A stretch of 64,000 bases of DNA from Bugula neritina (lineage: Eukaryota; Animalia; Bryozoa): contig OZ037767.1 of NCBI GenBank assembly GCA_964035545.1, positions 13,005,801 through 13,069,800 of the forward strand, given 5' to 3'. Below are positions 1-64,000 of this stretch, piece after piece. A program made the position numbers and the translations under genes. The notes under the pieces were generated by a model. The model searched no databases. It was not told the origin of the DNA and saw nothing but the letters and a program-made list of their open reading frames with translations. Position 1 is the stretch's first letter. The number at the start of each line of letters is the position of its first letter.

Positions 1-188
1 AAATAATTTCCAACTCATCTAATACCTTGTTCATTTGCATTCACTGCAGACTTATCTATTTACCAGCAACTTTTTACTTGTTATGAAAACTTCCATACAT
101 ATTTCATATTAAATTTAACTTATTGAACATTTTCCACTCAGCTTTTACATCAAAGGGATTTAAACATAGCATGTTATATTTTTTTAAG

Positions 189-286
189 AACCAACTAGAG
201 CAGCTGTGTGGCTGGCACCTGTGATATCTGGAACTGTAGCAGGAGTGATATTTTTAGGAGTCATAGGGGTGTTGCTGGCAGTATGT
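189..286 (+). CDS. Gene B (mucin paralogue) transmembrane exon: (E)PTRAAVWLAPVISGTVAGVIFLGVIGVLLAVC
   Basis: Acceptor ttttttaag| and donor |GTAAGT at 287. Hydrophobic helix. About 4 substitutions versus gene A exon 8233-8333 (reverse strand). Confidence 0.85.
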
Positions 287-371
287 GTAAGTACCTTACT
301 AACTGTAATAGTAAGTATATGTGTAAGTAACTTACTAATTGTAATAGTAAGTATTATGTGTAAGTAACTTA
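287..371 (+). repeat. 36/37-bp tandem repeat (about 2.3 units), each unit starting with GTAAGT
   Basis: gtaagtaccttactaactgtaatagtaagtatatgt / gtaagtaacttactaattgtaatagtaagtattatgt / gtaagtaactt. Homologous array at 8131-8232. Confidence 0.85.
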
Positions 372-388
372 TATACATTGCCTAATAT

Positions 389-407
389 TATATATATAAT
401 ATATATA

Positions 408-441
<34 letters not shown>

Positions 442-468
442 AATTAAATATATATATATATATATATA
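389..468. repeat. Imperfect (AT)n microsatellite
   Basis: Directly visible. Confidence 0.9.
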
Positions 469-628
469 TTATTGAGGAAAAGAGCAATTTGATTATATAG
501 ATGTTGTTTTATTGCACTACTAATAGTTTCATGCCTCTTCGGCACTCCTCAGGCACAATATATATATATGCACATAATAATTTGAGCACTTTTTTATCCG
601 CTGTTTTTTAAAAATCTCACAATACAGT

Positions 629-794
<166 letters not shown>

Positions 795-1136
795 GTATGT
801 ATATACATGTATGTATAATTATATATAATTCTTTTTCACTCTAAATATTTTTTTTTCTAATCTGCTCTATTGTATAACTTCTTGAGAAATCACTATAGCT
901 CACCCAGATAGTCTTTTCCAGCAACCAGAATGTTTTTAAAAGTGTTCTGCTAGATCTATAAAAATAATTGGTATAAGTTTTACTCCTTTTTACAAGTTAA
1001 TATCTTTAAGTTTTAGAATTATGATATCAAATGAATGGTTTAGTGTAACCATGGCAACATTTTACTTGTAGATAAGTATGTAACTTTGTATAAGTTTTAA
1101 TAAAGCTCTTTAGTGTAACTGAGCCTTCACTTGTAG

Positions 1137-1339
1137 ATACGAAAGACAAACAAACCAAGTGTTCACAGAAAAACCTCCATGCATAATCTACATCCTGCAT
1201 TGAGATTTAAAGCAAGTAACTACAACATTGGAATGGCCAGATTCCCAGAAAGCTTTGCAGGATCAGATGGGTCCAGTGTAGAAAACGGTTTCCCTTACAA
1301 AAAAGGGAGTCCGGTGTGGCCAGGTGGAGCTAACAGAAA
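1137..1339 (+). CDS. Gene B cytoplasmic-tail exon (IRKTNKPSVH...NLHPALRFKASNYNIGMARFPESFAGSDG...WPGGANR)
   Basis: acttgtag|ATA start and AA|GTGAGT end. 203 bp, with the same length and phases as gene A exon 7455-7657. Basic stop-transfer residues follow the TM. Confidence 0.85.
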
Positions 1340-1401
1340 GTGAGTGAATAAGTTACAACTTTTAACAGACGCGTACTTTGTTCACTTCAGAATAACAGTA
1401 A

Positions 1402-1779
1402 AGGCCTGGGCTCACGATCGTGAGAATCACATGAAATCGTCTATTTGGCACGAAAAAGCAATCGTACGAGAAAATTTGAGGGAATTCAACCGAAATTGTC
1501 TTCGTTGGGTGTACACAGCGATGACGATGGACGAAAAATTACAATCAACGATAAGCACCATTTGATTGGTCAATAGAATTTTAACAACAGCAATTATTTC
1601 ATTTCTATCTTGGCTTTCTGTTTGGCAATTTTCTGCTGTTTGTATCTCGTGCAAGGCTCTTCACGGACTATTAATTATGTGTTTCATACAACGAGTGTGT
1701 GGCTGGTCAAAACGAGAGGATAACTCGCGAAAATCGTAACATGATTTTGTGTGATTCTCACGATCATGAGGCCAGGTCT
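1402..1779. mobile_element. MITE / non-autonomous DNA transposon in the last intron of gene B
   Basis: Imperfect terminal inverted repeats of about 37 bp: aggcctgggctcacgatcgtgagaatcacatgaaatc (1402) versus gattttgtgtgattctcacgatcatgaggccaggtct (1743-1779). Absent from the homologous 260-bp intron of gene A. No clear TSD. Confidence 0.7.
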
Positions 1780-1915
1780 AGTTAGAGCAGGAACGCTATA
1801 TAGTTTTGATATTTTTTTACAAAACATTTATAGTTTTTAACAATGCAGTAACTCACATAAATATAAAATAAAAACCTTGTCATCAGCATTAGAAACAATT
1901 TATATATTACTGTAG

Positions 1916-1967
1916 GTATCAGCCAGAACCCAGCCACAAAGTTTGGAGAAATGACTTCTTAGCCTAA
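1916..1967 (+). CDS. Gene B terminal coding exon: (K)YQPEPSHKVWRNDFLA*
   Basis: ctgtag|G TAT, 52 bp to TAA, colinear with gene A 7143-7194. A candidate AATAAA lies at 2105-2110. Confidence 0.8.
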
Positions 1968-2747
1968 CGTAGCCTCGAAAGAGATTTAATGTTTGTCAAC
2001 CATGATTTAACACGACTATTCTCATGCTTTACTTAACTTTTCTAATAACATCCTGTCTTATATTTTTTGAACATGCACAGTGTTGAATTTCGTAGTATGC
2101 CATAAATAAACACTATAAATTTATAGTTTGTATTTTTATAAAATTAATATTTTTTATAGCATTGTTGGCCATGCATATCAATTTTTAAAAAATATTTATT
2201 AAAGTATATTCTGTATACAATAATTTTTGTAAGTTTTTAATGTCAATTTGTTGATCAATATTTCATGAACATTTTAATAATCAAAGTAAATTTCAAAATA
2301 TTTCACTATATTATTATCTAACTGCTTTTATCTTTTAATAACTAAAAAACAGTATTGAGCTAATTTTTGTAATCTTTCTAGTGGTTTTAAATAAATACCG
2401 TGTTTACAAAACAAGTTGGAAAGCTCACTTTCCAAACTGTTTTCTCAAATATTTTTTTAACCTGGAGCTCATCTCAGAAAGCAAACCGTTATGTCAGAGT
2501 TGAAAGTCTTTTACCAAGTAATTCCAGTATATATCATATAACCTTACAGTTAGCTGGGAAAGGATTCTGCACATGTGTATTGATGTGTGACTGTGCTGCG
2601 AGGTAGCTGTGTTTTTGTTCTAGTCTGCAGGGGTGTTAGGCCTCCAGGTTACGCATTCCTTTGGTGATGTTCCATAGTATATCATTATAGGATCCATGCT
2701 AGGCTGAGCATCCAGTAGTACACCTCTAGTGTTGAGTTTATCCAGTA

Positions 2748-2818
2748 ACTCCTGTGGTGTAATGGTAGCACGCTTGTTGGCAAGCCAAAGGACTCGGGCT
2801 CGATTCTCAGTGGGGGCA
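2748..2818 (+). pseudogene. Degenerate tRNA-like sequence / tRNA-derived SINE head
   Basis: A-box-like TGGTGTAATGG and B-box-like GGCTCGATTCTC at tRNA spacing. The stems pair poorly, so this is not a functional tRNA. Confidence 0.55.
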
Positions 2819-3461
2819 ATTGTTTTTCAAGACCCTAACATACTCCTAGTTTATTGATTTGTTGTTCACCAGTTCTATTCTGTTGTCCACAAGCACGCTA
2901 TTCATCTCTCTGTGGGCCACCAACTTGAAACAAGAAATCTTCCTCAAAGTACCACAGCCTCACTCACCGTGTACATCTGAATGGAAACACTGGCTGAATC
3001 ACAAGCAAATGATGTGTATCCTCTTATTAAAAAGTCACTTAGGTTTGTTACATCTATTAGAGGGCAAAATTTTTCATAAGTGCTGTTTGATAGTTTTGTA
3101 TGCTAAGCATAATTACCAGAATGTTTTCTGCCAACCAACATTTTGAGTGAAAAAGTGCTGTTTCTGAAAGTGTTCTAGAGTTATTGACATCAGATATAAT
3201 TTAGATGTTTTTATCCACTTACCAGCAGAAACTGAAGAAGTTAAAGATGTTGTATGAAATATCTTTTAGTCTGGTTACTCTACACTACAAAGATCTGACC
3301 AGCTGTTTGTTTACTTGCATAGGCTATAAATTTTATTGCTATCTTTCTCCCCATATCTATGACTTGATGTTGTGTTGTGTTTCCAATATTTCTTATTATA
3401 AAAAAACAGAAATATGATTGAAATGAAAAATCTGATCTGAATTTATGATTATTTGTCCCAA

Positions 3462-3630
3462 ATCAGTCAATCAAATAATCAATCAACGAATCAACCAATT
3501 AATCAATCAATCAATCAAACAATTAATCCATCAATCAATCACCCATTCAAACAATCATCCATTCAATCAAATTCAGTAATCAATCAATTCATTAATCAGT
3601 CAATCAATTCATTGATCAATTAATCAATCA
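3462..3630. repeat. Degenerate (AATC)n microsatellite
   Basis: aatcaatcaatc runs directly visible. Confidence 0.9.
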
Positions 3631-3816
3631 AGGTCTTATTGGAGTTTCATTATATCATTTATATATATTTTCCTTTATAAGCTGTCCCATTAAAAAGTAT
3701 TTAGTGTTTAATATTATAACAAGAGAAGGAGAAAGAAAAAGCTATAGTATTATGTAAGAAGTATTATATTAAAATCCTCCACTTAGCTTTTAATTACACT
3801 TTGTCTTCATGTGAAA

Positions 3817-5083
3817 CTAAAAGGTTACCCACTTTTTATGTGCCCAATTGGGTAATAATCTTGCGAGTTTCTCATTATCAAGGCTAGCTAACTCTGATAC
3901 TGAGCTCATAGCATTTCTGCAGCTCTCCAAGTAATCCGCGTACTTCTGAAGCACTTGATGGTCATCTGTTGCAATCTTCTTCCAGTTATCTAGTTCGTTT
4001 TTCATTGATGAGCTACGTCGAGTTTGTTACCATATCTTGAGGACAGCTTCTGACGCGCCTTGTAGTAGCTATGCTCTGTTCGTATTTAAAGATGTCCAAT
4101 AATACATTCTTTTGCAGGGCCGTCTACATACTTTTTCAGGCATCTCAACTTTTCTGATCCTTCCTCTATGCCCATGGATGTTAAGTAGCTGTCGAAATCG
4201 CATTCCCAATCATCAAACTCTAAAGTGTTGCCCTAGAAGATATCTGGTTCAATATATGCTTTCCTTGTAAGTTTGATTCCCTGAGCAATGTTATTGGTCA
4301 GTTGGCAGATGGAATCTTCACCTGAATGACCACTTAAGTATTGAAGATTGTCTCGGGTTTAACTTCAGTGTTTGGAGATGTTGCGGGGGCAGACCACAGG
4401 TCTATCAGGTCAGTTGTGATCACGTGCACTTCTAAATTGTTCTCATCTCTTACTGGATTTCTGTTCAGAGGTGTGGATTCCGAGGCGGCCATTTGTAGTT
4501 GCTGGGCTTGCTCTTTTACTAGTTGAAACTTCTCTCTCTCAGCCTGATACTCTTCAAACTTGCACGGCTCTTCTTCCAATAATTTTTTTTTACTTGCTAG
4601 CCCTTCCTGTTCTTTGCATTGTTCTTCTTGAACAGCCATACCTTGTCGTATCTCTAGAATTGTTTCAGTGATTTACCAACCTTCCCAATAAAAGATTCAA
4701 AATATTTTTCTATTTTTGTTTCCACTTTATTGTCAGATAATTGTAAAAGTTTAGCATAATCAGATGTAATAGACTCAGCTTTTGTTTCTATTTCGGTAAC
4801 ACAAGTATCAAGAGTATTTACCATATAAACATCATTACGGCATCTTTTAAAAATAACATCAACAGCATGAAGCTCTCTGTTTATAGCAGCATATAGTATA
4901 AATGCCAGCTCATTTTTCTGGCTTTCTTTGCCAAGATTTGAAACTTGTTTTGGTTGGCACCGCAATTTCACCTTTTGCATTGCTAGTGCATGATCTGTTG
5001 CTTACTGGTTGTATTAGTAGAGCTGCTAGATTCTTGTCAGAATACTCATCTAAATCAAGCAGGCTAACATTTGCTTCGGCCAT
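3817..5083 (-). mobile_element. Decayed BEL/Pao LTR-retrotransposon gag fragment
   Basis: Fragments EPDIF*GNTLEFDDWECDFDSYL...EKLRCLKKYVDGPAKECIIG (about 4100-4260, with an in-frame stop) and ELDNWKKIATDDHQVLQKYADYLESCRNAM...LARLLPNWAHKKW resemble BEL/Pao Gag (DUF1759-type). The upstream coiled-coil-like ORFs are broken by frameshifts. ATG at 5083. No pol recognised. Confidence 0.7.
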
Positions 5084-5686
5084 TTGATTAATTTGGATTA
5101 CAGCAAAAACTTACAAATATACCATGCACTATAAAACTAATGTGCTGCTATGTGTAATTAATTGGCAGTAGATCAGGCCGTGAATATAATCATGAGTCAA
5201 CCACAACTTGATTGTTTGTTTTGATAACTAATACGTGCTAGGCTAGCAAGCCTGAAAACTGCAACATGGGTTTCTGCCACACAACTGGGTCAATCCCACA
5301 ATGGACCAATAGAAGCTAATGAACAATTCAAACCACTAATAAGCTGCAAGAACACTTATCATTAGCCCCACTCACACTAATCAATGCTGCTTTGTTGAAT
5401 GCACTGATTCCTAATTAGCTTTACAAAAACAAAGAATTGTTTTAAAAATTCAAATAATAGCAGAAATAGTAAATACTCTAAATATTTTCATGAAGAGATA
5501 AAATTTACTGTTACAACACTCCTCATATAATTAAAAATGCGATTTACACAAGAAATTAATTTAAATTTAAAGTTTGTTGTGGTAAATATTAATATGTCAT
5601 TAAGATGCACAGATGTACTTATCTTTCAGTACCCTCCTGTACTATAGCTTTATCGAGCTTCAGGAGTTGTCTCTTCAAATGATTGT

Positions 5687-5830
5687 TTTAGGTATGGCTA
5701 TACGGGCGTCACAAAGTGTCTCTCTGGACTTTATTTTAGGTGTGGTTCTACGGGGCGTTACAAGGTGTCTCTCTAGACTTTATTTCAGGTGTGGCTCTAT
5801 GGGGCGTCACAAGGTGTCTCTCCGGACTTT
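5687..5830. repeat. 49-bp minisatellite, about 3 copies
   Basis: ggcgt(c/t)acaa(a/g)gtgtctctc...gacttt recurs at 5705, 5754 and 5803. Confidence 0.85.
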
Positions 5831-6701
5831 GGTAAAGATTTCACTGTAGCAGTTTTGTTTGGTCTGCTAGCAACCGCAAGCTTATCAGTGTAGGTTTAGG
5901 AATTCAACTGATGTCTTGTGAGTGTAGTTATTAGTATTTTATTCCAACTTATAACACTTTTGCTCACAAAGCTACACCGTAAAATCTAAATAAAATACAC
6001 ACAATATAAGGCTATATAAAGTACAAGAAAGTATAAAGAACTGTAAAAAAAATAACACATATAAAAATTATTAAAGTAGGCAAAAATATTACTGCATAAT
6101 ACTTCACTAAAAATAATGTCAGCTATAAGCTATTTTATATAATATAAACTAAATGTATCGACATCACAGCATTAAAACAACAAATGATAGAAAAATTAAT
6201 AGCAGACAAACCTTTAGCTCTTCTCTGATAACTTGATAATATAGCTTCTGCTTTTAGATTTCCGTATATTTTAGTAATATGTATGTTGTTTAATGTAAAA
6301 TTATAAGTAGTATAACTTGCTCTTTGGCTCTAATAATTGCAACTGATCAGGATAACCAATGCTTTCCAACATCAGCAGAATAATACACAAAAAACAAATA
6401 AACAAAAATGATGTGTTCCAGATCCCATTGGTCACCCAACTTGCACCACCAGCCCCAAACAATTCCAAATGAGGGAACAGAAATGTTCTGGCAGAATTGT
6501 TGTTTTAGACTTTTGCAATACACTTGATTCACTATTTTTGGTTTTTGCTGTGCAGTTGTAGGAACTTATTGTTTTGTTTAGGAGCTATTAATATACTATG
6601 ACGATGGACTATGAAACACACATACACACAGTGTGCATGTAAACTTGCTGTTAGCTACTTTTACAATAGTTTTAAAAGTAGTTTTTTAAATGCAATATAC
6701 G

Positions 6702-7020
6702 CTAAAGTAGTTCATATATGTATATAAATATAAAACTTTATTGAAGTGATTGATAGAAAAATATTAGTTTATTAAAGAAAGAAGCCATATATATAAAAAG
6801 TTAGTGACATACAATACTCAAAACACTGATATGCTTGAGTATTGTATGTCACTAGCTTACATAGTTTTATAAGCTATTAATAAATTTATGCAAAGTACCC
6901 TAAAGTAGTTCAGATACAAAATTTAATTAAAATGAAAATATAAAAAATATTAGTTTCATAAAAAAAGTTATAAATATAAAGAGTTAGCAACATATCATGC
7001 TTAAAAAGTGGTATGTTTCA
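6702..7020. repeat. Degenerate direct duplication, about 198-bp spacing
   Basis: ctaaagtagttca...aaaatattagttt...tataaa.agttag..acata at about 6702 and about 6900. Confidence 0.6.
6802..6854. repeat. Perfect 20-bp inverted repeat with a 13-nt loop
   Basis: tagtgacatacaatactcaa (6802-6821) and ttgagtattgtatgtcacta (6835-6854). Confidence 0.9.
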
Positions 7021-7113
7021 AAAATACAAGTGAATAGTATAAAAATAAAGTAAAGCATTAACATAATCTTGTTGAATCATGGAAGTAATGTGCATGAGCA
7101 CACTACTTAATTG

Positions 7114-7119
7114 TTTATT
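7114..7119 (-). terminator. Candidate polyadenylation signal AATAAA of gene A
   Basis: About 24 nt after the stop codon. Other candidates exist near 6737-6773, and the motif is common in AT-rich DNA. Confidence 0.3.
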
Positions 7120-7142
7120 GATAACTCTCTCCTGGGACTGCT

Positions 7143-7194
7143 TTAGGCAAATGAATCGCTGCTCCAACTTTTACGTCTGTTTTCTGGTTGATAC
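7143..7194 (-). CDS. Gene A terminal coding exon: (M)YQPENRRKSWSSDSFA*
   Basis: tttgctgtag|G TAT. Phase 2 matches the upstream donor. Homologous to 1916-1967. Confidence 0.8.
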
Positions 7195-7454
7195 CTACAG
7201 CAAAATATTTAATGAATAAATAGATTAAGCTCTCAAACACATGGTATATGGTATATATATATTGTATATACGAGTACTTATCCTGGTTATTGCAATACCA
7301 AAAAACAACTATTTGAATATAATAAAAGCTGATACAGAACAAGTAACTTCAGTTCCAACTAATAATATATCATAATGTGGATGGATATATTTTAAGTACT
7401 ACAATCATGAGTGTTTCTACAAAACAGATATAGCCGTAATCTCTATACACCTAC

Positions 7455-7657
7455 ATTCTGTTAGCTCCACCTGGCCATACAGGGTTCCTTTTTCTGTGAG
7501 AAAAGCTGTCCTCTGAACTGGAACCATCTGATCCTGCAAAGCTTTCTGGGAATCTGGCCATTCCAATGTTGTAGTTACTTGCTTTAAATCTCAGTGCAGG
7601 ATGTAGATTAAGCAATGGGTTATTTCTGTGTACATCAGGTTTGGTTCTTCTACGTAT
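7455..7657 (-). CDS. Gene A cytoplasmic-tail exon (IRRRTKPDVH...WPGGANR)
   Basis: tttacttgtag|ATA start and AT|GTAGGT end. 203 bp open frame. Homologous to 1137-1339. Confidence 0.85.
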
Positions 7658-8130
7658 CTACAAGTAAATCTCCAGTTATACCAAACTGTCAATTTAATAA
7701 ATTTGCAAATTATTTCTGAAATTTCAAGTTTATTTTAGTCTATGAAAAAAAAATCAGCAGTCTTTTAAATAAAACTTATATGCCAACTATCTCTATTAAT
7801 TTATCTAAGAAGTAGCTTAGTTTGTCAGCACGCTCTGTGCTGCCAGGATGGTCTCAGATGAACACCTTCTCAGAAGCTATTTTATGACAGAGTTAGAATT
7901 TTAGAGAGTGGTGCAACAGAAGCTGTTTCATCACGGACTACTACGTTTTGTTGTAAGTAAACTTAATCTTCAAATCAGCAATTAAAAATGTTATAATTTG
8001 ACAAATGAAGATCTCAGTACACTATGTATCTCAAACTAGATAAATATGTTACTTAATATGGAACAAAATTGAAAAGATGTATTTATAATGTGTGTACCAC
8101 TTATTACAATTGCAGTTGGCTGATAGATTA

Positions 8131-8232
8131 TTTACTATTACAGTTAGTAAGTTACTTACACATATACTTACTATTACAGTTGGTAAGTTACTTACATATA
8201 CTACTTATTATTACAGTTAGTAAGTTACTTAC
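8131..8232 (-). repeat. 36/37-bp donor-containing tandem repeat, about 3 units
   Basis: Minus strand reads gtaagtaacttactaactgtaata... three times directly after the TM exon. Confidence 0.85.
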
Positions 8233-8333
8233 ACATACTGCCAGCAACACCCCTACGACTCCTAAAAATATCACTCCTGCTACAGTTCCAGATATCACAG
8301 GGGCCAGCCACACATCTGCTCTAGTCGGTTCTT
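8233..8333 (-). CDS. Gene A transmembrane exon: (E)EPTRADVWLAPVISGTVAGVIFLGVVGVLLAVC
   Basis: ctttttag|AA start and TGT|GTAAGT end. Phase 1 in, phase 0 out. Hydrophobic helix with GxxxG spacing. Confidence 0.88.
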
Positions 8334-8976
8334 CTAAAAAGAAAGTTTATGTTAAAATCTAGGAATGAGCTAAAGCATGACAATAGCATGAGCATAAAAC
8401 TTTCATTACTTTAACTTTAATGTAGCATGTATGCAAATTTTTATGGGAATTAAACTGTCATGGCAATATCTGTAATTAAAGTAAGACGGCGGCATGTTTA
8501 ATTAACATTCTAGGTTCATTTAAGTGAGGTATTTTTTATTTTTCAGCTGAGTTTTTATAAGAGAATAAAGCAATCGCCCACATATCAACATATGGAGAGA
8601 GCATTACACGTCATTAGAATGGGAGATAAACATATCCTCTTACACAACTATTTGCTACAAACTTTAAACAAGATGTTTAGAATTGACCTCCATATTTACT
8701 CTCAATTCATTATATTTTTTAAAAGTAATTTCTCAATCTTCAACCGGGACTGTTTAGCTTCTTAAGAATTGCATTGAAAGAAGACTAACTTGTTAGTGAA
8801 ATGTTTAGCTTCACAAACAGAATACAAAACACATCAAAATAAGTATACCATTGCGAAAATTGAAAATATATACATTATATATATTCAAAAGACATGAAAA
8901 CTATACACAACAAAGTTGAATGATATTGATCAAAGCTCTGTTAATTTCAGAGAAATGTGAATTAAGTAGCAAATAC

Positions 8977-9242
8977 CTGCTGCGGTAGTCATAGGAGATA
9001 TTGTGGTAGTTGTACTAGCTGGTACAATGACTATCTGTCCTCCTGATGCTGTTATAGATGTCTCGTTTCCAACTTGAATAGGAACTGAAGCTGTCTGAGT
9101 GACCGCTTCTGACACAATGTTCTCTAAGCTTGTCACATTGAGCTCTTCTTCACCAGCTAGTGGATTCATAGCAACGTCAAAGTCTACTATTACATTTGCA
9201 TTTGGATCAACTGCACGTTTCCTTCTACCTTGGGCTTGACAT
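8977..9242 (-). CDS. Gene A SEA-like domain C-terminal half with RRKR site and S/T-rich stalk
   Basis: cattttag|A TGT start and GCA G|GTATTT end. Encodes CQAQGRRKRAVDPNANVIVDFDVAM...STTTTISPMTTAA. Phases 2 and 1 fit the neighbouring exons. Confidence 0.85.
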
Positions 9243-9363
9243 CTAAAATGTTTATACATAATATTAAAACTTATATTTTTGTTGCATGGATGTATAACCT
9301 TTTTTCAAAAGCTGGACTGGAATGATAGTAATTATTTGATTTTTAAACTTTTTAGAAACTTAC

Positions 9364-9428
9364 GTGAAAGAAATTCTTATAACTGCAACAAAATGGGTAG
9401 CAGCCTCAGAGGAGAAACTGGCATATAT
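9364..9428 (-). CDS. Gene A SEA-like domain middle exon: IYASFSSEAATHFVAVIRISF(T)
   Basis: ttctttttacag|ATA start and AC|GTAAGT end. 65 bp, bridges phase 0 to phase 2. Not in the ORF track. Confidence 0.85.
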
Positions 9429-9959
9429 CTGTAAAAAGAAATTGCAATGTGCTACTCACCATAACCAGTACATAACAAATACATAATTTTGTGTGCAAGT
9501 TGTGCTGATCATACTTTGCAGTGAATAATGTGTTAATGCAAGTTACGGCTGTACAAAACATGCAATGTAGCGTTCCTTATGTGAATCTGTTCACTTTAAT
9601 TTGGCACCTTGTATATGAAGAATAATTAATAAGTACTAGTGTAGAAACATTTTTGTAAGTTTATAGCTTGTCTTAGCTAGCTTTGATTCTAGAAATTTTA
9701 AACAAGCTTCCTATAACAGCATATTCGGTGTCAGTGAATCGGTTGTAATTGTTAGAGAGCAAATGAGTAAGAGGTTAAAATACAACAACCAACCACTGAG
9801 TCAAGAAAAAGCTCTTGAACTGTCTGTCATTACACAGTCTATTTCACTATAACTATCCTCAATTAGATAATAAACAAGTTTTGATAAAAATCTAGTGCTA
9901 TGAATTTTTAGATGCTCTCCGGTTTTGTCATGCTAATTTCACTAAGAAAATCTTCTCAC

Positions 9960-10096
9960 TTGAATAATCACAGCCAGTCTCATCTCAGCATATGCTACTG
10001 TTGTTGGATCTTCAATGTCAGTGTTACAGCCACTTGGAAATGTGTAGATGATTTGTGTGCTGAACTGAACTGTGTTCACTGCGACAGCTGTATTCT
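9960..10096 (-). CDS. Gene A SEA-like domain first exon: (E)NTAVAVNTVQFSTQIIYTFPSGCNTDIEDPTTVAYAEMRLAVIIQ
   Basis: ttttttgtag|AG start and CAA|GTGAGA end. The D-I-x-D-P-x-T-x-x-Y pattern resembles the start of the SEA helix. Confidence 0.85.
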
Positions 10097-10278
10097 CTAC
10101 AAAAAAAGAGAATATAATGCAAACACCAACGATTGTGTTGAAGCAAATGTTATAGTAATGTGTCATTTCAAGTGTAATTTCATTAGAGTCACATATTAAA
10201 GTAAAATCACTTCAAGTGTAACATTCAATTGGTTGCTCTGCTACGTAATAATGTGCTGCCATTTTAAAATAAACTTAC

Positions 10279-10395
10279 CAACACAATTGTTAGTTGATGA
10301 GTCTCTAATGTAGTTGCTGTTACATTCACATACTTCAAGGAGGTTACATACTTCATTTTCCAAACAATTGTCACATGGCTTAGTGAATGGGGGCT
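10279..10395 (-). CDS. Gene A six-cysteine EGF-like exon: (E)PPFTKPCDNCLENEVCNLLEVCECNSNYIRDSSTNNCV
   Basis: gactgtag|AG start and G|GTAAGT end. Symmetric phase 1-1, 117 bp. Cys spacing C-2-C-5-C-5-C-1-C-12-C. Confidence 0.88.
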
Positions 10396-11360
10396 CTACA
10401 GTCAAATGAAACCGTAATAAGCAATTAAATATAAGCAATCAACAATCAACTATATTGATACAAATTATTATTTAAATATCTTTGTAATTGATAGTTTTGT
10501 AAACATTAAAAAATAAACTGGCTGAAGTTATAAAAAAACTGGCCAATTACACTTATTACTAAGTTAAACAAGACTAAGTTCGAGTACTTTTCTTCTCTTT
10601 AGTCTATACCAGGACTTAATTGATGCCGATTTTTATCTTTAATTATCTGTAACGAACTTTGCTTGCAAACAAGCTATTGTTATTTAACTAGGTAAAAAAT
10701 TATTTAAATTAATTTTTCAGGTAGAGCAAAGTTACAAAGTTTACTATGCAATTATAACTAACAGAAATGAATATAATAGTACAAGTAACAATAATGTAGA
10801 GCTGACTTTTTTATCAACTGATAAAAACTGATTGATCTATGAATTGTATAATAAGAAAATAACATTAAAAGAAGCAGTACAAACGCTACAGTCTGATAAA
10901 GAATATATATACCTTTTCTTTGTACCAAAAGATAAACAGCTATCAAGCAATGCATATTATTGTCTAATTGCTGTTAGATTCTATGTCTGAGAACTTTGAA
11001 TGTACTCGTTGAGCAATGGCCCAAAACAAAAAAAAATGTCGTAAAATATTTTTTCTCTAGTTGTGAAGTTTTAAAGTGTTGCTGCATGCTTTAATTAAAC
11101 CTGCTTCTAATGATCCTAAAACAAAAGGTTTGTGTCCGAGCTTTTTTATAAGGGCCTAAACCTCATATCAAACTGCAAGAGTAGAGCGGTTTAAACCAAT
11201 CAGCAATTGACGGTTAGATTTAAAATCAAATCAAGGCTTTCTTTATCTAAATTGATAGTATTATAACAGAAATATCCATATTTGAATGGAAGTGGGAAAT
11301 TACTTCTTCATAGTCTCAAGAAAAAAGGTTTTCCATTAATTTAGACGTAATAACGCACAG

Positions 11361-11597
11361 ACCACCACAACACTCACTACAACCACAATAACAGCTACTA
11401 CTACAACACCCACAACCACCACAACACCCACCACTACTACAACACCAACCACTACTACAACACCCACAACCACAACAACACCTACCACTACTAGAGCACC
11501 CACCACCACAACACCCACTACAACCACAACACCAACCACTACTACAACACCCACCACTACTACCACACCCACAACCACGACAACACCCTCAACCACA
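11361..11597 (+). repeat. Inverted (antisense) copy of the 18-bp mucin repeat inside the gene A intron, about 13 units
   Basis: Plus strand reads acacccacaaccaccaca / acaccaaccactactaca (PTTTTT), the reverse complement of the giant exon's units. Confidence 0.92.
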
Positions 11598-12245
11598 TCG
11601 CAGACAATTAAGAAAAAGAGAAAAGCAAAAGAACACTACTGTGGAAAGACCAACAACTGCTCACCAAAACAACAAAGACATAAATCAAAATGCATCGAAC
11701 ACGTATATGTTAGTGAGATATAGTTATTGAGAATAAAAAAGAAGCACATGTCCTCTATTAGGGCGAAAAACTACTGTGGTATATACATCTGTTATCCTAA
11801 TGACATCTGAAAACATATTGATATGCAAAGTGATGCACAAAAAGGGAGTAGCAATGCAAGCGAAAGAAAGTGGTAGGACAGGTAACTAAAACAAAGCTTG
11901 AATAGTTATTACTTGATGTACATTTATGCGTTCGATAGGAAACACTTGGTTTACATGAGCAAAACGGATTGCTACTATGAATGAGATCCGATTGACAAAA
12001 GCTGAGTTATGAATGAGAAAAGAACGGAGGCAAGAAGTTGTTCACAACTCGACTAGCCCAACAAGTTCAGAAAAATGATCTATAATGAAGGCTATGAAAG
12101 CAAGGTAAACACCTGATTTAGAAATGGACCATTTACACTACTTGTTGCGAAGCATAATTGTGATGAGAAAAATGAAACAAAAAGTAAAAACAAAGATAAC
12201 TAATCATAAAACCAAAAGGAATAAAAAGAAAAGTAATAAGATTAC

Positions 12246-15200
12246 CTTGAACAATTATGGATGTTGTTGCGGTTGTCGGTGTAGCGGTTGTTGGTGTTGA
12301 AGTAGTGGTGGGTGTTGTAGTAGTGGTTGGTGTTGTAGTGGTGGTGGGTGTTGTCGTGGTAGTGGGTGTTGTTGTAGTTGTGGGCGTGGTAGTAGTGGTT
12401 GGCGGTGTAGTGGTGGTGGGTGTTGTTGTGGTTGTGGGTGTTGTTGTGGTTGTGGGCGTGGTAGTAGTTGTGGGTGTTGTAGTAGTGGTTGGTGTTGCAG
12501 TAGTGGTTGGTGTTGTCGTGGTAGTGGGTGTTGTCGTGGTAGTGGGTGTTGTCGTAGTTGTGGGTGTGGTAGTAGTGGTTGTGGGTGTGGTAGTAGTGGT
12601 TGGTGTTGTAGTGGTGGTGGGTGTTGTTGTGGTTGTGGGTGTTGTTATGGTTGTGGGTGTGGTGGTAGTTGTGGGTGTTAATGTGGTTGTGGGTGTGGTA
12701 GTAGTTGTGGGTGTTGTGGTGGTTGTGGGTGTTGTAGTAGTGGTTGGTGTTGTAGTGGTGGTTGGTGTTGTAGTAGTGGTTGGTGTTGTCGTGGTAGTGG
12801 GTGTTGTCGTGGTTGTGGGTGTGGTAGTAGTGGTGGGTGTTGTAGTAGTGGTTGGTGTTGTCGTGGTTGTGGGTGTTGTTGTCGTTGTAGGTGTGGTAGT
12901 AGTTGTGGGTGTTGTAATAGTGCTTGGTGTTGTAGTAGTGGTTGGTGTTGTCGTGGTAGTGGGTGTTGTCGTGGTTGTGGGCGTGGTAGTAGTGGTTGGT
13001 GTTGTAGTGGTGGTGGGTGTTGTAGTAGTGGTTGGTGTTGTAGTAGTGGTTGGTGTTGAAGTCGTGCTGGGTGTTGTCGTGGTTGTGGGTGTTGTTGTCG
13101 TTGTAGGTGTGGTAGTAGTTGTGGGTCTTGTGGTAGTGGTTGGAGTTGTAGTAGTGGTTGGTGTTGTCGTGGTAGTGGGTGTTGTTGTGGTTGTGGGTGT
13201 GGTAGAAGTGGTTAGTGTCGTAGTGGTGGTGGGTGTTGTTGTGGTTGTGGGTGTTGTTGTGGTTGTGGGCGTGGTAGTAATTGTGGGTGTTGTAGTAGTG
13301 GTTGGTGTTGTCGTTGTAGTGGGTGTTGTCGTGGTTGTGGGCGTGGTAGTAGTGGTTGTTGTTGTAGTGGTGGTGGGGGTTGTTGTGGTTGTGGGTGTTG
13401 TCGTGGTTGTGGGTGTTGTTGTGGTTGTGGGTGTGGTAGTAGTTGTGGGTGTCGTAGTAGTGGTTGGTGTTGTAGTAGTGGTTGGTGTTGTAGTAGTGGT
13501 TGGTGTTGTAGTAGTGGTTGGTGTTGTAGTCGTGCTGGGTGTTGTGGTGGTTGTGGGTGTTGTTGTCGTTGTGGGTGTTGTTGTGGTTGTGGGTGTTGTC
13601 ATGGTTGTGGGTGTGGTAGTAGTAGTGGGTGTTGTAGTAGTGGTTGGTGTTGTAGTGGTGGTTAGTAATGTAGTGGTGGTGGGTGTTGTAGTAGTGGTTG
13701 GTGTTGTAGTGGTGGTTGGTGTTGTCGTGGTAGTGGGTGTTGTTGTGGTTGTGGGTGTGGTAGTAGTGGTTGGTGTTGTAGTGGTGGTTGGTGTTGTCGT
13801 GGTAGTGGGTGTTGTTGTGGTTGTGGGTGTTGTAGTAGTGGTTGGTGTTGTCGTGGTAGTGGGTGTTGTCGTGGTTGTGGGCGTGGTAGTAGTGGTTGGT
13901 GTTGTAGTGGTGGTGGGTGTTGTTGTGGTAGTGGGTGTTGTCGTGGTTGTGGGTGTGGTAGTAGTGGTTGGTGTTGTAGTAGTGGTGGGTGTTGTCGTGG
14001 TTGTAGGTGTTGCAGTGGTGGTGGGTGTTGTGGTTGTTGTGGGCGTCGTAGTCGTGGTAGGTGTTGTAGTAGTGGTTAAAGTCGTAGTAGTCGTGGGTGT
14101 TGTCGTGGTTGTGGGTGTGGTAGTAGTGGTGGGTGTTGTAGTAGTCGTGGGTGTTGTAGTAGTGGTTGGTGTTGTAGTGGTGGTTAGTAATGTAGTGGTG
14201 GTGGGTGTTGTAGTAGTGGTTGGTGTTGTAGTGGTGGTTGGTGTTGTAGTAGTGGTTGGTGTTGTCGTGGTAGTGGGTGTTGTCGTGGTTGTGGGTGTGG
14301 TAGTAGTGGTGGGTGTTGTAGTAGTGGTTGGTGTTGTAGTGGTGGTTAGTAATGTAGTGGTGGTGGGTGTTGTAGTAGTGGTTGGTGTTGTAGTAGTGAT
14401 TGGTGTTGTAGTGGTGGTTAGTAATGTAGTGGTGGTGGGTGTTGTAGTAGTGGTTGGTGTTGTAGTAGTGGTTGGTGTTGTCGTGGTTGTGGGTGTTGTC
14501 GTGGTAGTGGGTGTTGTCGTGGTTGTGGGCGTGGTAGTAGTGGTTGGTGTTGTAGTGGGGGTGGGTGTTGTTGTGGTTGTGGGTGTTGTTGTGGTTGTGG
14601 GTGTGGTAGTAGTTGTGGGTGTCGTAGAAGTGGTTGGTGTTGTAGTAGTGGTTGGTGTTGTAGTAGTGGTTGGTGTTGTCGTGGTTGTGGGTGTTGTTGT
14701 CGTTGTAGGTGTGGTAGTAGTTGTGGGTGTTGTAATAGTGCTTGGTGTTGTAGTAGTGGTTGGTGTTGTCGTGGTAGTGGGTGTTGTCGTGGTTGTGGGC
14801 GTGGTAGTAGTGGTTGGTGTTGTAGTGGTGGTGGGTGTTGTAGTAGTGGTTGGTGTTGTAGTAGTGGTTGGTGTTGAAGTCGTGCTGGGTGTTGTCGTGG
14901 TTGTGGGTGTTGTTGTCGTTGTAGGTGTGGTAGTAGTTGTGGGTCTTGTGGTAGTGGTTGGAGTTGTAGTAGTGGTTGGTGTTGTCGTGGTAGTGGGTGT
15001 TGTTGTGGTTGTGGGTGTGGTAGAAGTGGTTAGTGTCGTAGTGGTGGTGGGTGTTGTTGTGGTTGTGGGTGTTGTTGTGGTTGTGGGTGTTGTTGTGGTT
15101 GTGGGTGTGGTAGTAGTTGTGGGTGTTCTGGTGGTTGTGGGCGTCGTAGTTGTGGTTGGTGTTGTAGTGGTGATGGGTGTTGTTGTGGTTGTGGGTGTGG

Positions 15201-18200
15201 TAGTAGTGGTTGGTGTTGTCGTGGTAGTGGGTGTTGTGGTGGTTGGGGGTGTGGTAGTAGTGGTGGGTGTTGTAGTGGTCGTGGGTGTTGTAGTAGTGGT
15301 TAGTGTAGTAGTGGTGGTTGGTAATGTAGTGGTGGTGGGTGTTGTAGTGGTGGTTGGTGTTGTAGTAGTGGTTGGTGTTGTCGTGGTAGTGGGTGTTGTC
15401 GTGGTTGTGGGTGTCGTAGTAGTGGTTGGTGTTGTAGTAGTGGTTGGTGTTGTAGTAGTGGTTGGTGTTGTAGTAGTGGTTGGTGTTGTAGTCGTGCTGG
15501 GTGTTGTCGTGGTTGTGGATGTTGTTGTCGTTGTGGGTGTGGTAGTAGTTGTGGGTCTTGTAGTTGTGGTTGGAGTTGTAGTAGTGGTTGGTGTTGTCGT
15601 GGTAGTGGGTGTTGTCGTGGTTGTGGGTGTGGTAGTAGTGGTTGGTGTTGTAATGGTGGTTGGTGTTGTTGTGGTTGTGGGTGTTGTTGTGGTTGTGGGT
15701 GTGGTAGTGGTTGTGGGTCTTGTAGTAGTGGTTGGAGTTGTAGTAGTGGTTGGGGTGGTAGTGGTGGTTGGTGTTGTGGTAGTGGTTGGAGTTGTGGTTG
15801 TGGTTGGTGTTGTAGTAGTGGTTGGTGTTGTAGTCGTGCTGGGTCTTGTCGTGGTTGTGGGTGTTGTTGTGGTTGTAGGTGTTGTTGTGGTTGGGGGTGT
15901 TGTAGTAGTCGTGGGTGTTGTAGTAATGGTTGGTGTTGTAGTGGTGGTTAGTAATGTAGTGGTTGTGGGTGTGGTAGTAGTGGTTGTGGGTGTGGTAGTA
16001 GTGGTTGGTGTTGTAGTGGTGGTGGGTGTTGTTGTGATTGTGGGTGTTGTTGTGGTTGTGGGTGTGGTAGTAGTGGTTGGTGTTGTGGTGGTTGTGGGCG
16101 TTCTAGTCGTGGTAGGTGTTGTAGTAGTGGTTAAAGTCATAGTAGTCGTGGGTGTTGTCGTGGTTGTGGGTGTGGTAGTAGTGGTGGGTGTTGTAGTAGT
16201 CGTGGGTGTTGTAGTAGTGGTTGGTGTTGTTGTGGTGGTTGGTGTTGTAGTAGTGGTTGGTGTTGTCGTGGTAGTGGGTGTTGTTGTGGTTGTGGGTGTG
16301 GTAGTAGTGGTTGGTAGTGTAGTGATGGTGGGTGTTGTCGTGGTTGTGGGTGTTGTTGTGGTTGTGGGTGTGGTAGTAGTTGTGGGTGTTGTCATGAGAG
16401 TGGGTGTTGTGGTGGTTGTGGGTGTGGTAGTAGTGGTTGGTGTTGTCGTGGTAGTGGGTGTTGTGGTGGTTGGGGGTGTGGTAGTAGTGGTGGGTGTTGT
16501 AGTGGTCGTGGGTGTTGTAGTAGTGGTTAGTGTAGTAGTGGTGGTTGGTAATGTAGTGGTGGTGGGTGTTGTAGTGGTGGTTGGTGTTGTAGTAGTGGTT
16601 GGTGTTGTAGTCGTGCTGGGTGTTGTCGTGGTTGTGGGTGTTGTTGTCGTTGTAGGTGTGGTAGTAGTTGTGGGTCTTGTAGTAGTGGTTGGAGTTGTAG
16701 TAGTGGTCGGTGTTGTCGTGGTGGTGGGTGTTGTCGTGGTTGTGGGTGTGGTAGTAGTGGTTGGTGTTGTAGTGGTGGTGGGTGTTGTTGTGGTTGTGGG
16801 TGTTGTTGTGAATGTGGGTGTGGTAGTAGTTGTGGGTGTCGTAGTAGTGGTGGGTGTTGTCGTGGTAGTGGGTGTTGTCGTGGTTGTGGGCGTGGTAGTA
16901 GTTGTAGGTGTTGTAGTAGTGGTGGGTGTTGTTGTGGTTGTGGGTGTTGTTGTGGTTGTGGGTGTTGTAGTAGTCGTGGGTGTTGTAGTAGTGGTTGGTG
17001 TTGTAGTGGTGGTTAGTAATGTAGTGGTTGTGGGTGTGGTAGTAGTGGTTGGTGTTGTAGTGGTGGTGGGTGTTGTTGTGGTTGTGGGCGTGGTAGTAGT
17101 TGTAGGTGTTGTAGTAGTGGTGGGTGTTGTTGTGGTTGTGGGTGTTGTTGTGGTTCCGGGTGTTGTAGTAGCCGTGGGTGTTGTAGTAGTGGTTGGTGTT
17201 GTAGTGGTGGTTAGTAATGTAGTGGTTGTGGGTGTGGTAGTAGTGGTTGGTGTTGTAGTAGTGGTTGGTGTTGTTGTGGTTGTGGGTGTTGTTGTGGTTG
17301 TGGGCGTGGTAGTAGTTGTGGGTGTTGTAGTAGTGGTTGGTGTTGTCGTGGTAGTGGGTGTTGTCGTGGTTGTGGGCGTGGTAGTAGTGGTTGGTGTTGT
17401 AGTGGTGGTGGGTGTTGTCTTGGTTGTGGGTGTTGTTGTAGTTGTGGGTGTGGTAGTATTTGTGGGTGTTGTAGTAGTGGTTGGTGTGGTAGTGGTGGTT
17501 GGTGTTGTGGTAGTGGTTGGTGTTGTAGTAGTAGTTGGTGTTGTGGTTGTGGTTGGTGTTGTAGTAGTGGTTGGTGTTGTAGTCGTGCTAGGTGTTGCCG
17601 TGGTTGTGGGTGTTGTTGTGGTTGTAGGTGTGGTAGTAGTTGTGGGTGTTGTAATAGTGCTTGGTGTTGTAGTAGTAGTTGGTGTTATCGTGGTAGTGGG
17701 TGTTGTCGTGGTTGTGGGCGTGGTAGTAGTTGTTGGTGTTGTAGTGGTGGTGGGTGTTGTTGTGGTTGTGGGTGTTGTTGTGATTGTGGGTGTGATAGTA
17801 GTTGTGGGTCTTGTAGTAGTGGTTGGTGTTGTTGTGGTTGTGGGTGTTGTTGTGGTTGTGGGTGTTGTAGTAGTTGTTGGTGTTGTAGTAGTGGTTAGTG
17901 TGGTAGTGGTGGTTGGTGTTGTGGTAGTGGTTGGAGTTGTGGTTGTGGTTGGTGTTGTAGTAGTGGTTGGTGTTGTAGTCGTGCTGGGTCTTGTCGTGGT
18001 TGTGGGTGTTGTTGTGGTTGTAGGTGTGGTAGTAGTTGTGGGTGTTGTAGTAGTGGTTGGTGTTGTAGTAGTGGTTGGTGTTGTCGTGGTAGTGGGTGTT
18101 GTTGTGGTTGTGGGTGTGGTAGTAGTGGTTGGTGTTGTAGTGGTGGTGGGTGTTGTAGTAGTGGTTGGTGTTGTAGTCGTGCTGGGTGTTGTCGTGGTTG

Positions 18201-21200
18201 TGGGTGTTGTCGTGGTGGTGGGTGTTCTCGTGGTTGTGGGCGTGGTAGTAGTGGTTGGTGTTGTAGTGGTGGTGGGTGTTGTAGTTGTGGGTGTTGTTGT
18301 GGTTGTGGGTGTGGTAGTAGTTGTGGGTGTCGTAGTAGTGGTTGGTGTGGTAGTAGTTGTCGGTGTTGTAGTAGTGGTTGGTGTTGTCGTGGTAGTGGGT
18401 GTTGTAGTCGTGCTGGGTGTTGTCGTGGTTGTGGGTGTTGTTGTCGTTGTAGGTGTGGTAGTAGTTGTGGGTCTTGTAGTAGTGGTTGGAGTTGTAGTAG
18501 TGGTTGGTTTTGTCGTGGTGGTGGGTGTTGTCGTGGTTGTGGGTGTGGTAGTAGTGGTTGGTGTTGTAGTGGTGGTGGGTGTTGTTGTGGTTGTGGGTGT
18601 TGTTGTGGTTGTGGGTGTGGTAGTAGTTGTGGGTGTCGTAGTAGTGGTGGGTGTTGTCGTGGTAGTGGGTGTTGTCGTGGTTGTGGGCGTGGTAGTAGTT
18701 GTAGGTGTTGTAGTAGTGGTGGGTGTTGTTGTGGTTGTGGGTGTTGTTGTGGTTGTGGGTGTTGTAGTAGTCATGGGTGTTGTAGTAGTGGTTGGTGTTG
18801 TAGTGGTGGTTAGTAGTGTAGTGGTTGTGGGTGTGGTAGTAGTGGTTGGTGTTGTAGTGGTGGTGGGTGTTGTTGTGGTTGTGGGTGTTGTTGTGGTTGT
18901 GGGTGTGGTAGTAGTTGTGGGTGTCGTAGTAGTGGTTGGTGTGGTAGTAGTTGTCGGTGTTGCAGTAGTGGTTGGTGTTGTCGTGGTAGTGGGTGTTGTC
19001 GTGGTTGTGGGTGTTGTAGTAGTGGTTGGTGTTGTAGTGGTGGTGGGTGTTGTTGTGGTTGTGGGTGTTGTTGTGGTTGTGGGTGTTGTTGTGGTGGTGG
19101 GTGTTGTAGTAGTGGTTGGTGTTGTAGTGGTGGTTGGTGTTGTAGTAGTGGTTGGTGTTGTCGTGGTAGTGGGTGTTGTTGTGGTTGTGGGTGTGGTAGT
19201 AGTGGTTGGTGTTGTAGTGGTGGTGGGTGTTGTCGTGGTTGTGGGTGTTGTCGTGGTAGTGGGTGTTGTCGTGGTTGTGGGCGTGGTAGTAGTGGTTGGT
19301 GTTGTAGTAGTGGTTGGTGTTGTAGTAGTGGTTGGTGTTGTAGTAGTGGTTGGTGTTGTCGTGGTAGTGGGTGTTGTTGTGGTTGTGGGTGTGGTAGTAG
19401 TGGTTGGTGTTGTAGTGGTGGTGGGTGTTGTCGTGGTTGTGGGTGTTGTCGTGGTAGTGGGTGTTGTCGTGGTTGTGGGCGTGGTAGTAGTGGTTGGTGT
19501 TGTAGTAGTGGTTGGTGTTGTAGTAGTGGTTGGTGTTGTAGTAGTGGTTGGTGTTGTCGTGGTAGTGGGTGTTGTTGTGGTTGTGGGTGTGGTAGTAGTT
19601 GTGGGTGTTGTAGTGGTGGTGGGTGTTGTTGTGGTTGTGGGTGTTGTTGTGGTTGTGGGTGTGGTAGTAGTTGTGGGTGTCGTAGTAGTGGTTGGTGTTG
19701 TAGTAGTGGTTGGTGTTGTAGTAGTGGTTGGTGTTGTCGTGGTAGTGGGTGTTGTCGTGGTTGTGGGCGTGGTAGTAGTGGTTGGTAGTGTAGTGGTGGT
19801 GGGTGTTGTAGTAGTGGTTGGTGTTGTAGTAGTGGTTGGTGTTGTAGTAGTGGTTGGTGTTGTAGTCGTGCTGGGTGTTGTCGTGGTTGTGGGTGTTGTT
19901 GTCGTTGTAAGTGTGGTAGTAGTTGTGGGTCTTGTAGTAGTGGTTGGAGTTGTAGTAGTGGTTGGTGTTGTCGTGGTGGTGGGTGTTGTCGTGGTTGTGG
20001 GTGTGGTAGTAGTGGTTGGTGTTGTAGTGGTGGTGGGTGTTGTTGTGGTTGTGGGTGTTGTTGTGAATGTGGGTGTGGTAGTAGTTGTGGGTGTCGTAGT
20101 AGTGGTGGGTGTTGTCGTGGTAGTGGGTGTTGTCGTGGTTGTGGGCGTGGTAGTAGTTGTAGGTGTTGTAGTAGTGGTGGGTGTTGTTGTGGTTGTGGGT
20201 GTTGTTGTGGTTGTGGGTGTTGTAGTAGTCGTGGGTGTTGTAGTAGTGGTTGGTGTTGTAGTGGTGGTTAGTAATGTAGTGGTTGTGGGTGTGGTAGTAG
20301 TGGTTGGTGTTGTAGCGGTGGTGGGTGTTGTTGTGGTTGTGGGCGTGGTAGTAGTTGTAGGTGTTGTAGTAGTGGTGGGTGTTGTTGTGGTTGTGGGTGT
20401 TGTTGTGGTTGCGGGTGTTGTAGTAGCCGTGGGTGTTGTAGTAGTGGTTGGTGTTGTTGTGGTGGTTGGTGTTGTAGTAGTGGTTGGTGTTGTCGTGGTA
20501 GTGGGTGTTGTTGTGGTTGTGGGTGTGGTGGTAGTTGTGGGTGTTAATGTGGTTGTGGGTGTGGTAGTAGTTGTGGGTGTTGTGGTGGTTGTGGGTGTTG
20601 TAGTAGTGGTTGGTGTTGTAGTGGTGGTTGGTGTTGTAGTAGTGGTTGGTGTTGTCGTGGTAGTGGGTGTTGTCGTGGTTGTGGGTGTGGTAGTAGTGGT
20701 GGGTGTTGTAGTAGTGGTTGGTGTTGTCGTGGTTGTGGGTGTTGTTGTCGTTGTAGGTGTGGTAGTAGTTGTGGGTGTTGTAATAGTGCTTGGTGTTGTA
20801 GTAGTGGTTGGTGTTGTCGTGGTAGTGGGTGTTGTCGTGGTTGTGGGCGTGGTAGTAGTGGTTGGTGTTGTAGTGGTGGTGGGTGTTGTAGTAGTGGTTG
20901 GTGTTGTAGTAGTGGTTGGTGTTGAAGTCGTGCTGGGTGTTGTCGTGGTTGTGGGTGTTGTTGTCGTTGTAGGTGTGGTAGTAGTTGTGGGTCTTGTGGT
21001 AGTGGTTGGAGTTGTAGTAGTGGTTGGTGTTGTCGTGGTAGTGGGTGTTGTTGTGGTTGTGGGTGTGGTAGAAGTGGTTAGTGTCGTAGTGGTGGTGGGT
21101 GTTGTTGTGGTTGTGGGTGTTGTTGTGGTTGTGGGCGTGGTAGTAGTTGTGGGTGTTGTAGTAGTGGTTGGTGTTGTCGTGGTAGTGGGTGTTGTCGTGG

Positions 21201-24200
21201 TTGTGGGTGTGGTAGAAGTGGTTAGTGTCGTAGTGGTGGTGGGTGTTGTTGTGGTTGTGGGTGTTGTTGTGGTTGTGGGCGTGGTAGTAGTTGTGGGTGT
21301 TGTAGTAGTGGTTGGTGTTGTCGTGGTTGTGGGTGTTGTTGTGGTTGTGGGTGTGGTAGTAGTTGTGGGCGTCGTAGTAGTGGTTGGTGTTGTAGTAGTG
21401 GTTGGTGTTGTAGTAGTGGTTGGTGTTGTAGTAGTGGTTGCTGTTGTAGTCGTGCTGGGTGTTGTGGTGGTTGTGGGTGTTGTTGTCGTTGTGGGTGTTG
21501 TTGTGGTTGTGGGTGTTGTCATGGTTGTGGGTGTGGTAGTAGTAGTGGGTGTTGTAGTAGTGGTTGGTGTTGTAGTGGTGGTTAGTAATGTAGTGGTGGT
21601 GGGTGTTGTAGTAGTGGTTGGTGTTGTAGTGGTGGTTGGTGTTGTCGTGGTAGTGGGTGTTGTTGTGGTTGTGGGTGTGGTAGTAGTGGTTGGTGTTGTA
21701 GTGGTGGTTGGTGTTGTCGTGGTAGTGGGTGTTGTTGTGGTTGTGGGTGTTGTAGTAGTGGTTGGTGTTGTCGTGGTAGTGGGTGTTGTCGTGGTTGTGG
21801 GCGTGGTAGTAGTGGTTGGTGTTGTAGTGGTGGTGGGTGTTGTTGTGGTAGTGGGTGTTGTCGTGGTTGTGGGTGTGGTAGTAGTGGTTGGTGTTGTAGT
21901 AGTGGTGGGTGTTGTCGTGGTTGTAGGTGTTGCAGTGGTGGTGGGTGTTGTGGTTGTTGTGGGCGTCGTAGTCGTGGTAGGTGTTGTAGTAGTGGTTAAA
22001 GTCGTAGTAGTCGTGGGTGTTGTCGTGGTTGTGGGTGTGGTAGTAGTGGTGGGTGTTGTAGTAGTCGTGGGTGTTGTAGTAGTGGTTGGTGTTATAGTGG
22101 TGGTTAGTAATGTAGTGGTGGTGGGTGTTGTAGTAGTGGTTGGTGTTGTAGTGGTGGTTGGTGTTGTAGTAGTGGTTGGTGTTGTCGTGGTAGTGGGTGT
22201 TGTCGTGGTTGTGGGTGTGGTAGTAGTGGTGGGTGTTGTAGTAGTGGTTGGTGTTGTAGTGGTGGTTAGTAATGTAGTGGTGGTGGGTGTTGTAGTAGCG
22301 GTTGGTGTTGTAGTAGTGATTGGTGTTGTAGTGGTGGTTAGTAATGTAGTGGTGGTGGGTGTTGTAGTAGTGGTTGGTGTTGTAGTAGTGGTTGGTGTTG
22401 TCGTGGTTGTGGGTGTTGTCGTGGTAGTGGGTGTTGTCGTGGTTGTGGGCGTGGTAGTAGTGGTTGGTGTTGTAGTGGGGGTGGGTGTTGTTGTGGTTGT
22501 GGGTGTTGTTGTGGTTGTGGGTGTGGTAGTAGTTGTGGGTGTCGTAGAAGTGGTTGGTGTTGTAGTAGTGGTTGGTGTTGTAGTAGTGGTTGGTGTTGTC
22601 GTGGTTGTGGGTGTTGTTGTCGTTGTAGGTGTGGTAGTAGTTGTGGGTGTTGTAATAGTGCTTGGTGTTGTAGTAGTGGTTGGTGTTGTCGTGGTAGTGG
22701 GTGTTGTCGTGGTTGTGGGCGTGGTAGTAGTGGTTGGTGTTGTAGTGGTGGTGGGTGTTGTAGTAGTGGTTGGTGTTGTAGTAGTGGTTGGTGTTGAAGT
22801 CGTGCTGGGTGTTGTCGTGGTTGTGGGTGTTGTTGTCGTTGTAGGTGTGGTAGTAGTTGTGGGTCTTGTGGTAGTGGTTGGAGTTGTAGTAGTGGTTGGT
22901 GTTGTCGTGGTAGTGGGTGTTGTTGTGGTTGTGGGTGTGGTAGAAGTGGTTAGTGTCGTAGTGGTGGTGGGTGTTGTTGTGGTTGTGGGTGTTGTTGTGG
23001 TTGTGGGTGTTGTTGTGGTTGTGGGTGTGGTAGTAGTTGTGGGTGTTCTGGTGGTTGTGGGCGTCGTAGTTGTGGTTGGTGTTGTAGTGGTGGTGGGTGT
23101 TGTTGTGGTTGTGGGTGTGGTAGTAGTGGTTGGTGTTGTCGTGGTAGTGGGTGTTGTGGTGGTTGGGGGTGTGGTAGTAGTGGTGGGTGTTGTAGTGGTC
23201 GTGGGTGTTGTAGTAGTGGTTAGTGTAGTAGTGGTGGTTGGTAATGTAGTGGTGGTGGGTGTTGTAGTGGTGGTTGGTGTTGTAGTAGTGGTTGGTGTTG
23301 TCGTGGTAGTGGGTGTTGTCGTGGTTGTGGGTGTCGTAGTAGTGGTTGGTGTTGTAGTAGTGGTTGGTGTTGTAGTAGTGGTTGGTGTTGTAGTAGTGGT
23401 TGGTGTTGTAGTCGTGCTGGGTGTTGTCGTGGTTGTGGATGTTGTTGTCGTTGTGGGTGTGGTAGTAGTTGTGGGTCTTGTAGTTGTGGTTGGAGTTGTA
23501 GTAGTGGTTGGTGTTGTCGTGGTAGTGGGTGTTGTCGTGGTTGTGGGTGTGGTAGTAGTGGTTGGTGTTGTAATGGTGGTTGGTGTTGTTGTGGTTGTGG
23601 GTGTTGTTGTGGTTGTGGGTGTGGTAGTGGTTGTGGGTCTTGTAGTAGTGGTTGGAGTTGTAGTAGTGGTTGGGGTGGTAGTGGTGGTTGGTGTTGTGGT
23701 AGTGGTTGGAGTTGTGGTTGTGGTTGGTGTTGTAGTAGTGGTTGGTGTTGCAGTCGTGCTGGGTCTTGTCGTGGTTGTGGGTGTTGTTGTGGTTGTAGGT
23801 GTTGTTGTGGTTGGGGGTGTTGTAGTAGTCGTGGGTGTTGTAGTAATGGTTGGTGTTGTAGTGGTGGTTAGTAATGTAGTGGTTGTGGGTGTGGTAGTAG
23901 TGGTTGTGGGTGTGGTAGTAGTGGTTGGTGTTGTAGTGGTGGTGGGTGTTGTTGTGATTGTGGGTGTTGTTGTGGTTGTGGGTGTGGTAGTAGTGGTTGG
24001 TGTTGTGGTGGTTGTGGGCGTTCTAGTCTTGGTAGGTGTTGTAGTAGTGGTTAAAGTCATAGTAGTCGTGGGTGTTGTCGTGGTTGTGGGTGTGGTAGTA
24101 GTGGTGGGTGTTGTAGTAGTCGTGGGTGTTGTAGTAGTGGTTGGTGTTGCTGTGGTGGTTGGTGTTGTAGTAGTGGTTGGTGTTGTCGTGGTAGTGGGTG

Positions 24201-27200
24201 TTGTTGTGGTTGTGGGTGTGGTAGTAGTGGTTGGTAGTGTAGTGATGGTGGGTGTTATCGTGGTTGTGGGTGTTGTTGTGGTTGTGGGTGTGGTAGTAGT
24301 TGTGGGTGTTGTCATGAGAGTGGGTGTTGTGGTGGTTGTGGGTGTGGTAGTAGTGGTTGGTGTTGTCGTGGTAGTGGGTGTTGTGGTGGTTGGGGGTGTG
24401 GTAGTAGTGGTGGGTGTTGTAGTGGTCGTGGGTGTTGTAGTAGTGGTTAGTGTAGTAGTGGTGGTTGGTAATGTAGTGGTGGTGGGTGTTGTAGTGGTGG
24501 TTGGTGTTGTAGTAGTGGTTGGTGTTGTAGTCGTGCTGGGTGTTGTCGTGGTTGTGGGTGTTGTTGTCGTTGTAGGTGTGGTAGTAGTTGTGGGTCTTGT
24601 AGTAGTGGTTGGAGTTGTAGTAGTGGTTGGTGTTGTCGTGGTGGTGGGTGTTGTCGTGGTTGTGGGTGTGGTAGTAGTGGTTGGTGTTGTAGTGGTGGTG
24701 GGTGTTGTTGTGGTTGTGGGTGTTGTTGTGAATGTGGGTGTGGTAGTAGTTGTGGGTGTCGTAGTAGTGGTGGGTGTTGTCGTGGTAGTGGGTGTTGTCG
24801 TGGTTGTGGGCGTGGTAGTAGTTGTAGGTGTTGTAGTAGTGGTGGGTGTTGTTGTGGTTGTGGGTGTTGTTGTGGTTGTGGGTGTTGTAGTAGTCGTGGG
24901 TGTTGTAGTAGTGGTTGGTGTTGTAGTGGTGGTTAGTAATGTAGTGGTTGTGGGTGTGGTAGTAGTGGTTGGTGTTGTAGTGGTGGTGGGTGTTGTTGTG
25001 GTTGTGGGCGTGGTAGTAGTTGTAGGTGTTGTAGTAGTGGTGGGTGTTGTTGTGGTTGTGGGTGTTGTTGTGGTTCCGGGTGTTGTAGTAGCCGTGGGTG
25101 TTGTAGTAGTGGTTGGTGTTGTAGTGGTGGTTAGTAATGTAGTGGTTGTGGGTGTGGTAGTAGTGGTTGGTGTTGTAGTAGTGGTTGGTGTTGTTGTGGT
25201 TGTGGGTGTTGTTGTGGTTGTGGGCGTGGTAGTAGTTGTGGGTGTTGTAGTAGTGGTTGGTATTGTCGTGGTAGTGGGTGTTGTCGTGGTTGTGGGCGTG
25301 GTAGTAGTGGTTGGTGTTGTAGTGGTGGTGGGTGTTGTCTTGGTTGTGGGTGTTGTGGTGGTTGGGGTTGTGGTAGTAGTGGTGGGTGTTGTAGTGGTCG
25401 TGGGTGTTGTAGTAGTGGTTAGTGTAGTAGTGGTGGTTGGTAATGTAGTGGTGGTGGGTGTTGTAGTGGTGGTTGGTGTTGTAGTAGTGGTTGGTGTTGT
25501 AGTCGTGCTGGGTGTTGTCGTGGTTGTGGGTGTTGTTGTCGTTGGAGGTGTGGTAGTAGTTGTGGGTCTTGTAGTAGTGGTTGGAGTTGTAGTAGTGGTT
25601 GGTGTTGTCGTGGTGGTGGGTGTTGTCGTGGTTGTGGGTGTGGTAGTAGTGGTTGGTGTTGTAGTGGTGGTGGGTGTTGTTGTGGTTGTGGGTGTTGTTG
25701 TGAATGTGGGTGTGGTAGTAGTTGTGGGTGTCGTAGTAGTGGTGGGTGTTGTCGTGGTAGTGGGTGTTGTCGTGGTTGTGGGCGTGGTAGTAGTTGTAGG
25801 TGTTGTAGTAGTGGTGGGTGTTGTTGTGGTTGTGGGTGTTGTTGTGGTTGTGGGTGTTGTAGTAGTCGTGGGTGTTGTAGTAGTGGTTGGTGTTGTAGTG
25901 GTGGTTAGTAATGTAGTGGTTGTGGGTGTGGTAGTAGTGGTTGGTGTTGTAGTGGTGGTGGGTGTTGTTGTGGTTGTGGGCGTGGTAGTAGTTGTAGGTG
26001 TTGTAGTAGTGGTGGGTGTTGTTGTGGTTGTGGGTGTTGTTGTGGTTCCGGGTGTTGTAGTAGCCGTGGGTGTTGTAGTAGTGGTTGGTGTTGTAGTGGT
26101 GGTTAGTAATGTAGTGGTTGTGGGTGTGGTAGTAGTGGTTGGTGTTGTAGTAGTGGTTGGTGTTGTTGTGGTTGTGGGTGTTGTTGTGGTTGTGGGCGTG
26201 GTAGTAGTTGTGGGTGTTGTAGTAGTGGTTGGTGTTGTCGTGGTAGTGGGTGTTGTCGTGGTTGTGGGCGTGGTAGTAGTGGTTGGTGTTGTAGTGGTGG
26301 TGGGTGTTGTCTTGGTTGTGGGTGTTGTTGTAGTTGTGGGTGTGGTAGTAGTTGTGGGTGTTGTAGTAGTGGTTGGTGTGGTAGTGGTGGTTGGTGTTGT
26401 GGTAGTGGTTGGTGTTGTAGTAGTAGTTGGTGTTGTGGTTGTGGTTGGTGTTGTAGTAGTGGTTGGTGTTGTAGTCGTGCTAGGTGTTGCCGTGGTTGTG
26501 GGTGTTGTTGTGGTTGTAGGTGTGGTAGTAGTTGTGGGTGTTGTAATAGTGCTTGGTGTTGTAGTAGTAGTTGGTGTTATCGTGGTAGTGGGTGTTGTCG
26601 TGGTTGTGGGCGTGGTAGTAGTTGTTGGTGTTGTAGTGGTGGTGGGTGTTGTTGTGGTTGTGGGTGTTGTTGTGATTGTGGGTGTGATAGTAGTTGTGGG
26701 TCTTGTAGTAGTGGTTGGTGTTGTTGTGGTTGTGGGTGTTGTTGTGGTTGTGGGTGTTGTAGTAGTGGTTTGTGTTGTAGTAGTGGTTAGTGTGGTAGTG
26801 GTGGTTGGTGTTGTGGTAATGGTTGGAGTTGTGGTTGTGGTTGGTGTTGTAGTAGTGGTTGGTGTTGTAGTCGTGCTGGGTCTTGTCGTGGTTGTGGGTG
26901 TTGTTGTGGTTGTAGGTGTGGTAGTAGTTGTGGGTGTTGTAGTAGTGGTTGGTGTTGTAGTAGTGGTTGGTGTTGTCGTGGTAGTGGGTGTTGTTGTGGT
27001 TGTGGGTGTGGTAGTAGTGGTTGGTGTTGTAGTGGTGGTGGGTGTTGTAGTAGTGGTTGGTGTTGTAGTCGTGCTGGGTGTTGTCGTGGTTGTGGGTGTT
27101 GTCGTGGTGGTGAGTGTTCTCGTGGTTGTGGGCGTGGTAGTAGTGGTTGGTGTTGTAGTGGTGGTGGGTGTTGTTGTAGTTGTGGGTGTTGTTGTGGTTG

Positions 27201-30200
27201 TGGGTGTGGTAGTAGTTGTGGGTGTCGTAGTAGTGGTTGGTGTGGTAGTAGTTGTCGGTGTTGTAGTAGTGGTTGGTGTTGTCGTGGTAGTGGGTGTTGT
27301 AGTCGTGCTGGGTGTTGTCGTGGTTGTGGGTGTTGTTGTCGTTGTAGGTGTGGTAGTAGTTGTGGGTCTTGTAGTAGTGGTTGGAGTTGTAGTAGTGGTT
27401 GGTGTTGTCGTGGTGGTGGGTGTTGTCGTGGTTGTGGGTGTGGTAGTAGTGGTTGGTGTTGTAGTGGTGGTGGGTGTTGTTGTGGTTGTGGGTGTTGTTG
27501 TGGTTGTGGGTGTGGTAGTAGTTGTGGGTGTCGTAGTAGTGGTGGGTGTTGTCGTGGTAGTGGGTGTTGTCGTGGTTGTGGGCGTGGTAGTAGTTGTAGG
27601 TGTTGTAGTAGTGGTGGGTGTTGTTGTGGTTGTGGGTGTTGTTGTGGTTGTGGGTGTTGTAGTAGTCATGGGTGTTGTAGTAGTGGTTGGTGTTGTAGTG
27701 GTGATTAGTAGTGTAGTGGTTGTGGGTGTGGTAGTAGTGGTTGGTGTTGTAGTGGTGGTGGGTGTTGTTGTGGTTGTGGGTGTTGTTGTGGTTGTGGGTG
27801 TGGTAGTAGTTGTGGGTGTCGTAGTAGTGGTTGGTGTGGTAGTAGTTGTAGGTGTTGCAGTAGTGGTTGGTGTTGTCGTGGTAGTGGGTGTTGTCGTGGT
27901 TGTGGGTGTTGTAGTAGTGGTTGGTGTTGTAGTGGTGGTGGGTGTTGTTGTGGTTGTGGGTGTTGTTGTGGTTGTGGGTGTTGTTGTGGTGGTGGGTGTT
28001 GTAGTAGTGGTTGGTGTTGTAGTGGTGGTTGGTGTTGTAGTAGTGGTTGGTGTTGTCGTGGTAGTGGGTGTTGTTGTGGTTGTGGGTGTGGTAGTAGTGG
28101 TTGGTGTTGTAGTGGTGGTGGGTGTTGTCGTGGTTGTGGGTGTTGTCGTGGTAGTGGGTGTTGTCGTGGTTGTGGGCGTGGTAGTAGTGGTTGGTGTTGT
28201 AGTAGTGGTTGGTGTTGTAGTAGTGGTTGGTGTTGTAGTAGTGGTTGGTGTTGTCGTGGTAGTGGGTGTTGTTGTGGTTGTGGGTGTGGTAGTAGTTGTG
28301 GGTGTTGTAGTGGTGGTGGGTGTTGTTGTGGTTGTGGGTGTTGTTGTGGTTGTGGGTGTGGTAGTAGTTGTGGGTGTCGTAGTAGTGGTTGGTGTTGTAG
28401 TAGTGGTTGGTGTTGTAGTAGTGGTTGGTGTTGTCGTGGTAGTGGGTGTTGTCGTGGTTGTGGGCGTGGTAGTAGTGGTTGGTAGTGTAGTGGTGGTGGG
28501 TGTCGTAGTAGTGGTTGGTGTTGTAGTAGTGGTTGGTGTTGTAGTAGTGGTTGGTGTTGTAGTCGTGCTGGGTGTTGTCGTGGTTGTGGGTGTTGTTGTC
28601 GTTGTAAGTGTGGTAGTAGTTGTGGGTCTTGTAGTAGTGGTTGGAGTTGTAGTAGTGGTTGGTGTTGTCGTGGTGGTGGGTGTTGTCGTGGTTGTGGGTG
28701 TGGTAGTAGTGGTTGGTGTTGTAGTGGTGGTGGGTGTTGTTGTGGTTGTGGGTGTTGTTGTGAATGTGGGTGTGGTAGTAGTTGTGGGTGTCGTAGTAGT
28801 GGTGGGTGTTGTCGTGGTAGTGGGTGTTGTCGTGGTTGTGGGCGTGGTAGTAGTTGTAGGTGTTGTAGTAGTGGTGGGTGTTGTTGTGGTTGTGGGTGTT
28901 GTTGTGGTTGTGGGTGTTGTAGTAGTCGTGGGTGTTGTAGTAGTGGTTGGTGTTGTAGTGGTGGTTAGTAATGTAGTGGTTGTGGGTGTGGTAGTAGTGG
29001 TTGGTGTTGTAGCGGTGGTGGGTGTTGTTGTGGTTGTGGGCGTGGTAGTAGTTGTAGGTGTTGTAGTAGTGGTGGGTGTTGTTGTGGTTGTGGGTGTTGT
29101 TGTGGTTGCGGGTGTTGTAGTAGCCGTGGGTGTTGTAGTAGTGGTTGGTGTTGTAGTGGTGGTTAGTAATGTAGTGGTTGTGGGTGTGGTAGTAGTGGTT
29201 GGTGTTGTAGTAGTGGTTGGTGTTGTCGTGGTTGTGGGTGTTGTTGTGGTTGTGGGCGTGGTAGTAGTTGTGGGTGTTGTAGTAGTGGTTGGTGTTGTCG
29301 TGGTAGTGGGTGTTGTCGTGGTTGTGGGCGTGGTAGTAGTGGTTGGTGTTGTAGTGGTGGTGGGTGTTGTCTTGGTTGTGGGTGTTGTTGTGGTTGTGGG
29401 TGTGGTAGTAGTTGTGGGTGTTGTAGTAGTGGTTGGTGTGGTAGTGGTGGTTGGTGTTGTGGTAGTGGTTGGTGTTGTAGTAGTAGTTGGTGTTGTGGTT
29501 GTGGTTGGTGTTGTAGTAGTGGTTGGTGTTGTAGTCGTGCTAGGTGTTGTCGTGGTTGTGGGTGTTGTTGTGGTTGTAGGTGTGGTAGTAGTTGTGGGTG
29601 TTGTAATAGTGCTTGGTGTTGTAGTAGTGGTTGGTGTTATCGTAGTAGTGGGTGTTGTCGTGGTTGTGGGCGTGGTAGTAGTTGTTGGTGTTGTAGTGGT
29701 GGTGGGTGTTGTTGTGGTTGTGGGTGTTGTTGTGATTGTGGGTGTGATAGTAGTTGTGGGTCTTGTAGTAGTGGTTGGTGTTGTTGTGGTTGTGGGTGTT
29801 GTTGTGGTTGTGGGTGTTGTAGTAGTGGTTGGTGTTGTAGTAGTGGTTAGTGTGGTAGTGGTGGTTGGTGTTGTGGTAGTGGTTGGAGTTGTGGTTGTGG
29901 TTGGTGTTGTAGTAGTGGTTGGTGTTGTAGTCGTGCTGGGTCTTGTCGTGGTTGTGGGTGTTGTTGTGGTTGTAGGTGTGGTAGTAGTTGTGGGTGTTGT
30001 AGTAGTGGTTGGTGTTGTAGTAGTGGTTGGTGTTGTCGTGGTAGTGGGTGTTGTTGTGGTTGTGGGTGTGGTAGTAGTGGTTGGTGTTGTAGTGGTGGTG
30101 GGTGTTGTAGTAGTGGTTGGTGTTGTAGTCGTGCTGGGTGTTGTCGTGGTTGTGGGTGTTGTCGTGGTGGTGGGTGTTCTCGTGGTTGTGGGCGTGGTAG

Positions 30201-33200
30201 TAGTGGTTGTTGTTGTAGTGGTGGAGGGTGTTGTTGTAGTTGTGAGTGTTGTTGTGATTGTGGGTGTGATAGTAGTTGTGGGTCTTGTAGTAGTGGTTGG
30301 TGTTGTTGTGGTTGTGGGTGTTGTTGTGGTTGTGGGTGTTGTAGTAGTGGTTGGTATTGTAGTAGTGGTTAGTGTGGTAGTGGTGGTTGGTGTTGTAGTA
30401 GTGGTTGGAGTTGTGGTTGTGGTTGGTGTTGTAGTAGTGGTTGGTGTTGTAGTCGTGCTGGGTCTTGTCGTGGTTGTGGGTGTTGTTGTGGTTGTAGGTG
30501 TGGTAGTAGTTGTGGGTGTTGTAGTAGTGGTTGGTGTGGTAGTGGTGGTTGGTGTTGTGGTAGTGGTTGGTGTTGTAGTAGTAGTTGGTGTTGTGGTTGT
30601 GGTTGGTGTTGTAGTAGTGGTTGGTGTTGTAGTCGTGCTAGGTGTTGTCGTGGTTGTGGGTGTTGTTGTGGTTGTAGGTGTGGTAGTAGTTGTGGGTGTT
30701 GTAATAGTGCTTGGTGTTGTAGTAGTGGTTGGTGTTATCGTAGTAGTGGGTGTTGTCGTGGTTGTGGGCGTGGTAGTAGTTGTTGGTGTTGTATTGGTGG
30801 TGGGTGTTGTTGTGGTTGTAGGTGTTGTTGTGATTGTGGGTGTGATAGTAGTTGTGGGTCTTGTAGTAGTGGTTGGTGTTGTTGTGGTTGTGGGTGTTGT
30901 TGTGGTTGTGGGTGTTGTAGTAGTGGTTGGTGTTGTAGTAGTGGTTAGTGTGGTAGTGGTGGTTGGTGTTGTGGTAGTGGTTGGAGTTGTGGTTGTGGTT
31001 GGTGTTGTAGTAGTGGTTGGTGTTGTAGTCGTGCTGGGTCTTGTCGTGGTTGTGGGTGTTGTTGTGGTTGTAGGTGTGGTAGTAGTTGTGGGTGTTGTAG
31101 TAGTGGTTGGTGTTGTAGTAGTGGTTGGTGTTGTCGTGGTAGTGGGTGTTGTTGTGGTTGTGGGTGTGGTAGTAGTGGTTGGTGTTGTAGTGGTGGTGGG
31201 TGTTGTAGTAGTGGTTGGTGTTGTAGTCGTGCTGGGTGTTGTCGTGGTTGTGGGTGTTGTCGTGGTGGTGGGTGTTCTCGTGGTTGTGGGCGTGGTAGTA
31301 GTGGTTGGTGTTGTAGTGGTGGTGGGTGTTGTAGTTGTGGGTGTTGTTGTGGTTGTGGGTGTGGTAGTAGTTGTGGGTGTCGTAGTAGTGGTTGGTGTGG
31401 TAGTAGTTGTCGGTGTTGTAGTAGTGGTTGGTGTTGTCGTGGTAGTGGGTGTTGTAGTCGTGCTGGGTGTTGTCGTGGTTGTGGGTGTTGTTGTCGTTGT
31501 AGGTGTGGTAGTAGTTGTGGGTCTTGTAGTAGTGGTTGGAGTTGTAGTAGTGGTTGGTGTTGTCGTGGTGGTGGGTGTTGTCGTGGTTGTGGGTGTGGTA
31601 GTAGTGGTTGGTGTTGTAGTGGTGGTGGGTGTTGTTGTGGTTGTGGGTGTTGTTGTGGTTGTGGGTGTGGTAGTAGTTGTGGGTGTCGTAGTAGTGGTGG
31701 GTGTTGTCGTGGTAGTGGGTGTTGTCGTGGTTGTGGGCGTGGTAGTAGTTGTAGGTGTTGTAGTAGTGGTGGGTGTTGTTGTGGTTGTGGGTGTTGTTGT
31801 GGTTGTGGGTGTTGTAGTAGTCATGGGTGTTGTAGTAGTGGTTGGTGTTGTAGTGGTGGTTAGTAGTGTAGTGGTTGTGGGTGTGGTAGTAGTGGTTGGT
31901 GTTGTAGTGGTGGTGGGTGTTGTTGTGGTTGTGGGTGTTGTTGTGGTTGTGGGTGTGGTAGTAGTTGTGGGTGTCGTAGTAGTGGTTGGTGTGGTAGTAG
32001 TTGTCGGTGTTGCAGTAGTGGTTGGTGTTGTCGTGGTAGTGGGTGTTGTCGTGGTTGTGGGTGTTGTAGTAGTGGTTGGTGTTGTAGTGGTGGTGGGTGT
32101 TGTTGTGGTTGTGGGTGTTGTTGTGGTTGTGGGTGTTGTTGTGGTGGTGGGTGTTGTAGTAGTGGTTGGTGTTGTAGTGGTGGTTGGTGTTGTAGTAGTG
32201 GTTGGTGTTGTCGTGGTAGTGGGTGTTGTTGTGGTTGTGGGTGTGGTAGTAGTGGTTGGTGTTGTAGTGGTGGTGGGTGTTGTCGTGGTTGTGGGTGTTG
32301 TCGTGGTAGTGGGTGTTGTCGTGGTTGTGGGCGTGGTAGTAGTGGTTGGTGTTGTAGTAGTGGTTGGTGTTGTAGTAGTGGTTGGTGTTGTAGTAGTGGT
32401 TGGTGTTGTCGTGGTAGTGGGTGTTGTTGTGGTTGTGGGTGTGGTAGTAGTTGTGGGTGTTGTAGTGGTGGTGGGTGTTGTTGTGGTTGTGGGTGTTGTT
32501 GTGGTTGTGGGTGTGGTAGTAGTTGTGGGTGTCGTAGTAGTGGTTGGTGTTGTAGTAGTGGTTGGTGTTGTAGTAGTGGTTGGTGTTGTCGTGGTAGTGG
32601 GTGTTGTCGTGGTTGTGGGCGTGGTAGTAGTGGTTGGTAGTGTAGTGGTGGTGGGTGTTGTAGTAGTGGTTGGTGTTGTAGTCGTGCTGGGTGTTGTCGT
32701 GGTTGTGGGTGTTGTTGTCGTTGTAAGTGTGGTAGTAGTTGTGGGTCTTGTAGTAGTGGTTGGAGTTGTAGTAGTGGTTGGTGTTGTCGTGGTGGTGGGT
32801 GTTGTCGTGGTTGTGGGTGTGGTAGTAGTGGTTGGTGTTGTAGTGGTGGTGGGTGTTGTTGTGGTTGTGGGTGTTGTTGTGAATGTGGGTGTGGTAGTAG
32901 TTGTGGGTGTCGTAGTAGTGGTGGGTGTTGTCGTGGTAGTGGGTGTTGTCGTGGTTGTGGGCGTGGTAGTAGTTGTAGGTGTTGTAGTAGTGGTGGGTGT
33001 TGTTGTGGTTGTGGGTGTTGTTGTGGTTGTGGGTGTTGTAGTAGTCGTGGGTGTTGTAGTAGTGGTTGGTGTTGTAGTGGTGGTTAGTAATGTAGTGGTT
33101 GTGGGTGTGGTAGTAGTGGTTGGTGTTGTAGCGGTGGTGGGTGTTGTTGTGGTTGTGGGCGTGGTAGTAGTTGTAGGTGTTGTAGTAGTGGTGGGTGTTG

Positions 33201-36200
33201 TTGTGGTTGTGGGTGTTGTTGTGGTTGCGGGTGTTGTAGTAGCCGTGGGTGTTGTAGTAGTGGTTGGTGTTGTAGTGGTGGTTAGTAATGTAGTGGTTGT
33301 GGGTGTGGTAGTAGTGGTTGGTGTTGTAGTAGTGGTTGGTGTTGTCGTGGTTGTGGGTGTTGTTGTGGTTGTGGGCGTGGTAGTAGTTGTGGGTGTTGTA
33401 GTAGTGGTTGGTGTTGTCGTGGTAGTGGGTGTTGTCGTGGTTGTGGGCGTGGTAGTAGTGGTTGGTGTTGTAGTGGTGGTGGGTGTTGTCTTGGTTGTGG
33501 GTGTTGTTGTGGTTGTGGGTGTGGTAGTAGTTGTGGGTGTTGTAGTAGTGGTTGGTGTGGTAGTGGTGGTTGGTGTTGTGGTAGTGGTTGGTGTTGTAGT
33601 AGTAGTTGGTGTTGTGGTTGTGGTTGGTGTTGTAGTAGTGGTTGGTGTTGTAGTCGTGCTAGGTGTTGTCGTGGTTGTGGGTGTTGTTGTGGTTGTAGGT
33701 GTGGTAGTAGTTGTGGGTGTTGTAATAGTGCTTGGTGTTGTAGTAGTGGTTGGTGTTATCGTAGTAGTGGGTGTTGTCGTGGTTGTGGGCGTGGTAGTAG
33801 TTGTTGGTGTTGTAGTGGTGGTGGGTGTTGTTGTGGTTGTGGGTGTGGTGGTAGTTGTGGGTGTTAATGTGGTTGTGGGTGTGGTAGTAGTTGTGGGTGT
33901 TGTGGTGGTTGTGGGTGTTGTAGTAGTGGTTGGTGTTGTAGTGGTGGTTGGTGTTGTAGTAGCGGTTGGTGTTGTCGTGGTAGTGGGTGTTGTCGTGGTT
34001 GTGGGTGTGGTAGTAGTGGTGGGTGTTGTAGTAGTGGTTGGTGTTGTCGTGGTTGTGGGTGTTGTTGTCGTTGTAGGTGTGGTAGTAGTTGTGGGTGTTG
34101 TAATAGTGCTTGGTGTTGTAGTAGTGGTTGGTGTTGTCGTGGTAGTGGGCGTCGTCGTGGTTGTGGGCGTGGTAGTAGTGGTTGGTGTTGTAGTGGTGGT
34201 GGGTGTTGTAGTAGTGGTTGGTGTTGTAGTAGTGGTTGGTGTTGAAGTCGTGCTGGGTGTTGTCGTGGTTGTGGGTGTTGTTGTCGTTGTAGGTGTGGTA
34301 GTAGTTGTGGGTCTTGTGGTAGTGGTTGGAGTTGTAGTAGTGGTTGGTGTTGTCGTGGTAGTGGGTGTTGTTGTGGTTGTGGGTGTGGTAGAAATGGTTA
34401 GTGTCGTAGTGGTGGTGGGTGTTGTTGTGGTTGTGGGTGTTGTTGTGGTTGTGGGCGTGGTAGTAGTTGTGGGTGTTGTAGTAGTGGTTGGTGTTGTCGT
34501 GGTAGTGGGTGTTGTCGTGGTTGTGGGCGTGGTAGTAGTGGTTGTTGTTGTAGTGGTGGTGGGGGTTGTTGTGGTTGTGGGTGTTGTCGTGGTTGTGGGT
34601 GTTGTTGTGGTTGTGAGTGTGGTAGTAGTTGTGGGTGTCGTAGTAGTGGTTGGTGTTGTAGTAGTGGTTGGTGTTGTAGTAGTGGTTGGTGTTGTAGTAG
34701 TGGTTGGTGTTGTAGTCGTGCTGGGTGTTGTGGTGGTTGTGGGTGTTGTTGTCGTTGTGGGTGTTGTTGTGGTTGTGGGTGTTGTAGTAGTGGTTGGTGT
34801 TGTCGTGGTAGTGAGTGTTGTCGTGGTTGTGGGCGTGGTAGTAGTGGTTGGTGTTGTAGTGGTGGTGGGTGTTGTTGTGGTAGTGGGTGTTGTCGTGGTT
34901 GTGGGTGTGGTAGTAGTGGTTGTTGTTGTAGTAGTGGTGGGTGTTGTCGTGGTTGTAGGTGTTGCAGTGGTGGTGGGTGTTGTGGTTGTTGTGGGCGTCG
35001 TAGTCGTGGTAGGTGTTGTAGTAGTGGTTAAAGTCGTAGTAGTCGTGGGTGTTGTCGTGGTTGTGGGTGTGGTAGTAGTGGTGGGTGTTGTAGTAGTCGT
35101 GGGTGTTGTAGTAGTGGTTGGTGTTGTAGTGGTGGTTAGTAATGTAGTGGTGGTGGGTGTTGTAGTAGTGGTTGGTGTTGTAGTGGTGGTTGGTGTTGAG
35201 TTAGTGGTTGGTGTTGTCGTGGTAGTGGGTGTTGTCGTGGTTGTGGGTGTGGTAGTAGTGGTGGGTGTTGTAGTAGTGGTTGGTGTTGTAGTGGTGGTTA
35301 GTAATGTAGTGGTGGTGGGTGTTGTAGTAGTGGTTGGTGTTGTAGTAGTGATTGGTGTTGTAGTGGTGGTTAGTAATGTAGTGGTGGTGGGTGTTGTAGT
35401 AGTGGTTGGTGTTGTAGTAGTGGTTGGTGTTGTCGTGGTTGTGGGTGTTGTCGTGGTAGTGGGTGTTGTCGTGGTTGTGGGCGTGGTAGTAGTGGTTGGT
35501 GTTGTAGTGGGGGTGGGTGTTGTTGTGGTTGTGGGTGTTGTTGTGGTTGTGGGTGTGGTAGTAGTTGTGGGTGTCGTAGAAGTGGTTGGTGTTGTAGTAG
35601 TGGTTGGTGTTGTAGTAGTGGTTGGTGTTGTCGTGGTTGTGGGTGTTGTTGTCGTTGTAGGTGTGGTAGTAGTTGTGGGTGTTGTAATAGTGCTTGGTGT
35701 TGTAGTAGTGGTTGGTGTTGTCGTGGTAGTGGGTGTTGTCGTGGTTGTGGGCGTGGTAGTAGTGGTTGGTGTTGTAGTGGTGGTGGGTGTTGTAGTAGTG
35801 GTTGGTGTTGTAGTAGTGGTTGGTGTTGAAGTCGTGCTGGGTGTTGTCGTGGTTGTGGGTGTTGTTGTCGTTGTAGGTGTGGTAGTAGTTGTGGGTCTTG
35901 TGGTAGTGGTTGGAGTTGTAGTAGTGGTTGGTGTTGTCGTGGTAGTGGGTGTTGTTGTGGTTGTGGGTGTGGTAGAAGTGGTTAGTGTCGTAGTGGTGGT
36001 GGGTGTTGTTGTGGTTGTGGGTGTTGTTGTGGTTGTGGGTGTTGTTGTGGTTGTGGGTGTGGTAGTAGTTGTGGGTGTTCTGGTGGTTGTGGGCGTCATA
36101 GTTGTGGTTGGTGTTGTAGTGGTGGTGGGTGTTGTTGTGGTTGTGGGTGTGGTAGTAGTGGTTGGTGTTGTCGTGGTAGTGGGTGTTGTGGTGGTTGGGG

Positions 36201-39200
36201 GTGTGGTAGTAGTGGTGGGTGTTGTAGTGGTCGTGGGTGTTGTAGTAGTGGTTAGTGTAGTAGTGGTGGTTGGTAATGTAGTGGTGGTGGGTGTTGTAGT
36301 GGTGGTTGGTGTTGTAGTAGTGGTTGGTGTTGTCGTGGTAGTGGGTGTTGTCGTGGTTGTGGGTGTCGTAGTAGTTGTGGGTGTTGTAGTGGTGGTGGGT
36401 GTTGTTGTGGTTGTGGGTGTTGTTGTGGTTGTGGGTGTGGTAGTAGTTGTGGGTGTCGTAGTAGTGGTTGGTGTTGTAGTAGTGGTTGGTGTTGTAGTAG
36501 TGGTTGGTGTTGTCGTGGTAGTGGGTGTTGTCGTGGTTGTGGGCGTGGTAGTAGTGGTTGGTAGTGTAGTGGTGGTGGGTGTTGTAGTAGTGGTTGGTGT
36601 TGTAGTCGTGCTGGGTGTTGTCGTGGTTGTGGGTGTTGTTGTCGTTGTAAGTGTGGTAGTAGTTGTGGGTCTTGTAGTAGTGGTTGGAGTTGTAGTAGTG
36701 GTTGGTGTTGTCGTGGTGGTGGGTGTTGTCGTGGTTGTGGGTGTGGTAGTAGTGGTTGGTGTTGTAGTGGTGGTGGGTGTTGTTGTGGTTGTGGGTGTTG
36801 TTGTGAATGTGGGTGTGGTAGTAGTTGTGGGTGTCGTAGTAGTGGTGGGTGTTGTCGTGGTAGTGGGTGTTGTCGTGGTTGTGGGCGTGGTAGTAGTTGT
36901 AGGTGTTGTAGTAGTGGTGGGTGTTGTTGTGGTTGTGGGTGTTGTTGTGGTTGTGGGTGTTGTAGTAGTCGTGGGTGTTGTAGTAGTGGTTGGTGTTGTA
37001 GTGGTGGTTAGTAATGTAGTGGTTGTGGGTGTGGTAGTAGTGGTTGGTGTTGTAGCGGTGGTGGGTGTTGTTGTGGTTGTGGGCGTGGTAGTAGTTGTAG
37101 GTGTTGTAGTAGTGGTGGGTGTTGTTGTGGTTGTGGGTGTTGTTGTGGTTGCGGGTGTTGTAGTAGCCGTGGGTGTTGTAGTAGTGGTTGGTGTTGTAGT
37201 GGTGGTTAGTAATGTAGTGGTTGTGGGTGTGGTAGTAGTGGTTGGTGTTGTAGTAGTGGTTGGTGTTGTCGTGGTTGTGGGTGTTGTTGTGGTTGTGGGC
37301 GTGGTAGTAGTTGTGGGTGTTGTAGTAGTGGTTGGTGTTGTCGTGGTAGTGGGTGTTGTCGTGGTTGTGGGCGTGGTAGTAGTGGTTGGTGTTGTAGTGG
37401 TGGTGGGTGTTGTCTTGGTTGTGGGTGTTGTTGTGGTTGTGGGTGTGGTAGTAGTTGTGGGTGTTGTAGTAGTGGTTGGTGTGGTAGTGGTGGTTGGTGT
37501 TGTGGTAGTGGTTGGTGTTGTAGTAGTAGTTGGTGTTGTGGTTGTGGTTGGTGTTGTAGTAGTGGTTGGTGTTGTAGTCGTGCTAGGTGTTGTCGTGGTT
37601 GTGGGTGTTGTTGTGGTTGTAGGTGTGGTAGTAGTTGTGGGTGTTGTAATAGTGCTTGGTGTTGTAGTAGTGGTTGGTGTTATCGTAGTAGTGGGTGTTG
37701 TCGTGGTTGTGGGCGTGGTAGTAGTTGTTGGTGTTGTAGTGGTGGTGGGTGTTGTTGTGGTTGTGGGTGTGGTGGTAGTTGTGGGTGTTAATGTGGTTGT
37801 GGGTGTGGTAGTAGTTGTGGGTGTTGTGGTGGTTGTGGGTGTTGTAGTAGTGGTTGGTGTTGTAGTGGTGGTTGGTGTTGTAGTAGCGGTTGGTGTTGTC
37901 GTGGTAGTGGGTGTTGTCGTGGTTGTGGGTGTGGTAGTAGTGGTGGGTGTTGTAGTAGTGGTTGGTGTTGTCGTGGTTGTGGGTGTTGTTGTCGTTGTAG
38001 GTGTGGTAGTAGTTGTGGGTGTTGTAATAGTGCTTGGTGTTGTAGTAGTGGTTGGTGTTGTCGTGGTAGTGGGCGTCGTCGTGGTTGTGGGCGTGGTAGT
38101 AGTGGTTGGTGTTGTAGTGGTGGTGGGTGTTGTAGTAGTGGTTGGTGTTGTAGTAGTGGTTGGTGTTGAAGTCGTGCTGGGTGTTGTCGTGGTTGTGGGT
38201 GTTGTTGTCGTTGTAGGTGTGGTAGTAGTTGTGGGTCTTGTGGTAGTGGTTGGAGTTGTAGTAGTGGTTGGTGTTGTCGTGGTAGTGGGTGTTGTTGTGG
38301 TTGTGGGTGTGGTAGAAATGGTTAGTGTCGTAGTGGTGGTGGGTGTTGTTGTGGTTGTGGGTGTTGTTGTGGTTGTGGGCGTGGTAGTAGTTGTGGGTGT
38401 TGTAGTAGTGGTTGGTGTTGTCGTGGTAGTGGGTGTTGTCGTGGTTGTGGGCGTGGTAGTAGTGGTTGTTGTTGTAGTGGTGGTGGGGGTTGTTGTGGTT
38501 GTGGGTGTTGTCGTGGTTGTGGGTGTTGTTGTGGTTGTGAGTGTGGTAGTAGTTGTGGGTGTCGTAGTAGTGGTTGGTGTTGTAGTAGTGGTTGGTGTTG
38601 TAGTAGTGGTTGGTGTTGTAGTAGTGGTTGGTGTTGTAGTCGTGCTGGGTGTTGTGGTGGTTGTGGGTGTTGTTGTCGTTGTGGGTGTTGTTGTGGTTGT
38701 GGGTGTTGTAGTAGTGGTTGGTGTTGTCGTGGTAGTGAGTGTTGTCGTGGTTGTGGGCGTGGTAGTAGTGGTTGGTGTTGTAGTGGTGGTGGGTGTTGTT
38801 GTGGTAGTGGGTGTTGTCGTGGTTGTGGGTGTGGTAGTAGTGGTTGTTGTTGTAGTAGTGGTGGGTGTTGTCGTGGTTGTAGGTGTTGCAGTGGTGGTGG
38901 GTGTTGTGGTTGTTGTGGGCGTCGTAGTCGTGGTAGGTGTTGTAGTAGTGGTTAAAGTCGTAGTAGTCGTGGGTGTTGTCGTGGTTGTGGGTGTGGTAGT
39001 AGTGGTGGGTGTTGTAGTAGTCGTGGGTGTTGTAGTAGTGGTTGGTGTTGTAGTGGTGGTTAGTAATGTAGTGGTGGTGGGTGTTGTAGTAGTGGTTGGT
39101 GTTGTAGTGGTGGTTGGTGTTGAGCTAGTGGTTGGTGTTGTCGTGGTAGTGGGTGTTGTCGTGGTTGTGGGTGTGGTAGTAGTGGTGGGTGTTGTAGTAG

Positions 39201-42200
39201 TGGTTGGTGTTGTAGTGGTGGTTAGTAATGTAGTGGTGGTGGGTGTTGTAGTAGTGGTTGGTGTTGTAGTAGTGATTGGTGTTGTAGTGGTGGTTAGTAA
39301 TGTAGTGGTGGTGGGTGTTGTAGTAGTGGTTGGTGTTGTAGTAGTGGTTGGTGTTGTCGTGGTTGTGGGTGTTGTCGTGGTAGTGGGTGTTGTCGTGGTT
39401 GTGGGCGTGGTAGTAGTGGTTGGTGTTGTAGTGGGGGTGGGTGTTGTTGTGGTTGTGGGTGTTGTTGTGGTTGTGGGTGTGGTAGTAGTTGTGGGTGTCG
39501 TAGAAGTGGTTGGTGTTGTAGTAGTGGTTGGTGTTGTAGTAGTGGTTGGTGTTGTCGTGGTTGTGGGTGTTGTTGTCGTTGTAGGTGTGGTAGTAGTTGT
39601 GGGTGTTGTAATAGTGCTTGGTGTTGTAGTAGTGGTTGGTGTTGTCGTGGTAGTGGGTGTTGTCGTGGTTGTGGGCGTGGTAGTAGTGGTTGGTGTTGTA
39701 GTGGTGGTGGGTGTTGTAGTAGTGGTTGGTGTTGTAGTAGTGGTTGGTGTTGAAGTCGTGCTGGGTGTTGTCGTGGTTGTGGGTGTTGTTGTCGTTGTAG
39801 GTGTGGTAGTAGTTGTGGGTCTTGTGGTAGTGGTTGGAGTTGTAGTAGTGGTTGGTGTTGTCGTGGTAGTGGGTGTTGTTGTGGTTGTGGGTGTGGTAGA
39901 AGTGGTTAGTGTCGTAGTGGTGGTGGGTGTTGTTGTGGTTGTGGGTGTTGTTGTGGTTGTGGGTGTTGTTGTGGTTGTGGGTGTGGTAGTAGTTGTGGGT
40001 GTTCTGGTGGTTGTGGGCGTCGTAGTTGTGGTTGGTGTTGTAGTGGTGGTGGGTGTTGTTGTGGTTGTGGGTGTGGTAGTAGTGGTTGGTGTTGTCGTGG
40101 TAGTGGGTGTTGTGGTGGTTGGGGGTGTGGTAGTAGTGGTGGGTGTTGTAGTGGTCGTGGGTGTTGTAGTAGTGGTTAGTGTAGTAGTGGTGGTTGGTAA
40201 TGTAGTGGTGGTGGGTGTTGTAGTGGTGGTTGGTGTTGTAGTAGTGGTTGGTGTTGTCGTGGTAGTGGGTGTTGTCGTGGTTGTGGGTGTCGTAGTAGTG
40301 GTTGGTGTTGTAGTAGTGGTTGGTGTTGTAGTAGTGGTTGGTGTTGTAGTAGTGGTTGGTGTTGTAGTCGTGCTGGGTGTTGTCGTGGTTGTGGATGTTG
40401 TTGTCGTTGTGGGTGTGGTAGTAGTTGTGGGTGTGGTAGTAGTGGTTGGTGTTGTAATGGTGGTTGGTGTTGTTGTGGTTGTGGGTGTTGTTGTGGTTGT
40501 GGGTGTGGTAGTGGTTGTGGGTCTTGTAGTAGTGGTTGGAGTTGTAGTAGTGGTTGGGGTGGTAGTGGTGGTTGGTGTTGTGGTAGTGGTTGGAGTTGTG
40601 GTTGTGGTTGGTGTTGTAGTAGTGGTTGGTGTTGTAGTCGTGCTGGGTCTTGTCGTGGTTGTGGGTGTTGTTGTGGTTGTAGGTGTTGTTGTGGTTGGGG
40701 GTGTTGTAGTAGTCGTGGGTGTTGTAGTAATGGTTGGTGTTGTAGTGGTGGTTAGTAATGTAGTGGTTGTGGGTGTGGTAGTAGTGGTTGTGGGTGTGGT
40801 AGTAGTGGTTGGTGTTGTAGTGGTGGTGGGTGTTGTTGTGATTGTGGGTGTTGTTGTGGTTGTGGGTGTGGTAGTAGTGGTTGGTGTTGTGGTGGTTGTG
40901 GGCGTTCTAGTCGTGGTAGGTGTTGTAGTAGTGGTTAAAGTCATGGTAGTCGTGGGTGTTGTCGTGGTTGTGGGTGTGGTAGTAGTGGTGGGTGTTGTAG
41001 TAGTCGTGGGTGTTGTAGTGGTGGTTGGTGTTGTTGTGGTGGTTGGTGTTGTAGTAGTGGTTGGTGTTGTCGTGGTAGTGGGTGTTGTTGTGGTTGTGGG
41101 TGTGGTAGTAGTGGTTGGTAGTGTAGTGATGGTGGGTGTTGTCGTGGTTGTGGGTGTTGTTGTGGTTGTGGGTGTGGTAGTAGTTGTGGGTGTTGTCATG
41201 AGAGTGGGTGTTGTGGTGGTTGTGGGTGTGGTAGTAGTGGTTGGTGTTGTCGTGGTAGTGGGTGTTGTGGTGGTTGGGGGTGTGGTAGTAGTGGTGGGTG
41301 TTGTAGTGGTCGTGGGTGTTGTAATAGTGGTTAGTGTAGTAGTGGTGGTTGGTAATGTAGTGGTGGTGGGTGTTGTAGTGGTGGTTGGTGTTGTAGTAGT
41401 GGTTGGTGTTGTAGTCGTGCTGGGTGTTGTCGTGGTTGTGGGTGTTGTTGTCGTTGTAGGTGTGGTAGTAGTTGTGGGTCTTGTAGTAGTGGTCGGAGTT
41501 GTAGTAGTGGTTGGTGTTGTCGTGGTGGTGGGTGTTGTCGTGGTTGTGGGTGTGGTAGTAGTGGTTGGTGTTGTAGTGGTGGTGGGTGTTGTTGTGGTTG
41601 TGGGTGTTGTTGTGAATGTGGGTGTGGTAGTAGTTGTGGGTGTCGTAGTAGTGGTGGGTGTTGTCGTGGTAGTGGGTGTTGTCGTGGTTGTGGGCGTGGT
41701 AGTAGTTGTAGGTGTTGTAGTAGTGGTGGGTGTTGTTGTGGTTGTGGGTGTTGTTGTGGTTGTGGGTGTTGTAGTAGTCGTGGGTGTTGTAGTAGTGGTT
41801 GGTGTTGTAGTGGTGGTTAGTAATGTAGTGGTTGTGGGTGTGGTAGTAGTGGTTGGTGTTGTAGTGGTGGTGGGTGTTGTTGTGGTTGTGGGCGTGGTAG
41901 TAGTTGTAGGTGTTGTAGTAGTGGTGGGTGTTGTTGTGGTTGTGGGTGTTGTTGTGGTTCCGGGTGTTGTAGTAGCCGTGGGTGTTGTAGTAGTGGTTGG
42001 TGTTGTAGTGGTGGTTAGTAATGTAGTGGTTGTGGGTGTGGTAGTAGTGGTTGGTGTTGTAGTAGTGGTTGGTGTTGTTGTGGTTGTGGGTGTTGTTGTG
42101 GTTGTGGGCGTGGTAGTAGTTGTGGGTGTTGTAGTAGTGGTTGGTGTTGTCGTGGTAGTGGGTGTTGTCGTGGTTGTGGGCGTGGTAGTAGTGGTTGGTG

Positions 42201-45200
42201 TTGTAGTGGTGGTGGGTGTTGTCTTGGTTGTGGGTGTTGTTGTAGTTGTGGGTGTGGTAGTAGTTGTGGGTGTTGTAGTAGTGGTTGGTGTGGTAGTGGT
42301 GGTTGGTGTTGTGGTAGTGGTTGGTGTTGTAGTAGTAGTTGGTGTTGTGGTTGTGGTTGGTGTTGTAGTAGTGGTTGGTGTTGTAGTCGTGCTAGGTGTT
42401 GCCGTGGTTGTGGGTGTTGTTGTGGTTGTAGGTGTGGTAGTAGTTGTGGGTGTTGTAATAGTGCTTGGTGTTGTAGTAGTAGTTGGTGTTATCGTGGTAG
42501 TGGGTGTTGTCGTGGTTGTGGGCGTGGTAGTAGTTGTTGGTGTTGTAGTGGTGGTGGGTGTTGTTGTGGTTGTGGGTGTTGTTGTGATTGTGGGTGTGAT
42601 AGTAGTTGTGGGTCTTGTAGTAGTGGTTGGTGTTGTTGTGGTTGTGGGTGTTGTTGTGGTTGTGGGTGTTGTAGTAGTGGTTGGTGTTGTAGTAGTGGTT
42701 AGTGTGGTAGTGGTGGTTGGTGTTGTGGTAATGGTTGGAGTTGTGGTTGTGGTTGGTGTTGTAGTAGTGGTTGGTGTTGTAGTCGTGCTGGGTCTTGTCG
42801 TGGTTGTGGGTGTTGTTGTGGTTGTAGGTGTGGTAGTAGTTGTGGGTGTTGTAGTAGTGGTTGGTGTTGTAGTAGTGGTTGGTGTTGTAGTAGTGGTTGG
42901 TGTTGTAGTAGTGGTTGGTGTTGTCGTGGTAGTGGGTGTTGTTGTGGTTGTGGGTGTGGTAGTAGTTGTGGGTGTTGTAGTGGTGGTGGGTGTTGTTGTG
43001 GTTGTGGGTGTTGTTGTGGTTGTGGGTGTGGTAGTAGTTGTGGGTGTCGTAGTAGTGGTTGGTGTTGTAGTAGTGGTTGGTGTTGTAGTAGTGGTTGGTG
43101 TTGTCGTGGTAGTGGGTGTTGTCGTGGTTGTGGGCGTGGTAGTAGTGGTTGGTAGTGTAGTGGTGGTGGGTGTTGTAGTAGTGGTTGGTGTTGTAGTAGT
43201 GGTTGGTGTTGTAGTAGTGGTTGGTGTTGTAGTCGTGCTGGGTGTTGTCGTGGTTGTGGGTGTTGTTGTCGTTGTAAGTGTGGTAGTAGTTGTGGGTCTT
43301 GTAGTAGTGGTTGGAGTTGTAGTAGTGGTTGGTGTTGTCGTGGTGGTGGGTGTTGTCGTGGTTGTGGGTGTGGTAGTAGTGGTTGGTGTTGTAGTGGTGG
43401 TGGGTGTTGTTGTGGTTGTGGGTGTTGTTGTGAATGTGGGTGTGGTAGTAGTTGTGGGTGTCGTAGTAGTGGTGGGTGTTGTCGTGGTAGTGGGTGTTGT
43501 CGTGGTTGTGGGCGTGGTAGTAGTTGTAGGTGTTGTAGTAGTGGTGGGTGTTGTTGTGGTTGTGGGTGTTGTTGTGGTTGTGGGTGTTGTAGTAGTCGTG
43601 GGTGTTGTAGTAGTGGTTGGTGTTGTAGTGGTGGTTAGTAATGTAGTGGTTGTGGGTGTGGTAGTAGTGGTTGGTGTTGTAGCGGTGGTGGGTGTTGTTG
43701 TGGTTGTGGGCGTGGTAGTAGTTGTAGGTGTTGTAGTAGTGGTGGGTGTTGTTGTGGTTGTGGGTGTTGTTGTGGTTGCGGGTGTTGTAGTAGCCGTGGG
43801 TGTTGTTGTAGTGGTTGGTGTTGTAGTGGTGGTTAGTAATGTAGTGGTTGTGGGTGTGGTAGTAGTGGTTGGTGTTGTAGTAGTGGTTGGTGTTGTAGTA
43901 GTGGTTGGTGTTGTCGTGGTAGTGGGTGTTGTCGTGGTTGTGGGCGTGGTAGTAGTGGTTGGTGTTGTAGTGGTGGTGGGTGTTGTCTTGGTTGTGGGTG
44001 TTGTTGTGGTTGTGGGTGTGGTAGTAGTTGTGGGTGTTGTAGTAGTGGTTGGTGTGGTAGTGGTGGTTGGTGTTGTGGTAGTGGTTGGTGTTGTAGTAGT
44101 AGTTGGTGTTGTGGTTGTGGTTGGTGTTGTAGTAGTGGTTGGTGTTGTAGTCGTGCTAGGTGTTGTCGTGGTTGTGGGTGTTGTTGTGGTTGTAGGTGTG
44201 GTAGTAGTTGTGGGTGTTGTAATAGTGCTTGGTGTTGTAGTAGTGGTTGGTGTTATCGTAATAGTGGGTGTTGTCGTGGTTGTGGGCGTGGTAGTAGTTG
44301 TTGGTGTTGTAGTGGTGGTGGGTGTTGTTGTGGTTGTGGGTGTTGTTGTGATTGTGGGTGTGATAGTAGTTGTGGGTCTTGTAGTAGTGGTTGGTGTTGT
44401 TGTGGTTGTGGGTGTTGTTGTGGTTGTGGGTGTTGTAGTAGTGGTTAGTGTTGTAGTAGTGGTTAGTGTGGTAGTGGTGGTTGGTGTTGTGGTAGTGGTT
44501 GGAGTTGTGGTTGTGGTTGGTGTTGTAGTAGTGGTTGGTGTTGTAGTCGTGCTGGGTCTTGTCGTGGTTGTGGGTGTTGTTGTGGTTGTAGGTGTGGTAG
44601 TAGTTGTGGGTGTTGTAGTAGTGGTTGGTGTTGTAGTAGTGGTTGGTGTTGTCGTGGTAGTGGGTGTTGTTGTGGTTGTGGGTGTGGTAGTAGTGGTTGG
44701 TGTTGTAGTGGTGGTGGGTGTTGTAGTAGTGGTTGGTGTTGTAGTCGTGCTGGGTGTTGTCGTGGTTGTGGGTGTTGTCGTGGTGGTGGGTGTTCTCGTG
44801 GTTGTGGGCGTGGTAGTAGTGGTTGTTGTTGTAGTGGTGGAGGGTGTTGTTGTAGTTGTGAGTGTTGTTGTGATTGTGGGTGTGATAGTAGTTGTGGGTC
44901 TTGTAGTAGTGGTTGGTGTTGTTGTGGTTGTGGGTGTTGTTGTGGTTGTGGGTGTTGTAGTAGTGGTTGGTATTGTAGTAGTGGTTAGTGTGGTAGTGGT
45001 GGTTGGTGTTGTAGTAGTGGTTGGAGTTGTGGTTGTGGTTGGTGTTGTAGTAGTGGTTGGTGTTGTAGTCGTGCTGGGTCTTGTCGTGGTTGTGGGTGTT
45101 GTTGTGGTTGTAGGTGTGGTAGTAGTTGTGGGTGTTGTAGTAGTGGTTGGTGTGGTAGTGGTGGTTGGTGTTGTGGTAGTGGTTGGTGTTGTAGTAGTAG

Positions 45201-48200
45201 TTGGTGTTGTGGTTGTGGTTGGTGTTGTAGTAGTGGTTGGTGTTGTAGTCGTGCTAGGTGTTGTCGTGGTTGTGGGTGTTGTTGTGGTTGTAGGTGTGGT
45301 AGTAGTTGTGGGTGTTGTAATAGTGCTTGGTGTTGTAGTAGTGGTTGGTGTTATCGTAGTAGTGGGTGTTGTCGTGGTTGTGGGCGTGGTAGTAGTTGTT
45401 GGTGTTGTAGTGGTGGTGGGTGTTGTTGTGGTTGTGGGTGTTGTTGTGATTGTGGGTGTGATAGTAGTTGTGGGTCTTGTAGTAGTGGTTGGTGTTGTTG
45501 TGGTTGTGGGTGTTGTTGTGGTTGTGGGTGTTGTAGTAGTGGTTGGTGTTGTAGTAGTGGTTAGTGTGGTAGTGGTGGTTGGTGTTGTGGTAGTGGTTGG
45601 AGTTGTGGTTGTGGTTGGTGTTGTAGTAGTGGTTGGTGTTGTAGTCGTGCTGGGTCTTGTCGTGGTTGTGGGTGTTGTTGTGGTTGTAGGTGTGGTAGTA
45701 GTTGTGGGTGTTGTAGTAGTGGTTGGTGTTGTAGTAGTGGTTGGTGTTGTCGTGGTAGTGGGTGTTGTTGTGGTTGTGGGTGTGGTAGTAGTGGTTGGTG
45801 TTGTAGTGGTGGTGGGTGTTGTAGTAGTGGTTGGTGCTGTAGTCGTGCTGGGTGTTGTCGTGGTTGTGGGTGTTGTCGTGGTGGTGGGTGTTCTCGTGGT
45901 TGTGGGCGTGGTAGTAGTGGTTGTTGTTGTAGTGGTGGAGGGTGTTGTTGTAGTTGTGAGTGTTGTTGTGATTGTGGGTGTGATAGTAGTTGTGGGTCTT
46001 GTAGTAGTGGTTGGTGTTGTTGTGGTTGTGGGTGTTGTTGTGGTTGTGGGTGTTGTTGTGGTTCCGGGTGTTGTAGTAGCCGTGGGTGTTGTAGTAGTGG
46101 TTGGTGTTGTAGTGGTGGTTAGTAATGTAGTGGTTGTGGGTGTGGTAGTAGTGGTTGGTGTTGTAGTAGTGGTTGGTGTTGTTGTGGTTGTGGGTGTTGT
46201 TGTGGTTGTGGGCGTGGTAGTAGTTGTGGGTGTTGTAGTAGTGGTTGGTGTTGTCGTGGTAGTGGGTGTTGTCGTGGTTGTGGGCGTGGTAGTAGTGGTT
46301 GGTGTTGTAGTGGTGGTGGGTGTTGTCTTGGTTGTGGGTGTTGTTGTGGTTGTGGGTGTGGTAGTAGTTGTGGGTGTTGTAGTAGTGGTTGGTGTGGTAG
46401 TGGTGGTTGGTGTTGTGGTAGTGGTTGGTGTTGTAGTAGTAGTTGGTGTTGTGGTTGTGGTTGGTGTTGTAGTAGTGGTTGGTGTTGTAGTCGTGCTAGG
46501 TGTTGTCGTGGTTGTGGGTGTTGTTGTGGTTGTAGGTGTGGTAGTAGTTGTGGGTGTTGTAATAGTGCTTGGTGTTGTAGTAGTAGTTGGTGTTATCGTG
46601 GTAGTGGGTGTTGTCGTGGTTGTGGGCGTGGTAGTAGTTGTTGGTGTTGTAGTGGTGGTGGGTGTTGTTGTGGTTGTGGGTGTTGTTGTGATTGTGGGTG
46701 TGATAGTAGTTGTGGGTCTTGTAGTAGTGGTTGGTGTTGTTGTGGTTGTGGGTGTTGTTGTGGTTGTGGGTGTTGTAGTAGTGGTTGGTGTTGTAGTAGT
46801 GGTTAGTGTGGTAGTGGTGGTTGGTGTTGTGGTAGTGGTTGGAGTTGTGGTTGTGGTTGGTGTTGTAGTAGTGGTTGGTGTTGTAGTCGTGCTGGGTCTT
46901 GTCGTGGTTGTGGGTGTTGTTGTGGTTGTAGGTGTGGTAGTAGTTGTGGGTGTTGTAGTAGTGGTTGGTGTTGTAGTAGTGGTTGGTGTTGTCGTGGTAG
47001 TGGGTGTTGTTGTGGTTGTGGGTGTGGTAGTAGTGGTTGGTGTTGTAGTGGTGGTGGGTGTTGTAGTAGTGGTTGGTGTTGTAGTCGTGCTGGGTGTTGT
47101 CGTGGTTGTGGGTGTTGTCGTGGTAGTGGGTGTTCTCGTGGTTGTGGGCGTGGTAGTAGTGGTTGGTGTTGTAGTGGTGGTGGGTGTTGTTGTAGTTGCG
47201 GGTGTTGTTGTGGTTGTGGGTGTGGTAGTAGTTGTGGGTGTCGTAGTAGTGGTTGGTGTGGTAGTAGTTGTCGGTGTTGTAGTAGTGGTTGGTGTTGTCG
47301 TGGTAGTGGGTGTTGTAGTCGTGCTGGGTGTTGTCGTGGTTGTGGGTGTTGTTGTCGTTGTAGGTGTGGTAGTAGTTGTGGGTCTTGTAGTAGTGGTTGG
47401 AGTTGTAGTAGTGGTTGGTGTTGTCGTGGTGGTGGGTGTTGTCGTGGTTGTGGGTGTGGTAGTAGTGGTTGGTGTTGTAGTGGTGGTGGGTGTTGTTGTG
47501 GTTGTGGGTGTTGTTGTGGTTGTGGGTGTGGTAGTAGTTGTGGGTGTCGTAGTAGTGGTGGGTGTTGTCGTGGTAGTGGGTGTTGTCGTGGTTGTGGGCG
47601 TGGTAGTAGTTGTAGGTGTTGTAGTAGTGGTGGGTGTTGTTGTGGTTGTGGGTGTTGTTGTGGTTGTGGGTGTTGTAGTAGTCATGGGTGTTGTAGTAGT
47701 GGTTGGTGTTGTAGTGGTGGTTAGTAGTGTAGTGGTTGTGGGTGTGGTAGTAGTGGTTGGTGTTGTAGTGGTGGTGGGTGTTGTTGTGGTTGTGGGTGTT
47801 GTTGTGGTTGTGGGTGTGGTAGTAGTTGTGGGTGTCGTAGTAGTGGTTGGTGTGGTAGTAGTTGTCGGTGTTGTAGTAGTGGTTGGTGTTGTCGTGGTAG
47901 TGGGTGTTGTCGTGGTTGTGGGTGTTGTAGTAGTGGTTGGTGTTGTAGTGGTGGTGGGTGTTGTTGTGGTTGTGGGTGTTGTTGTGGTTGTGGGTGTTGT
48001 TGTGGTGGTGGGTGTTGTAGTAGTGGTGGGTGTTGTAGTGGTGGTTGGTGTTGTAGTAGTGGTTGGTGTTGTCGTGGTAGTGGGTGTTGTTGTGGTTGTG
48101 GGTGTGGTAGTAGTGGTTGGTGTTGTAGTGGTGGTGGGTGTTGTCGTGGTTGTGGGTGTTGTCGTGGTAGTGGGTGTTGTCGTGGTTGTGGGCGTGGTAG

Positions 48201-51200
48201 TAGTGGTTGGTGTTGTAGTAGTGGTTGGTGTTGTAGTAGTGGTTGGTGTTGTAGTAGTGGTTGGTGTTGTCGTGGTAGTGGGTGTTATTGTGGTTGTGGG
48301 TGTGGTAGTAGTTGTGGGTGTTGTAGTGGTGGTGGGTGTTGTTGTGGTTGTGGGTGTTGTTGTGGTTGTGGGTGTGGTAGTAGTTGTGGGTGTCGTAGTA
48401 GTGGTTGGTGTTGTAGTAGTGGTTGGTGTTGTAGTATTGGTTGGTGTTGTCGTGGTAGTGGGTGTTGTCGTGGTTGTGGGCGTGGTAGTAGTGGTTGGTA
48501 GTGTAGTGGTGGTGGGTGTTGTAGTAGTGGTTGGTGTTGTAGTAGTGGTTGGTGTTGTAGTAGTGGTTGGTGTTGTAGTCGTGCTGGGTGTTGTCGTGGT
48601 TGTGGGTGTTGTTGTCGTTGTAGGTGTGGTAGTAGTTGTGGGTCTTGTAGTAGTGGTTGGAGTTGTAGTAGTGGTTGGTGTTGTCGTGGTGGTGGGTGTT
48701 GTCGTGGTTGTGGGTGTGGTAGTAGTGGTTGGTGTTGTAGTGGTGGTGGGTGTTGTTGTGGTTGTGGGTGTTGTTGTGAATGTGGGTGTGGTAGTAGTTG
48801 TGGGTGTCGTAGTAGTGGTGGGTGTTGTCGTGGTAGTGGGTGTTGTCGTGGTTGTGGGCGTGGTAGTAGTTGTAGGTGTTGTAGTAGTGGTGGGTGTTGT
48901 TGTGGTTGTGGGTGTTGTTGTGGTTGTGGGTGTTGTAGTAGTCGTGGGTGTTGTAGTAGTGGTTGGTGTTGTAGTGGTGGTTAGTAATGTAGTGGTTGTG
49001 GGTGTGGTAGTAGTGGTTGGTGTTGTAGTGGTGGTGGGTGTTGTTGTGGTTGTGGGCGTGGTAGTAGTTGTAGGTGTTGTAGTAGTGGTGGGTGTTGTTG
49101 TGGTTGTGGGTGTTGTTGTGGTTGCGGGTGTTGTAATAGCCGTGGGTGTTGTAGTAGTGGTTGGTGTTGTAGTGGTGGTTAGTAATGTAGTGGTTGTGGG
49201 TGTGGTAGTAGTGGTTGGTGTTGTAGTAGTGGTTGGTGTTGTCGTGGTTGTGGGTGTTGTTGTGGTTGTGGGCGTGGTAGTAGTTGTGGGTGTTGTAGTA
49301 GTGGTTGGTGTTGTCGTGGTAGTGGGTGTTGTCGTGGTTGTGGGCGTGGTAGTAGTGGTTGGTGTTGTAGTGGTGGTGGGTGTTGTCTTGGTTGTGGGTG
49401 TTGTTGTGGTTGTGGGTGTGGTAGTAGTTGTGGGTGTTGTAGTAGTGGTTGGTGTGGTAGTGGTGGTTGGTGTTGTGGTAGTGGTTGGTGTTGTAGTAGT
49501 AGTTGGTGTTGTGGTTGTGGTTGGTGTTGTAGTAGTGGTTGGTGTTGTAGTCGTGCTAGGTGTTGTCGTGGTTGTGGGTGTTGTTGTGGTTGTAGGTGTG
49601 GTAGTAGTTGTGGGTGTTGTAATAGTGCTTGGTGTTGTAGTAGTGGTTGGTGTTGTAGTATTGGTTGGTGTTGTCGTGGTAGTGGGTGTTGTTGTGGTTG
49701 TGGGTGTTGTAGTAGTGGTTGGTGTTGTAGTAGTGGTTAGTGTGGTAGTGGTGGTTGGTGTTGTGGTAGTGGTTGGAGTTGTGGTTGTGGTTGGTGTTGT
49801 AGTAGTGGTTGGTGTTGTAGTCGTGCTGGGTCTTGTCGTGGTTGTGGGTGTTGTTGTGATTGTAGGTGTGGTAGTAGTTGTGGGTGTTGTAGTAGTGGTT
49901 GGTGTTGTAGTAGTGGTTGGTGTTGTCGTGGTAGTGGGTGTTGTTGTGGTTGTGGGTGTGGTAGTAGTGGTTGGTGTTGTAGTGGTGGTGGGTGTTGTAG
50001 TAGTGGTTGGTGTTGTAGTCGTGCTGGGTGTTGTCGTGGTTGTGGGTGTTGTCGTGGTGGTGGGTGTTCTCGTGGTTGTGGGCGTGGTAGTAGTGGTTGT
50101 TGTTGTAGTGGTGGAGGGTGTTGTTGTAGTTGTGGGTGTTGTTGTGATTGTGGGTGTGATAGTAGTTGTGGGTCTTGTAGTAGTGGTTGGTGTTGTTGTG
50201 GTTGTGGGTGTTGTTGTGGTTGTGGGTGTTGTAGTAGTGGTTGGTATTGTAGTAGTGGTTAGTGTGGTAGTGGTGGTTGGTGTTGTAGTGGTGGTTAGTA
50301 ATGTAGTGGTTGTGGGTGTGGTAGTAGTGGTTGGTGTTGTAGCGGTGGTGGGTGTTGTTGTGGTTGTGGGCGTGGTAGTAGTTGTAGGTGTTGTAGTAGT
50401 GGTGGGTGTTGTTGTGGTTGTGGGTGTTGTTGTGGTTGCGGGTGTTGTAGTAGCCGTGGGTGTTGTTGTAGTGGTTGGTGTTGTAGTGGTGGTTAGTAAT
50501 GTAGTGGTTGTGGGTGTGGTAGTAGTGGTTGGTGTTGTAGTAGTGGTTGGTGTTGTAGTAGTGGTTGGTGTTGTCGTGGTAGTGGGTGTTGTCGTGGTTG
50601 TGGGCGTGGTAGTAGTGGTTGGTGTTGTAGTGGTGGTGGGTGTTGTCTTGGTTGTGGGTGTTGTTGTGGTTGTGGGTGTGGTAGTAGTTGTGGGTGTTGT
50701 AGTAGTGGTTGGTGTGGTAGTGGTGGTTGGTGTTGTGGTAGTGGTTGGTGTTGTAGTAGTAGTTGGTGTTGTGGTTGTGGTTGGTGTTGTAGTAGTGGTT
50801 GGTGTTGTAGTCGTGCTAGGTGTTGTCGTGGTTGTGGGTGTTGTTGTGGTTGTAGGTGTGGTAGTAGTTGTGGGTGTTGTAATAGTGCTTGGTGTTGTAG
50901 TAGTGGTTGGTGTTATCGTAGTAGTGGGTGTTGTCGTGGTTGTGGGCGTGGTAGTAGTTGTTGGTGTTGTAGTGGTGGTGGGTGTTGTTGTGGTTGTGGG
51001 TGTTGTTGTGATTGTGGGTGTGATAGTAGTTGTGGGTCTTGTAGTAGTGGTTGGTGTTGTTGTGGTTGTGGGTGTTGTTGTGGTTGTGGGTGTTGTAGTA
51101 GTGGTTGGTGTTGTAGTAGTGGTTAGTGTGGTAGTGGTGGTTGGTGTTGTGGTAGTGGTTGGAGTTGTGGTTGTGGTTGGTGTTGTAGTAGTGGTTGGTG

Positions 51201-54200
51201 TTGTAGTCGTGCTGGGTCTTGTCGTGGTTGTGGGTGTTGTTGTGGTTGTAGGTGTGGTAGTAGTTGTGGGTGTTGTAGTAGTGGTTGGTGTTGTAGTAGT
51301 GGTTGGTGTTGTCGTGGTAGTGGGTGTTGTTGTGGTTGTGGGTGTGGTAGTAGTGGTTGGTGTTGTAGTGGTGGTGGGTGTTGTAGTAGTGGTTGGTGTT
51401 GTAGTCGTGCTGGGTGTTGTCGTGGTTGTGGGTGTTGTCGTGGTGGTGGGTGTTCTCGTGGTTGTGGGCGTGGTAGTAGTGGTTGTTGTTGTAGTGGTGG
51501 AGGGTGTTGTTGTAGTTGTGAGTGTTGTTGTGATTGTGGGTGTGATAGTAGTTGTGGGTCTTGTAGTAGTGGTTGGTGTTGTTGTGGTTGTGGGTGTTGT
51601 TGTGGTTGTGGGTGTTGTAGTAGTGGTTGGTATTGTAGTAGTGGTTAGTGTGGTAGTGGTGGTTGGTGTTGTAGTAGTGGTTAGAGTTGTGGTTGTGGTT
51701 GGTGTTGTAGTAGTGGTTGGTGTTGTAGTCGTGCTGGGTCTTGTCGTGGTTGTGGGTGTTGTTGTGGTTGTAGGTGTGGTAGTAGTTGTGGGTGTTGTAG
51801 TAGTGGTTGGTGTGGTAGTGGTGGTTGGTGTTGTGGTAGTGGTTGGTGTTGTAGTAGTAGTTGGTGTTGTGGTTGTGGTTGGTGTTGTAGTAGTGGTTGG
51901 TGTTGTAGTCGTGCTAGGTGTTGTCGTGGTTGTGGGTGTTGTTGTGGTTGTAGGTGTGGTAGTAGTTGTGGGTGTTGTAATAGTGCTTGGTGTTGTAGTA
52001 GTGGTTGGTGTTATCGTAGTAGTGGGTGTTGTCGTGGTTGTGGGCGTGGTAGTAGTTGTTGGTGTTGTAGTGGTGGTGGGTGTTGCTGTGGTTGTGGGTG
52101 TTGTTGTGATTGTGGGTGTGATAGTAGTTGTGGGTCTTGTAGTAGTGGTTGGTGTTGTTGTGGTTGTGGGTGTTGTTGTGGTTGTGGGTGTTGTAGTAGT
52201 GGTTGGTGTTGTAGTAGTGGTTAGTGTGGTAGTGGTGGTTGGTGTTGTGGTAGTGGTTGGAGTTGTGGTTGTGGTTGGTGTTGTAGTAGTGGTTGGTGTT
52301 GTAGTCGTGCTGGGTCTTGTCGTGGTTGTGGGTGTTGTTGTGGTTGTAGGTGTGGTAGTAGTTGTGGGTGTTGTAGTAGTGGTTGGTGTTGTAGTAGTGG
52401 TTGGTGTTGTCGTGGTAGTGGGTGTTGTTGTGGTTGTGGGTGTGGTAGTAGTGGTTGGTGTTGTAGTGGTGGTGGGTGTTGTAGTAGTGGTTGGTGCTGT
52501 AGTCGTGCTGGGTGTTGTCGTGGTTGTGGGTGTTGTCGTGGTGGTGGGTGTTCTCGTGGTTGTGGGCGTGGTAGTAGTGGTTGTTGTTGTAGTGGTGGAG
52601 GGTGTTGTTGTAGTTGTGAGTGTTGTTGTGATTGTGGGTGTGATAGTAGTTGTGGGTCTTGTAGTAGTGGTTGGTGTTGTTGTGGTTGTGGGTGTTGTTG
52701 TGGTTGTGGGTGTTGTTGTGGTTCCGGGTGTTGTAGTAGCCGTGGGTGTTGTAGTAGTGGTTGGTGTTGTAGTGGTGGTTAGTAATGTAGTGGTTGTGGG
52801 TGTGGTAGTAGTGGTTGGTGTTGTAGTAGTGGTTGGTGTTGTTGTGGTTGTGGGTGTTGTTGTGGTTGTGGGCGTGGTAGTAGTTGTGGGTGTTGTAGTA
52901 GTGGTTGGTGTTGTCGTGGTAGTGGGTGTTGTCGTGGTTGTGGGCGTGGTAGTAGTGGTTGGTGTTGTAGTGGTGGTGGGTGTTGTCTTGGTTGTGGGTG
53001 TTGTTGTGGTTGTGGGTGTGGTAGTAGTTGTGGGTGTTGTAGTAGTGGTTGGTGTGGTAGTGGTGGTTGGTGTTGTGGTAGTGGTTGGTGTTGTAGTAGT
53101 AGTTGGTGTTGTGGTTGTGGTTGGTGTTGTAGTAGTGGTTGGTGTTGTAGTCGTGCTAGGTGTTGTCGTGGTTGTGGGTGTTGTTGTGGTTGTAGGTGTG
53201 GTAGTAGTTGTGGGTGTTGTAATAGTGCTTGGTGTTGTAGTAGTAGTTGGTGTTATCGTGGTAGTGGGTGTTGTCGTGGTTGTGGGCGTGGTAGTAGTTG
53301 TTGGTGTTGTAGTGGTGGTGGGTGTTGTTGTGGTTGTGGGTGTTGTTGTGATTGTGGGTGTGATAGTAGTTGTGGGTCTTGTAGTAGTGGTTGGTGTTGT
53401 TGTGGTTGTGGGTGTTGTTGTGGTTGTGGGTGTTGTAGTAGTGGTTGGTGTTGTAGTAGTGGTTAGTGTGGTAGTGGTGGTTGGTGTTGTGGTAGTGGTT
53501 GGAGTTGTGGTTGTGGTTGGTGTTGTAGTAGTGGTTGGTGTTGTAGTCGTGCTGGGTCTTGTCGTGGTTGTGGGTGTTGTTGTGGTTGTAGGTGTGGTAG
53601 TAGTTGTGGGTGTTGTAGTAGTGGTTGGTGTTGTAGTAGTGGTTGGTGTTGTCGTGGTAGTGGGTGTTGTTGTGGTTGTGGGTGTGGTAGTAGTGGTTGG
53701 TGTTGTAGTGGTGGTGGGTGTTGTAGTAGTGGTTGGTGTTGTAGTCGTGCTGGGTGTTGTCGTGGTTGTGGGTGTTGTCGTGGTAGTGGGTGTTCTCGTG
53801 GTTGTGGGCGTGGTAGTAGTGGTTGGTGTTGTAGTGGTGGTGGGTGTTGTTGTAGTTGCGGGTGTTGTTGTGGTTGTGGGTGTGGTAGTAGTTGTGGGTG
53901 TCGTAGTAGTGGTTGGTGTGGTAGTAGTTGTCGGTGTTGTAGTAGTGGTTGGTGTTGTCGTGGTAGTGGGTGTTGTAGTCGTGCTGGGTGTTGTCGTGGT
54001 TGTGGGTGTTGTTGTCGTTGTAGGTGTGGTAGTAGTTGTGGGTCTTGTAGTAGTGGTTGGAGTTGTAGTAGTGGTTGGTGTTGTCGTGGTGGTGGGTGTT
54101 GTCGTGGTTGTGGGTGTGGTAGTAGTGGTTGGTGTTGTAGTGGTGGTGGGTGTTGTTGTGGTTGTGGGTGTTGTTGTGGTTGTGGGTGTGGTAGTAGTTG

Positions 54201-57200
54201 TGGGTGTCGTAGTAGTGGTGGGTGTTGTCGTGGTAGTGGGTGTTGTCGTGGTTGTGGGCGTGGTAGTAGTTGTAGGTGTTGTAGTAGTGGTGGGTGTTGT
54301 TGTGGTTGTGGGTGTTGTTGTGGTTGTGGGTGTTGTAGTAGTCATGGGTGTTGTAGTAGTGGTTGGTGTTGTAGTGGTGGTTAGTAGTGTAGTGGTTGTG
54401 GGTGTGGTAGTAGTGGTTGGTGTTGTAGTGGTGGTGGGTGTTGTTGTGGTTGTGGGTGTTGTTGTGGTTGTGGGTGTGGTAGTAGTTGTGGGTGTCGTAG
54501 TAGTGGTTGGTGTGGTAGTAGTTGTCGGTGTTGTAGTAGTGGTTGGTGTTGTCGTGGTAGTGGGTGTTGTCGTGGTTGTGGGTGTTGTAGTAGTGGTTGG
54601 TGTTGTAGTGGTGGTGGGTGTTGTTGTGGTTGTGGGTGTTGTTGTGGTTGTGGGTGTTGTTGTGGTGGTGGGTGTTGTAGTAGTGGTGGGTGTTGTAGTG
54701 GTGGTTGGTGTTGTAGTAGTGGTTGGTGTTGTCGTGGTAGTGGGTGTTGTTGTGGTTGTGGGTGTGGTAGTAGTGGTTGGTGTTGTAGTGGTGGTGGGTG
54801 TTGTCGTGGTTGTGGGTGTTGTCGTGGTAGTGGGTGTTGTCGTGGTTGTGGGCGTGGTAGTAGTGGTTGGTGTTGTAGTAGTGGTTGGTGTTGTAGTAGT
54901 GGTTGGTGTTGTAGTAGTGGTTGGTGTTGTCGTGGTAGTGGGTGTTATTGTGGTTGTGGGTGTGGTAGTAGTTGTGGGTGTTGTAGTGGTGGTGGGTGTT
55001 GTTGTGGTTGTGGGTGTTGTTGTGGTTGTGGGTGTGGTAGTAGTTGTGGGTGTCGTAGTAGTGGTTGGTGTTGTAGTAGTGGTTGGTGTTGTAGTATTGG
55101 TTGGTGTTGTCGTGGTAGTGGGTGTTGTCGTGGTTGTGGGCGTGGTAGTAGTGGTTGGTAGTGTAGTGGTGGTGGGTGTTGTAGTAGTGGTTGGTGTTGT
55201 AGTAGTGGTTGGTGTTGTAGTAGTGGTTGGTGTTGTAGTCGTGCTGGGTGTTGTCGTGGTTGTGGGTGTTGTTGTCGTTGTAGGTGTGGTAGTAGTTGTG
55301 GGTCTTGTAGTAGTGGTTGGAGTTGTAGTAGTGGTTGGTGTTGTCGTGGTGGTGGGTGTTGTCGTGGTTGTGGGTGTGGTAGTAGTGGTTGGTGTTGTAG
55401 TGGTGGTGGGTGTTGTTGTGGTTGTGGGTGTTGTTGTGAATGTGGGTGTGGTAGTAGTTGTGGGTGTCGTAGTAGTGGTGGGTGTTGTCGTGGTAGTGGG
55501 TGTTGTCGTGGTTGTGGGCGTGGTAGTAGTTGTAGGTGTTGTAGTAGTGGTGGGTGTTGTTGTGGTTGTGGGTGTTGTTGTGGTTGTGGGTGTTGTAGTA
55601 GTCGTGGGTGTTGTAGTAGTGGTTGGTGTTGTAGTGGTGGTTAGTAATGTAGTGGTTGTGGGTGTGGTAGTAGTGGTTGGTGTTGTAGTGGTGGTGGGTG
55701 TTGTTGTGGTTGTGGGCGTGGTAGTAGTTGTAGGTGTTGTAGTAGTGGTGGGTGTTGTTGTGGTTGTGGGTGTTGTTGTGGTTGCGGGTGTTGTAATAGC
55801 CGTGGGTGTTGTAGTAGTGGTTGGTGTTGTAGTGGTGGTTAGTAATGTAGTGGTTGTGGGTGTGGTAGTAGTGGTTGGTGTTGTAGTAGTGGTTGGTGTT
55901 GTCGTGGTTGTGGGTGTTGTTGTGGTTGTGGGCGTGGTAGTAGTTGTGGGTGTTGTAGTAGTGGTTGGTGTTGTCGTGGTAGTGGGTGTTGTCGTGGTTG
56001 TGGGCGTGGTAGTAGTGGTTGGTGTTGTAGTGGTGGTGGGTGTTGTCTTGGTTGTGGGTGTTGTTGTGGTTGTGGGTGTGGTAGTAGTTGTGGGTGTTGT
56101 AGTAGTGGTTGGTGTGGTAGTGGTGGTTGGTGTTGTGGTAGTGGTTGGTGTTGTAGTAGTAGTTGGTGTTGTGGTTGTGGTTGGTGTTGTAGTAGTGGTT
56201 GGTGTTGTAGTCGTGCTAGGTGTTGTCGTGGTTGTGGGTGTTGTTGTGGTTGTAGGTGTGGTAGTAGTTGTGGGTGTTGTAATAGTGCTTGGTGTTGTAG
56301 TAGTGGTTGGTGTTATCGTAGTAGTGGGTGTTGTCGTGGTTGTGGGCGTGGTAGTAGTTGTTGGTGTTGTAGTGGTGTTGGGTGTTGTTGTGGTTGTGGG
56401 TGTTGTTGTGATTGTGGGTGTGATAGTAGTTGTGGGTCTTGTAGTAGTGGTTGGTGTTGTTGTGGTTGTGGGTGTTGTTGTGGTTGTGGGTGTTGTAGTA
56501 GTGGTTGGTGTTGTAGTAGTGGTTAGTGTGGTAGTGGTGGTTGGTGTTGTGGTAGTGGTTGGAGTTGTGGTTGTGGTTGGTGTTGTAGTAGTGGTTGGTG
56601 TTGTAGTCGTGCTGGGTCTTGTCGTGGTTGTGGGTGTTGTTGTGATTGTAGGTGTGGTAGTAGTTGTGGGTGTTGTAGTAGTGGTTGGTGTTGTAGTAGT
56701 GGTTGGTGTTGTCGTGGTAGTGGGTGTTGTTGTGGTTGTGGGTGTGGTAGTAGTGGTTGGTGTTGTAGTGGTGGTGGGTGTTGTAGTAGTGGTTGGTGTT
56801 GTAGTCGTGCTGGGTGTTGTCGTGGTTGTGGGTGTTGTCGTGGTGGTGGGTGTTCTCGTGGTTGTGGGCGTGGTAGTAGTGGTTGTTGTTGTAGTGGTGG
56901 AGGGTGTTGTTGTAGTTGTGGGTGTTGTTGTGATTGTGGGTGTGATAGTAGTTGTGGGTCTTGTAGTAGTGGTTGGTGTTGTTGTGGTTGTGGGTGTTGT
57001 TGTGGTTGTGGGTGTTGTAGTAGTGGTTGGTATTGTAGTAGTGGTTAGTGTGGTAGTGGTGGTTGGTGTTGTAGTAGTGGTTGGAGTTGTGGTTGTGGTT
57101 GGTGTTGTAGTAGTGGTTGGTGTTGTAGTCGTGCTGGGTCTTGTCGTGGTTGTGGGTGTTGTTGTGGTTGCAGGTGTGGTAGTAGTTGTGGGTGTTGTAG

Positions 57201-60200
57201 TAGTGGTTGGTGTTGTAGTAGTGGTTGGTGTTGTCGTGGTAGTGGGTGTTGTTGTGGTTGTGGGTGTGGTAGTAGTGGTTGGTGTTGTAGTGGTGGTTAG
57301 TAATGTAGTGGTTGTGGGTGTGGTAGTAGTGGTTGGTGTTGTAGTGGTGGTGGGTGTTGTTGTGGTTGTGGGCGTGGTAGTAGTTGTAGGTGTTGTAGTA
57401 GTGGTGGGTGTTGTTGTGGTTGTGGGTGTTGTTGTGGTTGCGGGTGTTGTAATAGCCGTGGGTGTTGTAGTAGTGGTTGGTGTTGTAGTGGTGGTTAGTA
57501 ATGTAGTGGTTGTGGGTGTGGTAGTAGTGGTTGGTGTTGTAGTAGTGGTTGGTGTTGTCGTGGTTGTGGGTGTTGTTGTGGTTGTGGGCGTGGTAGTAGT
57601 TGTGGGTGTTGTAGTAGTGGTTGGTGTTGTCGTGGTAGTGGGTGTTGTCGTGGTTGTGGGCGTGGTAGTAGTGGTTGGTGTTGTAGTGGTGGTGGGTGTT
57701 GTCTTGGTTGTGGGTGTTGTTGTGGTTGTGGGTGTGGTAGTAGTTGTGGGTGTTGTAGTAGTGGTTGGTGTGGTAGTGGTGGTTGGTGTTGTGGTAGTGG
57801 TTGGTGTTGTAGTAGTAGTTGGTGTTGTGGTTGTGGTTGGTGTTGTAGTAGTGGTTGGTGTTGTAGTCGTGCTAGGTGTTGTCGTGGTTGTGGGTGTTGT
57901 TGTGGTTGTAGGTGTGGTAGTAGTTGTGGGTGTTGTAATAGTGCTTGGTGTTGTAGTAGTGGTTGGTGTTGTAGTATTGGTTGGTGTTGTCGTGGTAGTG
58001 GGTGTTGTTGTGGTTGTGGGTGTTGTAGTAGTGGTTGGTGTTGTAGTAGTGGTTAGTGTGGTAGTGGTGGTTGGTGTTGTGGTAGTGGTTGGAGTTGTGG
58101 TTGTGGTTGGTGTTGTAGTAGTGGTTGGTGTTGTAGTCGTGCTGGGTCTTGTCGTGGTTGTGGGTGTTGTTGTGATTGTAGGTGTGGTAGTAGTTGTGGG
58201 TGTTGTAGTAGTGGTTGGTGTTGTAGTAGTGGTTGGTGTTGTCGTGGTAGTGGGTGTTGTTGTGGTTGTGGGTGTGGTAGTAGTGGTTGGTGTTGTAGTG
58301 GTGGTGGGTGTTGTAGTAGTGGTTGGTGTTGTAGTCGTGCTGGGTGTTGTCGTGGTTGTGGGTGTTGTCGTGGTGGTGGGTGTTCTCGTGGTTGTGGGCG
58401 TGGTAGTAGTGGTTGTTGTTGTAGTGGTGGAGGGTGTTGTTGTAGTTGTGGGTGTTGTTGTGATTGTGGGTGTGATAGTAGTTGTGGGTCTTGTAGTAGT
58501 GGTTGGTGTTGTTGTGGTTGTGGGTGTTGTTGTGGTTGTGGGTGTTGTAGTAGTGGTTGGTATTGTAGTAGTGGTTAGTGTGGTAGTGGTGGTTGGTGTT
58601 GTAGTGGTGGTTAGTAATGTAGTGGTTGTGGGTGTGGTAGTAGTGGTTGGTGTTGTAGCGGTGGTGGGTGTTGTTGTGGTTGTGGGCGTGGTAGTAGTTG
58701 TAGGTGTTGTAGTAGTGGTGGGTGTTGTTGTGGTTGTGGGTGTTGTTGTGGTTGCGGGTGTTGTAGTAGCCGTGGGTGTTGTTGTAGTGGTTGGTGTTGT
58801 AGTGGTGGTTAGTAATGTAGTGGTTGTGGGTGTGGTAGTAGTGGTTGGTGTTGTAGTAGTGGTTGGTGTTGTAGTAGTGGTTGGTGTTGTCGTGGTAGTG
58901 GGTGTTGTCGTGGTTGTGGGCGTGGTAGTAGTGGTTGGTGTTGTAGTGGTGGTGGGTGTTGTCTTGGTTGTGGGTGTTGTTGTGGTTGTGGGTGTGGTAG
59001 TAGTTGTGGGTGTTGTAGTAGTGGTTGGTGTGGTAGTGGTGGTTGGTGTTGTGGTAGTGGTTGGTGTTGTAGTAGTAGTTGGTGTTGTGGTTGTGGTTGG
59101 TGTTGTAGTAGTGGTTGGTGTTGTAGTCGTGCTAGGTGTTGTCGTGGTTGTGGGTGTTGTTGTGGTTGTAGGTGTGGTAGTAGTTGTGGGTGTTGTAATA
59201 GTGCTTGGTGTTGTAGTAGTGGTTGGTGTTATCGTAGTAGTGGGTGTTGTCGTGGTTGTGGGCGTGGTAGTAGTTGTTGGTGTTGTAGTGGTGGTGGGTG
59301 TTGTTGTGGTTGTGGGTGTTGTTGTGATTGTGGGTGTGATAGTAGTTGTGGGTCTTGTAGTAGTGGTTGGTGTTGTTGTGGTTGTGGGTGTTGTTGTGGT
59401 TGTGGGTGTTGTAGTAGTGGTTGGTGTTGTAGTAGTGGTTAGTGTGGTAGTGGTGGTTGGTGTTGTGGTAGTGGTTGGAGTTGTGGTTGTGGTTGGTGTT
59501 GTAGTAGTGGTTGGTGTTGTAGTCGTGCTGGGTCTTGTCGTGGTTGTGGGTGTTGTTGTGGTTGTAGGTGTGGTAGTAGTTGTGGGTGTTGTAGTAGTGG
59601 TTGGTGTTGTAGTAGTGGTTGGTGTTGTCGTGGTAGTGGGTGTTGTTGTGGTTGTGGGTGTGGTAGTAGTGGTTGGTGTTGTAGTGGTGGTGGGTGTTGT
59701 AGTAGTGGTTGGTGTTGTAGTCGTGCTGGGTGTTGTCGTGGTTGTGGGTGTTGTCGTGGTGGTGGGTGTTCTCGTGGTTGTGGGCGTGGTAGTAGTGGTT
59801 GTTGTTGTAGTGGTGGAGGGTGTTGTTGTAGTTGTGAGTGTTGTTGTGATTGTGGGTGTGATAGTAGTTGTGGGTCTTGTAGTAGTGGTTGGTGTTGTTG
59901 TGGTTGTGGGTGTTGTTGTGGTTGTGGGTGTTGTAGTAGTGGTTGGTATTGTAGTAGTGGTTAGTGTGGTAGTGGTGGTTGGTGTTGTAGTAGTGGTTAG
60001 AGTTGTGGTTGTGGTTGGTGTTGTAGTAGTGGTTGGTGTTGTAGTCGTGCTGGGTCTTGTCGTGGTTGTGGGTGTTGTTGTGGTTGTAGGTGTGGTAGTA
60101 GTTGTGGGTGTTGTAGTAGTGGTTGGTGTGGTAGTGGTGGTTGGTGTTGTGGTAGTGGTTGGTGTTGTAGTAGTAGTTGGTGTTGTGGTTGTGGTTGGTG

Positions 60201-63200
60201 TTGTAGTAGTGGTTGGTGTTGTAGTCGTGCTAGGTGTTGTCGTGGTTGTGGGTGTTGTTGTGGTTGTAGGTGTGGTAGTAGTTGTGGGTGTTGTAATAGT
60301 GCTTGGTGTTGTAGTAGTGGTTGGTGTTATCGTAGTAGTGGGTGTTGTCGTGGTTGTGGGCGTGGTAGTAGTTGTTGGTGTTGTAGTGGTGGTGGGTGTT
60401 GCTGTGGTTGTGGGTGTTGTTGTGATTGTGGGTGTGATAGTAGTTGTGGGTCTTGTAGTAGTGGTTGGTGTTGTTGTGGTTGTGGGTGTTGTTGTGGTTG
60501 TGGGTGTTGTAGTAGTGGTTGGTGTTGTAGTAGTGGTTAGTGTGGTAGTGGTGGTTGGTGTTGTGGTAGTGGTTGGAGTTGTGGTTGTGGTTGGTGTTGT
60601 AGTAGTGGTTGGTGTTGTAGTCGTGCTGGGTCTTGTCGTGGTTGTGGGTGTTGTTGTGGTTGTAGGTGTGGTAGTAGTTGTGGGTGTTGTAGTAGTGGTT
60701 GGTGTTGTAGTAGTGGTTGGTGTTGTCGTGGTAGTGGGTGTTGTTGTGGTTGTGGGTGTGGTAGTAGTGGTTGGTGTTGTAGTGGTGGTGGGTGTTGTAG
60801 TAGTGGTTGGTGCTGTAGTCGTGCTGGGTGTTGTCGTGGTTGTGGGTGTTGTCGTGGTGGTGGGTGTTCTCGTGGTTGTGGGCGTGGTAGTAGTGGTTGT
60901 TGTTGTAGTGGTGGAGGGTGTTGTTGTAGTTGTGAGTGTTGTTGTGATTGTGGGTGTGATAGTAGTTGTGGGTCTTGTAGTAGTGGTTGGTGTTGTTGTG
61001 GTTGTGGGTGTTGTTGTGGTTGTGGGTGTTGTTGTGGTTCCGGGTGTTGTAGTAGCCGTGGGTGTTGTAGTAGTGGTTGGTGTTGTAGTGGTGGTTAGTA
61101 ATGTAGTGGTTGTGGGTGTGGTAGTAGTGGTTGGTGTTGTAGTAGTGGTTGGTGTTGTTGTGGTTGTGGGTGTTGTTGTGGTTGTGGGCGTGGTAGTAGT
61201 TGTGGGTGTTGTAGTAGTGGTTGGTGTTGTCGTGGTAGTGGGTGTTGTCGTGGTTGTGGGCGTGGTAGTAGTGGTTGGTGTTGTAGTGGTGGTGGGTGTT
61301 GTCTTGGTTGTGGGTGTTGTTGTGGTTGTGGGTGTGGTAGTAGTTGTGGGTGTTGTAGTAGTGGTTGGTGTGGTAGTGGTGGTTGGTGTTGTGGTAGTGG
61401 TTGGTGTTGTAGTAGTAGTTGGTGTTGTGGTTGTGGTTGGTGTTGTAGTAGTGGTTGGTGTTGTAGTCGTGCTAGGTGTTGTCGTGGTTGTGGGTGTTGT
61501 TGTGGTTGTAGGTGTGGTAGTAGTTGTGGGTGTTGTAATAGTGCTTGGTGTTGTAGTAGTAGTTGGTGTTATCGTGGTAGTGGGTGTTGTCGTGGTTGTG
61601 GGCGTGGTAGTAGTTGTTGGTGTTGTAGTGGTGGTGGGTGTTGTTGTGGTTGTGGGTGTTGTTGTGATTGTGGGTGTGATAGTAGTTGTGGGTCTTGTAG
61701 TAGTGGTTGGTGTTGTTGTGGTTGTGGGTGTTGTTGTGGTTGTGGGTGTTGTAGTAGTGGTTGGTGTTGTAGTAGTGGTTAGTGTGGTAGTGGTGGTTGG
61801 TGTTGTGGTAGTGGTTGGAGTTGTGGTTGTGGTTGGTGTTGTAGTAGTGGTTGGTGTTGTAGTCGTGCTGGGTCTTGTCGTGGTTGTGGGTGTTGTTGTG
61901 GTTGTAGGTGTGGTAGTAGTTGTGGGTGTTGTAGTAGTGGTTGGTGTTGTAGTAGTGGTTGGTGTTGTCGTGGTAGTGGGTGTTGTTGTGGTTGTGGGTG
62001 TGGTAGTAGTGGTTGGTGTTGTAGTGGTGGTGGGTGTTGTAGTAGTGGTTGGTGTTGTAGTCGTGCTGGGTGTTGTCGTGGTTGTGGGTGTTGTCGTGGT
62101 AGTGGGTGTTCTCGTGGTTGTGGGCGTGGTAGTAGTGGTTGGTGTTGTAGTGGTGGTGGGTGTTGTTGTAGTTGCGGGTGTTGTTGTGGTTGTGGGTGTG
62201 GTAGTAGTTGTGGGTGTCGTAGTAGTGGTTGGTGTGGTAGTAGTTGTCGGTGTTGTAGTAGTGGTTGGTGTTGTCGTGGTAGTGGGTGTTGTAGTCGTGC
62301 TGGGTGTTGTCGTGGTTGTGGGTGTTGTTGTCGTTGTAGGTGTGGTAGTAGTTGTGGGTCTTGTAGTAGTGGTTGGAGTTGTAGTAGTGGTTGGTGTTGT
62401 CGTGGTGGTGGGTGTTGTCGTGGTTGTGGGTGTGGTAGTAGTGGTTGGTGTTGTAGTGGTGGTGGGTGTTGTTGTGGTTGTGGGTGTTGTTGTGGTTGTG
62501 GGTGTGGTAGTAGTTGTGGGTGTCGTAGTAGTGGTGGGTGTTGTCGTGGTAGTGGGTGTTGTCGTGGTTGTGGGCGTGGTAGTAGTTGTAGGTGTTGTAG
62601 TAGTGGTGGGTGTTGTTGTGGTTGTGGGTGTTGTTGTGGTTGTGGGTGTTGTAGTAGTCATGGGTGTTGTAGTAGTGGTTGGTGTTGTAGTGGTGGTTAG
62701 TAGTGTAGTGGTTGTGGGTGTGGTAGTAGTGGTTGGTGTTGTAGTGGTGGTGGGTGTTGTTGTGGTTGTGGGTGTTGTTGTGGTTGTGGGTGTGGTAGTA
62801 GTTGTGGGTGTCGTAGTAGTGGTTGGTGTGGTAGTAGTTGTCGGTGTTGTAGTAGTGGTTGGTGTTGTCGTGGTAGTGGGTGTTGTCGTGGTTGTGGGTG
62901 TTGTAGTAGTGGTTGGTGTTGTAGTGGTGGTGGGTGTTGTTGTGGTTGTGGGTGTTGTTGTGGTTGTGGGTGTTGTTGTGGTGGTGGGTGTTGTAGTAGT
63001 GGTGGGTGTTGTAGTGGTGGTTGGTGTTGTAGTAGTGGTTGGTGTTGTCGTGGTAGTGGGTGTTGTTGTGGTTGTGGGTGTGGTAGTAGTGGTTGGTGTT
63101 GTAGTGGTGGTGGGTGTTGTCGTGGTTGTGGGTGTTGTCGTGGTAGTGGGTGTTGTCGTGGTTGTGGGCGTGGTAGTAGTGGTTGGTGTTGTAGTAGTGG

Positions 63201-64000
63201 TTGGTGTTGTAGTAGTGGTTGGTGTTGTAGTAGTGGTTGGTGTTGTCGTGGTAGTGGGTGTTATTGTGGTTGTGGGTGTGGTAGTAGTTGTGGGTGTTGT
63301 AGTGGTGGTGGGTGTTGTTGTGGTTGTGGGTGTTGTTGTGGTTGTGGGTGTGGTAGTAGTTGTGGGTGTCGTAGTAGTGGTTGGTGTTGTAGTAGTGGTT
63401 GGTGTTGTAGTATTGGTTGGTGTTGTCGTGGTAGTGGGTGTTGTCGTGGTTGTGGGCGTGGTAGTAGTGGTTGGTAGTGTAGTGGTGGTGGGTGTTGTAG
63501 TAGTGGTTGGTGTTGTAGTAGTGGTTGGTGTTGTAGTAGTGGTTGGTGTTGTAGTCGTGCTGGGTGTTGTCGTGGTTGTGGGTGTTGTTGTCGTTGTAGG
63601 TGTGGTAGTAGTTGTGGGTCTTGTAGTAGTGGTTGGAGTTGTAGTAGTGGTTGGTGTTGTCGTGGTGGTGGGTGTTGTCGTGGTTGTGGGTGTGGTAGTA
63701 GTGGTTGGTGTTGTAGTGGTGGTGGGTGTTGTTGTGGTTGTGGGTGTTGTTGTGAATGTGGGTGTGGTAGTAGTTGTGGGTGTCGTAGTAGTGGTGGGTG
63801 TTGTCGTGGTAGTGGGTGTTGTCGTGGTTGTGGGCGTGGTAGTAGTTGTAGGTGTTGTAGTAGTGGTGGGTGTTGTTGTGGTTGTGGGTGTTGTTGTGGT
63901 TGTGGGTGTTGTAGTAGTCGTGGGTGTTGTAGTAGTGGTTGGTGTTGTAGTGGTGGTTAGTAATGTAGTGGTTGTGGGTGTGGTAGTAGTGGTTGGTGTT
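12246..64000 (-). CDS. Giant Pro/Thr mucin-domain exon (PTTTTT)n of a membrane-tethered mucin; 5' end outside the window
   Basis: ORF track gives 16,842 aa without a stop, and the same repeat frame continues past the internal ATG at 62661 to the window edge. The exon ends TSIIVQ G|GTAATC (donor at 12245-12244, phase 1), in frame with the EGF exon. Confidence 0.92.
12295..64000 (-). repeat. 18-bp coding minisatellite (about 2,870 units) with higher-order duplications
   Basis: Unit CCN-(ACN)5. Marker variants recur at offsets of 7920, 3924, 6660 and 8316 bp, all multiples of 18. Confidence 0.95.

Follow-up and report, generated by a model that had tools for sequence, protein, structure and literature searches.

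Tethered mucins determine how thick and how stiff the coat of a cell surface is. The closest described systems for the locus considered here are the vertebrate SEA-type transmembrane mucins MUC1, MUC3A/B, MUC12, MUC13 and MUC17. Each begins with a signal peptide and keeps its PTS/VNTR domain in one very large exon. EGF-like and cleavable juxtamembrane modules follow on small exons, then a single TM helix and a short tail containing Ser and Tyr. The paralogues are tandemly clustered and the arrays grow via unequal recombination. A locus in the bryozoan Bugula neritina is like these mucins in all of this, with a leader that is signal-peptide-like and a cleavage that is predicted. It lies in a 64,000-nucleotide stretch of contig OZ037767.1, which we call the window, and it runs past one edge of it. 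Human MUC12 alleles reach 23,080 aa according to a 2026 preprint (PMC13345508). The bryozoan protein is comparable in scale to the longest of these alleles, so its size has precedent. The same alleles make the ~20 kb benchmark for the largest human coding exons, which the original prediction had used, outdated.

Several features set the bryozoan protein apart. It has no detectable sequence homology to the vertebrate SEA-type mucins and no Pfam SEA match, and a predicted RRKR furin site takes the place equivalent to their G|SVVV motif. MUC3/12/13/17 are arranged as EGF-SEA-EGF-TM, but here a second EGF between the juxtamembrane module and the TM helix is absent; exon E leads through a short Thr-rich linker to the TM exon. 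Vertebrate repeat units are tens to hundreds of residues long; the unit here has only 6 aa and is nearly all Thr. MUC4 and MUC16 are likewise very large tethered mucins, and they are processed into mucin and membrane subunits. The NIDO-AMOP-vWD modules of MUC4, with their GDPH cleavage, are absent from the bryozoan mucin, and so are the many SEA repeats of MUC16. Another comparison is the Notch heterodimerisation domain, which has an S1 furin site and a SEA-like fold. Here too a juxtamembrane module downstream of EGF-like sequence has a predicted furin site, and a non-covalent two-chain protein would be the expected outcome as in Notch. However, LNR modules, a Notch-type intracellular domain and sequence similarity to Notch are all lacking.

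We argue that the locus as a whole is best explained as a functional gene whose product is a mucin-like glycoprotein of ~19,976 aa with a type I membrane anchor, and on its sequence we consider this probable. The original prediction described about 17,250 uninterrupted codons, roughly 80% Thr, and this is what was found. A minus-strand frame is open in the window from 63999 to 12136 over 17,288 codons, of which 17,251 precede the GT donor that follows 12246. The array in the window is 79.7% Thr and 15.9% Pro, and TRF reports a single array, its 18-nt unit repeated 2,873 times across 12280-64000 without indels. The longest open runs in the two remaining minus-strand frames are 2,144 and 485 codons. 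The exon had been described as still open at the window edge, and it is larger than could be seen there. The frame continues for another 7,238 nt, giving 19,701 codons in total, to an ATG at extended coordinate 71235 (C3:13,077,035) whose translation begins MKISQMMINVLQKVILVLVL. The coding sequence in this exon is 58,990 nt, or 19,663 codons plus one base, with 15,670 Thr, 3,129 Pro and 189 Ser (Thr 80%, Pro 16%). Its ~3,270 Pro-Thr-Thr-Thr-Thr-Thr units in one open exon amount to the long Pro/Thr/Ser tandem-repeat domain of mucins. The neighbouring sequence was inspected for a signal peptide and an acceptor, as had been proposed. A leader of the form MK..(V/L)ILVLVL..QQTMNT opens four arrays directly after an AG acceptor. 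It resembles a signal peptide, with a hydrophobic core of only ~7-8 residues. A TATA-containing block, here ~5.6 kb upstream of the ATG, is conserved in 5/5 neighbouring genes. At the other end the exon closes on a phase-1 GT donor at 12245-12244, and CAAG|GTA is kept in the paralogues.

Table 1. Features of the mucin-like locus in window coordinates (position 1 is the first nucleotide of the window).
Feature	Position	Strand	Remarks
Giant coding exon (PTTTTT)n, in-window part	12246..64000	-	continues to ATG at extended 71235
Intron 1, 1,850 nt	10396..12245	-	contains inverted 240-nt array-unit copy at 11356-11596
EGF-like exon (exon B)	10279..10395	-	C-x2-C-x5-C-x5-C-x-C-x12-C, CxCxxNY motif
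Juxtamembrane module exon 1 (exon C)	9960..10096	-	strand-helix part, one conserved Cys
Juxtamembrane module exon 2 (exon D)	9364..9428	-	IYASFSSEAATHFVAVIRISF; matched in paralogues
Juxtamembrane module exon 3 (exon E)	8977..9242	-	RRKR 9226-9215, NVT and NET sequons, short Thr-rich linker
Transmembrane exon	8233..8333	-	VWLAPVISGTVAGVIFLGVVGVLLAVC; 84-94% identical in paralogues
Cytoplasmic tail exon	7455..7657	-	phase-2 donor AT|GTAGGT; position conserved, AA|GTGAGT in paralogues
Last coding exon	7143..7194	-	ends ..MYQPENRRKSWSSDSFA, stop at 7145-7143

The giant exon is followed by seven small exons (Table 1). The borders 12246>10395, 10279>10096, 9960>9428, 9364>9242, 8977>8333, 8233>7657 and 7455>7194 are all GT/AG, and the phases match along the seven junctions (1,1,0,2,1,0,2). 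The 313-aa C-terminus that had been predicted to join in consistent phases was reproduced exactly from these borders and phases. By sequence inspection there is a single TM helix and a tail, with a hydrophobic stretch of ~25 residues and then an IRRRTK stop-transfer in the next exon. The frame and stop of the last exon are common to six paralogous copies, whereas the alternative frame ends differently in each copy.

It is worth considering whether the giant exon is coding at all. One can imagine a non-coding satellite that is open by chance. Only 248 of the 19,663 codons (1.3%) are one substitution away from a stop, which makes the open frame by itself weak evidence of coding, and other frames of the array are likewise open for up to 2,144 codons. 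An ACN/CCN repeat acquires stops with difficulty. However, the variation within the array is threefold periodic. Over 2,929 aligned units the minor base reaches 7-53% at third codon positions, compared with 0.4-5.6% at the first two. In pairs of near-identical segments 70% of the differences fall at position 3, and codon differences are 5,675 synonymous versus 2,469 non-synonymous. Array indels are all in-frame; the unit-length variants are codon-sized, with 5- and 7-codon units. There is no frameshifted patch across 59 kb, and T+P is at least 84% in every 50-codon window. The lack of frameshifts and the codon-position pattern are stronger coding signals than the open frame alone. Several paralogues also keep the ATG and leader at one end and the phase-1 donor at the other. 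The C-terminal exons have dN/dS of 0.24-0.39 against the paralogues and are under purifying selection. The exons and splice sites shared with paralogues, the dN/dS values and the third-position variation argue for a constrained coding gene and not a satellite. We regard a satellite as very improbable. The exon holds 10 GT dinucleotides where 109 are expected, and both AATAAA and ATTAAA are absent from it.

The gene belongs to a family of at least 11 loci in the genome. Four neighbouring paralogues keep the same exons, splice sites and phases. Their open frames are 1,084, 1,208, 1,704 and 5,141 codons long, against 19,701 here. Exon C is 86-98% identical to its neighbouring counterparts and 32-39% identical to those in distant family members. 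Independent JGI Bugula-associated samples also contain related contigs, in which the exons are better conserved than the introns. A search with exon E against 1.84 billion protein representatives returned only unspliced ORF fragments from genomic contigs and no transcript-derived protein; three bacterial or archaeal matches in it are spurious. One distant family member has a 277-aa open frame that might have carried the complete module in a single exon, but this frame is a (CA)n microsatellite. Joints in the one sequencing run found to cover the locus could be read as splices, but they are repeat artefacts; the contigs are DNA, with introns at an even depth of ~110.

The outlier length also raises a scenario where the family is functional and this member is a recent runaway, silent or dying, that is unexpressed or not translated at full length. 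The array expansion is very young, and the inverted array fragment in intron 1 is peculiar to the giant copy, having no counterpart in intron 1 of the four neighbouring paralogues. A dying copy would have to explain why the eight coding exons and every splice site are intact, along with the leader, the predicted furin site and the stop. It would also have to explain 59 kb without a frameshift and a dN/dS of 0.24 against the closest paralogue. We consider a silent copy unlikely, and the functional gene remains our preferred reading.

The assembled length is a separate question. The array appears to be the product of a very recent, roughly fourfold expansion. Another copy at 99% identity or better exists for 94% of it, so an intact frame over most of the array needs no selection. 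Its non-redundant content at 99% identity is ~13.7 kb. An 8,345-bp tandem duplication is exact (48953-57297 = 57269-65613), a 4,228-bp block occurs three times, and exact repeats of at least 1 kb cover 55% of the array. Such exact multi-kb internal duplications make the assembled length uncertain. The HiFi data comprise 27.37 Gb in 2.82 M reads with a mean of ~9.7 kb (PMC11480708). The exact duplication is about as long as the mean read, so the copy number could be wrong. Human mucin VNTRs are also strongly polymorphic in length. On these grounds the gene could be real and its 59-kb exon length not, either through a miscount by the assembler or because one unstable haplotype was assembled; the usual array would then, in either case, differ from the assembled one by more than 20%. 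However, most duplicate blocks differ by 0.1-1.5%, which can be separated with 132-fold HiFi coverage of the assembly. Merging copies that are at least 99.9% identical over 3 kb still leaves ~41.8 kb. Almost none of the 31-mers of the giant array occur in the arrays of its paralogues, so different loci have not been mixed in it. When assemblers err on tandem repeats, they tend to collapse them and less often expand them. We think a wrong or unrepresentative length improbable, but less so than a silent copy. Summed read depth over the array was rejected as a check on copy number. The sums pool all contigs that are at least 95% similar, and the summed depth of 180-325x single copy does not track the exact 31-mer multiplicity of 30-46.

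The identity of the small modules was examined exon by exon. The original prediction joined the giant exon to EGF, SEA-like, TM and cytoplasmic parts. The joining to EGF-like, juxtamembrane, TM and tail exons holds and is conserved in four paralogues, but Pfam does not support the SEA part. With each exon searched separately nothing in Pfam lies above cut-off. The EGF-like exon matches EGF_2 at E=0.54 (11.1 bits, cut-off 22.1) and TNFR_nem at E=0.071. Its six cysteines are invariant in 5 paralogues, and CECxSNY supplies the C-x-C and the aromatic residue after C5. We call the exon EGF-like on the basis of these cysteines and the below-cut-off match. The HMM searches that had been proposed thus gave only this EGF_2 match, since none of the exons matches SEA (PF01390) with E allowed up to 10. 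When the genome was searched in six frames with this profile, other loci matched and this one did not. The autoproteolysis motif G|S[VI]VV, which SEA domains carry between strands 2 and 3, is absent, the local sequence being ...RISFTCQAQGRRKR|AVDPNANVIVDF... The sole signal in favour of SEA is a language-model lead below threshold: the nearest named Atlas clusters to exon E are SEA, with scores of 0.81 and 0.80. Exon C gave no usable match in the Atlas. Profile searches of PDB sequences with exons E, B and C gave no matches or chance matches, and exon B was blank. Modelled by itself with AF2, exon E reaches pLDDT 51, too low for a fold search, and shows the order strand, strand, helix, strand, strand. 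A three-chain complex prediction of exons C, D and post-furin E scored 0.01, which argues neither for nor against binding. RRKR, RKKR or RRRR (R-X-[KR]-R) is found in all aligned family members, including those that are 35-42% identical. A conserved predicted furin site occupies the place of the SEA self-cleavage motif.

We propose the following route for the protein. One exon would encode the short signal-peptide-like leader and the whole array with its ~15,670 threonines. The chain would enter the ER, and dense O-glycosylation of the threonines in the Golgi would turn it into a stiff brush with a contour of ~4-5 micrometres. A furin-type convertase would cut RRKR|A inside the juxtamembrane module. 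The mucin chain may then stay attached to the membrane stub by non-covalent contacts, as happens in SEA and the Notch heterodimerisation domain, or it may be shed; if it stays attached, it would presumably stand at the cell surface. The array itself would evolve through unequal recombination. A core of ~13-14 kb, equal in size to the array of a neighbouring paralogue, would have grown about fourfold in a very recent amplification. The restriction to ACN/CCN codons would help to preserve such a long exon, with no one-step stops in these codons, almost no GT donors and almost no poly(A) signals.

If long DNA reads and RNA confirm the locus, this could be the longest uninterrupted coding exon (~59 kb) and among the largest proteins (~20,000 aa, ~2 MDa before glycans) that we found reported outside vertebrates. 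It would belong to a bryozoan-only family with a furin site where SEA-type mucins self-cleave. We put this forward tentatively, as a reading with a little less than an even chance of being right. Since the array quadrupled so recently its length is probably polymorphic, which is part of the same tentative reading. It would mean that long-read assemblies of non-model animals contain mucin exons comparable in size to the human MUC12 extreme, and that giant exons can be checked as coding from codon-position statistics and paralogue comparison, before any RNA is at hand. Nearly pure (ACN)5CCN coding suggests that composition can protect a giant exon from stops, GT donors and poly(A) signals. The gene would be a system for the transcription, export, translation and glycosylation of a 60-kb mRNA, and a natural one for how glycocalyx height is tuned. 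Many cilia and microvilli are shorter than a stalk of ~4-5 micrometres, which would thus dominate the surface that bears it. Since B. neritina ranks among the major fouling species, a coat of this kind could matter for antifouling, for feeding surfaces, for the adhesion of larvae or for the housing of symbionts.

A single minus-strand frame takes up most of the window, which lies at C3:13,005,801-13,069,800. The plus strand is G/T-rich from 12,280 to the edge with a GC skew of about +0.9, and TRF reports a single 18-nt array from 12,280 with 2,873 copies and 0% indels. The minus-strand frame reads without a stop between 63,999 and 12,136, a stretch of 17,288 codons at 79.7% Thr and 15.9% Pro within the window. 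The longest open stretches in the remaining two minus-strand frames are 2,144 and 485 codons. The original prediction of about 17,250 codons, roughly 80% Thr and still open at the window edge, holds up: the frame extends 7.2 kb further, to 19,701 codons in total. It starts as MKISQMMINVLQKVILVLVLQQTMNT... immediately after an AG acceptor. The giant exon encodes 15,670 Thr, 3,129 Pro and 189 Ser in a polypeptide of 1.98 MDa. Its array has 3,127 units, 2,929 of them six codons long and 2,410 exactly PTTTTT. Seven small exons with fitting phases (1,1,0,2,1,0,2 at the junctions) reproduce the 313-aa C-terminus described earlier, and the complete CDS of the gene model has 59,931 nt and encodes 19,976 aa. 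The sequencing run bearing the locus is one DNA data set, whose depth is even, at about 110, in introns and exons alike and which contains no splice joints.

Positions of the features discussed (window numbering, carried past its 64,000 end; AG/GT borders throughout the small exons)
Feature	Position	Strand	Remarks
Giant exon, coding part	71,235-12,246	-	58,990 nt; ATG at C3:13,077,035, donor after 12,246
EGF-like exon	10395-10279	-	small exon
Juxtamembrane module, first exon	10096-9960	-	small exon
Juxtamembrane module, second exon	9428-9364	-	small exon
Juxtamembrane module, third exon	9242-8977	-	small exon
TM exon	8333-8233	-	small exon
Tail exon	7657-7455	-	small exon
Last exon	7194-7143	-	small exon
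Inverted array-unit copy	11356-11596		intron 1
Donor-reiterating minisatellite	~8125-8232	-	immediately past TM exon
CTTTATATAGCATCTATAAATAGACCAACAAAAGG block	76,900-77,000		C3 ~13,082,700; ~12.9-13.0 kb past window end
Fifth-paralogue stalk	115,291-120,402	-	C3:13,121,091-13,126,202
Convergent paralogue, TM, tail and last exons	188-283, 1137-1322, 1902-1988	+	
(TA)n tract	632-827		
Run of open frames	3820-5001	-	48-115 aa
Intergenic repeat	5686-5830		49-nt unit x3, 86% matches

The open frame by itself is not proof of constraint because just 248 of 19,663 codons in the giant exon are one step from a stop. The 304 kb examined hold five paralogues of the same family: the giant gene, three in its orientation and one convergent. 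The layout of exons, splice sites and phases is identical across all five, four have the leader at the start of the (PTTTTT)n array, and every array terminates ..Q|GTA in phase 1. In six paralogous copies the last exon has one common stop in the frame ..YQPE..W..D..A*, whereas the alternative frame ends at a different point in each. Summed exon by exon, dN/dS of the C-terminal exons is 0.24-0.39 in 9 of 10 paralogue pairs and 0.61 in the closest pair, with dS at most 0.41. When 2,929 array units are aligned, minor bases account for 7-53% of a third codon position and for 0.4-5.6% of a first or second one. Among array segment pairs at least 97% identical, which are mutually non-independent, position 3 holds 70% of the differences, and 5,675 synonymous codon differences stand against 2,469 non-synonymous ones even though non-synonymous sites are 2x commoner. 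Unit-length variants are codon-sized. No frameshifted patch was found in the giant exon, and Thr+Pro never falls below 84% in any 50-codon window. The paralogue, dN/dS, codon-position and frame-integrity signals show that the predicted coding sequence is under constraint.

The giant exon's coding strand has 10 GT dinucleotides where 109 are expected, and just three fall past the 45-codon leader. None of them is part of GT[AG]AG, and neither AATAAA nor ATTAAA occurs on this strand. With so few GTs and stop-prone codons and no poly(A) signals, the exon has almost no cryptic donors, poly(A) signals or one-step stops, which may be relevant to expression.

The array contains an exact 8,345-bp tandem duplication (48,953-57,297 = 57,269-65,613) and three copies of a 4,228-bp block. 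Many blocks are 98-99.6% identical at offsets such as 3,924, 6,660 and 7,920 nt, almost all of them divisible by 18. For 94% of the array a second copy exists that is at least 99% identical over 1 kb, and the array's non-redundant content is about 13.7 kb. This is close to a neighbouring paralogue's array, which is 15 kb and 14% redundant. Arrays of different paralogues have almost no 31-mers in common, which shows the giant array to be no mixture of several loci. The simplest reading of the sequence is a very recent, roughly fourfold amplification via unequal exchange. The number of exact 8.3-kb copies is insecure since the mean HiFi read of the published B. neritina assembly tzBugNeri2.1 is about 9.7 kb (PMC11480708). 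Even if all copies at least 99.9% identical are collapsed, about 42 kb of array is left. Intron 1 holds an inverted 240-nt copy of the array unit about 650 nt past the giant exon donor. The four neighbouring paralogues lack this copy in their intron 1, and it therefore looks like a by-product of array instability and not a conserved element. In the pre-mRNA every array unit would be a possible pairing partner for it.

Several observations concern the neighbourhood. The minisatellite past the TM exon reiterates that exon's donor (GTAAGTAACTTAC..AACTGTAATA..), is found at this place in all five paralogues and is far longer in the next gene; it is a repeat of the splice-junction ('mirage') type. 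All five neighbouring genes have a conserved block of about 60 nt, CTTTATATAGCATCTATAAATAGACCAACAAAAGG, in their upstream sequence, and for the giant gene it sits about 5.6 kb ahead of the ATG. The block has a TATA-box reading on both strands (TATAAATA sense, TATATAAA antisense). The convergent paralogue has an array of 1,208 codons just ahead of the window start, and its stop lies about 5 kb from that of the giant gene. Between these two genes is a run of open frames with no Pfam match; they may be mobile-element remains or an unannotated gene. Rfam detects no hammerhead ribozyme at 468-633, whether 1-12400 is searched at gathering thresholds or 300-900 at E up to 1; its sole matches are microRNA-like chance ones to the (TA)n tract. 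The 1,704-codon stalk of the fifth neighbouring paralogue starts with a TTAPPTVA-like unit and ends with PTTTTT units, and thus has two repeat types within one exon.

The original prediction called the region between the EGF-like and TM exons SEA-like. Six cysteines of the EGF-like exon are invariant and the exon contains a CECxSNY motif, yet it scores far under the cut-off of Pfam EGF_2. The juxtamembrane module that follows has a conserved Cys in its first exon, a conserved Cys and then RRKR|AVD opening its third, and conserved NVT and NET sequons. Pfam SEA does not match its exons searched singly, a genome search with PF01390 matched other loci and not this one, PDB profile searches with the module exons were blank, and there is no GSVVV motif in the module. 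The two named Atlas clusters nearest to the third exon are both SEA (0.81 and 0.80, where the tool's threshold is 0.9), and a low-confidence model of this exon alone (pLDDT 51) runs strand, strand, helix, strand, strand. These hint faintly at a SEA-like fold. By sequence the module cannot be recognised as SEA, and it is therefore assigned to an unrecognised family. We describe it as occupying SEA's place, with a predicted furin site where SEA self-cleaves.

A profile of the third module exon finds 11 loci in the B. neritina genome, on C1, C3, C4 and C6. Among 1.84 billion protein representatives the only matches are short unspliced ORFs of genomic contigs. The RR[KR]R motif persists in family members with 35-42% identity, whose contigs belong to two JGI samples and an ENA assembly. 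A JGI contig runs collinear with the giant-gene locus at 84% identity (exons 88-98%, introns 85%). A distant member, at 194-2274 of its JGI contig, has module exon 2, module exon 3 (RRRR), another EGF-like exon and then module exon 1 again. The module thus seems to act as an independent unit that can be repeated, and distant members seem to carry tandem EGF-plus-module repeats. A literature search found no published description of this mucin-like family.

The bryozoan gene matches vertebrate tethered mucins in architecture and genomic behaviour. The earlier yardstick of about 20 kb for the biggest human exons no longer holds: a 2026 preprint gives 4,677 to 23,080 aa for human MUC12 alleles and describes the VNTR exon of MUC12 as the largest coding exon in humans (PMC13345508). 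This puts the bryozoan exon at the limit of what is known and not past it. It differs from the vertebrate mucins in its unit of six residues, almost pure Thr, in the unrecognised module bearing a predicted furin site, in belonging to a lineage-specific family and in how recently its array expanded. We argue that the locus is a genuine gene under constraint, whose kind is known and whose form is unusual and very large.
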